Below, piece by piece: positions 1 through 64,000 of a DNA stretch of 64,000 nucleotides (positions within the stretch are counted from its first letter, which is position 1; every line of letters begins with the position of its first letter). The notes beneath the pieces are model-generated. The model was not told the DNA's origin and searched no databases. It saw nothing but the letters and a program-made list of their open reading frames with translations. Where the stretch lies: contig OZ251219.1 of assembly GCA_965240465.1 (NCBI GenBank), forward strand, positions 960,001-1,024,000, written 5' to 3'. Made by a program: the position numbers and the translations under genes. Source of the stretch: a bacterium. Lineage in GTDB: Bacteria > SAR324 > JACQKK01.

Positions 1-1395
1 ATAAGTGGCAGTGGGAAGAGTAGTTTATTGTGGCAGCTACAGGGATTATTGGCTAGTGGTGGGGGTAGGGTTTGGGGTCGTGAGGACAGGTGGGGTGAGT
101 GTCGCTTATGGGAATGGTGGGGAGCAAAAAGATGGGCTAGGCATTGTGGCTTATTGTTTCAAGAGGTCCGCCCGCAATTGTTACGCAGTCGGGTATCAGA
201 AGAGGTGGGTTTGGCAGCTCATTTGGGGGGATTTAGGGGTCGGCGGTGGGAGTGGGCGGTACGGGGGAGCTTGCTCCGATTTGGGCTAGCCAGTTTGTCA
301 CAACGGCGAGTGGGCGATTTGAGCGGAGGTGAAATGCAGAGGTTAGCCTTGGCAGCTTTGTGGGTAGGACGGCATCGGGTATTATTATTGGACGAGCCGT
401 TTTCGCATCAGGATGGTTATTGGCGTAGGCGGTTGGCAGCCGAGATTAAGCATCAAGTGAAGCGAGGATTGGGGGTATTGGTGGCTGAGCATCGGCGGCG
501 GGTTTTGGGTGCTGGGGTGCGATGGATGCATTTATCAGGCGGAGTACTGGGTGAAGGGGAGTTTGCGGTAGATAATAATCAGGCAGTGAGGCGGGTAGGG
601 AATAAGGAGGGCAAGCGGAAATTTATTCGGTCTAGCGGTAGGGATGGACTGAGGATTGATGATTTATGTTTTGGGCATGATGGTGGTCAGCGTTGGGGGC
701 CTTTGAATGCTACCTTAGCGGAGGGAATGATGGTAGGGCTGGCGGGTGCCAATGGCTCGGGAAAGAGTAGTTTGCTAGAAGTATGTTTGGGGTTGCGAGG
801 TCTATTGCGGGGGAGTGTGTACTTGGGGGGGAATGATGTTAGTAGGATGTCAGTGAGGTATCGGGCGAGGGTATTGGGCTGGTTGCCACAGGATACTGAT
901 TTAGCCCTGGGCGAATTAACGGGTCGCTTGGAATTGCAGCGGGTACTGAGATTGGGAAAATGGCAGCTTGGGGGTCGGACGGGTATCAAGCACAGGGTGG
1001 ATGAGTGCTTGGAACGCTTGGATTTGAAAAATGTGGCGGACAAGCCGTTATTGTTATTGAGTGCGGGGGAGCGTCGTCGTTTGGCACTGGCGGCTGCTAT
1101 GGTGCATGGGCCGCGGGTATTGCTCTTGGATGAACCACTGGCAGGAGCTAGCTTGAGTGAAGCAAATAATTTACTGGACTGCTTACGTCAGGCGGTCAGG
1201 GAAGGATGGGTGGGCTGTGTTCTACTGGCTACTCATGATAAAGACTTGTTGCAACCACAAATTGATGGCTGGTGGGTACTTTGGAATCGTACTGGACGCC
1301 TCAATAAAAAATTGGCTACCACCCATCAGCACAAGAACATGGTCTGCGGTCGGCTGCGAGTAGTGAATCTAAACACAGGAGAGAACAGAGTATGA
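1..1395 (+). CDS. ECF-type ABC transporter ATPase with two nucleotide-binding domains (5' truncated by window edge)
   Basis: Frame is open from base 1 (ISGSGKSS, Walker A). Signature LSGGEMQR and Walker B LLLDEP; second domain GANGSGKSS, LSAGERRR, LLLDEP. Overlaps an EcfT-like gene. Confidence 0.8.
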   Translation: MSGSGKSSLLWQLQGLLASGGGRVWGREDRWGECRLWEWWGAKRWARHCGLLFQEVRPQLLRSRVSEEVGLAAHLGGFRGRRWEWAVRGSLLRFGLASLSQRRVGDLSGGEMQRLALAALWVGRHRVLLLDEPFSHQDGYWRRRLAAEIKHQVKRGLGVLVAEHRRRVLGAGVRWMHLSGGVLGEGEFAVDNNQAVRRVGNKEGKRKFIRSSGRDGLRIDDLCFGHDGGQRWGPLNATLAEGMMVGLAGANGSGKSSLLEVCLGLRGLLRGSVYLGGNDVSRMSVRYRARVLGWLPQDTDLALGELTGRLELQRVLRLGKWQLGGRTGIKHRVDECLERLDLKNVADKPLLLLSAGERRRLALAAAMVHGPRVLLLDEPLAGASLSEANNLLDCLRQAVREGWVGCVLLATHDKDLLQPQIDGWWVLWNRTGRLNKKLATTHQHKNMVCGRLRVVNLNTGENRV

Positions 1396-2234
1396 GTACC
1401 ACTAGCACTGACACGGTAACCACGGGATTTCCTCCTCAGGGGGCCTTGGTATGGATGATGTTAGCTTCTGTGTGGGTACTGTTGGTGACTAATTGGGGCT
1501 GGTTGTTGGGAGTGTTGGGGTTATCTTTTTTGTGGGGTTGGTTGCGAGCGTCTATCAAGCAACGTTGGTGGCTGGCAGGGGCTTGTCTTTTAACCACTTG
1601 GAGTTTTGTACTTTCTCAAGGATTGTTTTATCGGGCGGAAGAACTTTCACCGCTATTAGAGCTGCCTTGGCTGGGTGAGGCACAATTGGTGCTATCACAA
1701 GAGGGGGTAGGACACGGTCTTAAGCAGTCGCTCCGCTGGAATGCCCTTTTGCTGCTGGCTGCAGGACTATTGGTACGTTATCATCCTGATAGCCTAGCCA
1801 CAGGATTCCAACAATTGGGACTACCTACCCAAGTAGCTTTCTTATTCTCACTCGCATTGCAATACTTGCCCTGGATAGCCGCAGATACTCTGGCAGTCCT
1901 ACGCATCGCCCGCCTGAGAGGTTGTCAACGCTGGCAGTGGATTGTCATCATGCCCTCTCTCATTCGTTCCCTGATGGCAGCCAATATGAGAAGAGCTGAT
2001 ACCATCACCCTCGCCATGCTCGCCAAAGGACTAACCTCCTTCTCACTCCCTAATTCATGCTCCCCAACTTCTTCCAAACTCTCAGCAACACACAAAATAC
2101 TCCTCTGCAGTACCTCAATACTGGTCACATCCGTAATCGCACTCCGAATGCTACAAACCCTGCTGGAAAGAAAATATCTCAACCCGTCTGAAACCCTCTC
2201 ACTCATTACCTCCTGGCTTGATAAATGGCTCTAA
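1392..2234 (+). CDS. ECF transporter transmembrane component T (EcfT/CbiQ family)
   Basis: Several hydrophobic segments. ARLRG and AMLAKG resemble the X-Arg-Gly motifs of EcfT. Coupled to the ECF ATPase. Confidence 0.75.
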   Translation: MSTTSTDTVTTGFPPQGALVWMMLASVWVLLVTNWGWLLGVLGLSFLWGWLRASIKQRWWLAGACLLTTWSFVLSQGLFYRAEELSPLLELPWLGEAQLVLSQEGVGHGLKQSLRWNALLLLAAGLLVRYHPDSLATGFQQLGLPTQVAFLFSLALQYLPWIAADTLAVLRIARLRGCQRWQWIVIMPSLIRSLMAANMRRADTITLAMLAKGLTSFSLPNSCSPTSSKLSATHKILLCSTSILVTSVIALRMLQTLLERKYLNPSETLSLITSWLDKWL

Positions 2235-2248
2235 TCCCAACCTTAAAA

Positions 2249-3061
2249 TCAATTTGATGTTCCAGATCCGTGGGTATTTATTGACCGTGCAAATTCATCT
2301 ATCATTGGTCTCAGGGTTTTACCTACTCGCTCAAAGCAATCCAGCACTTCTTTGTAGACGGGCTGCTCTAAAGCAAGAAAATTCCAAAAATCTTCTCCCA
2401 CTAATAATTGCTCGTCGCTAAACATGCTCTTTGTAGTCCATCTTTTATAGGGGTCAGGATGGTAAGGATTGTAAGGGATCGCTAAACCAGAAAATGTTTT
2501 TGGCTGCTTTAAGGAAGATGATCCAGCATAATAGCTGGCAATCCACTTTAACGTGTTATGCTTAAGTTTCTCAAATTGATCTATGCTAGGCTTGGCGGTC
2601 TTGATATCCAAAAAATAGGTCTTGTTGTTTCTGTCAACTAGAAATAAATCCACTTTTCTAAGTTTTTTTTTAATTTGAGCTCCTTTATTTCTATTTTTCC
2701 ATAAAGCTTGACATTCTCTTTCTAAATCAGGTTCTTCTTTCTGTTTTTCTAAGTTATTCATAATAACAGTGATTGTTTCCTCGGATTCTTTGCGGATTAC
2801 GGGAGACAGTGTGTGAGAGCATTCAACTCGTTTAAAAAAGGGAAGAGCCACTTGCTTGGCAATTTGTTCAAAAATAGACGTTCCCATCATGGTGTTAACA
2901 GAGTGAATAAATGAAAATAACTTCATACTGTCTTTTCCTATGATGCGATGATGGAATGGCATAATTTTGGTTTCTGGATTGTAATTTTTCAGTTTTTTTT
3001 CTACTGCCTGAATAATGATCTCTTCTATTTTATTCTGTTGCGATTTTACTAGGATGGTCAT
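2249..3061 (-). CDS. Type II restriction endonuclease, TdeIII/MjaII-like family
   Basis: PETKIMPFHHRIIG...FSFIHSVNTMMGTSIFEQIA, a PD-(D/E)xK core (VDLFL...LDIKTAKP) and IPYNPY. Directly downstream of a methyltransferase. Probable ATG at 3061; the ORF track extends to 3127. Confidence 0.8.
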   Translation of the reverse strand: MTILVKSQQNKIEEIIIQAVEKKLKNYNPETKIMPFHHRIIGKDSMKLFSFIHSVNTMMGTSIFEQIAKQVALPFFKRVECSHTLSPVIRKESEETITVIMNNLEKQKEEPDLERECQALWKNRNKGAQIKKKLRKVDLFLVDRNNKTYFLDIKTAKPSIDQFEKLKHNTLKWIASYYAGSSSLKQPKTFSGLAIPYNPYHPDPYKRWTTKSMFSDEQLLVGEDFWNFLALEQPVYKEVLDCFERVGKTLRPMIDEFARSINTHGSGTSN

Positions 3062-3068
3062 CTTTTTA

Positions 3069-4679
3069 TTATTCCGATTGGAGGTGAAAGATGGTCTCGC
3101 TGTAAGCAGATTTATCTCCTTCGGCACGATTCAAAACTGGTCGCTGGTATCGGTTAACGATGTGCATTCTAGCCCGTTCGGCGATGGATGGATATAGCTG
3201 ATAATAATCATTGGCGACTAAGAATACGTGGTGATTTTTTATCATGAAGCGTTTGCAATTTTGTAACACCTTGGCGATGTCCTCCACGTATTTTTCTCGG
3301 GCTTGGCGTGAGCGACCGCCGCTCATGGGCCCGATTTCATCTTTATCACGACGAGAAAAGCCAAACATTTCATAAGCGTAGGCATGCTGCTGGTGATAAT
3401 CAATCATGCCTACATATGGAGGTGAAGAAAATATTCCCTTGATGGGCTTTGATGAGAGTTTGCTTTTTGATAGGCATTCTATCACATTGATGTTGCGTGA
3501 ATCGCCAACAAAGCATTTTTGTATGGTATCGGTACGCAGGCGGGAAAAAGTTTCTAAGCGTTTAATGGTGTCTTCAGCATAGCGATTCCACCATCTATTG
3601 ATGGAAAACAAAGGGTGGCACAACTTGCCATGCTTGCGACAATAGTAAGGCTTGGTGACTGGTTTATTCAAGGTGGCTAGGTCACGGTGGGTGGTTGCTC
3701 TACAAGAACGCAGTGTCCGACTCAAGATTAGCCTTAGCATGTCTCTTATACTAGTGGTGGAGTTGTGGTTAATTTCCTGTATGGCTACCTTTATTTGCTT
3801 TCTGACGCTGGGCAAGCACCAGATATCCAAGAATGATTCACTAGCAGGTGCATAGGGGGGGATGAGGTGTTTTTTCTTGAGGGCATCAAAGCGGGGAAGT
3901 AATTTTTCTAGCTGCTCACTTGAGTATTCAAGGTCTCGGAAAGATCTGTCAGCAAGTTTCTTGCGAAATTGTGGAGAAGGAAAGCATTTTTCATTAACAG
4001 CACTCATCATTTCTGAAAGCTCGGCCTCAAATGCAATGGGAGTCAAGGGAGCAATCACTCGGGCAACCCTAGCCGCCTCTCGCTGTAACTGCGAACCAGA
4101 AATTTCTGTTAGTTTTAGGTTAGCGATCAAGGCATTGAACTCAGAAATTTCTACTCCTAATGCATGCAAACCTATCTCGTTGGCAGCTACCAGAGTAGTG
4201 CCGCTACCGCAAAAAGGATCAAGCACTAAATCGCCACGCCGAAATACAGCCTCTTTCTTGGTATCATCGGTATGCTCATCAAGAAAATATTCTACCAGTT
4301 GAGGAATGAATTTTCCCTTGTATGGATGCAGACGATGCACATGCTTTGTGGTTTGTGTCTCCTTGTATTGAGAAAAAGACAGGGGCTGCAGGGGAAAACT
4401 TTCTTTTCTGGCATAGTAAGCAGATAATTGGTCGGTACGCACAAGCACTCTTTTCTGCTGTTCTATTTTATCTATCAAGCCGTAGGAAATTAGGTAGCTA
4501 ATGTTGGAAGAAGTAATGTCCTTGTCTAAGAGTTTGCTAGCCCATTGACTAGCTTGCTGGATGGTCAGCGTTTGTTCAGCTTGTGACAAGGGTTTTGGTG
4601 ACCCCGCATGGTCTGAATCCAATCCCCTTTTAGAAATAGTATCTTCTACATTTGCTATATCTTGAGGAACCATTTTCAT
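3069..4679 (-). CDS. Amino-DNA methyltransferase (probably N4-cytosine) with N-terminal HTH-like region
   Basis: HRLHPYKGKFIPQLV, SAM-binding motif DPFCGSGTT and catalytic SPPY. Paired with the endonuclease. Confidence 0.85.
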   Translation of the reverse strand: MKMVPQDIANVEDTISKRGLDSDHAGSPKPLSQAEQTLTIQQASQWASKLLDKDITSSNISYLISYGLIDKIEQQKRVLVRTDQLSAYYARKESFPLQPLSFSQYKETQTTKHVHRLHPYKGKFIPQLVEYFLDEHTDDTKKEAVFRRGDLVLDPFCGSGTTLVAANEIGLHALGVEISEFNALIANLKLTEISGSQLQREAARVARVIAPLTPIAFEAELSEMMSAVNEKCFPSPQFRKKLADRSFRDLEYSSEQLEKLLPRFDALKKKHLIPPYAPASESFLDIWCLPSVRKQIKVAIQEINHNSTTSIRDMLRLILSRTLRSCRATTHRDLATLNKPVTKPYYCRKHGKLCHPLFSINRWWNRYAEDTIKRLETFSRLRTDTIQKCFVGDSRNINVIECLSKSKLSSKPIKGIFSSPPYVGMIDYHQQHAYAYEMFGFSRRDKDEIGPMSGGRSRQAREKYVEDIAKVLQNCKRFMIKNHHVFLVANDYYQLYPSIAERARMHIVNRYQRPVLNRAEGDKSAYSETIFHLQSE

Positions 4680-4828
4680 TACAAAAGCCTCCTTGCTTTA
4701 AGAAAAAGTGTTTGCTAAACATCAAACAGTCGCTACGTTTTTCTATCTGCTTATAGCTGTGAGCGTCAATCTTATTAAGCATGCTTTTAAGCTAGGGTAC
4801 TCTTCATTAAAGCAAATTGGTAAGGCTA

Positions 4829-5776
4829 ATGACAGACAAACGTCAACTGGGGCAATTCTTTACCAAGGGAAACCCGTTTGAACTCAAACCATTTATCGCG
4901 TGGGCTAAAACTGCGGGCTTGCAAAAGGCTACGATACTAGAACCATTTGCAGGTGCTAATCACATCATAAAATCGCTTATAAGGACAGAGCAATGCAGAG
5001 AGTTTGCATCCTACGATGTAGCCCCCAAAGATAAAGGCGTTAAACGCAAAGATACCATAAAGCACTTCCCCAAAGGCTATAACGTGTGCATAACAAACCC
5101 GCCCTGGTTAGCCCGTAATTCAGCCACACGGCGAGGACTTGATTATCCTAATACCGAATATGATGATCTGTATAAGCACTGCTTAAAACTATGCCTTGAT
5201 AACTGCAAGTATGTAGCCGCACTTATCCCTGCTAGCTATTTGCAAAGCAGGCTATTCAGGGAGAGACTGCAAAGCTATATCTTACTGCACGATACCATCT
5301 TTGATGATACCGAAAACCCTGTCTGCCTAGCACTCTTTACTGAGGAACCTTGCAACACAACCGCAATATATTATGACAATAACTACATAGATAATCTGGC
5401 AGAATTGGCAAGCTATATGCCGAACAAGTTGGAAATCCATATTCCAGAAAAGTGTGGAAGCAATGCGTTGAGATTTAATGACCCGCACGGCGAACTAGGA
5501 TTCATATCATTTGACAACACCAAGCAGCCATCAATTCGTTTCTGTGAGGTAGAGGAGATAGCCGAATACGCCATTAAAGGCACATCGCGTTTTATTACTC
5601 GTATTGGTGGGGAATTTTCCAACCTACCGAAAACAATAAAACTGCTTAACAAAAAACTTAACGAATTCAGAAAAGATACACACGATATATTTCTCACCCC
5701 ATTCAAAGGACTTCGCCAAGACGGACAGTACCGTCGGCGAATGGAATATACTCTGGCACGGAGGCTTATCAATTAA
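4829..5776 (+). CDS. Putative orphan DNA adenine methyltransferase
   Basis: LGQFFT (motif X), ILEPFAG (motif I) and ITNPPW (motif IV) in gamma-class order. ATG at 4829. Confidence 0.7.
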   Translation: MTDKRQLGQFFTKGNPFELKPFIAWAKTAGLQKATILEPFAGANHIIKSLIRTEQCREFASYDVAPKDKGVKRKDTIKHFPKGYNVCITNPPWLARNSATRRGLDYPNTEYDDLYKHCLKLCLDNCKYVAALIPASYLQSRLFRERLQSYILLHDTIFDDTENPVCLALFTEEPCNTTAIYYDNNYIDNLAELASYMPNKLEIHIPEKCGSNALRFNDPHGELGFISFDNTKQPSIRFCEVEEIAEYAIKGTSRFITRIGGEFSNLPKTIKLLNKKLNEFRKDTHDIFLTPFKGLRQDGQYRRRMEYTLARRLIN

Positions 5777-5813
5777 ATACCTAGGAAAATATCAGAAAGT
5801 ATACCGTGCCAAC

Positions 5814-6377
5814 ATGGATCACACCGCAGAAAATGCCAAGCAGGGCAAACTAGATACAGTTATTAAAACAAGCCTTGTTGCAGCTTTGCTGACGTATTTT
5901 GCTTTAGCGGGTATAAACATTCTTAAGCATCAGCCATCAAGCTCCAAGTTGCGATCTGAATTGAGGGCTGAACTCAAAGCTTCTTTGTCCTCTGCTACCG
6001 CCCCGCGACCAGTTGCTAAACCAGTTAAGCAGACCGCTCCTCAGCTGTTCCAGCCAGCACCAAGCTCTACTCCTGCCAAACCACTGGTACGCAAAAGACA
6101 GCTGGATGAAGGATTCAAGATACTAGCTGCAATAATCCCGCACTACCCGCCCGGAGCACGCTGGTGGAATAAATCTGGCTGGGTAGACCTAGAACTGCTG
6201 GTCGGTACTGATGGCAAAGTAAAGCAAATTAAACTACTGGATGAAAGTGAGTCCCTCGGTTTTGGCGAAGCAGCCCTAGCTGCTTGGAATAAGGCACGTT
6301 TTACGGCTCCCACCGTGCTAGGAAAACCAGTTCGGGTCCGCTGGCGACAGAGGGTCTATTTTCGTCATGATAAATGA
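5814..6377 (+). CDS. tonB: TonB family energy transducer
   Basis: N-terminal TM helix, Pro-rich linker, TonB C-terminal domain (YPPGAR...GWVDLELLVGTDGKV...FTAPTVLGKPV). Confidence 0.8.
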   Translation: MDHTAENAKQGKLDTVIKTSLVAALLTYFALAGINILKHQPSSSKLRSELRAELKASLSSATAPRPVAKPVKQTAPQLFQPAPSSTPAKPLVRKRQLDEGFKILAAIIPHYPPGARWWNKSGWVDLELLVGTDGKVKQIKLLDESESLGFGEAALAAWNKARFTAPTVLGKPVRVRWRQRVYFRHDK

Positions 6378-8553
6378 GCGGGAACTCTCCAACCTGCCCA
6401 GGCAAAAACAACCAGCTTGGATATCCAAAAATGCCTCGCCAAAATCTAGTGCATATAAAACAACCTGTGGAATAATCTTGGGTTGTTATCTTTGCCTGTT
6501 CTTATCCAGCGTGTGGGCACAAACAAAACAGGCTAAACCAGAAATAAATCCAACTGAAGAACTAAAGATTGAATCAGCTACTAAATCAGCAGCTAATCTA
6601 GCGGCAGATTCAGAGGTAGAATCAGCCCCAGAATCAGCCCCAGATACAGACCCCAGCCTGCCACCAGAGGTTCTAGTGGAAGCCCCGCCTCAATTGGTTC
6701 GTCCTCGGGGATCACCGCCGATCTGGGGTAGTGATTTTTATGCAGGATCGCGTAGTGTGCTGGAGGTAGACGGGGGAGAGTTATCAGACACCTTGGAGCA
6801 AGCCCCCGGGATTTTGGTAGAGCGTTCAGGAGGGGTACTTTCGCCATCTAGGTTGAGCATTCGGGGTGGTCGCTCGGGGCAAGTACTTGTGCTTTGGGAT
6901 GATGAACTTCTCAATGAGGAACAGCCTCATCCGTCCGTAGTGCTAGGAGAAGATGGAGTAGATTTGAATCGCATTCCCGCAGAGTGGGTGGACTCAGTGG
7001 AGGTAGTCCGAGGAGCCGCGGGGGCGTTATCTGGCTCAGGGATAGGAGGAGTATCGGGGTTGGTGCGATTGCGTTCTAAGCCTCGGTCGGGTTGGGGTTT
7101 CCAAACTACTAAGGGTGAAAATATGGAGGCATGGCAGCTATATGGTAGTACTGCACCCTCAGGACAACAGCTGGCAGTGGTGCTTAATTATCGCCAGAGC
7201 GATGAGGAATACATCTACTACGATGCCCGCCATGCAGCCGGTCAGCGGGGAAATCTCTGTGCTAAAAAACTGGATGGAAATTACTACTTGCGTCGTTGTC
7301 AGCAGAGACGTTTCATCCACAGCCGTTTTGATTGGTCGGCTCCTAATTGGAAACAGCGGTTTGAATGGGATGAAGAAACCCAATCAGGATTAGGAGGAAT
7401 AGCAGACCCCAAACCATATGGATTAAAGCGAGTACGCCGTTGGAAAATTGGTCATCAACAGCAAATATTAGGCTGGAACTGGAATGCTTCCCTTAACTCC
7501 CTGCAAGGAGAACGCGATGAAAATACTCAACTATCTCATCCTGATACAGAAAACCACTGGCAAAATAACAAACTACGCCTGAATACCAAACACCAGTGGC
7601 AACACTTGCCATACCAACTACTCTTGGAGGTAGGCATCAGCCAACAACAACTGCGTGATAAAAAACTAAACGCCCAACGCCAAATTCAATTCGTGCGTCT
7701 GCATACCGAATACCGCAGTCCTCGGGCAACCAGCGAATTATCTCTTAGGCACGACCAACTTGAAGATCAGCAATCCGAAATCACATCAGCTGCTCCAATA
7801 AGACCGCAACAATTATCCAGCACCAGCTGGAGAGCTGCCTCTTCGCTAAAATTTTTTTCTCACGGGGGAATAAAATTTAGTCTGGGTCAAGCTCATCAAC
7901 CACCAGCACTCTATCAACTCTATGACCCCAGCCTGTCACCCGCAGAAAGCCTAGCCAACCCTCTGCTGAAACCAGAGCATTCTTCCTCGCAAGACCTAGG
8001 CCTGTTCTTGCAGTATAATCCACACCTCTATGCCGAATGGATCGCCTTCCAACAAACCATCCGCGATAACATCATCCCCATCGCTAAAGAGGAAAACCCA
8101 ATCCAATTCCGCTTTGAAAACATCCACCAAGTACGCTCCACAGGATCCGAAACCCTACTGGGATGGAGAATCCGTCACACCTACCTAGATGCTTCACTGA
8201 CGAAACTTAAAGCCATCATCCAGAAAAATAACGCCAATGACCCTCGCTACAACGGCAACTTCGTTCCCCAACAACCACAAAAACAACTCAACTTCCGTCT
8301 GGGTAATAAACTTCCCCGCTGGCAAACCGAAATCCGTAGCCGACAAACTAGCCGTCGCTATCTAAACCCTGCCAATACCCGCTTCCTAGTACCATATCGC
8401 CTATACCACCTCCACCTGAGCTTCAAACCTACTCCCTCCTGGAAAATCTCACTCAATATCCGCAACCTCACCAACATAACCTACGCCGAAAGAGAAAACT
8501 ACCCGCCACCAGGAAGACAATGGTTCCTCAACCTCTCATTCCAAAAACCTTAA
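6367..8553 (+). CDS. TonB-dependent outer membrane receptor
   Basis: Plug motifs (LEQAPGILV, SIRGG, VDLNRIPAEWVDSVEVVRG), NPLLKPE, and C-terminal NIRNLTN...PGRQWFLNLSF. Confidence 0.85.
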   Translation: MINERELSNLPRQKQPAWISKNASPKSSAYKTTCGIILGCYLCLFLSSVWAQTKQAKPEINPTEELKIESATKSAANLAADSEVESAPESAPDTDPSLPPEVLVEAPPQLVRPRGSPPIWGSDFYAGSRSVLEVDGGELSDTLEQAPGILVERSGGVLSPSRLSIRGGRSGQVLVLWDDELLNEEQPHPSVVLGEDGVDLNRIPAEWVDSVEVVRGAAGALSGSGIGGVSGLVRLRSKPRSGWGFQTTKGENMEAWQLYGSTAPSGQQLAVVLNYRQSDEEYIYYDARHAAGQRGNLCAKKLDGNYYLRRCQQRRFIHSRFDWSAPNWKQRFEWDEETQSGLGGIADPKPYGLKRVRRWKIGHQQQILGWNWNASLNSLQGERDENTQLSHPDTENHWQNNKLRLNTKHQWQHLPYQLLLEVGISQQQLRDKKLNAQRQIQFVRLHTEYRSPRATSELSLRHDQLEDQQSEITSAAPIRPQQLSSTSWRAASSLKFFSHGGIKFSLGQAHQPPALYQLYDPSLSPAESLANPLLKPEHSSSQDLGLFLQYNPHLYAEWIAFQQTIRDNIIPIAKEENPIQFRFENIHQVRSTGSETLLGWRIRHTYLDASLTKLKAIIQKNNANDPRYNGNFVPQQPQKQLNFRLGNKLPRWQTEIRSRQTSRRYLNPANTRFLVPYRLYHLHLSFKPTPSWKISLNIRNLTNITYAERENYPPPGRQWFLNLSFQKP

Positions 8554-8583
8554 TGATAATCACTAGGGATATTCTATTCTCCT

Positions 8584-8612
8584 AAAAGGTGCCTCTAAAA
8601 GGCATCTTTTTT
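8584..8612 (+). terminator. Probable intrinsic terminator after the TonB-dependent receptor
   Basis: AAAAGGTGCCT-ctaaa-AGGCATCTTTTTT hairpin with a U tract. Confidence 0.6.
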
Positions 8613-8689
8613 GACAGGATGGAGTTTGTATGTTTGTTAAATCTGGTACCATGAAAATATTTAACCTTGATTTTTCACCTTAAAAAAAG

Positions 8690-8975
8690 ATAAGAGAGAA
8701 GAAGCTAGGAGGAAAGAAGATATGAGAGAAGAAGCTAGGAGGAAAGAAACCAGGAGGAAAGAAGGTATGAGGGAAGATATGAGGAAAGAAGATAGGAGGG
8801 AAGATATGAGGAAATCAGATAATAGAAAAGAAGATAGGAGGGGAGATATGAGTAAATCAGATAATAGAAAAGAAGATAGGAGGGGAGATATGAGTAAATC
8901 AGATAATAGAAAAGAAGATAGGAGAAAATTAAATATGAGAAAAGAAAATAGAAGAAAAGGGGAGAAAAGCAGATA
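8690..8975 (+). repeat. Purine-rich degenerate tandem repeat, including 3 copies of a 42-bp unit, upstream of efp
   Basis: GAAGATAGGAGGGRAGATATGAGKAAATCAGATAATAGAAAA at 8788, 8830 and 8872, with related shorter units on both sides. Confidence 0.9.
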
Positions 8976-9036
8976 AGAAATTATCCTGTGTCTCTGGTTG
9001 GGGTTGTTTGTCATTGATATGTAGGAAAAATAAACG

Positions 9037-9609
9037 GTGTACGGTACCTCTGATATCCGCAAGGGGTTGAAAATAGAAATAGATGGTAGTCCCTACACGG
9101 TGATTGAATTTCAGTTCGTCAAGCCGGGAAAGGGCAATGCCTTCACCCGCTGTAAAATTAAGAACATGCTCACAGGTTCAGTGTTGGATCGTACTTGGAA
9201 ATCTGGCGAAAGGCTGAAACCCGCTCAACTAACCGAACGCCGCATGCAGTTCTTGTACAAGGATGGGGAAGATTGGACTTTTATGGACCAAACCAGCTTT
9301 GAACAATATGTACTGAATGATAAAGAAGTAGGCGATGAAGCACGCTTCTTGTTGGAAAATACCGAAACAGATGTCCTACTATTCAATGAGCGTCCTATGA
9401 GCATCTCATTGCCGAATTTTGTAGAATTGGAAGTCGCCGAAACCAACCCCGGCGTACGAGGAGATACGGTTTCCGGAGGTCGCAAGCCAGCTACTTTGAG
9501 CACTGGGACTGTCATTCAAGTTCCCTTGTTTATCAACCAAGGGGAGGTGCTTAAGATAGATACCCGTAACGGAGAGTACGTAGAACGCATCAAGCAAGCT
9601 GCTAACTAG
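9037..9609 (+). CDS. efp: Elongation factor P
   Basis: FVKPGKGNAF, PGVRGDT and VPLFI motifs. Confidence 0.97.
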   Translation: MYGTSDIRKGLKIEIDGSPYTVIEFQFVKPGKGNAFTRCKIKNMLTGSVLDRTWKSGERLKPAQLTERRMQFLYKDGEDWTFMDQTSFEQYVLNDKEVGDEARFLLENTETDVLLFNERPMSISLPNFVELEVAETNPGVRGDTVSGGRKPATLSTGTVIQVPLFINQGEVLKIDTRNGEYVERIKQAAN

Positions 9610-9621
9610 TTTATCCTGCGT

Positions 9622-10083
9622 TCATGGGTGGCAGCGAAATAAAAATCCCCATTGAGGCTGAAAAACCACTAACACTACGATTATAATCATCAGTATGGTA
9701 GGAATTTCGTTCATCCAGCGAAATGCCTTCTCTGAAAGAGTGGACTGTCCATTGGTTAGCCTTTTAAGAAAGACTGCTGCCAACAAATGGATAACTAATA
9801 TGCCCATGACTGCCAAAAGTTTCAAAGCCAGCCAACTCGGTAACCAAAATTGGCAGCCCCTTATCAATACCAGCATACCTCCGCTTAACAAACTCACTAA
9901 GGCTGCTGGGGTCGCAATGATCCTCAAGAGGCGTGACTCCATCACTAAAAAACGCTCCCTGATTGCTGCATTAGCCTCGCCGCGGTGATAGACAAGGAGG
10001 CGGTAAAGATATAGCAAACCAGCCATCCAAGAAATCACTGCCACTATGTGTAACGCCTTGAGGGCTAGGTAGGTATTTAACAT
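9622..10083 (-). CDS. hemJ: Protoporphyrinogen oxidase HemJ
   Basis: KALHIVAVISWMAGLLYLYRLLVYH and FRWMNEIPT motifs. Confidence 0.9.
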   Translation of the reverse strand: MLNTYLALKALHIVAVISWMAGLLYLYRLLVYHRGEANAAIRERFLVMESRLLRIIATPAALVSLLSGGMLVLIRGCQFWLPSWLALKLLAVMGILVIHLLAAVFLKRLTNGQSTLSEKAFRWMNEIPTILMIIIVVLVVFQPQWGFLFRCHP

Positions 10084-10286
10084 TGCCAGTAATTAGAAAT
10101 ATCCTCAGTAAGATCGGAGTTGCGTTCAAGCATCTTTCATTTTCTACTGAATTGGGTTATAATTGCCAAAGGTAGACGGCTGAGGATAAGCAAAAGGAGC
10201 GGATGAGAAGGTTGGGTGTGGGTGAGAGGAGGAAAAGGTGTGTTCCTCGTGGATGCTAGCATGCCAGCGGGGGTGAGGCAAAAATA

Positions 10287-10516
10287 GGAGGCAGGAACAA
10301 AGGAGGCAGAAGCAAAGGAGGCAGAAGCAAAGGAAGCAGAAGCAAAGGAGGCAGAAGCAAAGGAGGCAGAAGCAAAGGAGGCAGGAACAAAGGAGGCAGG
10401 AACAAAGGAGGCAGGAACAAAGGAGGCAAGAACAAAGGAGGTAGGAACAAAGGAGGCAAGAACAAAGGAGGTAGGAACAAAGGAGGCAAGAACAAAGGAG
10501 GCAGGAACAAAGGAGG
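10287..10516 (+). repeat. 15-bp tandem repeat (GGAGGCAGRARCAAA-like), about 15 copies, upstream of aroA
   Basis: Units read directly from the sequence. Nearly every junction forms AAAGGAGG. Confidence 0.95.
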
Positions 10517-10574
10517 TGTTAGGCGTTAGACGATAGCGATTATCGCTGATTGCGTTTAGGCGAGAAGTGAATAA

Positions 10575-12005
10575 ATGGAATCCCAATCTTTGGCATCAGC
10601 TACCTCTTTGGATGTTTCTCCTGTTATCAAGCTCAATCCGATTGCCAGTATATCAGGACAGATTGACTTACCCGGTTCCAAAAGCATTGCCAATCGTATG
10701 CTATTGCTGGCAGCTATGGCTGAGGGGGAGACTAAGCTGACAAACGTTCCCCATGGGGATGATGTCCAATTGATGATACAGGCACTTTGTCAGCTGGGGG
10801 TAGGCATCACAAGGATTAGCGAGGGGGAATGTTGCGAGGATGTGGTGATCAGCGGATTAGGCGGAAAATGGCCTGCAGGGAAGCATCGTTTGGAGGTAGG
10901 CAATGCGGGTACGGTCATGCGTTCTTTAGCGGCCGCCTTGTGTTATGGGGAGGGGCGATATGAATTATATGGCACAGAACGCATGCATGAGCGTCCATTG
11001 GTGGGATTGATGGAAGGGCTACGCCAATTAGGGGTTCAGTCTACATATTTTAAGCGGGCTTTATATCCGCCACTAGCAGTGGGAAGAGCAACTAAGGAGG
11101 GTGTCCGCTTGCTGAGCGGAGGAGACATTTGGATCAGCGGGTCACAAAGTAGCCAGTTTGTATCATCGGCGTTAATGGCTATTCCGCTGGGAGGAAAGCC
11201 TGTCAGGCTGAATTTGGTGGGTGATTTAGTTTCTCGCCCCTATGTAGCAATGACCATCAGCCTGATGGATAGCTTTGGGGTGCAAGTAGGAGGGGGAACA
11301 GACAAATGTTTTGAAATAGATGGCGGACAACATTATCGTGCTGCAGGTGAGATGCAAGTAGAGGGAGATGCTTCATCGGCATCTTATTTTTTGGCGGGGG
11401 CAGCCATCAGCGGTGGCGACGTGACAGTCACAGGCTGCGGTTTGAATAGCATGCAAGGTGACATTAGATTTGCCAAAGTGTTGGAAAAAATGGGGGCTTT
11501 GGTCCAATGGGGTGATAATTGGGTAAGGGTGAGGGGAAAGGGAAGGGGAATGGAAAAGCGAAGGCTCTTATCCTATCGGTATGATAGTGAAAAACCCCTC
11601 CAAGGAATTGATGTCAACATGGTGAACATGCCAGATGTCGCCATAACCCTAGCGGTGATCGCCCTATTCTCAGAGGGGAGTACTACCATCCGCGGAATAG
11701 GCAACTGGCGATTGAAGGAAAGCAATCGCATGCAAGCTGTGACAAATGAACTTACAAAACTAGGAGCTAAAGTATTGGTAAGCAAAGACAAAATGATAAT
11801 TCAACCGCCAGAAGAAGTAGAAGAAGTAGCAATGATTGAAACTTACCAAGATCATCGCATTGCCATGTCATTTTCTTTAGTTCCCTGTGCAGGGATAGAG
11901 GTACTCATCCAGAACCCCATCTGTGTTTCCAAAACTTTTCCCCATTTCTTTGAAAAACTATTTGAAATGGCTGTCTTTGTAGAAACAGAACCACAAACTC
12001 TATAG
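10575..12005 (+). CDS. aroA: EPSP synthase
   Basis: PGSKSIANR, GNAGTVMR, SSQFVSS, EGDASSASYF, KESNR and DHRIAM motifs. Confidence 0.97.
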   Translation: MESQSLASATSLDVSPVIKLNPIASISGQIDLPGSKSIANRMLLLAAMAEGETKLTNVPHGDDVQLMIQALCQLGVGITRISEGECCEDVVISGLGGKWPAGKHRLEVGNAGTVMRSLAAALCYGEGRYELYGTERMHERPLVGLMEGLRQLGVQSTYFKRALYPPLAVGRATKEGVRLLSGGDIWISGSQSSQFVSSALMAIPLGGKPVRLNLVGDLVSRPYVAMTISLMDSFGVQVGGGTDKCFEIDGGQHYRAAGEMQVEGDASSASYFLAGAAISGGDVTVTGCGLNSMQGDIRFAKVLEKMGALVQWGDNWVRVRGKGRGMEKRRLLSYRYDSEKPLQGIDVNMVNMPDVAITLAVIALFSEGSTTIRGIGNWRLKESNRMQAVTNELTKLGAKVLVSKDKMIIQPPEEVEEVAMIETYQDHRIAMSFSLVPCAGIEVLIQNPICVSKTFPHFFEKLFEMAVFVETEPQTL

Positions 12006-12018
12006 TCGTGGCTACTAC

Positions 12019-13146
12019 TCAGAGCAACCTTTTTACTTGGGATTTAATTTCTTTGATACACCGATCAATATGTTCGGGTTGTACTCCATATCCCCAGCTG
12101 ATGCGTACGGAGGCTTGTACTTTTTCCTTCGGTAGTCCCATGCTGATGAGTACTTGGCTGGGTTCTTGTGCTCCCGAACTACATGCCGAACCCGAAGAAA
12201 TGGCAATGCCATTCAGGTCTAAGGCTACCACCAGATTCTCTGCTGATATTCCTTCTATCCCGCCATTAAAAGTGTTCGGCAAACGGGTTGCTTGCTTGCC
12301 ATTAATGAAAAATCCGGGCAAAGAAGCCAGCCCTTCTTCCAACTGAGCCCCCAAGCTCACCATGCGAGCACGCCATGATTCTAATCGGGACAGTTGCCAG
12401 ATAGCTGCCCCAGCAAATCCTGCTGCCAGCATAACTGCTTCTGAGCCTGCCCGACGATTGCGTTCTTGGCGTCCTCCTCTAATGAGAGGTAGGGGTTCTT
12501 TCTTGGCTTTAGCTACCAGAGCACCAATTCCTTTGGGACCTCCCAATTTATGAGCTGAGACACTCAACATATCTACTCCCCAATCTTGCCAAGGTAGGGG
12601 CATTCGTCCCCAAGCTTGCACGGCATCGGTATGAAAAATAACCTGAGGATGTTCTTTCAGTAGCTCTCCTATTTGGGCTAAGGGCTGTACCACCCCTGTT
12701 TCGTTATTGGCTGCCATCACCGACAGCAGGCGGGTGTGCGATGTCAGAAGCGGGGGTAGTGCCTCCACACAAACTTTCCCATTATCATCAACAGGAAGCC
12801 AAGCTACTTCTACCCCCTGATCCTTCAGCCAATGACAGGTCTCCTGAATGGCAGGATGCTCAATGACAGAGGTAATCAGTCTTATGGGACGCTCAGCCGA
12901 TGCCAACCAAGCCAAAGCGGTGTTATCGGATTCGCTACCGCCGCTGGTAAATATCAGCTCACTGCGGGCACAGCCCAAAACTGAGGCAATGTCCTCCCTA
13001 GCGTACTCCAGAGCAGCGCGGGCTTGCTGTCCAAAGATGTGTGGGCTGGAGGGATTCCCCCAGTACTGCCGAGCCGCCTGCATTCGCTGTTGAGCCTCAT
13101 CAAGCAGGGGGGCGGTGGCATTGTAATCCAGATAAACATTATCCAT
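12019..13146 (-). CDS. iscS: Cysteine desulfurase (IscS/NifS class I)
   Basis: YLDYNATAP, HTDAVQ, SAHK (PLP lysine) and SSGSACSS. Confidence 0.9.
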   Translation of the reverse strand: MDNVYLDYNATAPLLDEAQQRMQAARQYWGNPSSPHIFGQQARAALEYAREDIASVLGCARSELIFTSGGSESDNTALAWLASAERPIRLITSVIEHPAIQETCHWLKDQGVEVAWLPVDDNGKVCVEALPPLLTSHTRLLSVMAANNETGVVQPLAQIGELLKEHPQVIFHTDAVQAWGRMPLPWQDWGVDMLSVSAHKLGGPKGIGALVAKAKKEPLPLIRGGRQERNRRAGSEAVMLAAGFAGAAIWQLSRLESWRARMVSLGAQLEEGLASLPGFFINGKQATRLPNTFNGGIEGISAENLVVALDLNGIAISSGSACSSGAQEPSQVLISMGLPKEKVQASVRISWGYGVQPEHIDRCIKEIKSQVKRLL

Positions 13147-13175
13147 TGGTCGCTCGGCTCAAAAGGCTATAATCC

Positions 13176-14525
13176 TCAGCGAGTCACAAATACCAAAAAG
13201 CGAGTACTATTTGCTGGCAGACTCAGTTTGCCGAGCTCTTTCTTGCCCACGGATTTTCCTTGTGCATCCAGCAGTTCGGCTTGCAGTTTATGCTCCCCAG
13301 CAGGTAGCCAGAATTGAGCAAAGAGAATCTTATCCGGCAGGGTACGCCAAGAACGCAGATCGGCTCCTTCTAGTATCCAATTTCCCAGGGCGGTGAAAAG
13401 CTGTGCAGCATCTTTGTCTATCGCCCCCGCTACGCCATATCTGGCTATTTGGCGGGTTACTGACTTGGATATAATCAAGGGCTGATGATCCTCCAAATTC
13501 TTGATGGCAATATTTCCAGTGGGATGAACAACCTCGCTAGTAGTAATAAGCTGATCATCGGCTAGTATACGCGATCCATGTACTCTATAATCGCGAGTGC
13601 GGTACGTAGGCAGTGCTATATCAAGAAACAAACCATTCTTGATGGCGTAAGGAATTCGGTATTCTTCCTTGATAGGGGCTTTGCCAGCAAAGTGAAAAAC
13701 ATAAACTGTTGCCAGTGCTCTTCTTTGAGAGAGAGTAAATACTTTTTGCTCGGGAAAACGATCCCGCCAGATTTTAAATTGACTTCTTCCTAAAATAGGA
13801 GCGGTAGCCAGCAAATTGGCTTTTAAGGCAGAAGGGGGACCTACCCCGAAATGCTGACCAAATTTTCCCTGATATAAATTAAAGGAATTCCTGTTGGTGA
13901 TCAAGGCGTCATTTATATCAGAGCGTATTTTTCCCCATTCATAGAAAATGCCGTTCAGCATGCGAGCAAAGGCATCCTCTTGATAACGGGCTTTTAATAT
14001 CCCTCCCCGCTTACTGTGAATATAATTTAGCTTTTCATTCAGCTTGCGACTTTCTACCTGCGCGGACTCTCTATTACCCAACTGAGCAAAACTGAGAGCC
14101 TTGTAGACATTGATCATCACATCTTCAAAATCTTCTCCCGCATAGGTGACCACTTTATCATTGACAACCAAAGAAGCTGCTTGCTCAGAAATTGATTTCT
14201 GAAACAATTCATCAATGCGGCGTTCAGCCTCATGAAAAACATCAATACTTTCTGTGTGACGCCCTTGATAATGCAATAACGTACCCCGGTCTAGCAACCA
14301 AAGGACCCTATCGCGGCTACCATAAATGCTACGGTTTTTTTCTACTAATTGGTGGGCCTTGGCATATTTTTCACTTGCCAGCAGGGGTTCAATCTTTTGC
14401 TGTATTCTGCTCGATCCCGCACACCCGCCACCAATCCAAAGCCCCGCTAGCAAAAGAGGAAATAAAAACCTCCCTACCAGATACTTTGAAAAGTACCAAT
14501 CAAATCGCAAATAAGAGATGCTCAT
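13176..14525 (-). CDS. TPR-like lipoprotein of the COG3014-type family usually adjacent to lpoB
   Basis: Lipobox-like GGGC, YAGEDFE and ADLRSWRTLP. Located next to lpoB. Confidence 0.7.
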   Translation of the reverse strand: MSISYLRFDWYFSKYLVGRFLFPLLLAGLWIGGGCAGSSRIQQKIEPLLASEKYAKAHQLVEKNRSIYGSRDRVLWLLDRGTLLHYQGRHTESIDVFHEAERRIDELFQKSISEQAASLVVNDKVVTYAGEDFEDVMINVYKALSFAQLGNRESAQVESRKLNEKLNYIHSKRGGILKARYQEDAFARMLNGIFYEWGKIRSDINDALITNRNSFNLYQGKFGQHFGVGPPSALKANLLATAPILGRSQFKIWRDRFPEQKVFTLSQRRALATVYVFHFAGKAPIKEEYRIPYAIKNGLFLDIALPTYRTRDYRVHGSRILADDQLITTSEVVHPTGNIAIKNLEDHQPLIISKSVTRQIARYGVAGAIDKDAAQLFTALGNWILEGADLRSWRTLPDKILFAQFWLPAGEHKLQAELLDAQGKSVGKKELGKLSLPANSTRFLVFVTR

Positions 14526-14569
14526 CCAGCAATGCCCCCCTTATTATGTAGCTTGACAGTTCCTCAAGA

Positions 14570-15205
14570 CTATAATCCTGCCCTTCTGCGTTTGATAAAT
14601 TTCTTGATCTTCTTTTCACCAATCCAGCTTTTAACATTGCTCTCCACATTGATTAGCTCCAAATTGACCTGATAAAATACTATCTCCCGCTTGCCCTCGC
14701 GATCATTAATGCTGTTCACCTCGCCTGTCAGTACAAAATCTGCCCCCAATTCCTTGCCGATCCCAGCTGGATCTCTTGTTAACCCAGTATTTTGTTCTGC
14801 TCTTTCTTCACGCACACTTAAACGCTGACTCTTATCGGCAACCACCGTTACCTTGCCAGACTTCAAGAAGGCACGCTCTAAGTCTTTAACAAAGGTCTTA
14901 GTATTAATATGCTCGCTAGAACGATTAGACACCCCATAGGCAATCACCACAGGTTGAGTACCATAACGCTGCTCCCATTGTGTAATCCAAGGCCAGGAAA
15001 GACTGTCGCGTATCATTTCTTCAGACACCAAGCGGGAATCGGTATCATTCCATTTGCCACTGAGGTCAATGCTTTCCTCAGCACCAACCCGAGTAACCTT
15101 CTTGCCCGCACAAGCAGAAACATTAAACAATAGACTTAGGCAGGTCACACCGAGTAGCACAGTATTTAGAAACTTCGCACCTGAAAATATAGTCGCTATG
15201 TTCAT
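14570..15205 (-). CDS. lpoB: Penicillin-binding protein activator LpoB family lipoprotein
   Basis: Lipobox VSAC, DLSGKWNDTDS, NRSSEHI, GADFVLTG and FYQVNLELI. Confidence 0.8.
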   Translation of the reverse strand: MNIATIFSGAKFLNTVLLGVTCLSLLFNVSACAGKKVTRVGAEESIDLSGKWNDTDSRLVSEEMIRDSLSWPWITQWEQRYGTQPVVIAYGVSNRSSEHINTKTFVKDLERAFLKSGKVTVVADKSQRLSVREERAEQNTGLTRDPAGIGKELGADFVLTGEVNSINDREGKREIVFYQVNLELINVESNVKSWIGEKKIKKFIKRRRAGL

Positions 15206-15319
15206 GGAGTATTCTCTTGGAAAAAATTGCTGAAAAATAATCTTCTAACACTCAAAATCACCTAAGCCCATTTGATAGCACATGTAGATATGAAAAACAA
15301 AAACTCAGCCATTTGTTTT

Positions 15320-16336
15320 TCAACAGGCATTAATAAAATGTTCTAGGTTGGTTTTGTGAGGGCTAATTTGAATGGAAATAACATCAAAGCGGGCTTGGAA
15401 TTTATCCCATAGATCGTGCTCAGTGAGGTAAAGTTCGCCCAGTTTGCGTAGCTGGGCTTGCTTGGCGGGGGTGACGGAAAGGCTGGGGTGAGTTAGATTA
15501 TTGGTACGTGTTTTAACTTCTACAAAGACTAAATACTCATCTTTTTCAGCTATTATATCTAGCTCGCCCTTGCCCAGTCGTACATTGCGGCCGTGAATGC
15601 GATATCCTTGGGAGAGCAGGTAGATTTCAGCATGGGATTCTCCCATTTTACCGATGCTTTGTCTCGGGTCAGCTGGCGATGATTGCGGTGATCGGGAAGC
15701 TGGCGATTTAGTCTCGCGGGATTGATTTTGCAAGCCAACAGGGATCTTCTTTAAGAAAGAGTTCCGATGAATAGGACAGGTTCCATGCCGAAGAATTGCC
15801 TGACGGTGAGCTGCGGTGGGGTATCCTTTATGCTGGGTAAAATTCCACTGCGGCCAATATTTATGAGCTAGGTGCATCAAGTGGTCGCGGGTGGTTTTGG
15901 CGATGATGGAAGCCGCTGCAATGGAATTACTGAGGTTGTCTCCCTTGATGATTGTTTCCCCAGGGCAGGGGATATCAGGAGATTGATTGCCATCTATCAG
16001 GGCATAATCTGGCAAAATGGATAAGCTGGATACAGCACGCTCCATAGCAAGCAGGGTAGCTCTGAGGATGTTAAGGCGGTCAATTTCTGCTGGTGAAGAG
16101 AGGCGTACCGACCAAGCTAGAGACTTTTGTTTGATTTCGCCTGCCAAGCGTTCTCGCTGAGAAGCGGAGATCTTTTTACTATCTGCTAAGGGTAGCGATG
16201 AATACCAATCGGGATGCAACACTACGGCGGCTGCCACTACCGGCCCGGCCAGGGGACCGCGTCCGGCTTCGTCTATGCCGGCTACTCGGGGTAGGTTTTT
16301 TTGCCAGAGGGATTTTTCTAGCTGGAAATCAGGCAT
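15320..16336 (-). CDS. rnhB: Ribonuclease HII fused to a YraN (UPF0102) nuclease-like domain
   Basis: N-terminal [18 protein letters not shown] and HKGYPT. C-terminal GKMGESHA...GELDII...VFVEVKTR...RFDVI in the same frame. Confidence 0.9.
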
Positions 16337-16685
16337 TAATTTCGCGCAGGCGGGCTTTTCTTCCCTTTAGAGCACGTAGATAATACAGCTTAGCTCGCCT
16401 TATGCGTCCTTGACTCTTAACAACGATGCTTTCAATCAGGGGAGAGTGCAGAGAAAATTGGCGTTCTACGCCATATCCCTGAGATACCTTACGCACGGTG
16501 AACATGGCATCTAAGTGTGCTTTACGCCGATGACAGCAAAGTACCACGCCCTCAAATGCTTGAACTCGTTTCTTTTCTCCCTCCCGAATCCAATAGTTCA
16601 CCTGTACTTTTGCTCCGACGGGAGGAGGAGTAACGTCATCACGGCGATGAGTTTCATCTATCCATTGCATGAGGGAATTTTTCAT
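16329..16685 (-). CDS. rplS: 50S ribosomal protein L19
   Basis: [21 protein letters not shown] and RRAKLYYLR. Probable ATG at 16685. Confidence 0.95.
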
Positions 16686-16740
16686 ATCGGTTGTGGGGAT
16701 TGCGATTGCCAAGACTAATGCGGGTGGGGGGGGGTCAGGA

Positions 16741-17550
16741 TTAATTAGGGTCGCGAGCCTTAGGAACACCAGCGGAATTCATTGTTTCCTTATCGCACTT
16801 TGGAGGGGAGGATGGCAAGTGTTTTTTGTTCTTCTTGGCTTTAGTCAAAGGAGGCTCAGCAAGTAGGTCGGGTCTTCTTTGGGCGGTGCGTTGCAGGGCT
16901 TGCTGCCTACGCCAGTGCCTGATCTGCTGATGATTACCAGAAAGTAGAATATCGGGTACGCACTCCCCTTGAAATATCTCAGGGCGGGTATATTGAGGAT
17001 ATTCCAATAGCTGATTATTAAAACTTTCTTCTTTGGTAGAATCAGGATTGCCCAATACCCCGGGCACCAGACGCACTACCGTTTCTATTATTGCCAGCGA
17101 GGGAGCTTCTCCACCTTGGCAAATGAAATCCCCCAGTGAAAGTTCTTCGTCCACCAATTGAGTGCGAATTCGTTCATCAAAACCCTCATAGCGACCGCAA
17201 ATAAGGGTAAGCACTTGGCTAGAATTCGCATAACCCTGGGCGGTAGGCTGATTAAAAATTCGTCCTTGTGGAGTAAGGAGCACCCGCCAAAGCTGTCGTT
17301 TATCAAGAGCATGCTTTTGGGCAATAGCTTCTAAGGCTGAGGCTAGCACATCGGCTTTTAATACCATGCCCGCTCCTCCCCCGTAGGGGGTATCATCCAC
17401 CGCCCGGTAGCGTCCGATACCAAAATCACGCAGCGAAGTAATACCCAATTGCAACTGCTTTTGCTCCAAGGCACGCTTGATAATCCCGCATTCTGCAAAA
17501 GGAGCAAATAACTGAGGAAATAAAGTGAGAATTTCTATGTAAATAGGCAA
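16741..17550 (-). CDS. trmD: tRNA (guanine37-N1)-methyltransferase
   Basis: VDDTPYGGGAGMV, CGRYEGFDER and LLEYPQYTRP. Confidence 0.97.
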   Translation of the reverse strand: MPIYIEILTLFPQLFAPFAECGIIKRALEQKQLQLGITSLRDFGIGRYRAVDDTPYGGGAGMVLKADVLASALEAIAQKHALDKRQLWRVLLTPQGRIFNQPTAQGYANSSQVLTLICGRYEGFDERIRTQLVDEELSLGDFICQGGEAPSLAIIETVVRLVPGVLGNPDSTKEESFNNQLLEYPQYTRPEIFQGECVPDILLSGNHQQIRHWRRQQALQRTAQRRPDLLAEPPLTKAKKNKKHLPSSPPKCDKETMNSAGVPKARDPN

Positions 17551-17568
17551 GATTTTATCCCTCGCAAT

Positions 17569-18111
17569 TTATTTTTCTTTCTTATTATCCTCTTCTTCTT
17601 CCATGCCGGGCAGGGGATGGAAAATCAGAGAGTTCTCTTTGATATTAACCTGAGGAAATAATTCTTTGGTAAAGGGTGCCAGCAGAGGTTCCCCTTTGTC
17701 CCGAGAAATTTCCAGCACCTGTTGATGAGCAGAAGAATGAAGTCCTTTTACATAGCCAATGATGCAACCAGCAGGGTTAATCACTTGACAGCCGATCAGG
17801 TCATGGCAAAGGTACTCATTTTCGGCTAGCGGTTTTAGATGCTCAGAAGGTAATAGCAGTTCTTGGCCTTTCAATTTTTCGGCTTGCTCCAGAGTGTCCA
17901 AGTCTTTCAGCTGTAAGTACCATTGATCGTTATAAAGGCGGATATGCTGTATCTCAAAGGTCTGCAGGAACTCCCCAGTGTCAATAATCAGTGAACTGAG
18001 CTGGAGGTAATAATCGGGGTAGGGCGTAAGAGGTACCGCACACAAGCAACCTTTCAAGCCGTGAGTTCCCCTCACCCTCCCAATACACACCAGTTGATCG
18101 CGGTCAAACAC
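17569..18111 (-). CDS. rimM: Ribosome maturation factor RimM
   Basis: GTHGLKG, EYLCHDLIGC, and position between rpsP and trmD. Confidence 0.9.
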   Translation of the reverse strand: MFDRDQLVCIGRVRGTHGLKGCLCAVPLTPYPDYYLQLSSLIIDTGEFLQTFEIQHIRLYNDQWYLQLKDLDTLEQAEKLKGQELLLPSEHLKPLAENEYLCHDLIGCQVINPAGCIIGYVKGLHSSAHQQVLEISRDKGEPLLAPFTKELFPQVNIKENSLIFHPLPGMEEEEDNKKEK

Positions 18112-18207
18112 CTAGCTTAATCCTTAACGCAACACTCAAAAGCAGGTCGGCAAGATAGTTAAATAACAGCTTAAGAAACTGATAGGATCTCGGTTGCTAC
18201 CAGTTTA

Positions 18208-18885
18208 TTAGACTTTCTCGGTGGATTCTTCTTTTACTTCTGTTTTTTCCTCAGGCTTTGCTTCAGTTTGTTCTTCGGTTCTTACTTTAGGTGGGGTGTC
18301 GGCTTTGGTTTCAGTAGCCTTGGTTTCGGTAGCTTTGGTTTCAGTAGCCTTGGTTTCGGTAGCTTTGGTTTCAGTAGCCTTGGTTTCGGTAGCTTTGGTT
18401 TCGGTAGCCTTGGTTTCAGTAGCCTTGGTTTCAGTAGCCTTGGTTTCGGTAGCTTTGGTTTCAGTAGCCTTGGTTTCAGTAGCCTTGGTTTCAGTAGCCT
18501 TGGTTTCAGTAGCCTTGGTTTCGGTAGCCTTGGTTTCGGTAGAGGTGGTTTCTTTAGTCTTGCTAGCTGCCGTGATAGAAGATTTATCAGGGGGAGCAGA
18601 TTTTGGTTTTCGTTTTTTGGTGGCAGGGGGCAGAATACGATCGTGCTTAATGCTATGTAGCTCTAGTAGTCGACTAACTCTCTGACTGGGCTGAGCACCG
18701 ACATCCATCCAGTATTTGGCACGCTCGGTATTGATTTGGCTCTTGTTATCTTCCAGCAGAGGATTGTAACTTCCCAGTCTTTCTATGAAGCGGCCATCTC
18801 TGGGTGCCGAACGCTCTTGTACTACTATGCGAAAGAATGGGCGACTTTTGCGTCCTCCTCGTGCCATCCGAATGCTTAACGACAT
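18208..18885 (-). CDS. rpsP: 30S ribosomal protein S16 with long repetitive C-terminal extension
   Basis: IRMARGG, PRDGRFIERLGSYNP and GAQPS, followed by (TETKA)x16. Confidence 0.95.
   Translation of the reverse strand: MSLSIRMARGGRKSRPFFRIVVQERSAPRDGRFIERLGSYNPLLEDNKSQINTERAKYWMDVGAQPSQRVSRLLELHSIKHDRILPPATKKRKPKSAPPDKSSITAASKTKETTSTETKATETKATETKATETKATETKATETKATETKATETKATETKATETKATETKATETKATETKATETKATETKATETKADTPPKVRTEEQTEAKPEEKTEVKEESTEKV
18302..18541 (-). repeat. 16 x 15-bp coding tandem repeat (TETKA) within rpsP
   Basis: GCYTTGGTTTCRGTA x16 on the + strand; variation only at synonymous positions. Confidence 0.95.
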
Positions 18886-19138
18886 AAAAACTTACTCCTT
18901 AATGTGAAAATAAAGCTAGAAGATAACAGATATTTGTTCAAATTTGGTTTCTGTTTTGCCTCAGGCGATGTTAGTCCAATTAGTTAGGATAGAAAATCAA
19001 GGCTATGTTTTATGGACGGAGAAGTCAAATACTATGATTTTGATCAATTGAATAGCAGGAGAATATTTGACAATCTCAGCTAGCAACAGCCATAGTTGAG
19101 CGATGATGTCGCCTATTTTTTGTTGTTGATTCAATGTT

Positions 19139-20431
19139 ATGCCTGCTGTTTTTCAGCCCGTAAGGGGCGTGCGCGATTTCTACCCCGAGGACTTGCGATT
19201 GCGGGACTGGTTGTTTGAGCGATGGCGTAGTGGGGGTAAGAAGTTCGGTTTTGTAGAATATGATGCCTGTGTACTAGAGCATGAGGATTTGTATCTGCGT
19301 AAGGCTGGGGAGGAGATAGCTGAGCAGATATATGGTTTCACCGACAAGGGGGGACGCAGGTTGTCCTTGCGTCCGGAGATGACCCCCAGTTTGGCACGTT
19401 TGGTGGTTCAGCGACAAGGAGCGTTATCATTTCCTTTGAAGTGGTTTTCGGTAGCTCAGTGTTTTCGTTATGAGCGGATGACTCGTGGTCGCCGGCGGGA
19501 GCATTATCAATGGAATGCGGACATTGTGGGAGAGTCCTCGCTGGTAGCAGAAGTTGAGATATTGGCACTATTGTTTAGTGTGTTGGCTGATCTGGGGCTA
19601 AGTCCTAAGCATGTACGGGTACATCTTAATCATCGCCAGTTAATGCGGGGTTTGCTACGAACGCTAGGTATTCTTGATATCAAGCATGCAGCAGTGCTAT
19701 CTGCGATAGACAAGCGTGATAAGGTAACCACCACTGAATTGACAAGTATGCTACACCTCCAAGGTCTTGATGAACGTTGTGGGCAATCCTTGTTGGAGGT
19801 GCTGAACAATAATGACCATCAACGCCTGTGCCAGATGGTGGCAGGTAAAGAAGAAGCGGCAGCCTTTAAGGAATTAGATTGGCTGATGGCTAGGCTGGCA
19901 GATATGGGATTTGCAGACTGGTGTCAGCTTGATTTGACGGTGGTACGGGGCTTGTCCTATTATACGGGTACCGTATTTGAAATACGCGATGCGAATGTCA
20001 GCTTGCGGGCTATTTGTGGTGGTGGTCGTTATGACAATTTATTGGAGACCGTAGGTGGAAAACCCATGTCCGCGGTGGGATTTGGCTTTGGCGACATAGT
20101 GATTATGGAATTACTGCAAGAACAAAAATTACTACCTGTGCTTACAAACCAACATGATTGTTTGGTGATTCCCTATTCTAAAGCCGAGCATGATGCTTGT
20201 TTTAGTATCAGCCAGAAATTGCGTCAGCGAGGTTTATCTACCTATGCAGAGCTTTCTGGTCGCAAGCTGCCTAGGTCTCTACAACTGGCAGAAGCCATAG
20301 GAGCTAAGTACGCCATCTTGCTGATGCCCGAAGAGCTAGCACGAGGAAGATTGATTATTAAGAATCTGGCTGAACGCCAAGAAACTCTGGTGGAAATGGA
20401 AGCTTTTCTGGCAGAGCCCAATTTGCAATAA
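19139..20431 (+). CDS. hisS: Histidine--tRNA ligase
   Basis: LRPEMTPS, FRYER, VRGLSYYTG and GGGRYD. Confidence 0.97.
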   Translation: MPAVFQPVRGVRDFYPEDLRLRDWLFERWRSGGKKFGFVEYDACVLEHEDLYLRKAGEEIAEQIYGFTDKGGRRLSLRPEMTPSLARLVVQRQGALSFPLKWFSVAQCFRYERMTRGRRREHYQWNADIVGESSLVAEVEILALLFSVLADLGLSPKHVRVHLNHRQLMRGLLRTLGILDIKHAAVLSAIDKRDKVTTTELTSMLHLQGLDERCGQSLLEVLNNNDHQRLCQMVAGKEEAAAFKELDWLMARLADMGFADWCQLDLTVVRGLSYYTGTVFEIRDANVSLRAICGGGRYDNLLETVGGKPMSAVGFGFGDIVIMELLQEQKLLPVLTNQHDCLVIPYSKAEHDACFSISQKLRQRGLSTYAELSGRKLPRSLQLAEAIGAKYAILLMPEELARGRLIIKNLAERQETLVEMEAFLAEPNLQ

Positions 20432-20475
20432 CCTAAATCACGGGACTGGTGAACGTCAAAATGCCTGAGCTCGCC

Positions 20476-21258
20476 TTAATTTATCAAGGTTTTAGGCTCG
20501 GGGTCGGAGGTTGCCTGCCCCATTTTCATCAATGAGATAAGCTTTTCTAAGCGGGCTTTGATTGAAGGAGCCTCCAGTAGTCCCTGTTTCTCTGAGGGAT
20601 GGAAGGGCAATGACATGCTTAATCCGTTCACAATTATAGCTGGGGGTAGCTGGTCAAGCTGGTCAAATTGCATTTGCAGATTGTTCCATTCTGCAAATTC
20701 CTCCAGCTCTTTTAGGAGCTGCTTCAAATCCAGTTTGGCTTCCAATTCATAGCCATCTTGCATAAAAGAAGAAAAATTAACTTGCAAACGACGATAACCA
20801 TCCTTAGGAGGAATTTCCTTACTCACCGCAAAACGCCTTAATCCTTGTAAGGCTACTAAGTAATGTCCCTCTTTGGTTTCCTTTTTCTCGGCGATCCAGC
20901 CCAAACAGCCCACCCGATACAAAGGTTGCTCCAATGCTGTTGAATTTTCTTCCTCAATTGCAGTATCTCCCTCTTCTTCAAACATGTGAGAAATACCTCC
21001 TGGTTTTTCCTTTTCTCCTATTTTTCCTACCCCATGCAATGGCTGAATAACTCCAATGTAACCATCACCCTTGAGGGCATCACCGACCATATTGCAATAA
21101 CGATGCTCAAAAAAATGAAGCGGCAACCACATACCAGGCAACAAAAGTAGTCCGTTCAAGGGAAATACTGGAATCTCCTGAGGTAAATGTGTTTTGCTCA
21201 CATCTTCTTTATTTGCTTCCATATTAATAATTTTTGTCTTCCTATCCATTACAATCAA
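20476..21258 (-). CDS. LON peptidase substrate-binding (N-terminal) domain protein
   Basis: IPVFPL...LLPG...LPLHFFEHRY, VGCLG and EKQGLLEA. No AAA+ or protease domain. Confidence 0.8.
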   Translation of the reverse strand: MIVMDRKTKIINMEANKEDVSKTHLPQEIPVFPLNGLLLLPGMWLPLHFFEHRYCNMVGDALKGDGYIGVIQPLHGVGKIGEKEKPGGISHMFEEEGDTAIEEENSTALEQPLYRVGCLGWIAEKKETKEGHYLVALQGLRRFAVSKEIPPKDGYRRLQVNFSSFMQDGYELEAKLDLKQLLKELEEFAEWNNLQMQFDQLDQLPPAIIVNGLSMSLPFHPSEKQGLLEAPSIKARLEKLISLMKMGQATSDPEPKTLIN

Positions 21259-21461
21259 CCTTGTCGCTTGTCACAAACCCAACTTACAAATAACCAGCCC
21301 TGCCGAGATTCAATTGGTCACGCCTAGAACCTCCACACCCCTGCTACCATTCTATCCAAATAACAAGAGTATGTCCAACCTAATTTATTGATCACATAGC
21401 TGTGATCATTAGTGCCTGATCTCTCATAAAGGATGCCATTAGACAATTCCCTGGTAATTTC

Positions 21462-21917
21462 TTATACTGCCAGCGTAAGTTCTACTTCTACCGCGGCATT
21501 GAGAGGTAAAGATGAACACCCTACTGCAGCTCTGGCATGGCGACCTTGATCACCCAATAAGGCAACTAGCAGATCAGAAGCACCATTGATAACCTTAGGA
21601 TGATCAGCAAAGCCTACCCCCGCATTGACAAATCCTCCTACTCGCAACACACGGTTAATCTTTCCTAAATCTCCTAAATAGGCTTGTGCTTGTGCCAGAC
21701 AATTCAATACACATAAACGTGCGGCTAGGATTCCTTCTTCCAAGCTTAACTGTACTCCTAGCTGTCCTTGAAAGCGAAGACCAGTCTCATCGGTAGGGAG
21801 CTGACCTGAAATCAGTAGCAAGTCACCATGTTGCACACAAGGTAGATAATTAGCCACTGGCGGTTTGACCTCTGGCAATGTTAAGCCTTGTTCTTTTAAT
21901 TTTGCTTCAATACTCAT
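21462..21917 (-). CDS. RidA/YjgF family protein
   Basis: PVANYLP, SGQLP, NGASDL, GRHARAAVG and LPLNAAVEVE. Confidence 0.9.
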   Translation of the reverse strand: MSIEAKLKEQGLTLPEVKPPVANYLPCVQHGDLLLISGQLPTDETGLRFQGQLGVQLSLEEGILAARLCVLNCLAQAQAYLGDLGKINRVLRVGGFVNAGVGFADHPKVINGASDLLVALLGDQGRHARAAVGCSSLPLNAAVEVELTLAV

Positions 21918-21996
21918 TATTTTTTCTTTAACTATGAATAAAAAATCGCCTTATAATATCTCTAAGACACCACAACGGATATGATACTCTGAGTAT

Positions 21997-22602
21997 ATGG
22001 CCATGCAAGTATTTTTGGACGTAGATGGGGTTCTGCTAGATCTTGAGGCCTCATTTGTACGCTTTTTGAATCAACATCAGGGATTCAACCTTCCCGAAGG
22101 ATATCGGGCTCGCACCTTTGATTTTGCTGAACTCACCCCCGCCCATAAAGTAGAAGCCAGTTGGAAAGCTTTTACTACCTCAGAAGACAGTGCTCAGATG
22201 CCCCCCTTGGTGCGATCAGATCACTTTAACGAGCAAACAATCGGCTGCTCAGTGCATTTGTTAACCAATTTTCCGGTCCCCCAAATGCATCATCGCTGGG
22301 CTAATTTAAGATTGCAGGGATTTTGCTATCAAGGGCTTCACTATTGCGGTTTGAAAAGTCACGAAACAGCCATCGCTCAGCCCAAATCTGCCATCATCAA
22401 GCAACTTCTCCAACCTGGGCAGGTAGCCATTTTTGTGGATGATGTCCCAGAAAACTGCTTAGATGTCGTTCAGTATTGCCCAGAAGTTGAGGTGTGGCTG
22501 ATGACCCATCCCTTTAATAAGACCTTCCACCACCAAGATGTACGCCGTGCTCTTGATTGGTCAATCTTGTTTCATCGTCTGCAACAACTACGGAAAAAAT
22601 AA
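21997..22602 (+). CDS. HAD-superfamily hydrolase-like protein
   Basis: Motif I FLDVDGVLLD and motif IV FVDD. Confidence 0.65.
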   Translation: MAMQVFLDVDGVLLDLEASFVRFLNQHQGFNLPEGYRARTFDFAELTPAHKVEASWKAFTTSEDSAQMPPLVRSDHFNEQTIGCSVHLLTNFPVPQMHHRWANLRLQGFCYQGLHYCGLKSHETAIAQPKSAIIKQLLQPGQVAIFVDDVPENCLDVVQYCPEVEVWLMTHPFNKTFHHQDVRRALDWSILFHRLQQLRKK

Positions 22603-22641
22603 GTCGTGCCAGCACGGTTTTCTCAGCTTAAATGCTCGGCC

Positions 22642-23433
22642 TCAAGATTTTTCAGGGGTGGCATCTGGAGTAGCAGACGAGGTAGCAGCAGGTGGGGTGG
22701 CAGCAGATTTGGGGTCAATTGCGGTAGGTTCTACCTTCTGTTCAGTTCCTGATGACACTGGGGATGGCTGAGCAACAGGTGCCTTATTTTCCTCAGGTGC
22801 AGAAGAAGGGACATTCAGGGTGTATTTGCTAACCTCCACCAGACCTCCATTGGGCCCAGGTACCGCCCCCCTTAGCAAGAGCAGATTTTTTTCTGGGCTT
22901 ACTTGCTCCACCCGCAAATTGTGCACGCTGACCCGCTCATGCCCCATATGACCAGGCATGCTCTTCCCCTTGAAAACCCGACCAGGATCAGTGTGACACC
23001 CGATAGACCCGGGCGTCCGATGAAATTGAGAACCATGAGAAGCCGGTCCACCAGAGAATCCATGTCGCTTTATTACCCCCTGAAAGCCTTTTCCCTTGGA
23101 GATGCCAGATATACGCACTTTTTCCCCCTCGGAAAAGGCTCGCACATCCCACTGCTGACCAGGACGGACCTGGGAGACATCAGCCACCGTAAATTCTTTC
23201 AAGTGTTTCATCGGAGTAAGCTCCTTGAAATGTCCCTTGGTAGGCTTGTTAGCTTGCTTGGGCTTAGCAAATGGCTGATAACCAACCTGAACGGCATCGT
23301 AACCATCCTTTTTCAAAGTTTTAACTTGCACTGCCACCACAGGACCCACCTCCAGCACGGTCACAGGCACACAGCGACCGTCCTCACGAAAGAGCCGCGT
23401 CATTCCTATTTTGCGTCCTAATAAGCCCTTCAT
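22642..23433 (-). CDS. rplC: 50S ribosomal protein L3 with Ala/Pro/Thr-rich C-terminal tail
   Basis: GRKIGMT, DGYDAVQVG, GKGFQGVIKRHGF, GKSMPGHMG and GAVPG. Confidence 0.97.
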   Translation of the reverse strand: MKGLLGRKIGMTRLFREDGRCVPVTVLEVGPVVAVQVKTLKKDGYDAVQVGYQPFAKPKQANKPTKGHFKELTPMKHLKEFTVADVSQVRPGQQWDVRAFSEGEKVRISGISKGKGFQGVIKRHGFSGGPASHGSQFHRTPGSIGCHTDPGRVFKGKSMPGHMGHERVSVHNLRVEQVSPEKNLLLLRGAVPGPNGGLVEVSKYTLNVPSSAPEENKAPVAQPSPVSSGTEQKVEPTAIDPKSAATPPAATSSATPDATPEKS

Positions 23434-23473
23434 TGTAGTGAATCTTTCCTTAAAATATAAACCAGACCAGCAA

Positions 23474-23749
23474 CTATTTCCTCACCGCTACCAATTGCTT
23501 GAGTGCAATGCTTAAGCGAGATTTATAACGACCAGCAGTTTGCTTCTTCAGTACCCCTTTGGAAACCGATTTATCAATCATCTTTTGGGTAAGAGGGTAT
23601 GCAGCCTGTGCTTTTTCGGTCTCTTTTCCCGTCAGCAGGCTACGAAAATTAGTAATGCAACTACGTAAGGTAGAACGTAAATGACGATTACGCTTATTAC
23701 GGCGTTCAGTCTGACGAATACGCTTTAATGCCGATTTGTGTTGTGCCAT
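23474..23749 (-). CDS. rpsT: 30S ribosomal protein S20
   Basis: HKSALKRIRQ...RN and IDKSVSKGV...AGRYKSRL. Confidence 0.95.
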   Translation of the reverse strand: MAQHKSALKRIRQTERRNKRNRHLRSTLRSCITNFRSLLTGKETEKAQAAYPLTQKMIDKSVSKGVLKKQTAGRYKSRLSIALKQLVAVRK

Positions 23750-23991
23750 AAATTACAATCGCAAACGATAAACACTCTTCCCAAAACAAAAAGCCAGACC
23801 CAAGCACATAGACTAAGCCAAGCCAAACCCTCATTAGCTGATAAGCATGCCATGTTAATAACTGATTGTGCAATATTTTTAGAGGGAAACCATCGCAAAG
23901 GTACTAGAAGTTTATCACCCTAAGTTATGCCAGCACCAAAATCTCACCGCATGTGACTACTCTGGTATCGGCAGATCCAATTCCGCGAGTT

Positions 23992-24927
23992 TTATTCAGG
24001 CATCAGTTCGGTTTTATCAATCCAGTTGGGGCTTGATTTTACTTGCAGCTCTAAGTGTACCCGGCAGCCAAGATGTTTTTGCAGAGCTAGTCGGGCAGAT
24101 TTGCCTATTTTTGCGATCATTCTTCCTTTATGTCCTATCAGGATGGCTTTCTGTGAATCCCGTCTGGTGTAAATCTTGGCAGAGATCCACATCAATGAAC
24201 CTCTTTTCTCCCAGTGTTCTATCTGCACCGTTGTTTCATGAGGTAGCTCTTGGCTCACAAATCTTAGCAATTGTTCGCGTATCAGCTCTCCCAGCTGGAC
24301 ATGATCCGATTGAGAAATAACTTGCTCCTCAGGAAACCATCGCGGACCCACCGGCAAACAGGATACCAACTCTTTTTTTAACTCCTCCACCCCCTCCCCT
24401 GTGAGTGCAGATACCAAAAAAATCCGCTTTACAAATAGCAACAACTCTAATTCCTGTCGGCATTGCCTTAAATTCTCAGCACTAGCGGCGTCTATTTTAT
24501 TTATCACTCCCCAAACTACCCCCCCCCCAGTACGCAGGAGGTTCTCTATTGCTCGCTGTTCCTTTCCCGCAACTCTTAGGGGATCCGCCACCAAAAGATG
24601 ATGCTCCGTCCCGCAAGCTGCTTGCTGTCTCTCCCTGCTCATAAACATCTCCAGCCGATTACGGGACTCTAGTCGCATCCCCGGGGTATCCGTCAAAACC
24701 AACTGATAACCCTCCCCATTGCAAATACCCCACCGCCTTCTCCTAGTGGTGTGAGGATGTCGAGATACAATGGCTACTTTCTCTCCCACCAAACGATTGC
24801 ATAAACTAGACTTGCCAACATTAGGACGACCCAATACGGATACTATCCCAGAACAAAATTCCTTTTCTTGAGATTCTGAATTCTGCTTATCGCTTGAAAC
24901 TGACTGCTTAAAGGGTGCTTCTGACAT
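23992..24927 (-). CDS. era: GTPase Era
   Basis: GRPNVGKS, DTPG, NKID and a KH domain (SQKAILIG). Probable ATG at 24927. Confidence 0.93.
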   Translation of the reverse strand: MSEAPFKQSVSSDKQNSESQEKEFCSGIVSVLGRPNVGKSSLCNRLVGEKVAIVSRHPHTTRRRRWGICNGEGYQLVLTDTPGMRLESRNRLEMFMSRERQQAACGTEHHLLVADPLRVAGKEQRAIENLLRTGGGVVWGVINKIDAASAENLRQCRQELELLLFVKRIFLVSALTGEGVEELKKELVSCLPVGPRWFPEEQVISQSDHVQLGELIREQLLRFVSQELPHETTVQIEHWEKRGSLMWISAKIYTRRDSQKAILIGHKGRMIAKIGKSARLALQKHLGCRVHLELQVKSSPNWIDKTELMPE

Positions 24928-25005
24928 TGTCTCACTGGGCGATTGTCTCACTGGGCGATTGTCTCACTGGGCAATTGTCTCATTTGGCAATTGTCTTATT
25001 GGGTA
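24926..25005. repeat. 16-bp tandem repeat (ATTGTCTCACTGGGCR), 5 progressively degenerate copies at the era start
   Basis: Units start at 24926, 24942, 24958, 24974 and 24990. Confidence 0.85.
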
Positions 25006-25224
25006 GCCCTTGACATCCTGAGGCGTATCTTTATTATCCATTTGGCAATGCCTTCAAAGATAGTCTAACATGACCTACTAAGCTATCGCATAGGGTGCAT
25101 GCCTTGAAAAATAATAAAGCCAGCCGAGCTGTTTAGGTATCCTGATCTCAAGAGCTAAATTGCCTCCTGCGGTTGAAAATTGTAGGATGGGGCAGGGGGG
25201 GGGGTTGGTTTAGTTGCTTGGTCA

Positions 25225-25367
25225 ATGGTGCTGAGATGGTGCTGAGATGGTGCTGAGATGGTGCTGAGATGGTGCTGAGATGGTGCTGAGATGGTGCTGA
25301 GATGGTGCTGAGATGGTGCTGAGATGGTGCTGAGATGGTGCTGAGATGGTGCTGAGATGGTGCTGAG
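25225..25367 (+). repeat. 11-bp tandem repeat ATGGTGCTGAG x13, plus degenerate copies to about 25413, upstream of selA
   Basis: Read directly from the sequence. Preceded by a G tract near 25190-25205. Confidence 0.95.
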
Positions 25368-25441
25368 ATAGTACTTAGATGGTATGAGATAGCACTGAGA
25401 TAACACTGAAATGCTCTCCATGAATAAGCCTAGGGCTACCA

Positions 25442-26944
25442 ATGGTTACTGCAATTAAGAGAGGCACAAGCAAAGCTGGCACAAGCTGCGATCAATCATT
25501 AGAAAGTCAGGTTAAGCTCTCGCCTTCTATGCTAGCGGTGTTGCCTTCGGTGCGGGAAGCGGAAGCGTATTTGGTTCAGCAAATTGGTGGGGAATCTGAG
25601 CAGATCAAGAGAATTCGTCCGCAGCTTGAGGTTGCCTTAGGGCAGTTAAGAGGTTCTCTGAGGCAAGATAAAGCGGTGGTTATTTCACGTCAGCAGATTT
25701 TGGAACAGCTGGCTTATAAGTTATCGTCGTCGCTGAGTGGACTGCGGGAGGTTATTAATGCTAGTGGAGTGGTGTTACACACCAATTTGGGTAGGGCTCC
25801 CTTGGGGAGTGAGTTATTTAGGCGTACTTTGGCGTGCTTATCGGGGGCTGTCAATTTGGAATATGACCTGCTGAAAGGCGAGCGTGGTTTTCGGGCTACG
25901 GGAGTGGAAGTTTTGCTAAGCCAGCTGGCTGGGGCTGAAGATGGGCTGGTATCTAATAACAATGCGGCGGCGGTTTTGCTCCTGCTGACTGCTTTAGCCT
26001 CTCAGGCTGAGGTGATAGTATCGCGAGGAGAGTTGGTGGAAATCGGGGGAGGGTTTCGGGTGCCTGAAATCATGCAGCAATCGGGGGTGAAGTTGGTGGA
26101 GGTAGGCACTACCAACCGTACTTGTCTAGGCGATTATGCCCAAGCGATTACTTCTCGTACTGTGGCATTACTGAAGGTGCATCGTTCTAATTTCACCATG
26201 GGCGGATTTGTGGAGGAAGTTCCCTTATCAGAGTTGGCTCGGCTGGCGAGTAAGCAGCGGGTTTCTTTGTGGTGCGATCAGGGCAGTGCCAGTTTTTACC
26301 GTTTTCGGCAGCCAGAGCTTAAGAAAATGGAAACCCCAATGGAGCTGCTGAAAATGGGAGTACAAGTACTCACCTTCAGTGCTGATAAATTGTTGGGTTC
26401 GGTGCAGGCGGGCTTGGTGGTAGGTGATAAAAAAAGCATTGCTCGGATGCGGGCACATCCGTTGTTTCGCAGTTTGCGTTGCGACAAGGTCAGGTTGGCA
26501 CTACTGGAGCAAACCCTGTTGGATAGCTTGTCCCCCAAGACCTTTCCCGAGAAAAATCCGACCACTGCTTTTTTGGAACGCACCCCAGATGAGCTACATT
26601 CCTTGGCAAAAGCCTTGTTGAACTTGCTAGGTCAGCTTGAGAAAAAAGGCTTACACTGCCAATTGCTCCAGACAGAAAGCTTGGTGGGAGCTGGTGCTGC
26701 CCCGGACATAAAACTTCCCAGTTTGGCGTTATCCCTAGTACTGAAAAACATGTCGGCAGATAAGCTCACGCAACGACTCCGCACTGCTCGGGTGCCGATC
26801 ATTGCTCGTCAGCAAAAAGGACAAGTATGGCTGGATATGCGTACTCTATCTGAGGCTCAATTACCCATCATCGCGGAAACCTTGACCAAGATCACCATGG
26901 ATTTTGCTCAATCCTTGACACCACCAGCAAAACTAAGCGACTAA
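25442..26944 (+). CDS. selA: L-seryl-tRNA(Sec) selenium transferase
   Basis: VINASGVVLHTNLGRAP, SRGELVEIGGGFR, EVGTTNRT, LKVHRSNF and FSADKLLG. Confidence 0.95.
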   Translation: MVTAIKRGTSKAGTSCDQSLESQVKLSPSMLAVLPSVREAEAYLVQQIGGESEQIKRIRPQLEVALGQLRGSLRQDKAVVISRQQILEQLAYKLSSSLSGLREVINASGVVLHTNLGRAPLGSELFRRTLACLSGAVNLEYDLLKGERGFRATGVEVLLSQLAGAEDGLVSNNNAAAVLLLLTALASQAEVIVSRGELVEIGGGFRVPEIMQQSGVKLVEVGTTNRTCLGDYAQAITSRTVALLKVHRSNFTMGGFVEEVPLSELARLASKQRVSLWCDQGSASFYRFRQPELKKMETPMELLKMGVQVLTFSADKLLGSVQAGLVVGDKKSIARMRAHPLFRSLRCDKVRLALLEQTLLDSLSPKTFPEKNPTTAFLERTPDELHSLAKALLNLLGQLEKKGLHCQLLQTESLVGAGAAPDIKLPSLALSLVLKNMSADKLTQRLRTARVPIIARQQKGQVWLDMRTLSEAQLPIIAETLTKITMDFAQSLTPPAKLSD

Positions 26945-27960
26945 GATAACTCCTCCAGTAATTCCCAATAGTGCTTTAGTCGCCAATTTTCCAGATCGCC
27001 TTTTTCAGTAGCCTCACGCACCGCACAATTAGGCTCACCGCGATGCCAACAATCCTGAAAAGAGCACTGCCCCGCAAACTCACAAATCCCCGGATAGCAA
27101 AGCCTTAAATCAGCTGCCTTGATATCCTGATGTATAAATTCACGCATTCCGGGAGAATCAATTAAAAAGCCTCCTCCCTCCCGCAAGGGCAACAACTGAG
27201 ATGCACTGGTGGTATGACGACCACGTCCTCCAGATCCTACTTCTCCTACCCGACGCCGAACTCCACATAAAGCATTGCTAAGACTAGTCTTACCCGCTCC
27301 AGAAGGTCCCACTAAAATTGTGCAGCCTCCTTGTAGTAGCCTAGCTAATTCTGGCACTCCTTCTTCCTGTGTTATGACCGCTCTTAAAACTTGAAGCCCT
27401 AGTCGCCGATAAGGATTTGCTAATTCGTCAAATATACCTTGGGGGGTCAAATCTAATTTAGTCACGCATAACAAAGTTTGTAAATTTGCATGTCTGGCAG
27501 CAAGCCATAACCGGTCCACCAAGCGAGTAGAAAAAATCGGTGATGTAGCTGCGGCTACTATCAATACCCTCTCTATATTTGCTGCCAGCAATTGCGATTC
27601 AACTCGTCCATGATGACCCCCATGCTTAACCTTACCAACCCGACGGTGTAATTCACTTTTGCGAGGTAGCAGCTCTCTGACCAAACCTTTTTTACCCTCC
27701 CAAACCTCAAATTTGACTCGGTCTCCAACCACCAAAGTTTGTTTATTTAGGCCTCTTATTTTATCCCTATCACGCAGTCTGCCAACCAAGCGGCAAGTGT
27801 ACTCCTGATCGCTGTGCCATACCTTACACAATTCACCGTAACTGGATGATATCCATCCATCCCTTAGTTCCTTTTCGGCATGTTCTGCCAACTTCTCCTC
27901 CCCTTTTTTGGGATTATTCTCCATGCTACTCTGTCCAACAAAAATGTTCTTATCCACCAT
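26941..27960 (-). CDS. rsgA: Ribosome small subunit-dependent GTPase A
   Basis: Circularly permuted GTPase (TKLD, GPSGAGKT, GRHTT, DSPG) and Zn motif CSFQDCWHRGEPNC. Confidence 0.93.
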   Translation of the reverse strand: MVDKNIFVGQSSMENNPKKGEEKLAEHAEKELRDGWISSSYGELCKVWHSDQEYTCRLVGRLRDRDKIRGLNKQTLVVGDRVKFEVWEGKKGLVRELLPRKSELHRRVGKVKHGGHHGRVESQLLAANIERVLIVAAATSPIFSTRLVDRLWLAARHANLQTLLCVTKLDLTPQGIFDELANPYRRLGLQVLRAVITQEEGVPELARLLQGGCTILVGPSGAGKTSLSNALCGVRRRVGEVGSGGRGRHTTSASQLLPLREGGGFLIDSPGMREFIHQDIKAADLRLCYPGICEFAGQCSFQDCWHRGEPNCAVREATEKGDLENWRLKHYWELLEELS

Positions 27961-28400
27961 GTGTCATTAGCACATTTCTTAATCGCTAGTCACTATAACC
28001 CTATATCTTACTGAAAAAATGATAAGATATATTCGCTCAATATATGCTAATTTAGATTAGTAAATAATCCTACACTAATGATAATAATGATAAGTTATAA
28101 CATTCATGAAATGAAGAACTATGCCCGCCTATGTTCTGCTTAAGGGGTGTTTTTGTTCCCTGCTGTAATTATAAGATTATTCATTTTATTCCTTGTATAT
28201 CAATAATTTATAAGATGGGTATCCTGTAAATCCGCTTTCCTAGCCGATCTGTATTTTTCTGCAAGTGGGAACAAAACATAGCCAAAAAATGAAAATCTCT
28301 TTAAGAACAAACGATAAGATATTTTTTATAAAAAACATCAAAATATGACTTGAAAATAAGAATATAATAGTGGCAGACTAAGTGCGATTGGATGTTACCT
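27961..28400. other. AT-rich intergenic tract with four copies of ATAAGAT
   Basis: ATAAGAT at 28022, 28171, 28210 and 28314; variant ATAAGTT at 28090. Confidence 0.6.
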
Positions 28401-28420
28401 AAGGGCAGGGGTAGTAGGGG

Positions 28421-28666
28421 ATGATAGGAGGGGGGATGATAGGAGGGGGGATGATAGGAGGGGGGATGATAGGAGGGGGGATGATAGGAGGGGGGATGGA
28501 AGGGTAGCAGGTAGGGGGGGAGATGACAGGGCGGGGGGATGATAGGAGGGGGGATGGAAGGGTAGCAGGTAGGGGGGGAGATGACAGGGCGGGGGGATGA
28601 TAGGAGGGGGGATGGAAGGGTAGCAGGTAGGGGGGGAGATGACAGGGCGGGGGGGATGATAGGAGG
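28421..28666 (+). repeat. G-rich hierarchical tandem repeat (15-bp unit x5, then 58-bp unit x3) with G-quadruplex potential
   Basis: ATGATAGGAGGGGGG x5 (28421-28495). 58-bp units start at 28496, 28554 and 28612 and contain G6-G7 runs. Confidence 0.95.
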
Positions 28667-28896
28667 CGGCAGGCAGGGAAGCCAAGCCGTCAAGATTTAG
28701 TAAGCGGATGTCGTCTGTGGAATACCAAGGAGGTAGCTCATAAGAGGAGCAAGAATGCCTGCGGCTGAAGATAGGCATCTAGGAGCGGTGGATGGGTACA
28801 TCCCCCGCGGAAAATTAGAGAGGGAGGAAGAGTAATGTGTGTTGACTGTTGGAAAATGTTTGTTAGTAGTTATTAGCCAAGTTTTTGTATTTATAG

Positions 28897-30825
28897 ATGT
28901 TTGTCTGCCAGGGTACAGCTAAGACCTTAAATGGTTTCAAGCGTATAAACGTGCATCATCATTTACAGGAAGCCCTAGGTGCTTGGCATGATCTATATGA
29001 GAAAAAGGGAGGGGACCCTATCGGAATGGAATCTGCCTTGAACAGCCAGTTGGAAAGCCAATTTGCCACTGAGGCGATGGGAAAATTAGCACTGAGTGGG
29101 CAAATGAGTTGCATGTTGCGGGTGCGTGATATTCAAAGCTTCGTGACTGAATGCTCCTTGCTGAGAGATATTAAAATTGAAGTACTGGAACATATTTTAC
29201 TGGAACAGAATCTATCAGCCCGCTGGGCTACGGTGCGTGATACCTTGGCTAGAAATGCCTCTATCTTGTGTGATATTAAACCTATGCCAGCCTTGATGAG
29301 GCTGGAAACCTGTAAACAGCAATTGTCCGACCCTTTGTCTGTTTTGGGAAAGTTGTTGGTGGCTACCGCCTTATTTAATTTTGATCAGGATAAAGAACAT
29401 CCTCCCTTAAACTGGCTGGTTCACTTCAAAAGCAAGGCTTTTCCCGAACACAAATGGCATCATCAGGTCAAGGAAATGGAAGATTGGAGACCATCCAACC
29501 CCTTGTGTCGCTGGGAGTACCTAGCCGCAGACTTGATGCACGTGTTGTTTAGAGAAGCACGCTCCCAACTGCCCGAGCATTCATCTTATCAGGGTTTTCA
29601 GACTACTAAGGACGAGCAAGGTTTTGCCGTCCTTCCCGCTAATAGCAGTCGCAAAACCTATTGTTTATTTCAGCCTTTGTCAAAGGATGAAAAGCAGTAC
29701 TGCCAGCCTTTGTCAAAGGATGAAAAGCAGGATTGCCAGCCTTTGTCAAAGGATGAAAAGCAGGATTGCCAGCTTTTAACAAAGGATGAAAAGCGGGATT
29801 GCCAGCTTTTAACAAAGGATGAAAAGCAGGATTGCCAGCTCCTGTCCAGGGATGAGGACTATTCCACCCCGCCAACTGGGAACAACCCAACAGGAGAAGT
29901 AACAACCACAGCAGAGCCTGTTGCCAAAGACGCGGCAAAACCGCAGCAAATAGAGCTCTTTCCTCTGAATGCTAGCGATTTCCTACCCCAACTTCATCGC
30001 TTTGGTCATCGTCGCTTAGGACCTCAAACACCCCGCCTCCTAGCCGTGCTTATGGAGCAACTGGCAGTTGCCGAGCCAGCCATACCGCTCACCATCTCGC
30101 TTGAGAAAATCAGTACTCGGGTAGCCAGTGCAAACGATACTCCCAAGAAACATTCCTCCCGTAGAAAAAATCTGGTGAAAATCATCAACTGGCTACAGCA
30201 AGAAGTCCTTATGCATCATGTGCTGGATAATACCGACAGCACCCAGCAATCCCTAAGCAAAGGAGGATTATTGAACGTCTTGCGTTGGGAAGGACCGCAA
30301 CACATATTTGTTCCTCAGGATACTCATGACTATAAAGGCAACTATCCCCACAACTATCCCCACAACTATCCCCACAACTATCCCCACAACCAGCAAGATG
30401 CACACCAAGTGAGAATCCTATTGGACAGCAGCTTCTTCAATCCTGATGGTAGCTGCATGGCAGCACTCTGGAGAGACTTGCCTTCGGCACTCTTTTCTCC
30501 CGATAACCAAACCCACCCCTATGCACCGGCTTTGTTCGCCTTCATGAGACAAAAATGGAATTCTCAATCCAGAAAAACATGGACTATTCACGTACAAACC
30601 CTGCTGGAACAATGCGGAATTTGGTACAGTCCCTCTGGTCGCTACCGTGCCTTGGAAACCCTCAAAAGAGACCTAAACTTCATGAAACAACAAGGCTGGT
30701 TGTATAAATGGCACATCACTGAATATCCCCAAAGACAAACCCTCCACCAAGAATGCATCCTCACTGCTTCGGTGCCTGCAATAATTTCTAAAACCTGGAA
30801 AAAATCGGCTTCTTACTATGGGTGA
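28897..30825 (+). CDS. Hypothetical protein; C-terminal half may contain Rep/TrfA-like winged-helix domains
   Basis: 642-aa ORF with internal repeats. LLAVLMEQ...LTISLEKI...LVKIINWL and ALFAFMRQ...TIHVQTLLEQCG...LETLKRDLNFMKQQGWL resemble initiator winged helices by eye only. Confidence 0.6.
   Translation: MFVCQGTAKTLNGFKRINVHHHLQEALGAWHDLYEKKGGDPIGMESALNSQLESQFATEAMGKLALSGQMSCMLRVRDIQSFVTECSLLRDIKIEVLEHILLEQNLSARWATVRDTLARNASILCDIKPMPALMRLETCKQQLSDPLSVLGKLLVATALFNFDQDKEHPPLNWLVHFKSKAFPEHKWHHQVKEMEDWRPSNPLCRWEYLAADLMHVLFREARSQLPEHSSYQGFQTTKDEQGFAVLPANSSRKTYCLFQPLSKDEKQYCQPLSKDEKQDCQPLSKDEKQDCQLLTKDEKRDCQLLTKDEKQDCQLLSRDEDYSTPPTGNNPTGEVTTTAEPVAKDAAKPQQIELFPLNASDFLPQLHRFGHRRLGPQTPRLLAVLMEQLAVAEPAIPLTISLEKISTRVASANDTPKKHSSRRKNLVKIINWLQQEVLMHHVLDNTDSTQQSLSKGGLLNVLRWEGPQHIFVPQDTHDYKGNYPHNYPHNYPHNYPHNQQDAHQVRILLDSSFFNPDGSCMAALWRDLPSALFSPDNQTHPYAPALFAFMRQKWNSQSRKTWTIHVQTLLEQCGIWYSPSGRYRALETLKRDLNFMKQQGWLYKWHITEYPQRQTLHQECILTASVPAIISKTWKKSASYYG
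29671..29856 (+). repeat. 33-bp coding repeat (QPLSKDEKQDC-like), 5 copies plus a partial copy
   Basis: Units start at 29671, 29704, 29737, 29770, 29803 and 29836. Confidence 0.9.
30339..30390 (+). repeat. 12-bp coding repeat CAACTATCCCCA x4 (NYPH)
   Basis: Read directly from the sequence. Confidence 0.9.
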
Positions 30826-30989
30826 GCTTGCTTACGGTAATGCTTGCTCGCAGTAATAACTGTTCGCCATAACACTTACTGATAATTATTTAACAATCAC
30901 TATTCGTCAATTTAACCCACTTTCATTCATCAACAAAAGGATAGGACAAGCACAAAAGCCGAATACGAAGGCCAAGTACAAAAACAAAA

Positions 30990-31117
30990 ACAAAGATAGG
31001 GAGTGATTCTCGTATTAGTTCCCCGCAGAAACCCGGCACATCAAGGATGAATTGTGCACTTTCCCAAGGATTTGGATGGTTTCGGCCTGTGGTCAACGAG
31101 GATCACTCCTTCTTTGT
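30990..31117 (+). ncRNA. Candidate structured non-coding RNA (long closing stem, two GGA-loop hairpins)
   Basis: ACAAAGA-ta-GGGAGTGATTCTCGT pairs with ACGAGGATCACTCCT-TCTTTGT. Inner stems CCGCAG/CTGTGG and AAACC/GGTTT. Hairpins GCACA-TCA-AGGA-TGA-at-TGTGC and CCAA-GGAT-TTGG. Confidence 0.5.
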
Positions 31118-31236
31118 CGCTTGGTTTTCTATTATATCCCGATACAGGCTGATTGTATGGAGTAAGAGCAAAGCCACCCGAACAGATGGTCATTATTGAT
31201 GGAATGGGGTAGAGTGCCTTAGCAGGAGTTTTCTGA

Positions 31237-32058
31237 GTGTCCCCTTCCCCTTCTTATTCATATCGCCTTGGTATGGTGCAGATGGATTCGGGCAACCAGA
31301 TGGATGCCAATCTTGAACAAATGTTGGGGTGGGTGAAAGAAGCTAGTCAGCAGGGAGTTTCTTTACTGGCTTTCCCAGAGATGTGTTTATACATCGGCGA
31401 TCATGGTGATCGGGTGAAGAACGCGATCCATGTTGATGATGAAAGCGATGCCACTATGGTACGCCTGAAAGAAGCAGCTATTAAAAATAAGATCTGGTTG
31501 ATGCTGGGCAGTGTGTCTGAGTTTGCAGGTCCTGATGTTAACAAGGTTTATAATTCTTCTCTCTTGCTGGGGGCAGATGGAAAGTTGCATGCACATTATC
31601 GCAAGAGGCATTTGTTTCAGGCTTTGTTGCCTGATATATCCATGCAGGAAACTCATTTTTTCTTAGCGGGGCAGGAGCCTCCCCCAGTGGTTAAGACTCA
31701 TTTTGGGAGGCTGGGTTTTTCCATCTGCTTTGATGTCCGCTTTGGCGAGCACTACAGGTACTTGCGAGATGCTGGAGCCGAATTGGTGTTTGTGCCTTCT
31801 AATTTTACCATCCCGACGGGCAAATATCACTGGGAGGTTTTATTGCGTGCCCGGGCGATAGAAAATCAGTTATTTATTGTGGCTCCTGCCCAAGTAGGTA
31901 CTCATCGGGGTTGGGGATACTCCTCTTATGGTCATAGCATGCTGGTTGACCCTTGGGGAGAAGTACTCTGTTGCCAGCCTGAGGGGATTGGGCTGTCGGT
32001 GTTGGAAGTCAATTTAGAGCAAGTACAGATGGTACGTGAGCAGATCAATATGGGTTAG
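31237..32058 (+). CDS. Carbon-nitrogen hydrolase (Nit1/deaminated glutathione amidase-like)
   Basis: FPE, YRKRHLF, ICFDVRF, WEVLLRARAIENQ and YGHSMLVDPWG. Confidence 0.9.
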   Translation: MSPSPSYSYRLGMVQMDSGNQMDANLEQMLGWVKEASQQGVSLLAFPEMCLYIGDHGDRVKNAIHVDDESDATMVRLKEAAIKNKIWLMLGSVSEFAGPDVNKVYNSSLLLGADGKLHAHYRKRHLFQALLPDISMQETHFFLAGQEPPPVVKTHFGRLGFSICFDVRFGEHYRYLRDAGAELVFVPSNFTIPTGKYHWEVLLRARAIENQLFIVAPAQVGTHRGWGYSSYGHSMLVDPWGEVLCCQPEGIGLSVLEVNLEQVQMVREQINMG

Positions 32059-32315
32059 GATTGAATTTCTTCTAAAACAACGGCAGGCGATTATTTGTGA
32101 TAAAATGGTACATAACAATAGAATTATAGATTGGCATGATAAATGCCTTAGCATAATAATGCTCTGGTTGGAAAATGAGCTGGCGAAGGAATAGTTCCTA
32201 ATATGAGGTATGAAGAAGATATCATGCACACTAAAATTGTAGGTACCCTGCTGATGAGAGATTGGATGTTTTTGAATTTTTATTTACCTCAATTTATTTT
32301 CAAGGAGATCTTACA

Positions 32316-33242
32316 ATGTTAAAGCCTAGTGATATTCACCCTCAGGCGGGCAGGCGTCGGGAAATGATGACGCCCGTCCATGTTAGTGCAAAGGATAAAA
32401 GGTTAGAGCATCCTGCTCGTCATGCCCCGCGTATTTTTGCAGACACGGCGATATTGAAAGATATCAGTCCTCTAAGGGAAGGTGGGGTAATTAATGGAGT
32501 TACTACCAATCCCACTCTATTAAAGCTGGCGGGGGCTAGTTCTTGGCCGCAGGCGGTATCCATCATGCGGGAGATCTGTGAATACATGATGCCTTATCCA
32601 GTATCTTTGGAACTAACCGAGCTACAACCAAAGCAGATGCTAGCTCAAGCCGAGGAATTGGCAAGTTTGGGCGAGAATGTGGTGATTAAGGTGCCAGTAG
32701 GAGGATATAAGGCGGTGGAGCGTGATCCTTTGACTGGTCTAAAGGTATTACGCCAATTATGGGAGCGGGATATTCAGACCAATGCCACCCTGATATTCAA
32801 CAGCACGCAAGCCTTTTGGGCTGCCAATGCTGGGGCGAGTTATGTTTCTCCATTTTTGGGACGTCTAGCAGATTATATGTATAAGCACGATAAACCAGAA
32901 CGTTCGGCGGGTAATTCTCTTTATTATTTGGATAACCACAAAGCCCCCGCAGGAGGTCCTGATAAAACTTGGAACACCGACTATGTAGCCTCAGGTGGTG
33001 AACGCAAAGATGCGGGGGTACGTCTGATCAACGAGATTGTAGCTGTGTTTAACGCCTATTGCATCAAGACCGAAGTGTTGGCAGCATCCTTCCGCAATGC
33101 GGTACAAGTGAGTGAGTGCTTATTGGCAGGGGCAGATATTCTCACAGTGCCAGCCACAATTTTGATGGGAGTGGCAGATCATCCTTTGTCGGAGGAAGGG
33201 ATGAAGTCTTTTGTGGCCGATGCAAAAGTGTTTGAAAAATAG
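32316..33242 (+). CDS. tal: Transaldolase (TalC/MipB-type) with internal insertion
   Basis: IFADTA, GVTTNPTL, VVIKVP, NATLIF, YVSPFLGRL and LAASFR. AAGGAG RBS before the ATG at 32316. Confidence 0.85.
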   Translation: MLKPSDIHPQAGRRREMMTPVHVSAKDKRLEHPARHAPRIFADTAILKDISPLREGGVINGVTTNPTLLKLAGASSWPQAVSIMREICEYMMPYPVSLELTELQPKQMLAQAEELASLGENVVIKVPVGGYKAVERDPLTGLKVLRQLWERDIQTNATLIFNSTQAFWAANAGASYVSPFLGRLADYMYKHDKPERSAGNSLYYLDNHKAPAGGPDKTWNTDYVASGGERKDAGVRLINEIVAVFNAYCIKTEVLAASFRNAVQVSECLLAGADILTVPATILMGVADHPLSEEGMKSFVADAKVFEK

Positions 33243-33245
33243 ACC

Positions 33246-34610
33246 ATGAATTCCACCCAGAAAAGTCATTGTTGCTGGAAAGACTTGTCTAACCTGCCAG
33301 GCACTCCAGATTTATTATTTGCAGCAGAGCATGGCATTAAGGCTGAGCGAGTACATCCGCACGTGATTTATATCTGTGAGCGATTGAATCAATTGGGCTA
33401 CACAGCCTGGCTGGTGGGAGGGGCAGTACGCGACTTGCTATTGGGAATAAAACCAATAGATTTTGACATCGCCTGCTCCGCTAGCACACGTACTTTGAGT
33501 AGTACATTCCGTAATGCACGGGTGGTAGGACGCAGGTTTCCGGTGGTTTTTGTGGAGTTCCCAGATCTATGCGTACAGGTGAGCTCCTTTCGCGGTGCAC
33601 CCCTGAAAGATAAAGAAGGGATGATTTATAAAGACAATGTCATGGGTAGCCCTTATGAAGATGTAAAAAGAAGGGATTTCACCATAAATGCCCTGTTCTT
33701 GGAATTAAAAGAAATGACGGTGATTGATTATGTAGGAGGAGTCAAAGATCTGCATTCCAAAAATCTGTGTAGCCTACAACCCCCTAAATTAGCTTTTACC
33801 GAGGATCCCGTACGCATCCTGCGTGCAGTACGGTTTGCTCAGCGGCTAGGAATGGAAATTAACTCCGAGATGAGAAAGGCAATCAGCCAAAAACGACATC
33901 TGCTCACGCACTCCAGCCGTTATCGCTTGAATCAGGAATTACATAGATTCTGCAAGCGTGGCTTGTCAACGACTCATTTTAAGATGTTTGATGATCTAGG
34001 ACTGCTACCCTTTTTGTTGGGGATGGAAGAACATCGGCAATTATTTGACAAAGTAACTACATCAGCTCCCTTTCAAAGATTAAAACCACTACTACAGAAT
34101 ATTGATAATTGGCATACTCAGGAGGAAGAAGAATTATCACAGACAGTAGTACTGCTGGCCATGCTGGCACAACTGACAAAGAAAAAATGGTTGCAAGTGA
34201 TGTTCTATAAAAAAGGAGTTTTGGCGTCTTCAAGGCGGATATTGCTAAAACGAACCCTAGTAGATTTCTTAGGCGATTGGGGTTTTTTGAAGGGTCAAAT
34301 TAAGCCCTCCCTGCAGATATTAAAAGCAGCTCAGCAGTTGATGGTAGATGAATTTGCTCCCGTACCAGCCTCAATAGCCCTGCCTGGAACCAGGGAAGCT
34401 TGGCTACTCCTGAATTTACTAGCAGGAAGTACTCTAAAATTTGAGCAGAAACAACTTAAATACGGACTGACCACCTTGCCTGATCTTCCCGATTTGCCAA
34501 TCTTAGACCACCCCCGCCCCATCAAACGATTACATATTGGAGATGGTATGCCCCCATCAAGAAAAAAACGATGGCGTAATTATCGCTATAGAGACAAGAA
34601 GAAGAGTTAA
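33246..34610 (+). CDS. pcnB: Poly(A) polymerase PcnB family nucleotidyltransferase
   Basis: LVGGAVRDLLLG, DFDI, VVGRRF (PAP-like signature), RRDFTINAL and EDPVRILRAVRF. Confidence 0.8.
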   Translation: MNSTQKSHCCWKDLSNLPGTPDLLFAAEHGIKAERVHPHVIYICERLNQLGYTAWLVGGAVRDLLLGIKPIDFDIACSASTRTLSSTFRNARVVGRRFPVVFVEFPDLCVQVSSFRGAPLKDKEGMIYKDNVMGSPYEDVKRRDFTINALFLELKEMTVIDYVGGVKDLHSKNLCSLQPPKLAFTEDPVRILRAVRFAQRLGMEINSEMRKAISQKRHLLTHSSRYRLNQELHRFCKRGLSTTHFKMFDDLGLLPFLLGMEEHRQLFDKVTTSAPFQRLKPLLQNIDNWHTQEEEELSQTVVLLAMLAQLTKKKWLQVMFYKKGVLASSRRILLKRTLVDFLGDWGFLKGQIKPSLQILKAAQQLMVDEFAPVPASIALPGTREAWLLLNLLAGSTLKFEQKQLKYGLTTLPDLPDLPILDHPRPIKRLHIGDGMPPSRKKRWRNYRYRDKKKS

Positions 34611-34693
34611 ATCCTTGCTGACAAGGGTTCAATCTTGTGTTTGTGTCTAGTAATGATTGCTTCTAGCGATTATGTCTAGAGATTGCGGGAGGG

Positions 34694-37600
34694 TTAATTA
34701 GCTTTTTTATAAGCAATCGGGGAAGGGTAGTAAAATTCCAATTGTTCTTCTTGGGGCAGTAGTGCAGATATTTCACGAATGTTCTCAAACGAGGGAGTGA
34801 TGGCATAACCGCTATTGATTTGTATATTGGAGGTGGGTGTTTCCAGATTCAGTTCAATGCGACAAATCCCTTTAGGCAATTGGCTAATGATTTCTGCTAG
34901 CTTAGGTATTAGGTCTTCGGTAGGCGAAGAAAGTTTTATGTTAAGCAATTCAGCGTGTTTTTCTCTGTATGAAGCGAGCGTGGTGATCCATTCTGCGTTT
35001 AACTGCAGATCTTTTTCTTGTTTTTGCAATTTTCCATGTACCAGTAGGGGTTCATCCGATTCCAATAGGGGTGCAGATTTAGCATAGAGCGAGGAAAAGA
35101 CCATCAAATCTATGGAGCTGCGAGTATCCATGAGGCGTACGGAGGCGTATTTTTCGGCCTTGCGATTGAGACGTACCTTGTGGCTTTGAATAATTCCAGC
35201 TACTTGGATGCCTTTGGTCGGGGGACGCTCTAATTCTCGCAAATCGTGGATGTTACTGGTTAGTTGTTTAAGCTCTGAGGAGTAGGTGTTCAGCGGATGT
35301 CCTGAGATATAAAACCCGAGGGCTTTTTTTTCTAATTGCAGGCGTTGATGAGATTCCATCTCTGCACACTCAGGTAGATTGAGGTCTAGTTCTTGAGCTT
35401 GTCCTGAGTCCATCAATTGGAAGATATTTTCTTGTCCTTGTTGCTGTTGTTGCTGATGATGTTGAATGACTTGCATCAAGGTGGGGAGAACTTCTAATAG
35501 CGAAGCTCTATTAGGGCTAAGGGCATCTAATGAACCGCACTGGATAAGGGATTCCAGGGCGCGTTTATTAACCAGACTGGGGTTAATCTGTTGCAGAAAG
35601 TTTTGTAAGTTTGTAAATTTCTGTTGTGATTGCTGCAAGCGAGTTTCTACGATTTCTTGGGCTGCTGCCGAACCGACATTACGCACTGCATTCAGACCAA
35701 AGCGTACTGCATTTTTTTGAATGGAAAAACTAACCTGACTCTCATTGATATCGGGGGCGAGTACTTCAATCCCCATTTCACGACATTCAACAATGTTATT
35801 GACTACTCGGTCGGTGTTATGCATTTCGCCACTTAGCAGGGCACACATAAATGCTACTGGGTGATTGGCTTTCAGCCAGGCCGTTTGATAGGCAATCATG
35901 CCATAGGCTACCGAGTGTGATTTATTAAAGCCATAACCAGCGAATTTGTCTATTTGGTCAAATATATGCTGGGCTTCCTGTTCTGTGATTTCGTTGTTTA
36001 GGCAGCCTTTGACAAATCTTTCTCTATGTTGCTGCATATCAACGGGGTCTTTCTTACCCATGGCGCGTCTTAGTAGGTCTGCTTCTCCAAGGCTAAATCC
36101 TGCTAAAATGCGAGCTGCCTGCATAACTTGTTCTTGATATGCCATCACCCCCTTTGTTTCCCGCAACAATTCTTCCAGCTTTGGATGAGGAGATTGTATT
36201 TCCTGACGACCATTCTTGCGTTCTATGAAATTGTGCGTCATACCAGATTCCAAAGGTCCGGGGCGATAAAGAGCCAAGATCGCGGCTATATCAGAGAAGC
36301 AATCTGGCTTTGATTCCATCAATAGTCGCCGCATACCACTGGATTCCAATTGAAATATGCCAGTTGTTTCTCCATTCATAAGTAGCTTAAAAACCTTGGG
36401 GTCATCTATGGGTATGGAATCAATATCTATCTTGGGAGTGCCCTCTGGCTGTGATAAATTGATCAGCTCGAGAGCATGGTTGATGATGGTCAGATTATTT
36501 AATCCCAGAAAATCAAATTTAACTCCTCCTTGGTGTTCCACCCATTTCATGGCAAATTGAGATTGAATCCCGTGCCCTGATTTATCGGTACAAGTGGGTA
36601 TTACAGAGTCTATAGGGCTATCCATAATAATCACTCCCGCTGCGTGAGTGGACTGGGTGGAATGTAATCCTTCCAGTACTCGGGCGTGTTTCATCAGCTC
36701 TTTTTCTACGGGGGTGCCTTCTTTTTCTAGTTTTTCTAGTTCAGGCTCGGTTTTGACAGCTTCTCCTAGGGTGATCCCTAATTTATCGGGAATCAAGCGG
36801 GCGATTTTATCGGCATCGTTGTAGGAAAAATCTAACACTCTGGCTACATTGCGTATCACTGCTTTGGCAGCCAGCGTTCCATAGGTGGTAATCTGGCAAA
36901 CTTTATCACGACCATATTTACCGCGTACATATTCTAGTACTTGTTCTCGGCCTTCTACATCAAAATCCACATCAAAGTCGGGCATGCTAACTCGCTCGGG
37001 GTTTAAGAAGCGTTCAAACAATAGTCCATGGTAAATGGGGTCTAGACCGGTGATGCCTAGTACATAAGCTGTTAATGAACCTGCTCCAGAACCTCTTCCT
37101 GGTCCCACCCGCACCCCGTTCTGCTTAGCCCAATTGATGAAATCAGCTACGATCAAAAAATAACCGCTATATTTCATACAACAAATCACATCTAGTTCAT
37201 GCTTCAATCGCTGGTGATAATTCTTCTGCCAGCTGTCTTTTTGTTCTGGTGGGATGGCATAGCGAGTTTCCAATCTTGCCAATTTCTTTTCCAGATGCTC
37301 CAGTCCCAGCTTTTTTAGCCAGCTGTTTTCATCTGTAGCCTCTGCCGGTAAATCAAAACGAGGCAAATGCACGGTGTCATTTTCTAATCCCAAATCACAC
37401 GAGGCTACAATCAGCTCGCTATTAGTGAGGGCTTCGGGAGGATAATCCCTCATCGCGACTTCCATTTCCTGCGGTGAACGGAGATAAAACTGGTCGCTCT
37501 CCGCTTTGCCGATATTGGCTAGCGTCTTCTGTTTGCCTATCAACCTCAGCAAATGCTGTGACTCGGACTCCTCAGCTCTAAGATAAAAACAATCATTCCC

Positions 37601-38215
37601 CGCTACCAAGGGCAAACTCATTGCCTCTGCCAATTCCAATAATTGAGCATTTAGCTCTGTTTGACCGGTCAATCCTTGATTCTGTAATCCCACATAGAAG
37701 CGTTGGTCAAATGCTTCACTCAGCCACTTGGCAATTTGCTGGGCTTCCTGGGTTTGTTTTTGCCTCAGCTGCTTGCCCAGTACCCCCTTGGCACCCCAGC
37801 TGATAGCGATTAGACCCTCTTGGTGGGTTTCTAGCAATTGGCGGTCAACCCGAGGAACATAGTACTTTCCCTTGGCATAGGATAGGCTGGAAAGCTTCAT
37901 CAAGTTTTGGTACCCAACCCTGTTTTGGCAAATCAGTACCAAACTGGAAGCATTCGGTCCAGGACGCGAATACTTACGCTCGGTACAAGGACCCCTACTC
38001 ACAAATGCTTCCATCCCCAGCAAGGGTTTTAGCCCTGCTTTCTTCATGGTCGTATAAAATTCTACTACCCCCGCTATCGAACCAGTGTCCGTAATGGCAC
38101 AACTTTTATACCCCTGCTTCTTTAAGGCTGCCGGCAGATCAGCAATTCTAATAGCCCCATTTAGAAGCGAATACTGAGTGTGCAGGTGTAAGTGCGTGAA
38201 CATATTAAACAACAA
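34694..38215 (-). CDS. dnaE: DNA polymerase III alpha subunit
   Basis: HLHLHTQYSLL, GPGRGSGAGS, FERFLNPERVSMPDFDVDF, KFDFLGL and YGFNKSHS. Confidence 0.97.
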   Translation of the reverse strand: MLFNMFTHLHLHTQYSLLNGAIRIADLPAALKKQGYKSCAITDTGSIAGVVEFYTTMKKAGLKPLLGMEAFVSRGPCTERKYSRPGPNASSLVLICQNRVGYQNLMKLSSLSYAKGKYYVPRVDRQLLETHQEGLIAISWGAKGVLGKQLRQKQTQEAQQIAKWLSEAFDQRFYVGLQNQGLTGQTELNAQLLELAEAMSLPLVAGNDCFYLRAEESESQHLLRLIGKQKTLANIGKAESDQFYLRSPQEMEVAMRDYPPEALTNSELIVASCDLGLENDTVHLPRFDLPAEATDENSWLKKLGLEHLEKKLARLETRYAIPPEQKDSWQKNYHQRLKHELDVICCMKYSGYFLIVADFINWAKQNGVRVGPGRGSGAGSLTAYVLGITGLDPIYHGLLFERFLNPERVSMPDFDVDFDVEGREQVLEYVRGKYGRDKVCQITTYGTLAAKAVIRNVARVLDFSYNDADKIARLIPDKLGITLGEAVKTEPELEKLEKEGTPVEKELMKHARVLEGLHSTQSTHAAGVIIMDSPIDSVIPTCTDKSGHGIQSQFAMKWVEHQGGVKFDFLGLNNLTIINHALELINLSQPEGTPKIDIDSIPIDDPKVFKLLMNGETTGIFQLESSGMRRLLMESKPDCFSDIAAILALYRPGPLESGMTHNFIERKNGRQEIQSPHPKLEELLRETKGVMAYQEQVMQAARILAGFSLGEADLLRRAMGKKDPVDMQQHRERFVKGCLNNEITEQEAQHIFDQIDKFAGYGFNKSHSVAYGMIAYQTAWLKANHPVAFMCALLSGEMHNTDRVVNNIVECREMGIEVLAPDINESQVSFSIQKNAVRFGLNAVRNVGSAAAQEIVETRLQQSQQKFTNLQNFLQQINPSLVNKRALESLIQCGSLDALSPNRASLLEVLPTLMQVIQHHQQQQQQGQENIFQLMDSGQAQELDLNLPECAEMESHQRLQLEKKALGFYISGHPLNTYSSELKQLTSNIHDLRELERPPTKGIQVAGIIQSHKVRLNRKAEKYASVRLMDTRSSIDLMVFSSLYAKSAPLLESDEPLLVHGKLQKQEKDLQLNAEWITTLASYREKHAELLNIKLSSPTEDLIPKLAEIISQLPKGICRIELNLETPTSNIQINSGYAITPSFENIREISALLPQEEQLEFYYPSPIAYKKAN

Positions 38216-38401
38216 AAATAACGGCTACTTCCAGCCGTACATGATGCCAGATTCATCAGCAGATAAATTACTTTTTTGAGCCTCCCCCAGCCAAAGACTC
38301 CCCCAACCAAGATACAAGCTCAGCCAAGTGACTACCCTAGCTGAAGATTCCCCCAGCTAAATCTGCGTCCAACCTTCCCACCGAAAAAGATAATGGTGGT
38401 A

Positions 38402-39655
38402 TCAGATCTCCAGTAGCAATCTGGAAGGGTCTTCAGTGTATTGCCTTACCTTCACCAAGAATTGCACTGCTTCCCGACCGTCTACCAAGCGATGGTCATA
38501 AGAAAGGGCTAAGTACATCATGGGGCGGATCTCCACCTGACCACCGATAGCTACCGGTCGTGGGATAATGTTATGCATTCCCAAGATACCTGCTTGGGGG
38601 GGATTTATAATCGGAGTGGATAGCATGGAGCCATATACACCACCATTGGTGATGGTGAAGGTTCCTCTTTCAAGGTCTTGAACGGTCAGTTTTCTTTCTT
38701 TGGCTGCTGTTGCGAGCCGAGTGATTTCTTGCTCAATTTCTATGTGACTCAAGCGATCGGCATTTCTTACTACGGGTACTACCAGTCCACGGTCAGTGCT
38801 TACTGCTACCCCGATATCATAGTAATATTTGTAGATTATTTCATCGTTATCTATTGAGGCATTAAGGTTGGGAAATTCTATTAAAGCTTGCACGCAAGCC
38901 TTGGTGAAAAAAGACATAAACCCCAGCCGATGTTTGTATTTTTTTTCAAAAACTTCCTGATAACGTTTTCGTAAAGCGATTATTTGGCTAAGATCCACCT
39001 CATTAAAAGTGGTAAGCATGGCGGTTTGGTGCTGTGCTTCCAGCAGGCGTTCTGCGATGCGTTGTCGCAGGGTACTCATTTTCACTCGCTCTTCGAGTAC
39101 ACCGCCGCTAGGCAAAACGGAATCTGCTTGAGTTCCATTTTTGACTAGATCTTCTCGTAGTTTCCGGGTGAGGTCGTCTTTGGTGAGTATACCACGGGGA
39201 CCAGTAGGGGTTATTCCAGCAGGGTTGAGGTGATTCTCAGCGGCCATTTTTCTAGCAGCAGGTCCCATTTTTTGGACTACCGTAGCAGATGTAGTGATAG
39301 CAGTAGGTGCTTTATCAGTGGGAGATTCTTTTTTGGAGGTAGCCGATTTTGTTTTTGGAGCTTCTTTTGCGGCTGTTTTTTGAGCTTCTTTTGAAGATGA
39401 TTGTGGCGTTGCCAAACCTCCTTGATTAAGGATGGCTAATACTTGACCAACTTGAACTGTATCTCCAATTTGTTTTTCAATTTGTGCGAGTATGCCTGTT
39501 TCAGGTGCAGGTACTTCCACGATGACCTTATCGGTTTCTAGTTCTGCCACGATTTCGCCTTCGGAGACGGTTTCCCCAGTTTGTTTTAGCCAGGTAGACA
39601 CGGTAGCTTCTGCGATGGACTCTCCCATTTCTGGGACAATGATTTCAATACTCAT
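38402..39655 (-). CDS. sucB: 2-oxoglutarate dehydrogenase E2 (dihydrolipoamide succinyltransferase)
   Basis: Lipoyl [14 protein letters not shown] and [10 protein letters not shown]. Confidence 0.95.
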
Positions 39656-39720
39656 GTGAGTTTTCAAGTAGCAAGAGGATAAAGGGCTAGGTGGTTTTTA
39701 GTGTATGCATAGTTAGGGCA

Positions 39721-42525
39721 TCAGGTACATTTGAGGGCAGATTTGATGAGTTCATTTTGTTCTTCATTATGGAGTAAATGGGAGCCTGTAGCAGGTGATG
39801 AGGCTGAACGTCTGCCAGCATATAATAGGGTTATATTGCCAATTAGTTCTTGCAGGCGGGGGCGAATATAATCCCAACCACCCATATTTTTTGGTTCTTC
39901 CTGTGCCCAGCAGATTTCTTTTAGATTAGGACAGCGTGCTAGTTCTCCCGATATTAATTCAGCAGGGAAGGGGTACATTTGTTCAATCCGCGAAATAGCG
40001 GCACATGGGATTTTCTTTTTTTCACAGTGGTCAAGTAGTTCGTAATAGATTTTGCCTGAGCAAAGTACTAATCGGGTAATATCTTTATTTGGGGGTGAAT
40101 ATCCTGGTAGCACTTCATGGAATCCGCCGGTGAATAGTTCTTCTTTGGTGGAAACGGCTCTGGGGTGGCGGAGCAGGCTTTTTGGAGACATCACTACGAG
40201 GGGCCTTCTGAATTTACTGTAGAGTTGCCTACGCATCAGGTGGAAGAATTGTGCGGGAGTGGTAGGGTTAGCAATTTGGATATTGTTGTTGGCACAGAGT
40301 TGCAGAAAACGTTCTATGCGGGCACTGGAATGTTCGGGTCCCATGCCTTCAAAGCCGTGTGGTAGGAGCAGTACTAGGCCGCTCATTCTGAGCCATTTTT
40401 CTTCAGAAGATGCCAAAAACTGGTCTACAATTACTTGGGCTCCATTAGCGAAATCACCGAATTGGGCTTCCCAAATGGTCAGGCAGAGAGGAGAAGCCAT
40501 GGAGTAGCCGAATTCAAAACCCAGCACTCCCGCTTCCGACAAGGGGCTATTGTAGATAGAGAAATCTCCCTGATTATTTTCAAGATGCTGTAATGGTAGA
40601 TATTCTTCTCCTGTTTTAACATCCGTTAGCACGGCATGCCGATGGCTAAATGTACCACGGCGGCTATCTTGTCCGCTGAAGCGCACATCAAATTTTTCCC
40701 AGACCAAGCTTCCGTAGCACAGTAGTTCTCCCATACCCCAGTCTATCGGTCGTTTACCGTCAATCATTTCTTTGCGTCGTGCCAGCAGTTTTTGCAAGCG
40801 TGGATGTATGTTAAAGTTCGGGGGCATGCTGTATAGAGTTCTACCGATATGTTCCAGCGATTCTTTATTTACCGGCTGGGAGGCAGTTTTGTGTTGCTGA
40901 ATGTTTCTTATCAGGCCTTTCCATGCCCCAGTCAGGGTTTGTACCACAGGTTTGATGTTTTCCCGGTGGGTTCGTTCTAGGGCTTCTGCCAGTTGCTCCC
41001 GATAAGAAGAAGCAATTTTGGATATCTCAATTTTGCTTAAAACTCCCTCTGCTTGTAACCTGTTGCTGTAGAGCGTAAGTGCTGAGGGGTGTGTTTTTAT
41101 TTTTTTATAAGTGAGCGGCTGAGTAAAGCTTGGTTCATCTCCTTCATTATGCCCCAAGCGGCGATAGCAATACAGATCCACCACAATGTCTGCGTTAAAC
41201 CGCTGGCGAAATTCAGCCGCGATACGGGTTACATGCCAGACCGCCTCCGGATGGTCAGCATTCACATGCAAGACCGCGGCATTTAGCATCTTAATAACAT
41301 CACTGGAATAAACCATAGAACGCGAATCAGACGGCACGGTGGTAAAGCCAATCTGATTATTGATGATAATGTGTACTGTGCCTCCAGTGTTGTATCCCTC
41401 TAGATATGCCAAGTTCAGGGTTTCCATAACTAAGCCCTGCCCTGCAAAAGAGGCATCCCCATGCAGCAGAACAGGAACAATCTCAGTTCGTGATTGATCG
41501 TTCTTTTGTTTTTGTTTGGCGGCTACATTACCTAGCACTACCGGATTTACGGCCTCCAGATGGCTGGGATTAAATGCCAAAGATAGATGAATACTGCGTC
41601 CGTTGATGGTGGTATCGCAGGAGTAGCCCTTGTGATATTTGACATCGCCATAGAAGCTTTCTTCTCCTTGGGCACGGGCTTCTTCAAATTCTGCAAAGAC
41701 CCGTTCATTATCTTTTTTGAACACATTAACTAAAGTGTTCAAGCGTCCCCGATGAGCCATTCCCATTACCACCTCTTTAGCACCGCAATCGGACAGTGAA
41801 TGTATCAGAGTGTTGAGCATTACCACCAAAGATTCTGAACCCTCTAAAGAGAAACGCTTTTTGCCTATGAATTTTTGATGGAGAAAGGTCTCAAAGGTTT
41901 GGGCATGAGTGAGTTGGGTTAGGATATTGGTTTTAATTTCGGGTGAGAAAGGAGGTAGATTGGGTATTTGCTCAATTTCTTTTTGTAGCCAGATGCGTTG
42001 TTCTTGTTTTCTCAATGGCATGTACTCGGCTCCGATCGGACCGCAATAGATATCTTTCAGTTGGTTAGTGATTTTTTCCAAAGTCATAATGTCGGGCATA
42101 CTTACCAAAGTGCCTGTGGAAAAGGGGGTCTGCGAATCTTCCTGTGTCAAGCCAAAAGCTTTTAAGGATAAATCTGGGGGATCTTGCATGTGAGGACGCC
42201 CGAGAGGGTCCAATTGGGCACGGGTGTGTCCAAAGGTGCGGTAAGCGTTAATCAACTGGAAAACAGAGGATTGCTTACTCATAATCATGGCTTGATCAGA
42301 GTGTACTGCACCGTCGGCGTTAGCGATGTGCTCGGAGATTACACCACCATTGACCTTTTGCTTGTTGTTGGTGGCGTTCTTGGCGAAGCCATTATCTAAT
42401 TTTTTGAAGTAGGTTACCCACTGGTCAGGCAGTGAGGGGTCACCGTTCTGGTAAGCTTGGTAAAGTGCTTCCAAAAATTCAGCATTGATACCTGAAAGCG
42501 GAGTATCAAAAACAGGGGGTTCCAT
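39721..42525 (-). CDS. sucA: 2-oxoglutarate dehydrogenase E1
   Basis: KRFSLEG, GMAHRGRLN, HGDASFAGQG, WEAQFGDF and GPEHSSAR. Confidence 0.97.
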   Translation of the reverse strand: MEPPVFDTPLSGINAEFLEALYQAYQNGDPSLPDQWVTYFKKLDNGFAKNATNNKQKVNGGVISEHIANADGAVHSDQAMIMSKQSSVFQLINAYRTFGHTRAQLDPLGRPHMQDPPDLSLKAFGLTQEDSQTPFSTGTLVSMPDIMTLEKITNQLKDIYCGPIGAEYMPLRKQEQRIWLQKEIEQIPNLPPFSPEIKTNILTQLTHAQTFETFLHQKFIGKKRFSLEGSESLVVMLNTLIHSLSDCGAKEVVMGMAHRGRLNTLVNVFKKDNERVFAEFEEARAQGEESFYGDVKYHKGYSCDTTINGRSIHLSLAFNPSHLEAVNPVVLGNVAAKQKQKNDQSRTEIVPVLLHGDASFAGQGLVMETLNLAYLEGYNTGGTVHIIINNQIGFTTVPSDSRSMVYSSDVIKMLNAAVLHVNADHPEAVWHVTRIAAEFRQRFNADIVVDLYCYRRLGHNEGDEPSFTQPLTYKKIKTHPSALTLYSNRLQAEGVLSKIEISKIASSYREQLAEALERTHRENIKPVVQTLTGAWKGLIRNIQQHKTASQPVNKESLEHIGRTLYSMPPNFNIHPRLQKLLARRKEMIDGKRPIDWGMGELLCYGSLVWEKFDVRFSGQDSRRGTFSHRHAVLTDVKTGEEYLPLQHLENNQGDFSIYNSPLSEAGVLGFEFGYSMASPLCLTIWEAQFGDFANGAQVIVDQFLASSEEKWLRMSGLVLLLPHGFEGMGPEHSSARIERFLQLCANNNIQIANPTTPAQFFHLMRRQLYSKFRRPLVVMSPKSLLRHPRAVSTKEELFTGGFHEVLPGYSPPNKDITRLVLCSGKIYYELLDHCEKKKIPCAAISRIEQMYPFPAELISGELARCPNLKEICWAQEEPKNMGGWDYIRPRLQELIGNITLLYAGRRSASSPATGSHLLHNEEQNELIKSALKCT

Positions 42526-42540
42526 GAGATTTCAGTTAGA

Positions 42541-42597
42541 GTGACGGTGCTAGGTGACGGTGCTAGGTGACGGTGCTAGGTGACGGTGCTAGGTGAC
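42541..42597. repeat. 13-bp tandem repeat GTGACGGTGCTAG x4 just upstream of sucA
   Basis: Read directly from the sequence. Confidence 0.9.
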
Positions 42598-42818
42598 TGT
42601 GGCAGCTGAAAAAGAAAAGGTATTATTAGATATGACAAGCATGCTTATTTTATATTTTGCTCGTTGTTTGGAAACTTAATTCAGATATGCAAGCAGCTAT
42701 CCAAGAAATAAGTTAAAAGCAAGTTTCTTGAGCTACAGTTTAATGTTTATCACATCTAAGTTCAGTACAACATATGATTTTACGGGATTACTCACATTTT
42801 ACATCATTGAGTGCAAAA

Positions 42819-43736
42819 TTACTCTTCCAACATTCCCAGCACATACAAGATGACGACCATGCGTATCCAGATACCATTTTGGGCTTGTTCAAAGTAATGG
42901 GCACGGGGATCGGAATCTATATTCGGGTCAATTTCTTTAAGTCGGGGTAGGGGATGCATAATTATGGAATCTTTTCTCATGCGGATAATGTTTTTTGGGG
43001 TTAGGCGGTAGCGTTCTTCTTCTGCTTGGAAATCTTGGTCTGCACGTTCTTTTTGGAGGCGGGTCATATAAATGCAATCAACCTCGGGGAGAATCTTCTC
43101 CAGTTTTTCACTGGTGTGCCAGCGTACTTTTTGTCTTTTGAGAAAATGTTGCATGTCTGGGAGTAACTGGTAGATGGACGGGGCAATGAAGTGCATTTCA
43201 ATGTTTTCATATTTAGAAAGCAGATAAGCTAAGCTACGTACCGTACGTCCGTAGCGAAGGTCTCCCACAAAGGCAATTTTTAACCCCTTGATGTCGCCAA
43301 AACGGCGTCTGAGAGTATACCAATCCAGTAAGGCTTGAGTAGGATGCTGCCCAGAGCCATCGCCAGCATTGATGATGGGAACTTGAGAAGAAGCAGCTGC
43401 TTGTTTGGCAGCTCCGACCTCGGTGTGACGCATTATAATCAAGTCGCAGTAGCCAGCCATGACTCGGATGGTGTCTTGTAGGGATTCTCCCTTGGAAAAT
43501 GAAGAAAATTGCTGGGCGTTTTCAGTGGTGAGTATGAATCCTCCTAGGCGATGCATGGCAGCCTCAAAGGAGAAGCGAGTGCGAGTTGATGGCTCATAAA
43601 ATAGGGATGCCATTATCCGCCCACAGAGGATGTTTTGAGGAGGGCGATCCCGAATCTTCTCTGCCGCTTGGAAAAATTTTTCTAGCAGAGGTAATCCGAA
43701 CTGTTGGGATTCTACAATGTGTCGCGGGGTGCTCAT
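42819..43736 (-). CDS. pyrB: Aspartate carbamoyltransferase catalytic subunit
   Basis: FYEPSTRTRFSF, HPTQALLD, GDLRYGRTVRSL and MHPLPR. Confidence 0.97.
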   Translation of the reverse strand: MSTPRHIVESQQFGLPLLEKFFQAAEKIRDRPPQNILCGRIMASLFYEPSTRTRFSFEAAMHRLGGFILTTENAQQFSSFSKGESLQDTIRVMAGYCDLIIMRHTEVGAAKQAAASSQVPIINAGDGSGQHPTQALLDWYTLRRRFGDIKGLKIAFVGDLRYGRTVRSLAYLLSKYENIEMHFIAPSIYQLLPDMQHFLKRQKVRWHTSEKLEKILPEVDCIYMTRLQKERADQDFQAEEERYRLTPKNIIRMRKDSIIMHPLPRLKEIDPNIDSDPRAHYFEQAQNGIWIRMVVILYVLGMLEE

Positions 43737-43961
43737 GGATCAAGAAGCAGTAAAAAAGCAACAGGGCAGTAGCGATGTCAAAAAATAGGGATGTTTTCTA
43801 AGGCGTAAGTTTTTGATAATGGAGATTTATGGTAAATTAATATTTTCAAGAGTATATTTTTTTCAAGTCTAGTACAACATTCTCGGCTATTTTTTCATAA
43901 GCTAACAGCAATCTCGCCTAGGGAATATGCCTTTTTTCGGGTCGCGATGTTTAGTCAATTA

Positions 43962-45020
43962 TTAAGAGATAGCAACCGGTCCTGAGGTTTTCAAACTCCC
44001 TTGACATATTTGCTGGAAAAAATTCTTTAGGAGCACAAATGCTAATTCGGGGCTTTGCTTAGCTTTATGCTCCAATTGATAAAGCAAAAGCAGGGAGCGT
44101 TCTGCCTCATTCTTATGAAAGTGCCGAGCTTGTTTTTCTAGGCGTTTTAAGAGCAGTGGATGTAATCCCAGTAACCGTGCACGCTCAGTGGGAGGGGCAG
44201 AGACGGAATCTTTTAGCATTATCACCTGACGAAAAAAACGCACCAACACCATCACTAAGGGCAAGGCATTTGCTGCCCCCTGTGCCAGCAAGGCACTCAA
44301 TTCAATTAGTGCTGAAGTCAGATCGCGGTTGGACAGAGTTTCTGCGATTGAAAACAAGGCCGCTTCTTTTCCTCCGCCCACGCTCCGAGCTACCAAAGAA
44401 TCATCCACGGCTCCCTCTTTTGCTACCAATACCAATTTCTCTAACTCATTCTCCAAACGACCCATATCCCGTCCCGCTAAGCTAATCATTAAATCTGCTT
44501 GAAGGGGATTCAAATCTAATCCCTTTTCCTTAGCACGCTCCACCACCCAACCAGCACCATTCCAGTCATCATAAGTAACCTGACGAATAACCCTCCCCAA
44601 TGATCGCAAACCCCGCAAGGTGCTTAATAATGCTTTGTTCAGATCTCCCTCCCGAGTAGAGATCGCAGTCATTAAGACATGCAAACCATCAGGTAAGTTT
44701 TCTATAACCTCCCTTAAAATATCCCATACCCTCCGCCCTAGCTCCCCACCAGCACCTGCTAACTTTAATTGCTGCATGCCATCCAAGCGAACCAGATATT
44801 GCTCGCACAAAAAGGGCTTGGTCTTCAAAGCAGCCTCCCACTCTTCAATTATTCCTTCTGTGTTCCCAGATGATCTGGTGAGCAAGACCCCCATGTCAAA
44901 TTGCCGCTTGGCAAAATCAGCTATGGCATCGCCAATCACCTGCTTTTCAAAACTTAAAGCATCACGACGCACCAACCACCTCTGATTCCCATAAACCAAT
45001 AACGCCCGCACTCCTGCCAT
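43962..45020 (-). CDS. holA: DNA polymerase III delta subunit (divergent)
   Basis: LLVYG N-terminus, GRDMGRLENELEKL and overall length. Confidence 0.75.
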   Translation of the reverse strand: MAGVRALLVYGNQRWLVRRDALSFEKQVIGDAIADFAKRQFDMGVLLTRSSGNTEGIIEEWEAALKTKPFLCEQYLVRLDGMQQLKLAGAGGELGRRVWDILREVIENLPDGLHVLMTAISTREGDLNKALLSTLRGLRSLGRVIRQVTYDDWNGAGWVVERAKEKGLDLNPLQADLMISLAGRDMGRLENELEKLVLVAKEGAVDDSLVARSVGGGKEAALFSIAETLSNRDLTSALIELSALLAQGAANALPLVMVLVRFFRQVIMLKDSVSAPPTERARLLGLHPLLLKRLEKQARHFHKNEAERSLLLLYQLEHKAKQSPELAFVLLKNFFQQICQGSLKTSGPVAIS

Positions 45021-45074
45021 ATGCTGAACTTTCTAAAAAGCTACCAAATAAAAAGCCTAAAATTGAAGCCTAAC

Positions 45075-46307
45075 TCAGGCACTCGCCAGTTCACGGCAGA
45101 GGGTGGTTTCCAGTTCGTCTATGAATTGGTCGGTGGTTAGGTAACTATCTGCCGGGGGCTGGGAGGTTTTATGAATGCTACTCGCCAGATCCTTGGTCAT
45201 TTTACCACTTTCTACGGTATCTACACAGATACGCTCCAGAGTCTTGGCAAAGTTAATTAAATCGGGAGTGTCATCCAGTTTACCACGATGCATCAAACCT
45301 CGGGTCCAAGCGAAGATGCTGGCAATGGGATTAGTACTGGTAGGCTTACCCTCTTGATACTGGCGGTAGTGGCGGGTGACGGTGCCATGAGCAGCTTCGG
45401 ATTCCATGGTTTGGCCATCTGGGGTGAGCAGTACGGAGGTCATCATTCCTAAGGAGCCAAAGCCTTGGGCAACGGTGTCTGATTGGACATCGCCATCGTA
45501 GTTTTTGCAGGCCCACAGGATGTTTCCTTCCCATTTTAGCACTTGAGCTACTAGGTCATCAATCAAGCGATGCTCATAAGTCAATCCGTCTGCTTGAAAG
45601 CGTTCTTTGAATTTTTGTTCAAATACGGTTGCGAATATATCGCGGAAGCTACCGTCGTATTGTTTAAGTATGGTACTTTTGGTACTGAGATAGGTATTTA
45701 GCTGGTGCTCCAAGCCATAGTTGAATACTGCCATTGCGAAATCGTTAATGGATGCCAAGGTGTTAAACATACCCATAGCTACGCCTTCTGCTTGGAAGTT
45801 GTGGATATCCCAGCTTTGTGTCGGGGCGTTGGTAGGTTCATAAACCAGCTTTAGACGTCCTGGTCCGGGAATTTTGACATCCACCGAATTGTATTGATCG
45901 CCATAAGCGTGGCGGGCGACGACAATCGGTTTCTTCCAGTTGGATACCAGCTGGGGGACGTTCTTGCACACAATGGGAGCCCGAAAAATCGTGCCGCCAA
46001 TAATGTTACGAATAGTACCATTGGGGCTACGCCACATCTTCTTTAAGCCAAATTCCTTTACTCGGTCTTTATCAGGTGTGATGGTGGCACACTTGATTCC
46101 CACCTTATGCTTTAAGATGGCTTGAGCTGCTTCAAAGGTAACCTTATCTTCGGTGGCATCCCTATTGGCTATTGATAGATCATAGTACAGTAATTTGATG
46201 TCTAAGAAGGGAATTATCAGCTGTTGTTTAATCCTTGCCCAGACCACCCTGGTCATCTCATCCCCGTCCAATTCTGCTACGGGGTTGGCAACAATTATTT
46301 TTTTCAC
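45075..46307 (-). CDS. icd: NADP-dependent isocitrate dehydrogenase (eukaryote-like type II)
   Basis: DGDEMTR, KCATITPD, SPNGTIRN, NYDGDVQSD and EAAHGTVTRH. Confidence 0.95.
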   Translation of the reverse strand: MKKIIVANPVAELDGDEMTRVVWARIKQQLIIPFLDIKLLYYDLSIANRDATEDKVTFEAAQAILKHKVGIKCATITPDKDRVKEFGLKKMWRSPNGTIRNIIGGTIFRAPIVCKNVPQLVSNWKKPIVVARHAYGDQYNSVDVKIPGPGRLKLVYEPTNAPTQSWDIHNFQAEGVAMGMFNTLASINDFAMAVFNYGLEHQLNTYLSTKSTILKQYDGSFRDIFATVFEQKFKERFQADGLTYEHRLIDDLVAQVLKWEGNILWACKNYDGDVQSDTVAQGFGSLGMMTSVLLTPDGQTMESEAAHGTVTRHYRQYQEGKPTSTNPIASIFAWTRGLMHRGKLDDTPDLINFAKTLERICVDTVESGKMTKDLASSIHKTSQPPADSYLTTDQFIDELETTLCRELASA

Positions 46308-46532
46308 AGTAGGTTCTTCTTCTTTGGTAATGAGTGACTAGCTTGGAAAATCATTTAATATACTTTCAGTTTGCATTAGATTTGATGGCAAGGCTAGATA
46401 AAAACTAATGCTAGGATATAATTTTTATTACCTCCCATGTTGTTTCATTGACATTTTGTCTCTGAGAGATAGAGACTAGGGGTAGCAAAACGACTGCATA
46501 TTTCGCAGGTAGCGATTATTCTTACTAATAGC

Positions 46533-48158
46533 TTGGACAAGGAGTGTTGCATGAGTAAGGGAATTACGAGGTGTTCTTCATGGGGGGTAGGAATTCAATT
46601 CATCCCATGGTGGTGGCGAGTGAGGAGGGGAAGAATATATCGGGGGCTGCTACTAGTGTTATGGGTGGGAGTCCCAGGACTGCTTTTGACACCCCCAATA
46701 GCTTCAGCCAAGCCCTTGGTGGTGATGCTGGATTCGGCTCCTTCAGATATTCACCCCTTGCGTGCTTCTGATGCTTATAGCGTAAGGATTGCCTACCAAT
46801 TGATTTATCAAACCATGGTGCGTTTGGATGAGAATCTGCAGATTTCTCCAAGCGTATTTGCTAGCTGGAGTTCCCAGGATGGAAAAAATTGGAATTTTAA
46901 GTTACGTAAGGGCATCCGTTTTCACGATGGCAAACCCTTGCAAGTACAAGATGTGGTGACCACCTTGAAGAGTTTTATGGAACCCAGTAATCGGGCGGTG
47001 GCTGGGGCTAGGTTGCGAGAGAAGATCAGCAGTTTGCGTGCAATCGGCAATGATACAGTTAACATTCGCCTTGACAAGGTCTATCCCGATTTTCTCCATG
47101 ACTTGATTTTGCCCGTGCTACCTCGCCATATTCCCTTGGATAAATTAGGCCAATCTTTGGTGGGGAGTGGACCTTTTCGTTGGGTTAGTCAGAGTCCTAA
47201 TCAAATTAAGCTATTACCATTCCCAGATTTCATTGATGGTACACCCCAGCTGGATTCATTGACGCTTACTGTGGTGAAAGATGAAAGTACTCGCTTTCTG
47301 AAGCTACGCAAGGGTGATGTGGATTTAGCTATCAATGTGCTGCCCTTGGCGCGATTGGATAGGTTGTCCAAGGGCAAGTTAGCCAGAGATTATCAGGTAT
47401 ATGAATCGGCTGGGTTGTCCTATCAATATTTGGGATTAAATACCAGCGATGCTATTTTATCCAATCCCAAGGTGCGTCTGGCACTTTCTTATGCCATTCC
47501 CATAGATGACTTGATTAAGCACTTGCTGAAGGGGCATGCGGTAGCTGCTGCGGGCTTGTTGCCGTTGGGTAGTCCTTACCAAGATCCTAACGCTCGCCGA
47601 CCTACTTATGATCTCAAGCTAGCCCGCCAGCTATTGGATGAGGCTGGTTATCCTAAACGCGGCAAAAAGCGATTCAAGTTGTTGTATAAGACTAGCACCG
47701 ATCGCACTGCTATTCGTCAGGCGCGTATCATTCAGCAGTCCTTGTCCAAGGTGGGGGTGCTGGTGGAGGTACGCTCCTTGGAGTGGGCAACTTTTTTCAG
47801 CGATGTCAAAAAAGGACAATTTCAAATGTTTTCCCTCCGGTGGGTGGGTGCTTCTGAGCCGGGGTTCCTCTATGAGTTATTCCATAGTAGCAAAATTCCT
47901 CCCAATGGCTTGAATAGGGTGACATACCGCAATCCTGCGATTGATCGCCTCTTGGAGCGTGCCCGAATAGAAGCTCGCCCCCAAAAGCGTCGTGCTCTCT
48001 ATCAAGAACTCCAGCGAAGATTGCTGGTGGAAATGCCATATATTCCTCTTTGGCACAGAAGCAATACAGCTGTACTCAAGCGTGGTTTGGAGGGTTATCG
48101 TGGTCATCCCAGCGGGGGATTTGAATTTCTTTACCAACTGCACTGGGCGAAAAAGTAG
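46533..48158 (+). CDS. Peptide/nickel ABC transporter substrate-binding protein (family 5)
   Basis: FKLRKGIRFHDG, VGSGPF and KVRLALSYAI. Exact start uncertain. Confidence 0.9.
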   Translation: MDKECCMSKGITRCSSWGVGIQFIPWWWRVRRGRIYRGLLLVLWVGVPGLLLTPPIASAKPLVVMLDSAPSDIHPLRASDAYSVRIAYQLIYQTMVRLDENLQISPSVFASWSSQDGKNWNFKLRKGIRFHDGKPLQVQDVVTTLKSFMEPSNRAVAGARLREKISSLRAIGNDTVNIRLDKVYPDFLHDLILPVLPRHIPLDKLGQSLVGSGPFRWVSQSPNQIKLLPFPDFIDGTPQLDSLTLTVVKDESTRFLKLRKGDVDLAINVLPLARLDRLSKGKLARDYQVYESAGLSYQYLGLNTSDAILSNPKVRLALSYAIPIDDLIKHLLKGHAVAAAGLLPLGSPYQDPNARRPTYDLKLARQLLDEAGYPKRGKKRFKLLYKTSTDRTAIRQARIIQQSLSKVGVLVEVRSLEWATFFSDVKKGQFQMFSLRWVGASEPGFLYELFHSSKIPPNGLNRVTYRNPAIDRLLERARIEARPQKRRALYQELQRRLLVEMPYIPLWHRSNTAVLKRGLEGYRGHPSGGFEFLYQLHWAKK

Positions 48159-48187
48159 CCGATGATAAATACACCAGTTTCAATGTT

Positions 48188-48252
48188 GGTGGCAGTGCTT
48201 GATGGCAGTGCTTGATGGCAGTGCTTGATGACAGTGCTTGATTGTGATGCTT
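48188..48252. repeat. 13-bp tandem repeat GATGGCAGTGCTT, 4-5 copies, in the intergenic gap inside the ABC operon
   Basis: Read directly from the sequence. Confidence 0.85.
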
Positions 48253-48274
48253 GTACCTCTGAGATGGACTGTCA

Positions 48275-49189
48275 ATGTACTTTTTTGTGCGTCGTTTATT
48301 AGTTACTCTGCCTGTTTTGGCAGGAGTACTAACCTTGGTATTTTTCTTGGTGCATTTAGTGCCTGGCGATCCAATAGATCTAATGCTGGGTGAGCAAGCC
48401 CAAACCGCGGACCGGGAACAGCTACGGGCTAGTCTGGGGCTGGATATCCCCTTGGGACAGCAGTTTGTCCATTATCTTGGGGACACCCTAAAAGGAGACT
48501 GGGGTGAAAGCCTGCATTATCGCCGCTCGGTGGCCCGCTTGATCGCAGAAAGATTTCCTGCCACGGTGGAGCTGATGCTGGCATCCATGTTGATAGCCTT
48601 GTTGCTGGCACTGCCTTTGGGAGTAATAGCAGCCTTGTTTCATGGGCGTATAGTAGATCAATTGGCAGGTGGATTAGCGGTGATAGGAGTAGCCATGCCT
48701 AATTTTTGGCTGGGACCTCTGTTAATATTGGCATTCTCCATTCATTTGGATTGGCTACCGGTAAATGGTCGTGGAGAATGGAGTAATCTGGTATTGCCCG
48801 CCTTCACCTTGGGGGCCACCTTGGCAGCTTTATTGTCTCGGATAACCCGCAGTAGCCTGCTGGAAGTACTAGGCGAAAATTACATGAGGACTGCTCGTGC
48901 CAAGGGTTTGACTAAGCGATCCTTATTGTTTACCCACGCTTTTCCCAACGCCCTCATTCCTATTCTGACGGTCATGGGACTGCAAATTGGTACGCTACTC
49001 TCAGGGGCTATCATCACGGAAAGCATTTTTGACTGGCCCGGGCTGGGAGGTCTGTTGCTGCAAGCCATCTATGCCCGCGATTATCCCTTGGTGCAAGGTT
49101 GTATCCTGATCATTGCTTTATCTTATGTAGGCGTTAATTTATTGGTAGATTTGCTATATGGCTGGATTGACCCGCGTGCCCGTGAATAA
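48275..49189 (+). CDS. Peptide/nickel ABC transporter permease (OppB/DppB-like)
   Basis: PGDP, YMRTARAKGL, ESIFDWPGLG and RDYPLVQG. Confidence 0.93.
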   Translation: MYFFVRRLLVTLPVLAGVLTLVFFLVHLVPGDPIDLMLGEQAQTADREQLRASLGLDIPLGQQFVHYLGDTLKGDWGESLHYRRSVARLIAERFPATVELMLASMLIALLLALPLGVIAALFHGRIVDQLAGGLAVIGVAMPNFWLGPLLILAFSIHLDWLPVNGRGEWSNLVLPAFTLGATLAALLSRITRSSLLEVLGENYMRTARAKGLTKRSLLFTHAFPNALIPILTVMGLQIGTLLSGAIITESIFDWPGLGGLLLQAIYARDYPLVQGCILIIALSYVGVNLLVDLLYGWIDPRARE

Positions 49190-50063
49190 AATTAAGATGC
49201 CTGCGGGTAGAATTAAGGTGTCCGTAAAAACCATCCCAGTACGCGTCCACGTGTTGCTGATGCTGTTAGGGGTCGGGTTGGTGTTGCCAGCATTACTGGC
49301 TTCTTGGATTGCTCCTCACGATCCTCAGGCAATCAATTTATTTGATTCACTGGCTGTGCCTAGTAAGGAACACTGGATGGGATTGGATGAACAGGGTGCC
49401 GATATTCTTAGTCGCCTTTTGTTTGGAGCTCGTATTTCCTTGTGGGTGGGGCTGGTTAGTGTACTGATCTCCTGCTCGGTAGGGGTGACCTTAGGGATAG
49501 TAGCTGCTCTTAGAAGGGGTTGGGTGGAACAAAGTATAATGCGACTGGTGGATGTACTGCTGGCTTTTCCAGGACTACTATTGGCAATTGCTTTAGCAGC
49601 GGTGTTAGGACCGGGAATCGGTAATGTTGTGTTTGCTCTTTCGGTACTGGGATGGACCGGATTTGCACGCCTAGCTAGAGCACAAACACTGGTACTGAGG
49701 CAAAGTGAATACGTGGAGGCAGCGTGCATCGTGGGAGTTAGTACGGCAAGACTGATAAGAATGCATATTATCCCTAATATGATGGCACCCATCTTAGTTC
49801 AGGCTAGTTTTGCGGTAGCCGCTTCCATTTTAGCCGAAGCTAGTCTCAGTTTTTTAGGACTGGGAGCCCCAGTGGGTACGCCCAGCTGGGGAGCAATGCT
49901 TTCTGAAGGTAAGCATGTACTCTCTGAAGCCCCCCATGTTTCTATTTTTCCAGGATTAGCCATTATGTTCACCGTGCTGGGTTTCAACATGCTTGGCGAT
50001 GTCTTATCTGATTGGCTAGACCCCAAAAGACGCTACGTTAACTTGCAACGTCGCAATACTTAA
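49158..50063 (+). CDS. Peptide/nickel ABC transporter permease (OppC/DppC-like)
   Basis: GARISL, EYVEAA, EASLSFLGLG and PSWGAML. Confidence 0.93.
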   Translation: MAGLTRVPVNKIKMPAGRIKVSVKTIPVRVHVLLMLLGVGLVLPALLASWIAPHDPQAINLFDSLAVPSKEHWMGLDEQGADILSRLLFGARISLWVGLVSVLISCSVGVTLGIVAALRRGWVEQSIMRLVDVLLAFPGLLLAIALAAVLGPGIGNVVFALSVLGWTGFARLARAQTLVLRQSEYVEAACIVGVSTARLIRMHIIPNMMAPILVQASFAVAASILAEASLSFLGLGAPVGTPSWGAMLSEGKHVLSEAPHVSIFPGLAIMFTVLGFNMLGDVLSDWLDPKRRYVNLQRRNT

Positions 50064-50099
50064 ATGTATATGGCAGGGAAGAATAATTGCTAAAAATAC

Positions 50100-50128
50100 T
50101 TGCACAGATCTCCCCAGCAGGGTACACT
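50100..50128 (+). promoter_or_regulatory. Putative sigma70 promoter of the sdh operon
   Basis: TTGCAC-N17-TACACT, 24 bp upstream of the ATG at 50153. Confidence 0.45.
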
Positions 50129-50152
50129 TGAGCGGTCAGTAAAGAACTGCCC

Positions 50153-50902
50153 ATGACCGAAATTCCTCAACAATTTCCACTGGCTCCTACCTGGCTGGAA
50201 AACGATCGCAATGACCGCTGGTGGGTAGGGCCTTTGTTGACCGCCTTGGGGTTGTTGTTGTTTATTGGATATTCCACTTGGGCTGCCTTGCAGGGGGACA
50301 ATTATCAATGGGGACCTTATCTTTCGCCTTTTTACTCTCCCCTTATTGAAGTTGATTGGTGGCCGTTTTCGCCTGCTTTTTTGATCTTATGGGGCCCGGC
50401 GGGATTTCGTTTTACTTGTTACTATTATCGCAAGGCGTATTATCGGGCTTTTTTTCTATCTCCGTCCGCTTGTGCAGTGGGGGCTCGTCCGCAGAAATAT
50501 CGTGGTGAGCGAGCCTTGTTGTTGTTCCAGAATCTACATCGTTACATGTTGTATGTGGCCTTGGGTTTCATTGTATTTTTAACGCACGATGCCATTAAGG
50601 CCTTCCAGTTTAACGATGGTTTTGGGGTGGGAGTAGGCAGTATAGTTTTGACCCTGGACGCATTATTTTTAGCAGGGTTCACTTTTGGCTGTAATTCTCT
50701 GCGTCATTTGGTGGGAGGGAATGTTAATTGTTTTAGCTGTGTCAGCTTTGGCGGGGTGCGTCATAAAACCTGGAGCCTGGTGAGCTTGTTTAACAGTCGC
50801 CATATGGAGTGGGCTTGGGTTAGTTTGTTTTGGGTGGGATTTACCGATGTTTATGTGCGGTTGGTATCAATGGGGATTTGGCATGACGTACGGATTTTCT
50901 AG
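50153..50902 (+). CDS. Succinate dehydrogenase membrane anchor (mycobacterial Sdh1/Rv0249c-like)
   Basis: YLSPFYSP, FRFTCYYYRKAYYRAFF, QNLHRY, GCNSLRHLVGG and HMEWAWVSL. Confidence 0.8.
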   Translation: MTEIPQQFPLAPTWLENDRNDRWWVGPLLTALGLLLFIGYSTWAALQGDNYQWGPYLSPFYSPLIEVDWWPFSPAFLILWGPAGFRFTCYYYRKAYYRAFFLSPSACAVGARPQKYRGERALLLFQNLHRYMLYVALGFIVFLTHDAIKAFQFNDGFGVGVGSIVLTLDALFLAGFTFGCNSLRHLVGGNVNCFSCVSFGGVRHKTWSLVSLFNSRHMEWAWVSLFWVGFTDVYVRLVSMGIWHDVRIF

Positions 50903-50904
50903 CG

Positions 50905-52698
50905 ATGAAAAACGAATCATACGAGACGCATGAGCACGACATATTGGTGATTGGTGCTGGTGGTGCTGGTCTGCGGGCTGCGATTGAGGCTTCTCGGCAG
51001 GGACTGCGAGTGGCGTTGGTATGTAAATCATTGTTAGGCAAGGCACACACGGTGATGGCTGAAGGCGGTATGGCGGGTTCTTTGGGAAATGTGGATTCCA
51101 GAGATAATTGGGAGATTCACTTTCGGGACACCATGCGGGGGGGGAAGATGTTAAATAATTGGCGGATGGCGGAATTTTTTTCCAAAGAGGCTGTAGAGCG
51201 TATTCTGGAATTGGAACGCTGGGGAGCGGTATTTGATCGGACTAAAGAGGGGCAGATAGCCCAGCGTAATTTTGGGGGGCATCGTTTTCCTCGTTTGGCA
51301 CATGTGGGGGATCGTACTGGTTTGGAGATGATCCGCACCCTGCAGCAGCATGGGGTGCATCAAGGGATTGATGTGTACATGGAATGCACTGTGGTGGACT
51401 TGCTTTTGGATGATGATCGAGTGGCAGGGGCTTTTGGATATTGGCGGGAGAATGGTCATTTTGTGGTTTTTCGCAGCAAGACAGTGATATTGGCTACCGG
51501 GGGATTGGGAAAGTGTTATCGTACCAGCAGTAATTCTTGGGAAGGAACCGGCGATGGCTTAGGGCTTGCCTTGCGGGCAGGAGCGGAATTGGTAGACATG
51601 GAATTCGTGCAGTTTCATCCGACTGGGATGGTATCGCCTCCGAGTGTGCGGGGGGTACTGGTGACAGAAGGGGTACGGGGAGAAGGAGGTGTTCTACTGA
51701 ATAACAAGGGCGAACGCTTCATGTTCAACTACATTCCAGAAAGCTATGCTACTGAAACTTCTTCCGACGAGGCAGAAGCTATCCGTTGGTTAAAGGGAGA
51801 TCCAGAAGCTCGCCGTGCTCCAGAGCTACTCACTAGGGATGTGGTAGCTAAGGCTATTCTTAATGAGGTGCAGAGTGGTCGGGGTTCTCCTAATGGGGGG
51901 GCGTTTTTGGATATCGCTAATCAGCGTCCGGCAGAGTACATTCGTCGTAAGTTGCCCAGCATGCATCATCAGTTTTTGAAGCTGGCCAACTTAGATATTA
52001 CCAAGACGCCTATAGAGGTTGGTCCTACTTGTCATTATGCCATGGGGGGCGTACTGGTAAATCCGGAAACCACCATGACTAATCTTAAGGGCTTGTTTGC
52101 CTGTGGAGAAGTAGCTGGTGGGCTACATGGTGCTAATCGTTTGGGAGGTAATTCACTGACTGATCTATTAGTATTTGGTTATCGGGCGGGGGTATCTGCC
52201 AGTCAATATGCCCAGCAAAATTCGGTTTTGCCTAAGATAACCCCAGCCCAAATTGAGAGCTATAAAAAGGTAGCCCTGCTACCATTTGAAAACAATAGCC
52301 AAGAAAACCCCTACCAACTCCTGAGAGAATTACAAGAAAGCATGGAACTCAGCAGTGGCATTGTACGCAACAAAAAGGATCTGCAAGCAGGTAGCCAAGA
52401 GCTGCTAAAATTAACTGCCCGTGCCAAGAATGCCTCAGTGGAAGGTAATCGCTGGTACAACCCAGGTTGGAACTATGCTCTTGATCTAAGAAACTTGCTA
52501 CTTGTTTCCCAAGCCATCAACCTCTCGGCTCTCAATCGGGAGGAAAGCCGCGGTGGTCATACTAGAGAAGATTTTGAAGCTTCTACCAAGCAATTTGAAT
52601 CCCTTAACACCGTTGTGTACTTGGAAAAGAATCAGCTGACATGGAAACATGTCAAGCGCGAGCCAATGCCAGAGCGTCTACAGAAACTCCTTTTATGA
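50905..52698 (+). CDS. sdhA: Succinate dehydrogenase/fumarate reductase flavoprotein
   Basis: GAGGAG, KAHTVMAEGG, QFHPTG, HGANRLGGNSL and ESRGGH. Confidence 0.93.
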   Translation: MKNESYETHEHDILVIGAGGAGLRAAIEASRQGLRVALVCKSLLGKAHTVMAEGGMAGSLGNVDSRDNWEIHFRDTMRGGKMLNNWRMAEFFSKEAVERILELERWGAVFDRTKEGQIAQRNFGGHRFPRLAHVGDRTGLEMIRTLQQHGVHQGIDVYMECTVVDLLLDDDRVAGAFGYWRENGHFVVFRSKTVILATGGLGKCYRTSSNSWEGTGDGLGLALRAGAELVDMEFVQFHPTGMVSPPSVRGVLVTEGVRGEGGVLLNNKGERFMFNYIPESYATETSSDEAEAIRWLKGDPEARRAPELLTRDVVAKAILNEVQSGRGSPNGGAFLDIANQRPAEYIRRKLPSMHHQFLKLANLDITKTPIEVGPTCHYAMGGVLVNPETTMTNLKGLFACGEVAGGLHGANRLGGNSLTDLLVFGYRAGVSASQYAQQNSVLPKITPAQIESYKKVALLPFENNSQENPYQLLRELQESMELSSGIVRNKKDLQAGSQELLKLTARAKNASVEGNRWYNPGWNYALDLRNLLLVSQAINLSALNREESRGGHTREDFEASTKQFESLNTVVYLEKNQLTWKHVKREPMPERLQKLLL

Positions 52699-52713
52699 GC
52701 ATAAGAATCATTC

Positions 52714-53517
52714 GTGTCTTCATCTGTTACCTTTAACATTTTTCGTGGTCAGCCCCAGACCGATAAAAATAACCGCCCTCTCAGCGGTAGCCAAGGACAA
52801 ATGCGTTCCTACACTACTCCATTGGAAAAGGGAATGGTGGTACTGGATGCAGTCCATGATATTCAGGCCTCCCAAGCCAATGATCTGGCAGTCCGATGGA
52901 ATTGCAAAGCTGGTAAATGTGGTTCCTGCAGTGCTGAAATCAATGGCAAACCTAGCCTAATGTGCATGACCCGTATGGATACTCTTGATACTACCCGCCC
53001 CATTAATCTCACTCCTATGCATCGCTTTCCTCTTATCAAGGACTTGGTTACTGAGGTCAAATGGAACTATGAGGTGGAAAAACGCATCCAGCCCTTCAAG
53101 CCTAGTGCTCCTCACTCAGATGGACGCCATCGCATGGAACAAAAAGATGTAGAACGAATACAGGAATTTCGCAAATGTATTGAGTGCTTCCTCTGCCAAG
53201 ACGTATGCCATGTCTTGCGCGATCATCAGCGTAGAGACTTCATCGGCCCTCGCTACTTGCTTAGAGTTGCCAATCTGGTGATGCACCCACTAGATACAGT
53301 TGACCGCTTAAAAGAACTAAAAGAATCCCAAGGCATAGGATTTTGCAACATTACCAAGTGCTGCACCGAAGTCTGTCCTGAAAATATCCACATAACCGAC
53401 AATGCCATCATCCCTCTTAAGGAGCGGGTAGCTGGACGCTTTTATGATCCTTTAGCAGGACTCTTCCGTATCTTAAGGAAGAAACGCATCCAGCAAAGAA
53501 AAACTGCAAATGTTTAA
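52714..53517 (+). CDS. sdhB: Succinate dehydrogenase/fumarate reductase iron-sulfur subunit
   Basis: NCKAGKCGSC, CIECFLCQDVC and CNITKCCTEVCP. Confidence 0.93.
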   Translation: MSSSVTFNIFRGQPQTDKNNRPLSGSQGQMRSYTTPLEKGMVVLDAVHDIQASQANDLAVRWNCKAGKCGSCSAEINGKPSLMCMTRMDTLDTTRPINLTPMHRFPLIKDLVTEVKWNYEVEKRIQPFKPSAPHSDGRHRMEQKDVERIQEFRKCIECFLCQDVCHVLRDHQRRDFIGPRYLLRVANLVMHPLDTVDRLKELKESQGIGFCNITKCCTEVCPENIHITDNAIIPLKERVAGRFYDPLAGLFRILRKKRIQQRKTANV

Positions 53518-53529
53518 CTCACTAACTCA

Positions 53530-54510
53530 CTAAGTTGCAAAGGCCGCTTCATTTCTACTAAATAGCCAGAGGGCTACCATGTTTTTGGGGTCTTGCCAGT
53601 GTTTCTCAATTTGCCAGCCTGATTGCTGGGCCAACTGCTGAACTGATTGGTAGTCGTATTTGTAGGTATTCTCAATATGGATGTCTTCTGATTTTGAAAA
53701 ATTAAAAATTTTATCCAGCACCCGTACACGTTGGGAAAGCAAGCTTACAATACGTATCTCAATACGCTCCAACTCCTTGTTGTAGCGAGCTTGATGAGTA
53801 AATTTTGTAAGGTCAAAGTCAGCGTTAAGCTCGCGGTTAATACGGGTCAAGAGATTGAGACTAAAGCTTTTTGTTATTCCAGCCTTGTCATCATAGGCAG
53901 CCAGCATGGTTTTGGTGTCTTTCTTAAGATCCGTTCCCAAGATGAACAAAGAATTTGCTCCCAACAACTTGCCGGCATTCCTAAGAAAGTTTTGGGCTTC
54001 TAAAGGGAGAAAATTACCAATGGTTGAACCAGGGAAAAATCCCAAATAGCCTTGGCACTCGGGTAGATTGCCGGGTAGGAAGGAAACGTCCGTGAAATCT
54101 GCAGCCAACGGTTTAACCAGAATATCAGGATGTAGGCCATAAAATTTCTTGGCAGAATCTTCTAGAAAATTTCTTGAAATATCAATGGGTATGTAGACAG
54201 ACGGTTCATCCATGGCATCAAGGATGAAACCCGCTTTGCGACTGGCACCACTGCCGAATTCCACTAGTGCTGTTTTGGGCTTGATAAGACGAGTAATATC
54301 CTGGGCGCGAGTACGTAGCAAATCAATTTCCACCCGGGTGAGATAATATTCGGGTGTTTTGGTGATATCCTCAAAGAGTGCTGAGCCTCGTTCATCGTAG
54401 AGAAAGCGAGAGGGTATTTTTTTTGGATCAGCAGACAATCCAGCTAGTACTTCACTGGAAATATCATCTTCTAGGTGATCATCTAATTGGGGCATGGTCG
54501 CAGTTTTCAT
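53530..54510 (-). CDS. egtD: L-histidine N-alpha-methyltransferase
   Basis: YDERGSALFEDIT..PEYYLTR, EFGSG, FPGSTIGN, AYDD and IHIENTYKY. Confidence 0.92.
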   Translation of the reverse strand: MKTATMPQLDDHLEDDISSEVLAGLSADPKKIPSRFLYDERGSALFEDITKTPEYYLTRVEIDLLRTRAQDITRLIKPKTALVEFGSGASRKAGFILDAMDEPSVYIPIDISRNFLEDSAKKFYGLHPDILVKPLAADFTDVSFLPGNLPECQGYLGFFPGSTIGNFLPLEAQNFLRNAGKLLGANSLFILGTDLKKDTKTMLAAYDDKAGITKSFSLNLLTRINRELNADFDLTKFTHQARYNKELERIEIRIVSLLSQRVRVLDKIFNFSKSEDIHIENTYKYDYQSVQQLAQQSGWQIEKHWQDPKNMVALWLFSRNEAAFAT

Positions 54511-55802
54511 GTGAGATCCTTTGCCATTCTTAGTCCGCTAAACATCCATCGTTGCTGGGGATAATAAAAATTACGATAACTCACTCGCATATGATCAGCA
54601 GGAGTAACACAACATCCACCCTTCAAAACAAATTGACCACACATGAACTTGCCATTGTACTCACTCAACATATCTCCTTCGCACTCAAAACCAGGGTAGG
54701 GGCTATAAGGAGATCCAGACCACTCCCACAAGTCACCATACATCTGTAACAGGCTATTTTCGCCAGATTTTACAGCCCGTCCTGCCCGCAATCGACCACT
54801 ATCCACAAAATTTCCTGCTATGGATAAATCTTGAGCAGCAGATTCCCACTCATGCTCTAATGGAAGTCGCTTTCCCGCCCAACGAGCAAAGGCATCGGCC
54901 TCAAAATAGCTTATGTGGCTCACGGGGGCTTCATTATCAATTGCTTGAAGTCCGCACAGGCTCATCTGCTGCCATTGGCCTTCATGTTTTTCCCAATAAC
55001 AAGGGGCACACCAACCCTCACTACGGACCGTCGCGATGCCATCAGACAGCCAAAGAGTAGGATTTCCATAGCCATTGTCCTGCATGAACTCCAACCACTC
55101 CCCATTGGTTACCAAGCGGTTGGCTAAGCGAAACGGACGCAACAGTACTTGATGGCGAGGTTTCTCACAATCATAGGCAAAGGTTGAGTTTTTATTTCCC
55201 GTTTCTGCCCCGACATCATAAATACCGCCCTCAAACTCTAGCCATTCTAGCGGGGGTGCTCCAATATCAGGGGCGGGCAATGGTTTGGGAGCTTGAAAGG
55301 CTGGCTTAATAGGGTTTTGTGCCAGCAGGTGTAGGATATCCATTAACATTAATTCTTGATGCTGCTGTTCATGATGACAGCCGATCTCTAAAAAGCCTCC
55401 GACATCTACTCTTGTTTCTAGCAGCTCTGCCATTGTTTCATCCACTTGGCGGCGATAAGCATAGACCTCCTCTACTGAGGGGCGGGTGATCATTCCGCGG
55501 CGAGAACGTGTGTTGCGAGGCCCTATGGATTCGTAGTATGAGTTGAATAAGAAGGCATAGTTATCATCAACTACGCGGTAGTTGGACAGGTATCTTTTCA
55601 GGATAACAGCCTCAAAAAACCAGGTGGTATGTGCCAAGTGCCATTTGGTAGGGCTGGCGTCGGGCATGGATTGGACTGTCATATCGCTGTCAGAAAGGTG
55701 GCTAGACAGAGCTTCGCTTTGTTGGCGTACTTGTGAGTAACGTTTCAGCAACAGGGATTTTTCGGCGGGTAAAGCAGATGAGCTGGATGGAGCAACAGAC
55801 AT
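54507..55802 (-). CDS. egtB: Ergothioneine biosynthesis sulfoxide synthase
   Basis: QSMPDASPTKWHLAHTTWFFE, HEQQHQEL and an FGE-sulfatase domain. Probable ATG at 55802. Confidence 0.93.
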   Translation of the reverse strand: MSVAPSSSSALPAEKSLLLKRYSQVRQQSEALSSHLSDSDMTVQSMPDASPTKWHLAHTTWFFEAVILKRYLSNYRVVDDNYAFLFNSYYESIGPRNTRSRRGMITRPSVEEVYAYRRQVDETMAELLETRVDVGGFLEIGCHHEQQHQELMLMDILHLLAQNPIKPAFQAPKPLPAPDIGAPPLEWLEFEGGIYDVGAETGNKNSTFAYDCEKPRHQVLLRPFRLANRLVTNGEWLEFMQDNGYGNPTLWLSDGIATVRSEGWCAPCYWEKHEGQWQQMSLCGLQAIDNEAPVSHISYFEADAFARWAGKRLPLEHEWESAAQDLSIAGNFVDSGRLRAGRAVKSGENSLLQMYGDLWEWSGSPYSPYPGFECEGDMLSEYNGKFMCGQFVLKGGCCVTPADHMRVSYRNFYYPQQRWMFSGLRMAKDLT

Positions 55803-56039
55803 AATTATTTCACCAGGATAAATGAAAAGAAAAAGGTAAATTAGGGGGTGCGGGTAAATAAACTTGCTTCGGTCCTGGGATGAGGGTGAATAAGCAATCG
55901 TACACTTAACACTACCAAGAAGCATTCTTTGTAGTAATTTGAATAATGCGGTAGAAGTACTGCGACTATATTATGTTCAACATGGCTTATAAAAGACCGA
56001 TAGATCCAATTTTCTATTAATATCATACCAGTTATATGG

Positions 56040-56987
56040 TTGGGAGAATTAATTAAAAAAATGCAAGCAAGAGATAAAGGTTTTGAGCTACTGGTGAAAA
56101 AGTTTAGGGACTCATATGTGGTTGGTAAAGATCGCACTATAACCCCTAAGAATGTGTATCAGCCTGCGGTGAATAAATTTCGTGAATTACTTCATAAGAC
56201 AATTAGTGTGTATTTGTTGCCGGGTTCAAAGATTGAGGGGCTGGAGAACTTGGATGACTGTTTTGAAAAACTGGCAGCCAAGCAGAGTGTGCTATGGTTG
56301 CCCGAGCATCGGGGCAATATGGATGTTACCTCCTTTTACGTGTTGCTGGAAAGAGAGCATCCTCGCTACCAAGCTCTGCTGGAGAAGCTGGTGTACGTAG
56401 CTGGAAGGAAGCTAAATGAGTTGTCGGAATTAGTGAACATGTTCACCGAACAATATTCCCGATTGGTGGTTGTCCCACGCAGAGACTTATTACTTGCAAA
56501 GATCTCGCAATTTTCTACCAATCAAGAAGGATATCAGCGATTTCTCAAGGACGCCCAGCAAATTAACTTGGCGGCGTTTCGGCAGCTGCTACGCATAAGG
56601 AACCGCGGGTACGTGGTTGTTCTATTTCCCCTAGGAGGCAGGTGGAAACCCAATGTAGACAATGTTCCCGTGCGAGAAACTATTTCTTATATGGAAAGAT
56701 TTGATTGGGCTTATCCGATCAGTATGGATGGCAATACCATGCCCACTGGGGAAAAAATGGAAGATGAAAGACCAGTCCATGACAAAGTAGTATTTCGGGT
56801 CGGGAAGCCCTTGAATTGTCGTGAGTACTTAGCCGATCGGCGTAAGCTATTTGATGAAGCCCATAAGCAAGTAGGTAATCAAGCAGGGGAAAATCTAGAG
56901 AAGCCAGATTTTGAGCAGCATACCGCCAATGAAATAATCCAGCTACTAGAACAGCTACGCACCACGGGAGATTACCAGCTGGTCTAA
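56040..56987 (+). CDS. Glycerol-3-phosphate/lysophospholipid acyltransferase family protein
   Basis: HX4D motif (EHRGNMD), VAGRKL and LFPLGGR. ATG at 56061 is an alternative start. Confidence 0.7.
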   Translation: MGELIKKMQARDKGFELLVKKFRDSYVVGKDRTITPKNVYQPAVNKFRELLHKTISVYLLPGSKIEGLENLDDCFEKLAAKQSVLWLPEHRGNMDVTSFYVLLEREHPRYQALLEKLVYVAGRKLNELSELVNMFTEQYSRLVVVPRRDLLLAKISQFSTNQEGYQRFLKDAQQINLAAFRQLLRIRNRGYVVVLFPLGGRWKPNVDNVPVRETISYMERFDWAYPISMDGNTMPTGEKMEDERPVHDKVVFRVGKPLNCREYLADRRKLFDEAHKQVGNQAGENLEKPDFEQHTANEIIQLLEQLRTTGDYQLV

Positions 56988-57006
56988 AGTCATTTGCGGG
57001 TATTTT

Positions 57007-57438
57007 TTGGCGTATTTTTTTCGTATTCTGACCAGTAAAATAGAGATGCTCACTTGGATGATCGGAATTAAGACCTTGCTTAGTCTGGGTTCTATTCTGC
57101 TGGTATATGGTAGTTTGATGCGTACCGCTAATCCGTCGTTGCATCGGCCGCTGATGTGGTGCTCGCTGATGTGTTGCTTGGCAGGATTTACATTGCTTCT
57201 GGGTGTTTGGCAATGGTTTCCTCCTGAGGCTAATTTGTGGGTGCATGTGGTGATAGGTGAGCAGCATATTGCTACCTTACTGTTTACCCAAACAATACTA
57301 TTGGGCTGGGGAGTGGCATGTCTAGCTATCCAAACGGTCATTGATGTCAAGAGAGGATCGTTTTCTTTTTTATTTTATCGGCTGGGTGTTCCTAGTTGGT
57401 GGTTAGCTTTTATCAGTGCCATGTTGGTGTATCGCTAA
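57007..57438 (+). CDS. Hypothetical membrane protein
   Basis: About four hydrophobic segments; co-oriented with the acyltransferase. Start uncertain. Confidence 0.55.
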   Translation: MAYFFRILTSKIEMLTWMIGIKTLLSLGSILLVYGSLMRTANPSLHRPLMWCSLMCCLAGFTLLLGVWQWFPPEANLWVHVVIGEQHIATLLFTQTILLGWGVACLAIQTVIDVKRGSFSFLFYRLGVPSWWLAFISAMLVYR

Positions 57439-57498
57439 ATAAGTCCAGTATTAATTGAGGTATGTATTGAGGGGGATCTGGGTCGGTTGCCTGTCAAT

Positions 57499-58362
57499 TT
57501 AATCTAAGGGCGGGTCAGCAGCTTGGGGTTCAGATTGCTTAGACTGCAAGGGGTGGTTAACAGGATTGGAAGCTTCTCCCCGGGCTAGCGGCAGCCTTTT
57601 GGAAAGAGTTCCTTCTATTCTGCTCAATATCCCTAGTAGCCAGTTCAATTCGCGTTCATCTGGCTGTAGTCGGCGTAGCATGCGACGTACCAAGCCCGGC
57701 ACGGGGCGTGGTGTGCCACGGGCGTAAAATCCGCTCAGCCACAAGACTTTCGCCAGCAGAGTATCCAAAGTAGCCAGCTTTCCCATTGAAACCGAGGTCT
57801 GGTGAGGGTCAGCAGAAGGATGGGAATGTCCTGGTGTAATCATCCGACTGAGTTCAAACAGTGCCAACAGCACCGCCTGAGACAAATTAAAGGAGGGGTT
57901 TTCAATCAATGAAGGAATTCTTACCAGCAGGTGGCAGTGCTCCAATTGTGTTTGTGTTAGTCCGTGGTCTTCAGCTCCGAACAGCAGGGCAGTTTGCTGC
58001 AGAGGAGAACCACTCCAATCAGCCGCCCATTCAGTAAGCAACCAATGCCTGGGGCGATTACGCCCATGGCGGGCGGTAAAGCCGACCACCATTTGCATTT
58101 TTATCAGAGCGTCTTCCAGCTTATTATGCACGGTGGCAGTTTCTAATAGAGGAGCAGCCCAGCAAGCAGAGCTCTTAGCTTTTTCCCAATCTAGTCGCGG
58201 AGGATCTACCAAGTGCAGTTGGGAAAACCCCAGATTACTCATAGCACGAGCTACAGCTCCGATGTTTAAGCTGTTTCCAGGTTCTACCAGCACTACATGA
58301 ATATGGCGAAAAAGTTGGTGACTGGATTCGGCTAGTGATCGGTCAGTTAATGAAGATATCAT
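57499..58362 (-). CDS. TrmJ/TrmH (SPOUT) RNA methyltransferase
   Basis: VVLVEP..SLNIGAVARAMSNLG, LFGAEDHGL and SFNLSQAV. Confidence 0.9.
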   Translation of the reverse strand: MISSLTDRSLAESSHQLFRHIHVVLVEPGNSLNIGAVARAMSNLGFSQLHLVDPPRLDWEKAKSSACWAAPLLETATVHNKLEDALIKMQMVVGFTARHGRNRPRHWLLTEWAADWSGSPLQQTALLFGAEDHGLTQTQLEHCHLLVRIPSLIENPSFNLSQAVLLALFELSRMITPGHSHPSADPHQTSVSMGKLATLDTLLAKVLWLSGFYARGTPRPVPGLVRRMLRRLQPDERELNWLLGILSRIEGTLSKRLPLARGEASNPVNHPLQSKQSEPQAADPPLD

Positions 58363-58553
58363 GAGTATTAATATAGTTTATGATTAGCAATCAGCAAGTT
58401 TAAGACAGTGAGCATTAGAAAAAACATAGCAAAGTAATGGATAAACAAACTGACCGAAAGAAGTTCAACTATGGTATTGGTATTTCATCATTTTAGGAAT
58501 GGTAAGTACTTTTTTGCAGACTTGTTTTTAGAGCTCTTTTTAAGATTGGACTA

Positions 58554-58922
58554 ATGGCTACTGGGCAGAAAAAATCATCAACCGGTTCCATCAAGAAAAG
58601 AAGTCCTCAGGCACTGGATGAACTTGAAAATCAGGTTGAAGGTGTAGCTGAATATAGGGCTACAGAAGAGAATATTATCAGGGAGCGTTATCAGGCACGT
58701 GATCTTCGTCGTAGTAAGTGGTGGCAGAGGCAGCTGGCGGCGGGGCGTTGTCATCATTGTGGTGGTGAATTTCTTCCTAATCAGCTGACCATGGATCATT
58801 TACTGCCCTTGTCACGAGGAGGGCGTAGCCAAAAGGGCAATGTGGCACCTTCTTGTGCTGGGTGTAACATTCAAAAGAAGAATAAGCTACCATGGCATGA
58901 TCCCAGTCAAAATGACGCATAG
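58554..58922 (+). CDS. Stand-alone HNH endonuclease domain protein
   Basis: CHHC...TMDHLLPLSRGG...NVAPSCAGCN..K. Confidence 0.9.
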   Translation: MATGQKKSSTGSIKKRSPQALDELENQVEGVAEYRATEENIIRERYQARDLRRSKWWQRQLAAGRCHHCGGEFLPNQLTMDHLLPLSRGGRSQKGNVAPSCAGCNIQKKNKLPWHDPSQNDA

Positions 58923-59118
58923 AATAATAAGTAATATGCAAATGTTTAGCGTACCCAATTATAATGTATTCAGGTTAATTTTGCGTTCTCTTCAATAAAA
59001 GAACAATTGTATATTTATCATTTTAATTATAATAAAGGGACTAACAATGAAGTTCTTGGCATCAGTAAAAAAGCAGTTGTTTCTAATTATTTTTTGAATT
59101 ATTCATCCAATAGCTGTT

Positions 59119-59147
59119 TTTTATGATACACATTGTGTATCATAAAA
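59119..59147. promoter_or_regulatory. Perfect 14-1-14 palindrome (putative operator)
   Basis: TTTTATGATACACA-T-TGTGTATCATAAAA, 73 bp upstream of the ATG at 59221. Confidence 0.6.
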
Positions 59148-59220
59148 TCATAGGTGGTTTTTATCTTGGGATGCTTAACATTATTCAACTTAACTTTTAA
59201 CAAAGGAAGGCTACCATTCA

Positions 59221-59589
59221 ATGAAAGATTTGGAAGCAAAAAAGAACAAAGCCAAAGAGTTATTAAAAGAGGTACGCAGTCTTGCCAAGCGAGGCTTTAA
59301 TCAAGGTGAAATTTTAGATAAATTAGGCTTTAAGAATCCATTCACCCTCAATAACCATTTAGTAAAAGCTTCTCAGCTGGCAAAGATTCCCATTCCTCAA
59401 TTTGCTCAGCGACAAAAAGAAGGAGCTAAAAGAGAGGAATATGCCGAAGTTCGCCGCCGCGGCAAGGGCAACGCCTTTGGAGTAAATATTCCTCAAGAAC
59501 CACTAGAACGAGCAGGATTCACAGCTGGTGATAAGGTTCGCATCAAGGTAAGAAAACTGGCGGTTACCATTTCTAAGCTAGAAAAATAA
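59221..59589 (+). CDS. Small basic protein with C-terminal AbrB/MazE/SpoVT-like DNA-binding domain
   Basis: VRRRGKGNAFGVNIPQEPLERAGFTAGDKVRIKV fits the swapped-hairpin pattern. AAGGAAGG RBS upstream. Confidence 0.65.
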   Translation: MKDLEAKKNKAKELLKEVRSLAKRGFNQGEILDKLGFKNPFTLNNHLVKASQLAKIPIPQFAQRQKEGAKREEYAEVRRRGKGNAFGVNIPQEPLERAGFTAGDKVRIKVRKLAVTISKLEK

Positions 59590-59626
59590 ACAGGCTGCTG
59601 TTATTTTCCATACCTTGCCTGTACGA

Positions 59627-60304
59627 TTAATCTTTCTGAGCCTTCTCTCGCTGATGTTGAAGCATAATTCTGCGTACATCGGTTGCTAAGCCTCCCAGCT
59701 TTTGGGCGTGCAATATATCATGCCCAGATACCCGCGGAGGATGGGCTTTTATCACCAACACTCGGCGACGCTCCTCTGGTACTCCTAGCGAAAGATACCA
59801 CTCTTGCAGAGCACTAAGAGATTGATGCAGTCGGCGGACTGACTGGGATTTAGAGGTAGATGGTCTGGGAATCACAATCAAATTAACAGAGCATGCTAAT
59901 TCTTGGGCACCACTCCAGTTAGGAAAACCACGTAAAGCATCTTCTCCTAGGACCCAGTGCCAGCGTACACCCGGGGCAAGTTTTTTCAGCTTCCTAAAAG
60001 TGTCCAGGCTGTATGAGGTATCGCTTTGCTTTATCTCTTCCTCCCAAAGCTGTACCCCCGGCAAGCGTCCAACGACAACCCGTAGCATCTTCAAGCGTAG
60101 TGCTGCAGGTAAATAATCATCTTTGTGTTTCCAAGGCGAACAACCAGTAGGCACTACCAAAAGCTGGTCTACATCTATTAACTGACTGACCTGCTCCATT
60201 ATAAATTCATGACCCAAATGCACTGGATTAAAAGAACCTCCAAATACCGCCCACCTAGGTTGCCTCCCGAGCACCTTTAATTGAGGAATGTGTAATGTAG
60301 CCAC
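59627..60304 (-). CDS. nadD: Nicotinate-nucleotide adenylyltransferase
   Basis: FGGSFNPVHLGH, SPWK, SYSLDT and LGEDAL. Confidence 0.88.
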   Translation of the reverse strand: MATLHIPQLKVLGRQPRWAVFGGSFNPVHLGHEFIMEQVSQLIDVDQLLVVPTGCSPWKHKDDYLPAALRLKMLRVVVGRLPGVQLWEEEIKQSDTSYSLDTFRKLKKLAPGVRWHWVLGEDALRGFPNWSGAQELACSVNLIVIPRPSTSKSQSVRRLHQSLSALQEWYLSLGVPEERRRVLVIKAHPPRVSGHDILHAQKLGGLATDVRRIMLQHQREKAQKD

Positions 60305-60458
60305 CTGTCATAACCTTCTGAATAGAATTATAATACGTTCTACTGAAAAATTGAGATCTTTTGTCGGAGTACAGAGTTATCTTTGGTTTTAGAACAGGGA
60401 TAATATACAATGAGGCTATCTTTGGTAAAAATGTAATTCTTTTAGAGAAATTTGACCG

Positions 60459-60719
60459 ATGGATGAGTCCCAAAAAAAAGAGGTGAATGTGCGTCCTCAC
60501 TCGGTACGCCCCCTGTGGTTGAGTAATGAACGATGGCAAGAGTTGGTGTCGCGGACAAAGCCGAGCTGGAGCATGTGTGCTTCAGAAGAGGAATGGCTGG
60601 CAAAGCTAAAATATTTGCGAGCTGGGCAGGACAAGTTAAGCGATTCTGATTTCCAAGAGCGTGAACTGCGTTTGGTGCGGGCTTGGGTGATGCGTCCTGG
60701 GGCTAGGGCTAGGCGGTAA
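60459..60719 (+). CDS. Small hypothetical protein
   Basis: 86-aa ORF with ATG start, directly upstream of the lolC/E-like gene. Confidence 0.55.
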   Translation: MDESQKKEVNVRPHSVRPLWLSNERWQELVSRTKPSWSMCASEEEWLAKLKYLRAGQDKLSDSDFQERELRLVRAWVMRPGARARR

Positions 60720-60747
60720 TTTTATAGCAGAGAGAGGAAGCCTCAGC

Positions 60748-61956
60748 ATGAAATTATCTGCTTATATCGGTTGGCGGTTCTTACGTTCTAAGCGTGAGCA
60801 TCGCATGCTGGGTTTGCTAGCTTGGGTATCCTTGGGGGGGGTGATGTTGGGGGTAGCTGCATTGGTGGTCAGTACCACTGTGTTGGAGAGTTTTAGGCAT
60901 CAGTTACTGGAATCTACTTTTGGCATAAATGGTCATGCTTGGGTTAAGAGCCAAGCACCTTTCAGTCTCACAGAAGCGGAAGTTTTAAGTCGCAGGCTGA
61001 ATGAACTTGATGAAGTACGCTCTGCAGAACCTTATGTGTTACGGGAGGCTTTTTTGCAGAGAAAAAGCGGAGGTTTTCAAGCAGTACAATTGCGAGGGCT
61101 ACAAGCAGTACAATTCCGAGAATTGCAGCTAGAGCAACAGGGGCAGGCATTGGCTGAGGCAGGCAAATCAAAAGAGCTGGCGGCTAGTGATTCTGGCAGT
61201 GTTCTACTTAGTGTCCCATTAGCACAACAATTGGAGCTGGGTAGAGGTGATTCTCTACGCCTAATTTCTACCACCACTCGGGTGAGTCCACTGGGACCGC
61301 TACCCTTTATCAAGCAATTTAGCTTTGCAGGGGTGATTGACACTGGAACTGAAGAGGAATTAGCAGTTATATCGCTACAAGATGCTCGTATGCTTTATGG
61401 GCTGGGAGAACGCGTGGATGGAGTAGCTTTGCAATTGGAAGAACCTTTGGAAGTGGATCTAAAGCCCCTGAAATTTATTGCCTTGGGCTATCAAGTTAGT
61501 TCTTGGGCTGATGTTCACAAAGCCCTGTTTCAGGTGATGAAGTTGGAACGATTGGGTTTGTGGTTGGTATTATCATTGATTGTTTTGGTGAGTTTGGTTA
61601 ACATTTCGGCTTCTTTGGCAATGATGGTTCAAGAGAAACGGGGTGCCTTGGCGGTGTTGACCACCTTGGGTGGAAGTCAATCTTTGGTGGGCGGAGTATT
61701 TGTACGGCAGGGAATATGGATTGGCTTGGTGGGGAGTATGGGCGGCTTGGCTTTGGGAATGTTGTTCAGTGCGGGGTTTGTCGCTTGGACGAATGCTTAT
61801 TTGAGAGAATCCTTTTCGGAGTTATCTCTCAGCTGGGACTGGTGGAGCATGGCTGGGCTGGCAACTGCAGTGATGGCATTGAGTATCCTAACGGGAGTCT
61901 GGACCGCTAGGCAGGCCATGCACACCCAGCCTGCCGATGTTTTGCGGGAGTACTAG
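60748..61956 (+). CDS. LolC/E (FtsX-like) lipoprotein-releasing ABC permease
   Basis: YIGWRFLRSKR, GVMLGVAALVV, VQEKRGALAVLTTLG and PADVLR. Confidence 0.85.
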   Translation: MKLSAYIGWRFLRSKREHRMLGLLAWVSLGGVMLGVAALVVSTTVLESFRHQLLESTFGINGHAWVKSQAPFSLTEAEVLSRRLNELDEVRSAEPYVLREAFLQRKSGGFQAVQLRGLQAVQFRELQLEQQGQALAEAGKSKELAASDSGSVLLSVPLAQQLELGRGDSLRLISTTTRVSPLGPLPFIKQFSFAGVIDTGTEEELAVISLQDARMLYGLGERVDGVALQLEEPLEVDLKPLKFIALGYQVSSWADVHKALFQVMKLERLGLWLVLSLIVLVSLVNISASLAMMVQEKRGALAVLTTLGGSQSLVGGVFVRQGIWIGLVGSMGGLALGMLFSAGFVAWTNAYLRESFSELSLSWDWWSMAGLATAVMALSILTGVWTARQAMHTQPADVLREY

Positions 61957-61972
61957 CTCATTATAATGCTAA

Positions 61973-63610
61973 TTAACGGGTGATCTGGGAGTAAAAATTA
62001 TTACCCTTGTCATCAATTACGATAAAGGCGGGGAAGTTTTCTACTTCAATTTCCCATACGGCTTCCATGCCCAGTTCGGGAAAATCCAGTTGTCGCACCG
62101 AGCGAATGTGCTCTTTAGCCAGCAAGGCAGCTGGTCCACCCATAGAACCTAAGTAAAATCCCCCGTACTTTTTACAGGCTTCAATTACCTGATGAGAACG
62201 ATTACCCTTGGCTAACATAATTAAAGATGCTCCTTGCGATTGCAGTATCTCTACATAATCATCCATGCGTCCTGCGGTGGTAGGACCAAAACTACCCGAG
62301 GGGTATCCTTTAGGAGTTTTAGCTGGACCCGCATAATAGATAGGATACTTCTTTAGGTAGGCAGGCAAATCTTGACCGCTCTCCAGTAGCTGGCGAAAAC
62401 GTGCGTGAGCGATATCGCGTGCTACCACCAGCTTGCCAGTTAGGTTCACCCGTGTTTTAACGGGATATTTGCTCAGGATACTTAAGATATTTTTCATGGG
62501 CTGATCAAGACTTATATTGACCGCTAAGGATTCATCTATTTTTACGGATTGAGGCAGAAAACGAGCTGGGTCTTTATCCAGCTGCTCTAAAAAAACACCG
62601 TCTGCAGTGATTTTCCCCTTAATGTTTCTATCAGCACTGCAGCTGACTCCCAGCCCCACCGGTAATGATGCCCCATGACGAGGCAAACGCACCACCCGAG
62701 CACTATGAGCAAAGTACTTGCCTCCGAATTGGGCTCCAATTCCTATTTCACGGGATAATTCTAGCATGACCTTCTCAAATTCCAAGTCCCGAAAGCCATA
62801 GCTATCCTTAGAACTACTGGTGGGGAGCTCATCTAAAAATCCTGCCGAAGCCAGAGTGAGTGTTTTCATGGTGTTCTCAGCACTGGTACCACCAATCACC
62901 AAGGCTAAGTGATAAGGAGGACAAGCCGAAGTTCCTAGCCGACTAATCTGCAATTTTACCCATTTTGGTAGTCGCTCGGGAGATAAAATGGCCATGGTTT
63001 CCTGAAATAGGAGCATCTTGTTGGCAGAGCCACCGCCCTTGGCCATAAACAAAAACCGATATTCATCTCCTGCTGTAGCTAGTAAATCAATTTGTGCTGG
63101 TAGATTGGTGCGAGTATTTTTTTCATCGTACATGGAAAGAGGCACATTCTGTGAGTAACGCAAGTATTCCTGTTGGTAGGTAGTATAAATACCACGGCTA
63201 AGGGCGATGGCATCATCAGAATCAGTCCACACTTGCTGACCTTTCAAGCCAAACACCTTCGCGGTGCCGGTGTCTTGACAGCTAGGTAGCTTGCGGTCTG
63301 CGGCAATCACTGCATTTTTCAGCAGTGCTAGGGCTAGATAATGGTCGTTATCGGAGGCTTCATTGTCATCAAGTATCCGCCGTAGGTCTTTTAGATGCTG
63401 GGTACGGTAGAAATAATTCACCTCACTCAGAGCAGTCTTAGCCAAAATTTCCAGTGCTTTTTCAGAGACCTTTATAATAGGTTGATTTCCAAATTCGGTT
63501 ACAGAGATCCCTTCACGCGTCAAACAGCGATAAGAAGTGCTGTCAGTTTTGAGAGTGTAAAGAGGGGTGTAATGAAAATCCTTGTTAGCAGTAGAAGAAG
63601 AGGCACTCAT
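61973..63610 (-). CDS. fumA: Class I fumarate hydratase (Fe-S)
   Basis: [32 protein letters not shown] and GPTTAGRMD. Probable ATG at 63610. Confidence 0.93.
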
Positions 63611-63692
63611 AGCGGTTACTCCGATAAATGGCAGAGGCTGAAATGGCAGAGTCACGAAATGGCAAGGGATTTTATACCGAGGGTCGGGTTAA

Positions 63693-64000
63693 TTATTTTT
63701 TAATGCCCTGAGTACCAGAAAATCGCTTGCGGATATAAGCACGATATTTCTTGTGCTGAATGATCAGTAAGGAATCTTCTGCTTGTAGGCAGTCTTCTCC
63801 TCGGGGTAGGAAGATTTTTCCATTACGGCAGATCGCCCCTACCAAAACTTCTTTAGGTAGTTTTAATTGATGAAGAGGGATGTTTAGGTAATTCTGACTA
63901 GATTGCAGGCAGATTTCTAGTAATTCAATATCGCTGTTTTCCAAGGATAAATAATTTTGCAAATTACGCCCCCGCAGATATTGTAGGATCTTCATGGCAG
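63693..64000 (-). CDS. TrkA-like potassium transporter subunit, C-terminal RCK_C domain (5' truncated by window edge)
   Basis: PLHQLKLPKEVLVGAICRNGKIFLPRGEDCLQAEDSL. Confidence 0.7.
   Translation of the reverse strand, partial: AMKILQYLRGRNLQNYLSLENSDIELLEICLQSSQNYLNIPLHQLKLPKEVLVGAICRNGKIFLPRGEDCLQAEDSLLIIQHKKYRAYIRKRFSGTQGIKK

What the first reader, a model, noticed from the sequence alone, without database searches (positions are those of the whole stretch)
1..64000. Kilobase-scale sawtooth G/C (keto) strand skew that resets repeatedly, independent of gene orientation
Seen: the + strand repeatedly starts G/T-rich, drifts to C/A-rich over about 2-4 kb, then jumps back. Hand counts in selected 60-nt lines: 61-120 33G/4C vs 2041-2100 2G/24C; 7021-7080 26G/8C vs 8401-8460 4G/24C; 44521-44580 5G/26C vs 45121-45180 22G/7C; 51121-51180 22G/7C vs 52981-53040 5G/22C. 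C-to-G jumps are visible near 2.25, 6.7, 8.6, 10.1, 15.3, 18.2, 25.1, 28.2, 31.1, 34.65, 38.4, 45.06 and 53.5 kb. They fall at convergent, tandem and divergent junctions, and once inside a CDS (about 6.7 kb). The selA/rsgA convergent junction shows no reset. The bias is strong enough to shift amino acids (Gly/Val/Trp-rich vs Pro/Thr/His/Asn-rich). Established: bacterial chromosomes normally have two skew switches, and G+T excess is the signature of deamination on single-stranded DNA. Inference: these may be many origin-like or unwinding sites resembling eukaryotic skew N-domains, or selection for C-rich 3' ends (Rho rut sites) with G-rich 5' ends.
Basis: partly seen in the sequence, partly recalled or inferred. 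Interest (0 to 1): 0.85.

Follow-up and report, generated by a model that had tools for sequence, protein, structure and literature searches.

The report
Transcription-unit G-to-C skew ramp
In this small bacterial genome and its one sister species, almost every transcription unit starts G-rich and ends C-rich on its sense strand, which on one DNA strand looks like a direction-blind sawtooth; the pattern is real, strong, inherited and so far unexplained, but it does not mark extra replication origins.

Summary
All 8 hand counts are exact, all 13 listed C-to-G steps are positive, and 500-bp GC skew has SD 0.20 against 0.067 from sampling.

The "independence of gene orientation" is only apparent. 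The sense strand runs from G-rich at the 5' end to C-rich at the 3' end of transcription units, and such a gradient is its own reverse complement. It is strongest at fourfold sites (skew about -0.04 to -0.33), also shifts amino acids, and extends into upstream non-coding DNA. It stops at stop codons and does not reset at tight operon junctions.

It is genome-wide, and the sister species (1.72 Mb) has it too. It is conserved gene by gene between orthologues whose silent sites are saturated. Sampled stretches of five family or order relatives (SAR324-related) and of E. coli lack it. Independent contigs bridge the jumps.

At silent sites only G and C move (ln ratios about -0.3 and +0.25), while A and T stay flat. 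That looks more like a fixation bias on the transcript's C:G balance, which Rho reads, than a deamination gradient. The cause is not settled. Multiple origins are not supported. This scan has noted similar sawtooths in other uncultured genomes.

The parts
1..2234 (+). Two-gene unit that begins 1115 bp before the window: a duplicated ABC/ECF-type ATPase, then a 280-aa membrane protein. + strand skew runs from +0.53 to -0.31 with no reset at the internal gene junction (1392).
   Evidence: 300-bp skew profile; NCBIfam cbiO/ECF ATPase hits; the orthologue in G001 has the same extreme skew, 0.51 against 0.58.
6600..8553 (+). TonB-dependent receptor gene. The ramp runs from +0.27 to -0.40. The upward step at about 6.7 kb lies inside the ORF, after a repeat-bearing N-terminal extension.
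   Evidence: repeats at 6572-6656. The step is bridged by contigs of two studies.
8683..8959 (+). Purine-rich tandem repeat (15-nt unit containing AGGAGG) upstream of efp. It makes the largest step in the window, 1.13 at 8.6 kb.
10286..12005 (+). AGGAGG-bearing 15-nt repeat leader (10286-10516) plus aroA. Skew runs from +0.55 to -0.03.
25000..26944 (+). G-rich leader with an 11-nt repeat (25225-25401) plus selA. Skew runs from +0.44 to -0.20.
28200..30825 (+). G-rich repeat leader (28417-28666) plus a 642-aa gene of no known family. Skew runs from +0.64 to -0.36.
34694..38215 (-). dnaE. The + strand runs from +0.21 to -0.22 left to right, so the sense strand runs from +0.22 at the 5' end to -0.21 at the 3' end. 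This shows that a minus-strand gene gives the same + strand sawtooth.
43962..45020 (-). holA. The sense strand runs from about +0.41 at the 5' end to -0.11 at the 3' end. The step at 45.06 kb is a tandem minus/minus junction.
50700..53517 (+). sdhA-sdhB unit. Skew is +0.40 over the first 900 bp and falls to about -0.1. The rise starts inside the end of the preceding 249-aa ORF.
54507..55925 (-). egtB, an exception with the opposite slope (+ strand from -0.32 to +0.27). Its G001 orthologue also has a positive slope (0.73 against 0.23).
26941..27960 (-). rsgA, an exception. Its sense strand is G-rich throughout, so there is no reset at the overlapping convergent selA/rsgA junction.
2249..5776 (.). 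Low-GC (34-44%) methyltransferase-like and unassigned genes with nearly flat skew. They are probably recent arrivals that have not acquired the pattern (inference).

Best explanation
Shown: the sawtooth is a polar gradient tied to transcription units. The sense strand is G-rich and C-poor in the leader and the first part of a unit, and becomes C-rich and G-poor towards its last stop codon. Such a gradient is its own reverse complement. Plus-strand and minus-strand units therefore both read 'G-rich on the left, C-rich on the right' on the + strand, with an upward step at unit borders of any orientation.

Inferred: the force behaves like a fixation bias on G versus C of the sense strand or transcript, not like a change in transition mutation rates. 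The only known reader of nascent RNA with this specificity (C over G, indifferent to A and U) and this polarity is the termination factor Rho. My preferred mechanism follows. Leaders and early parts of units are kept Rho-proof (G over C). Late parts are Rho-permissive (C over G). Termination then falls just behind the last stop codon, in a genome where the simple scan found no excess of intrinsic-terminator-like hairpins. Which step selection acts on, and why the ramp stretches with unit length, are not explained.
For: 1. Polarity and unit.
- Sense-strand skew at fourfold sites falls from -0.04 to -0.33 along ORFs.
- For units of 1.2-4 kb it runs from about 0 to about -0.33, whatever the length.
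- At junctions with a gap of 20 bp or less, the upstream gene stays near -0.04 and the step is 0.07. For gaps of 21-250 bp the step is 0.24-0.29.
- In same-strand gene runs of two and three genes, in both genomes, skew falls from the first gene to the last.
- Example: the NiFe hydrogenase small subunit has skew +0.56, and the large subunit that follows ramps to -0.49. E. coli hyaA and hyaB are -0.02 and 0.00.

2. G-versus-C specificity.
- From the first to the last quintile, ln frequency ratios at fourfold sites are C +0.23, G -0.30, A -0.02, T -0.02 in G000. In G001 they are C +0.30, G -0.29, A -0.10, T -0.01.
- The shift is seen in all 8 fourfold codon families and in all neighbour contexts.
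- Differences between recent paralogues at fourfold sites are mostly transitions: C/T 230 and A/G 107 of 507. C/G accounts for only 24 of 507. A change in strand-specific mutation rates should therefore move T and A, which stay flat.

3. Not translation alone.
- Upstream non-coding DNA is G-rich on the sense strand, +0.05 to +0.13 over about 175-250 bp, in both genomes.
- 43% of the slope survives synonymous shuffling, so protein sequence is affected.
- Every fourfold box but Arg has C34, G34 and U34 tRNAs, one gene each but for a second Pro-CGG tRNA in G000.

4. The C-rich tract ends at the stop codon, and skew is about 0 within 25-50 bp in convergent gaps.

5. Terminator-like hairpins are not enriched: 20 found against 20.8 expected, and 28 against 19.9 with sd 5.3.

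6. rho and nusG are present. Rut sites are described as 'C > G-biased' (abstract of PMC13650167, seen in the listing).

7. The force is persistent and locus-specific. In 520 orthologue pairs (897 reciprocal best hits, median 64% amino-acid identity), fourfold mean skew correlates at r = 0.66, fourfold slope at r = 0.46, and all-site slope at r = 0.67.
Against: - A rut site needs roughly 80 nt (recalled). Here the ramp spans 1-3 kb, and its half-way point moves with unit length. Neither a fixed catch-up distance nor a simple 'cost of lost downstream sequence' model predicts that.
- The extremes look like overkill for Rho avoidance: skew +0.5 to +0.65 over 2.5 kb of an ATPase gene, with a protein rich in Trp, Gly, Arg and Val.
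- The pattern occurs in the two reduced genomes and not in the sampled stretches of larger-genome relatives. Weak selection on thousands of silent sites should if anything work better in those relatives (inference).
- The slope is not stronger in the most conserved genes: -0.28 at 80% identity or more, against -0.53 below 50%.
- rho, nusG and mfd do not differ in presence between carriers and non-carriers.
- Bulk DNA varies along a G+T versus A+C axis, the classical single-strand damage signature.
- A similar gradient of opposite sign exists in fungi, which have no Rho (PMC3315797, abstract). Earlier notes of this scan report such ramps in phages and archaea (unchecked).
- No RNA data exist for this organism, so unit borders are inferred from gene spacing only.
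Confidence: 0.35

Rival explanations
1. Transcription-linked strand-specific mutation or repair bias. The non-template strand is damaged or left unrepaired most near promoters (R-loops, high 5' polymerase traffic). The opposite strand dominates towards unit ends, for example through antisense or read-through transcription. The composition simply records the local balance.
For: - The gradient affects silent, replacement and upstream non-coding sites.
- Bulk DNA follows a keto/amino axis, r = -0.40 to -0.50.
- It is found in the two reduced genomes only among those sampled, where repair and regulation often change.
- It is persistent and locus-specific across saturated orthologues.
- Low-GC, probably recent genes are flat.
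- Paralogue differences at fourfold sites show twice as many sense-strand C/T as A/G changes, 230 against 107. That is more than the pyrimidine excess alone predicts, so some transcription-strand asymmetry exists.
- A linear ramp scaled to unit length is what two opposing sources at the borders would give (inference).
Against: - A and T do not move at fourfold sites in any codon family or context, although transitions dominate the substitution flux and C/G changes are 4.7%.
- No skew is seen in non-coding DNA behind stop codons in convergent gaps.
- No candidate gene is lost in both carriers. rho, mfd, RNase HI, mutS, mutL, topA, nusG and a UDG-superfamily gene are present in G000 and G001. 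mutY is missing only in G000. Family-1 ung is absent in all five genomes searched.
Confidence: 0.3
2. Translation-linked selection. Codon choice shifts along genes (a processivity or 'nonsense error' gradient, or a ramp of Shine-Dalgarno-like G-rich codons), with NNC increasingly preferred over NNG.
For: - The gradient is strongest at synonymous sites and ends at the stop codon.
- G-ending two-fold codons also decline, for example Glu GAG share 0.42 to 0.28.
- More conserved genes have more C-rich silent sites, mean -0.16 to -0.18 against -0.07.
- Position-dependent codon selection is an established idea (abstract of PMC13271495 in the listing).
Against: - The gradient does not reset at tight cistron junctions.
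- It extends into non-coding leaders.
- It changes amino-acid composition.
- C34 and G34 tRNAs are present in 7 of the 8 fourfold boxes, single-copy but for a second Pro-CGG tRNA in G000.
- C/(C+T) in two-fold codons barely moves, 0.35 to 0.39 for Asn.
Confidence: 0.08
3. Many origin-like or unwinding sites, or fixed Okazaki start sites, that create replication-type skew domains.
For: - The steps are upward, and the decline between borders is about linear and scaled with unit length.
- Steps occur at all four junction types.
- The period is of kilobase size.
Against: - An ordinary two-arm replication skew coexists with the sawtooth.
- Non-coding skew follows the 5' side of genes and is about 0 in convergent gaps.
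- Tight junctions do not reset.
- No palindromic motif anchors the steps: the largest mean step among all palindromic 4-mers and 6-mers with at least 40 sites is 0.04-0.09, for TA-rich words.
- Tandem repeats at the gap make little difference, 0.20 against 0.18 and 0.76 against 0.67.
Confidence: 0.04
4. Selection for weakly folded mRNA: strong local skew of either sign removes G-C pairing.
For: Windows with high |skew| fold less than codon-resampled controls (r = 0.35-0.41).
Against: On average, native 150-nt windows fold like controls. The differences are -0.89 +- 0.41, +0.29 +- 0.38 and +0.38 +- 0.39 kcal/mol at the 5' end, middle and 3' end of 220 genes. The idea also does not explain the fixed polarity.
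Confidence: 0.03
5. Assembly, binning or amplification artefact.
For: The genome comes from uncultured material, and short-read contigs break at tandem repeats.
Against: - Steps at 2.25, 6.7 and 15.3 kb lie inside single contigs. The 6.7 kb step is also covered by an identical contig from a second study.
- The same pattern occurs in a second closed genome at 64% median protein identity.
- Real annotated genes carry the ramps.
Confidence: 0.01

Closest known systems
[quoted passage not shown]
   Same: Both show an intragenic polar GC-skew gradient with intermediate values mid-gene. In both it affects fourfold sites and amino-acid usage and extends beyond the coding sequence. In both the cause is unresolved between mutation and adaptation.
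   Different: The sign is opposite: fungi are C-biased at the 5' end and G-biased at the 3' end. Fungi are eukaryotes with RNA polymerase II and no Rho. Here the unit is a bacterial transcription unit, the amplitude is large (local skew up to +-0.6), and the 3' bias stops at the stop codon.
Rho utilisation (rut) regions of Rho-dependent terminators (C > G-biased; abstracts of PMC13650167 and PMC6144790 seen in the listing)
   Same: Both show the same base specificity (C over G, with A and U indifferent), act on the sense transcript, lie upstream of the place where transcription must end, and follow transcription-unit logic.
   Different: Rut sites are short tracts (about 80 nt, recalled), usually in untranslated RNA. 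Here a graded bias covers whole units of 1-3 kb and sits inside translated sequence. No termination data exist for this organism.
Transcription-associated strand asymmetry (non-template strand G+T excess; reviews PMC10030826 and PMC3269016, seen in the listing only)
   Same: In both the asymmetry follows the direction of transcription, is present at silent and non-coding transcribed sites, and shows G+T richness of the sense strand near promoters in bulk DNA.
   Different: The known form is a constant or decaying excess of one sign attributed to C-to-T deamination. Here the sign reverses within the unit, and T does not change at fourfold sites.
Replication skew jumps at origins and human skew N-domains (recalled; bidirectional asymmetries at CpG islands, abstract of PMC2817419 in the listing)
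   Same: Both show an upward step followed by a roughly linear decline to the next step, with reverse-complement symmetry.
   Different: The scale is kilobases rather than hundreds of kilobases to megabases. The borders behave like promoter-bearing gaps, and convergent gaps carry no non-coding skew. A normal two-arm replication skew exists besides.
Position-dependent codon bias (selection against processivity or nonsense errors; abstracts of PMC13271495 and PMC2777431 in the listing)
   Same: Both show a monotonic 5'-to-3' change of synonymous codon choice.
   Different: The known effects are weak and act per cistron. Here there is no reset at tight cistron junctions, and non-coding and amino-acid effects are present.

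Membership tests
Replication origin / skew N-domain border | The skew step is independent of flanking gene orientation and is maximal in neutral DNA at the site. | tested here: not met
   Non-coding skew is about 0 in convergent gaps of 200 bp or more, and about +-0.1 only on the 5' side of genes. At fourfold sites the step is 0.67-0.76 at convergent junctions against -0.01 to 0.03 at divergent ones.
Replication origin / skew N-domain border | A recurrent sequence element lies at the step. | tested here: not met
   All palindromic 4-mers and 6-mers with at least 40 sites were tested in both genomes. The largest mean step is 0.04-0.09, for TA-rich words. Non-palindromic motifs were not scanned.
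Replication origin / skew N-domain border | Replication initiates there. | not testable with these tools
   This needs nascent-strand or coverage data from growing cells. Only contigs were available.
Rho-dependent terminator (rut region) | A C > G-biased sense transcript lies upstream of the termination zone. | tested here: met
   The last 300 bp of units have fourfold skew -0.26 to -0.38. The bias ends at the stop codon.
Rho-dependent terminator (rut region) | The tract is short (tens of nt) and untranslated or ribosome-free. | tested here: not met
   The bias is graded over 1-3 kb and lies within coding sequence.
Rho-dependent terminator (rut region) | Termination depends on Rho. | not testable with these tools
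   rho and nusG are present, but no RNA holder was listed.
Transcription-associated deamination asymmetry | The asymmetry follows the direction of transcription. | tested here: met
   Sense-strand profiles are the same for both orientations. An offset for leading against lagging genes is separate.
Transcription-associated deamination asymmetry | Loss of C is matched by gain of T (and A-to-G changes) at neutral sites. | tested here: not met
   At fourfold sites T goes from 0.308 to 0.303 and A from 0.244 to 0.240, while C goes from 0.239 to 0.302 and G from 0.210 to 0.156. The same holds in every family and context.
Fungal-type intragenic opposite GC skews | Skews at the 5' and 3' ends are of opposite sign, also at fourfold sites. 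| tested here: met
   Relative to the mid-gene value, the ends differ by about +-0.15.
Fungal-type intragenic opposite GC skews | The 5' end is C-biased and the 3' end G-biased. | tested here: not met
   The sign is reversed here.

The most novel reading that the evidence does not exclude
Transcription units in this genus are punctuated by composition instead of terminators. The C:G balance of the nascent RNA is tuned along each unit, so that Rho is excluded from leaders and early genes and is increasingly recruited towards the last stop codon. This would be a genome-wide, graded 'Rho clock'. By reverse-complement symmetry it treats sense and antisense transcripts alike, and so insulates every unit from both sides.
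Probability: 0.22. Interest if true: 0.85.

Novelty: new variant of a known kind. Interest (0 to 1): 0.7.

Why it matters
Strand asymmetry in bacteria is normally read as a replication signal with a small gene-orientation term. Here a transcription-unit term dominates. It is four times the sampling noise and larger than the replication term. It reshapes codon use and proteins, and it has been kept in two species whose silent sites are saturated.

If it is selected through Rho, it would show that termination and polarity can be encoded as a composition gradient over whole operons. That would matter for predicting operons in uncultured bacteria and for recoding genes.

If it is mutational, it is a natural record of which DNA strand is exposed where along a bacterial transcription unit. 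It would need a damage or repair process that swaps G and C without moving A and T, and none is described.

There are also practical consequences:
- GC-skew-based origin finding, and inference of gene inversions from local skew, would be misled in such genomes.
- C-poor strands favour spurious antisense ORFs. The two most C-rich long ORFs looked spurious.

Tried and rejected
- Candidate gene losses. rho, mfd, RNase HI (PF00075), mutS, mutL, topA, nusG and a UDG-superfamily gene are present in G000, G001 and the three relatives searched (G008, G009, G004). Family-1 ung is absent in all five. mutY is missing only in G000, yet G001 shows the pattern. None explains the lineage specificity. Many other genes were not tested.
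No palindromic 4-mer or 6-mer anchors the steps.
- Tandem repeats as the anchor. Steps are similar with and without a repeat at the gap.
- mRNA folding. There is no net difference from codon-resampled controls.
- RNA evidence. No RNA holder was listed, so unit borders, antisense RNA and 3' ends could not be seen.
- Polymorphism. The only second-study holder (X3) was identical over the parts it covered, and runs are kept as contigs. No frequency spectrum could be made.
- Polarised substitutions from multi-copy gene families. Only 91 fourfold singletons were obtained, from C-rich families. They are stationary and too few to split by position.
- Wrong-strand ORFs as the source of 'C-rich genes'. 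Only 23 of 1206 ORFs score as antisense-like, about 1 of 688 among those of 300 codons or more. Of the 16 most C-rich ORFs, 11 have solid Pfam matches in the called frame, and the top two look spurious.
- Literature. Four searches found no description of such a gradient in bacteria. The library holds open-access papers and bioRxiv only, and supplements were not consulted.
- Gene calls are my own longest-ORF calls of 100 aa or more, with the first ATG, GTG or TTG as start. Starts may be too far upstream, and units are inferred from spacing.

Full report
**What is there**

All 13 listed C-to-G steps are positive when 400 bp on each side are compared, and 8 of the 13 exceed the window's 95th percentile (0.32). 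Within +-300 bp, 12 of 13 reach 0.33 or more; only 53.5 kb is weak. The selA/rsgA junction has no reset.

Genome-wide, GC skew in 500-bp windows has SD 0.202 against 0.067 expected from sampling, and 13.7% of windows exceed |0.3|. Upward steps above 0.4 outnumber downward ones, 94 to 39. A segmentation with free slopes gives 168 strongly falling against 56 strongly rising segments, and 109 against 28 large upward against downward jumps. GC and AT skew are anticorrelated, r = -0.40.

**Not an artefact**

Contigs of run X1, possibly the source sample, cover 1-8727, 8901-10294, 10473-18331 and 18515-20000 with no difference. They break only at tandem repeats. A low-depth contig of a second study covers 3411-8841 identically. 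The steps at 2.25, 6.7 and 15.3 kb therefore lie inside contigs.

The ramps sit in ordinary annotated genes: ECF-type ATPase, TonB-dependent receptor, aroA, selA, dnaE, holA and sdhA.

My ORF calls are crude, but only 23 of 1206 look antisense-like, about 1 of 688 among long ones. Of the 16 most C-rich ORFs, 11 have solid Pfam matches in the called frame.

**Why it looks independent of orientation**

Read on the sense strand, skew falls from the 5' end to the 3' end:
- Position 1 falls from 0.27 to 0.09-0.17, position 3 from +0.10 to about -0.15, and fourfold sites from -0.04 to -0.33.
- Of 949 ORFs of 600 nt or more, 72.4% have a negative slope, with mean -0.166. The sign test gives p = 7e-46.

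A sense strand that is G-rich at the 5' end and C-rich at the 3' end reads, after reverse complementing, again as G-rich on the left and C-rich on the right. Plus and minus genes therefore give the same + strand sawtooth, for example dnaE and holA on the minus strand. Upward steps appear at tandem, convergent and divergent junctions alike.

**The unit is the transcription unit, not the gene or an anonymous DNA domain**
- At junctions with a gap of 20 bp or less, the upstream gene stays near -0.04 and the step is only 0.07. With gaps of 21-250 bp the step is 0.24-0.29.
- For units of 1.2-4 kb, the fourfold skew runs from about 0 to about -0.33 whatever the length.
- In same-strand runs of two and three genes, first genes are the most G-rich and last genes the most C-rich, in both genomes.
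- Examples: the ATPase plus membrane-protein pair at 1-2234; the NiFe hydrogenase small subunit (+0.56) followed by the large subunit (down to -0.49); atpG late in its cluster (-0.39).
- Non-coding DNA is G-rich on the sense strand for about 175-250 bp upstream of starts (+0.05 to +0.13). Behind stop codons the skew returns to about 0 within 25-50 bp in convergent gaps, and turns positive at once in tandem gaps.

**Lineage and persistence**

The one same-genus genome (G001; 1.72 Mb, 52% G+C) has the same features. Its SD is 0.200, 71.5% of its 1096 ORFs have negative slopes, and its fourfold C and G move by ln +0.30 and -0.29.

The sampled stretches of relatives do not show it. G008 (140 kb), G009 (120 kb), G004 (66 kb), G013 (40 kb) and G020 (20 kb) have SD 0.05-0.10 and no gradient. 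The same holds for 50 kb of E. coli K-12, with SD 0.072 and fourfold quintiles 0.11 to 0.20. Family relatives carry record titles naming the SAR324 cluster. Their genomes are 2.3-5.2 Mb.

Between G000 and G001 there are 897 reciprocal best hits with median 64% amino-acid identity, so silent sites are saturated. Among the 520 pairs of 300 codons or more:
- Fourfold mean skew correlates at r = 0.66.
- Fourfold slope correlates at r = 0.46, with sampling noise of 0.35 in a total SD of 0.53.
- All-site slope correlates at r = 0.67.

Extremes and exceptions (egtB) are shared. The force is therefore persistent and tied to the locus.

**What kind of force**

Shuffling all codons within genes abolishes the slope (-0.015). 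Shuffling only synonymous codons leaves -0.074 of -0.172, so both codon choice and protein sequence carry it.

At fourfold sites only G and C move. In G000, A goes from 0.244 to 0.240, T from 0.308 to 0.303, C from 0.239 to 0.302, and G from 0.210 to 0.156. This holds in all eight codon families and all neighbour contexts.

Differences between recent paralogues at fourfold sites are mostly transitions: 337 of 507 (C/T 230, A/G 107). C/G accounts for 24 of 507. A shift of strand-specific transition rates, the deamination reading, should move T and A. A reciprocal log-shift of C and G with A and T untouched is what a fixation bias on G versus C would give (inference).

The tRNA set gives no reason for a translational preference. 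C34, G34 and U34 tRNAs are present for 7 of 8 fourfold boxes, one gene each but for a second Pro-CGG tRNA in G000. Predicted mRNA folding does not differ from codon-resampled controls.

**Mechanism**

The known reader of nascent RNA that prefers C over G, ignores A and U, and acts with transcription-unit polarity is Rho. Rut sites are described as C > G-biased (abstract, PMC13650167).

In favour of Rho:
- Leaders and 5' parts are G-rich.
- C-rich tracts end at the stop codon.
- Operon-internal genes lack C-rich ends.
- Terminator-like hairpins are not enriched: 20 against 20.8 expected, and 28 against 19.9.
- rho and nusG are present.

Against Rho:
- The ramp is kilobases long and stretches with unit length.
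- The extremes distort proteins.
- The trait occurs in the reduced genomes rather than in their larger relatives.
- It is not stronger in conserved genes.
- Gradients of the opposite sign exist in fungi without Rho (PMC3315797).

I therefore give a Rho-type fixation bias 0.35 and a transcription-linked mutation or repair bias 0.30. Translation-linked selection gets 0.08, origin-like sites 0.04, folding 0.03 and artefact 0.01. The rest is unassigned.

**Origins**

A normal two-arm skew is present, with cumulative minimum near 608 kb and maximum near 1562 kb. Leading-strand and lagging-strand genes differ by about 0.2 at fourfold sites, while both show the gradient: +0.06 to -0.23, and -0.20 to -0.41. 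Convergent gaps carry no non-coding skew. No palindrome anchors the steps, and tandem repeats at gaps make little difference. The multi-origin reading is not supported.

**Comparison and novelty**

The closest published pattern is the fungal intragenic skew, which has the opposite sign. Four literature searches found no bacterial description.

Earlier notes of this scan report gene-anchored or unit-anchored skew sawtooths of either sign in other uncultured bacteria, archaea and phages (unchecked by me except for the motif lead and the folding point). The phenomenon may therefore be widespread but undescribed.

I class it as a new variant of transcription-associated strand asymmetry.

Noticed in passing
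window 8683-8959, 10286-10516, 28417-28666, 25225-25401: Long tandem arrays sit directly upstream of plus-strand genes (efp, aroA, a 642-aa gene, selA). Three have 15-nt units that contain AGGAGG, with 13-19 copies. One has an 11-nt unit with 16 copies. They are Shine-Dalgarno-like and GGA-rich, so they may be ribosome standby or regulator-binding arrays.
   Followed up: partly
whole genome G000: Tandem Repeats Finder (score 50 or more) marks 105,414 bases, 6.6% of the genome. Of these, 22% lie outside ORFs, which make up 11% of the DNA.
   Followed up: partly
whole genome G000: There is no gene-strand bias. Taking the cumulative-skew extremes as origin and terminus, 475 ORFs lie on the leading strand and 474 on the lagging strand.
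   Followed up: no
G000:C1:255696-273200: An intact RNase HI gene is followed by four C-terminal RNase H fragments with in-frame stops, at about 3.3-kb spacing, inside an array of diverged repeats at 75-98% identity. Genome-wide, 281 repeat pairs of 500 bp or more share 80% identity or more, including three tandem copies of about 3 kb at 1379484-1388489.
   Followed up: partly
window 15320-16336 (-): A single ORF matches RNase HII over residues 5-196 and the YraN family over residues 223-337, an apparent fusion.
   Followed up: no
window 18208-18885 (-): The ORF that matches ribosomal protein S16 is 225 aa, while the S16 model covers about 78 aa. The extension holds a 15-nt repeat with 16 copies at 18305-18542.
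   Followed up: no
G000 and G001 whole genomes: mutY was found in G001 and in three relatives but not in G000, where only an Nth-like weak match appeared. Family-1 ung was not found in any of the five genomes, while a UDG-superfamily gene is present in all.
   Followed up: no
G000 and G001 whole genomes: The tRNA set is large for a 1.6-Mb genome, with 44 and 43 genes. Seven of the eight fourfold boxes have C34, G34 and U34 isoacceptors, and tRNA-Sec is present. This may be needed because genes swing between G-ending and C-ending codons.
   Followed up: no
window 2249-5776: A block of 34-44% G+C holds a methyltransferase-like gene and unassigned ORFs, with almost flat skew. It is probably a recent acquisition, such as a restriction-modification system.
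   Followed up: no
whole genome G000: CpG-containing palindromes are rare compared with others of like composition: TCGA 473, CCGG 1140 and ACGT 1596, against TGCA 5790 and GTAC 5030.
   Followed up: no
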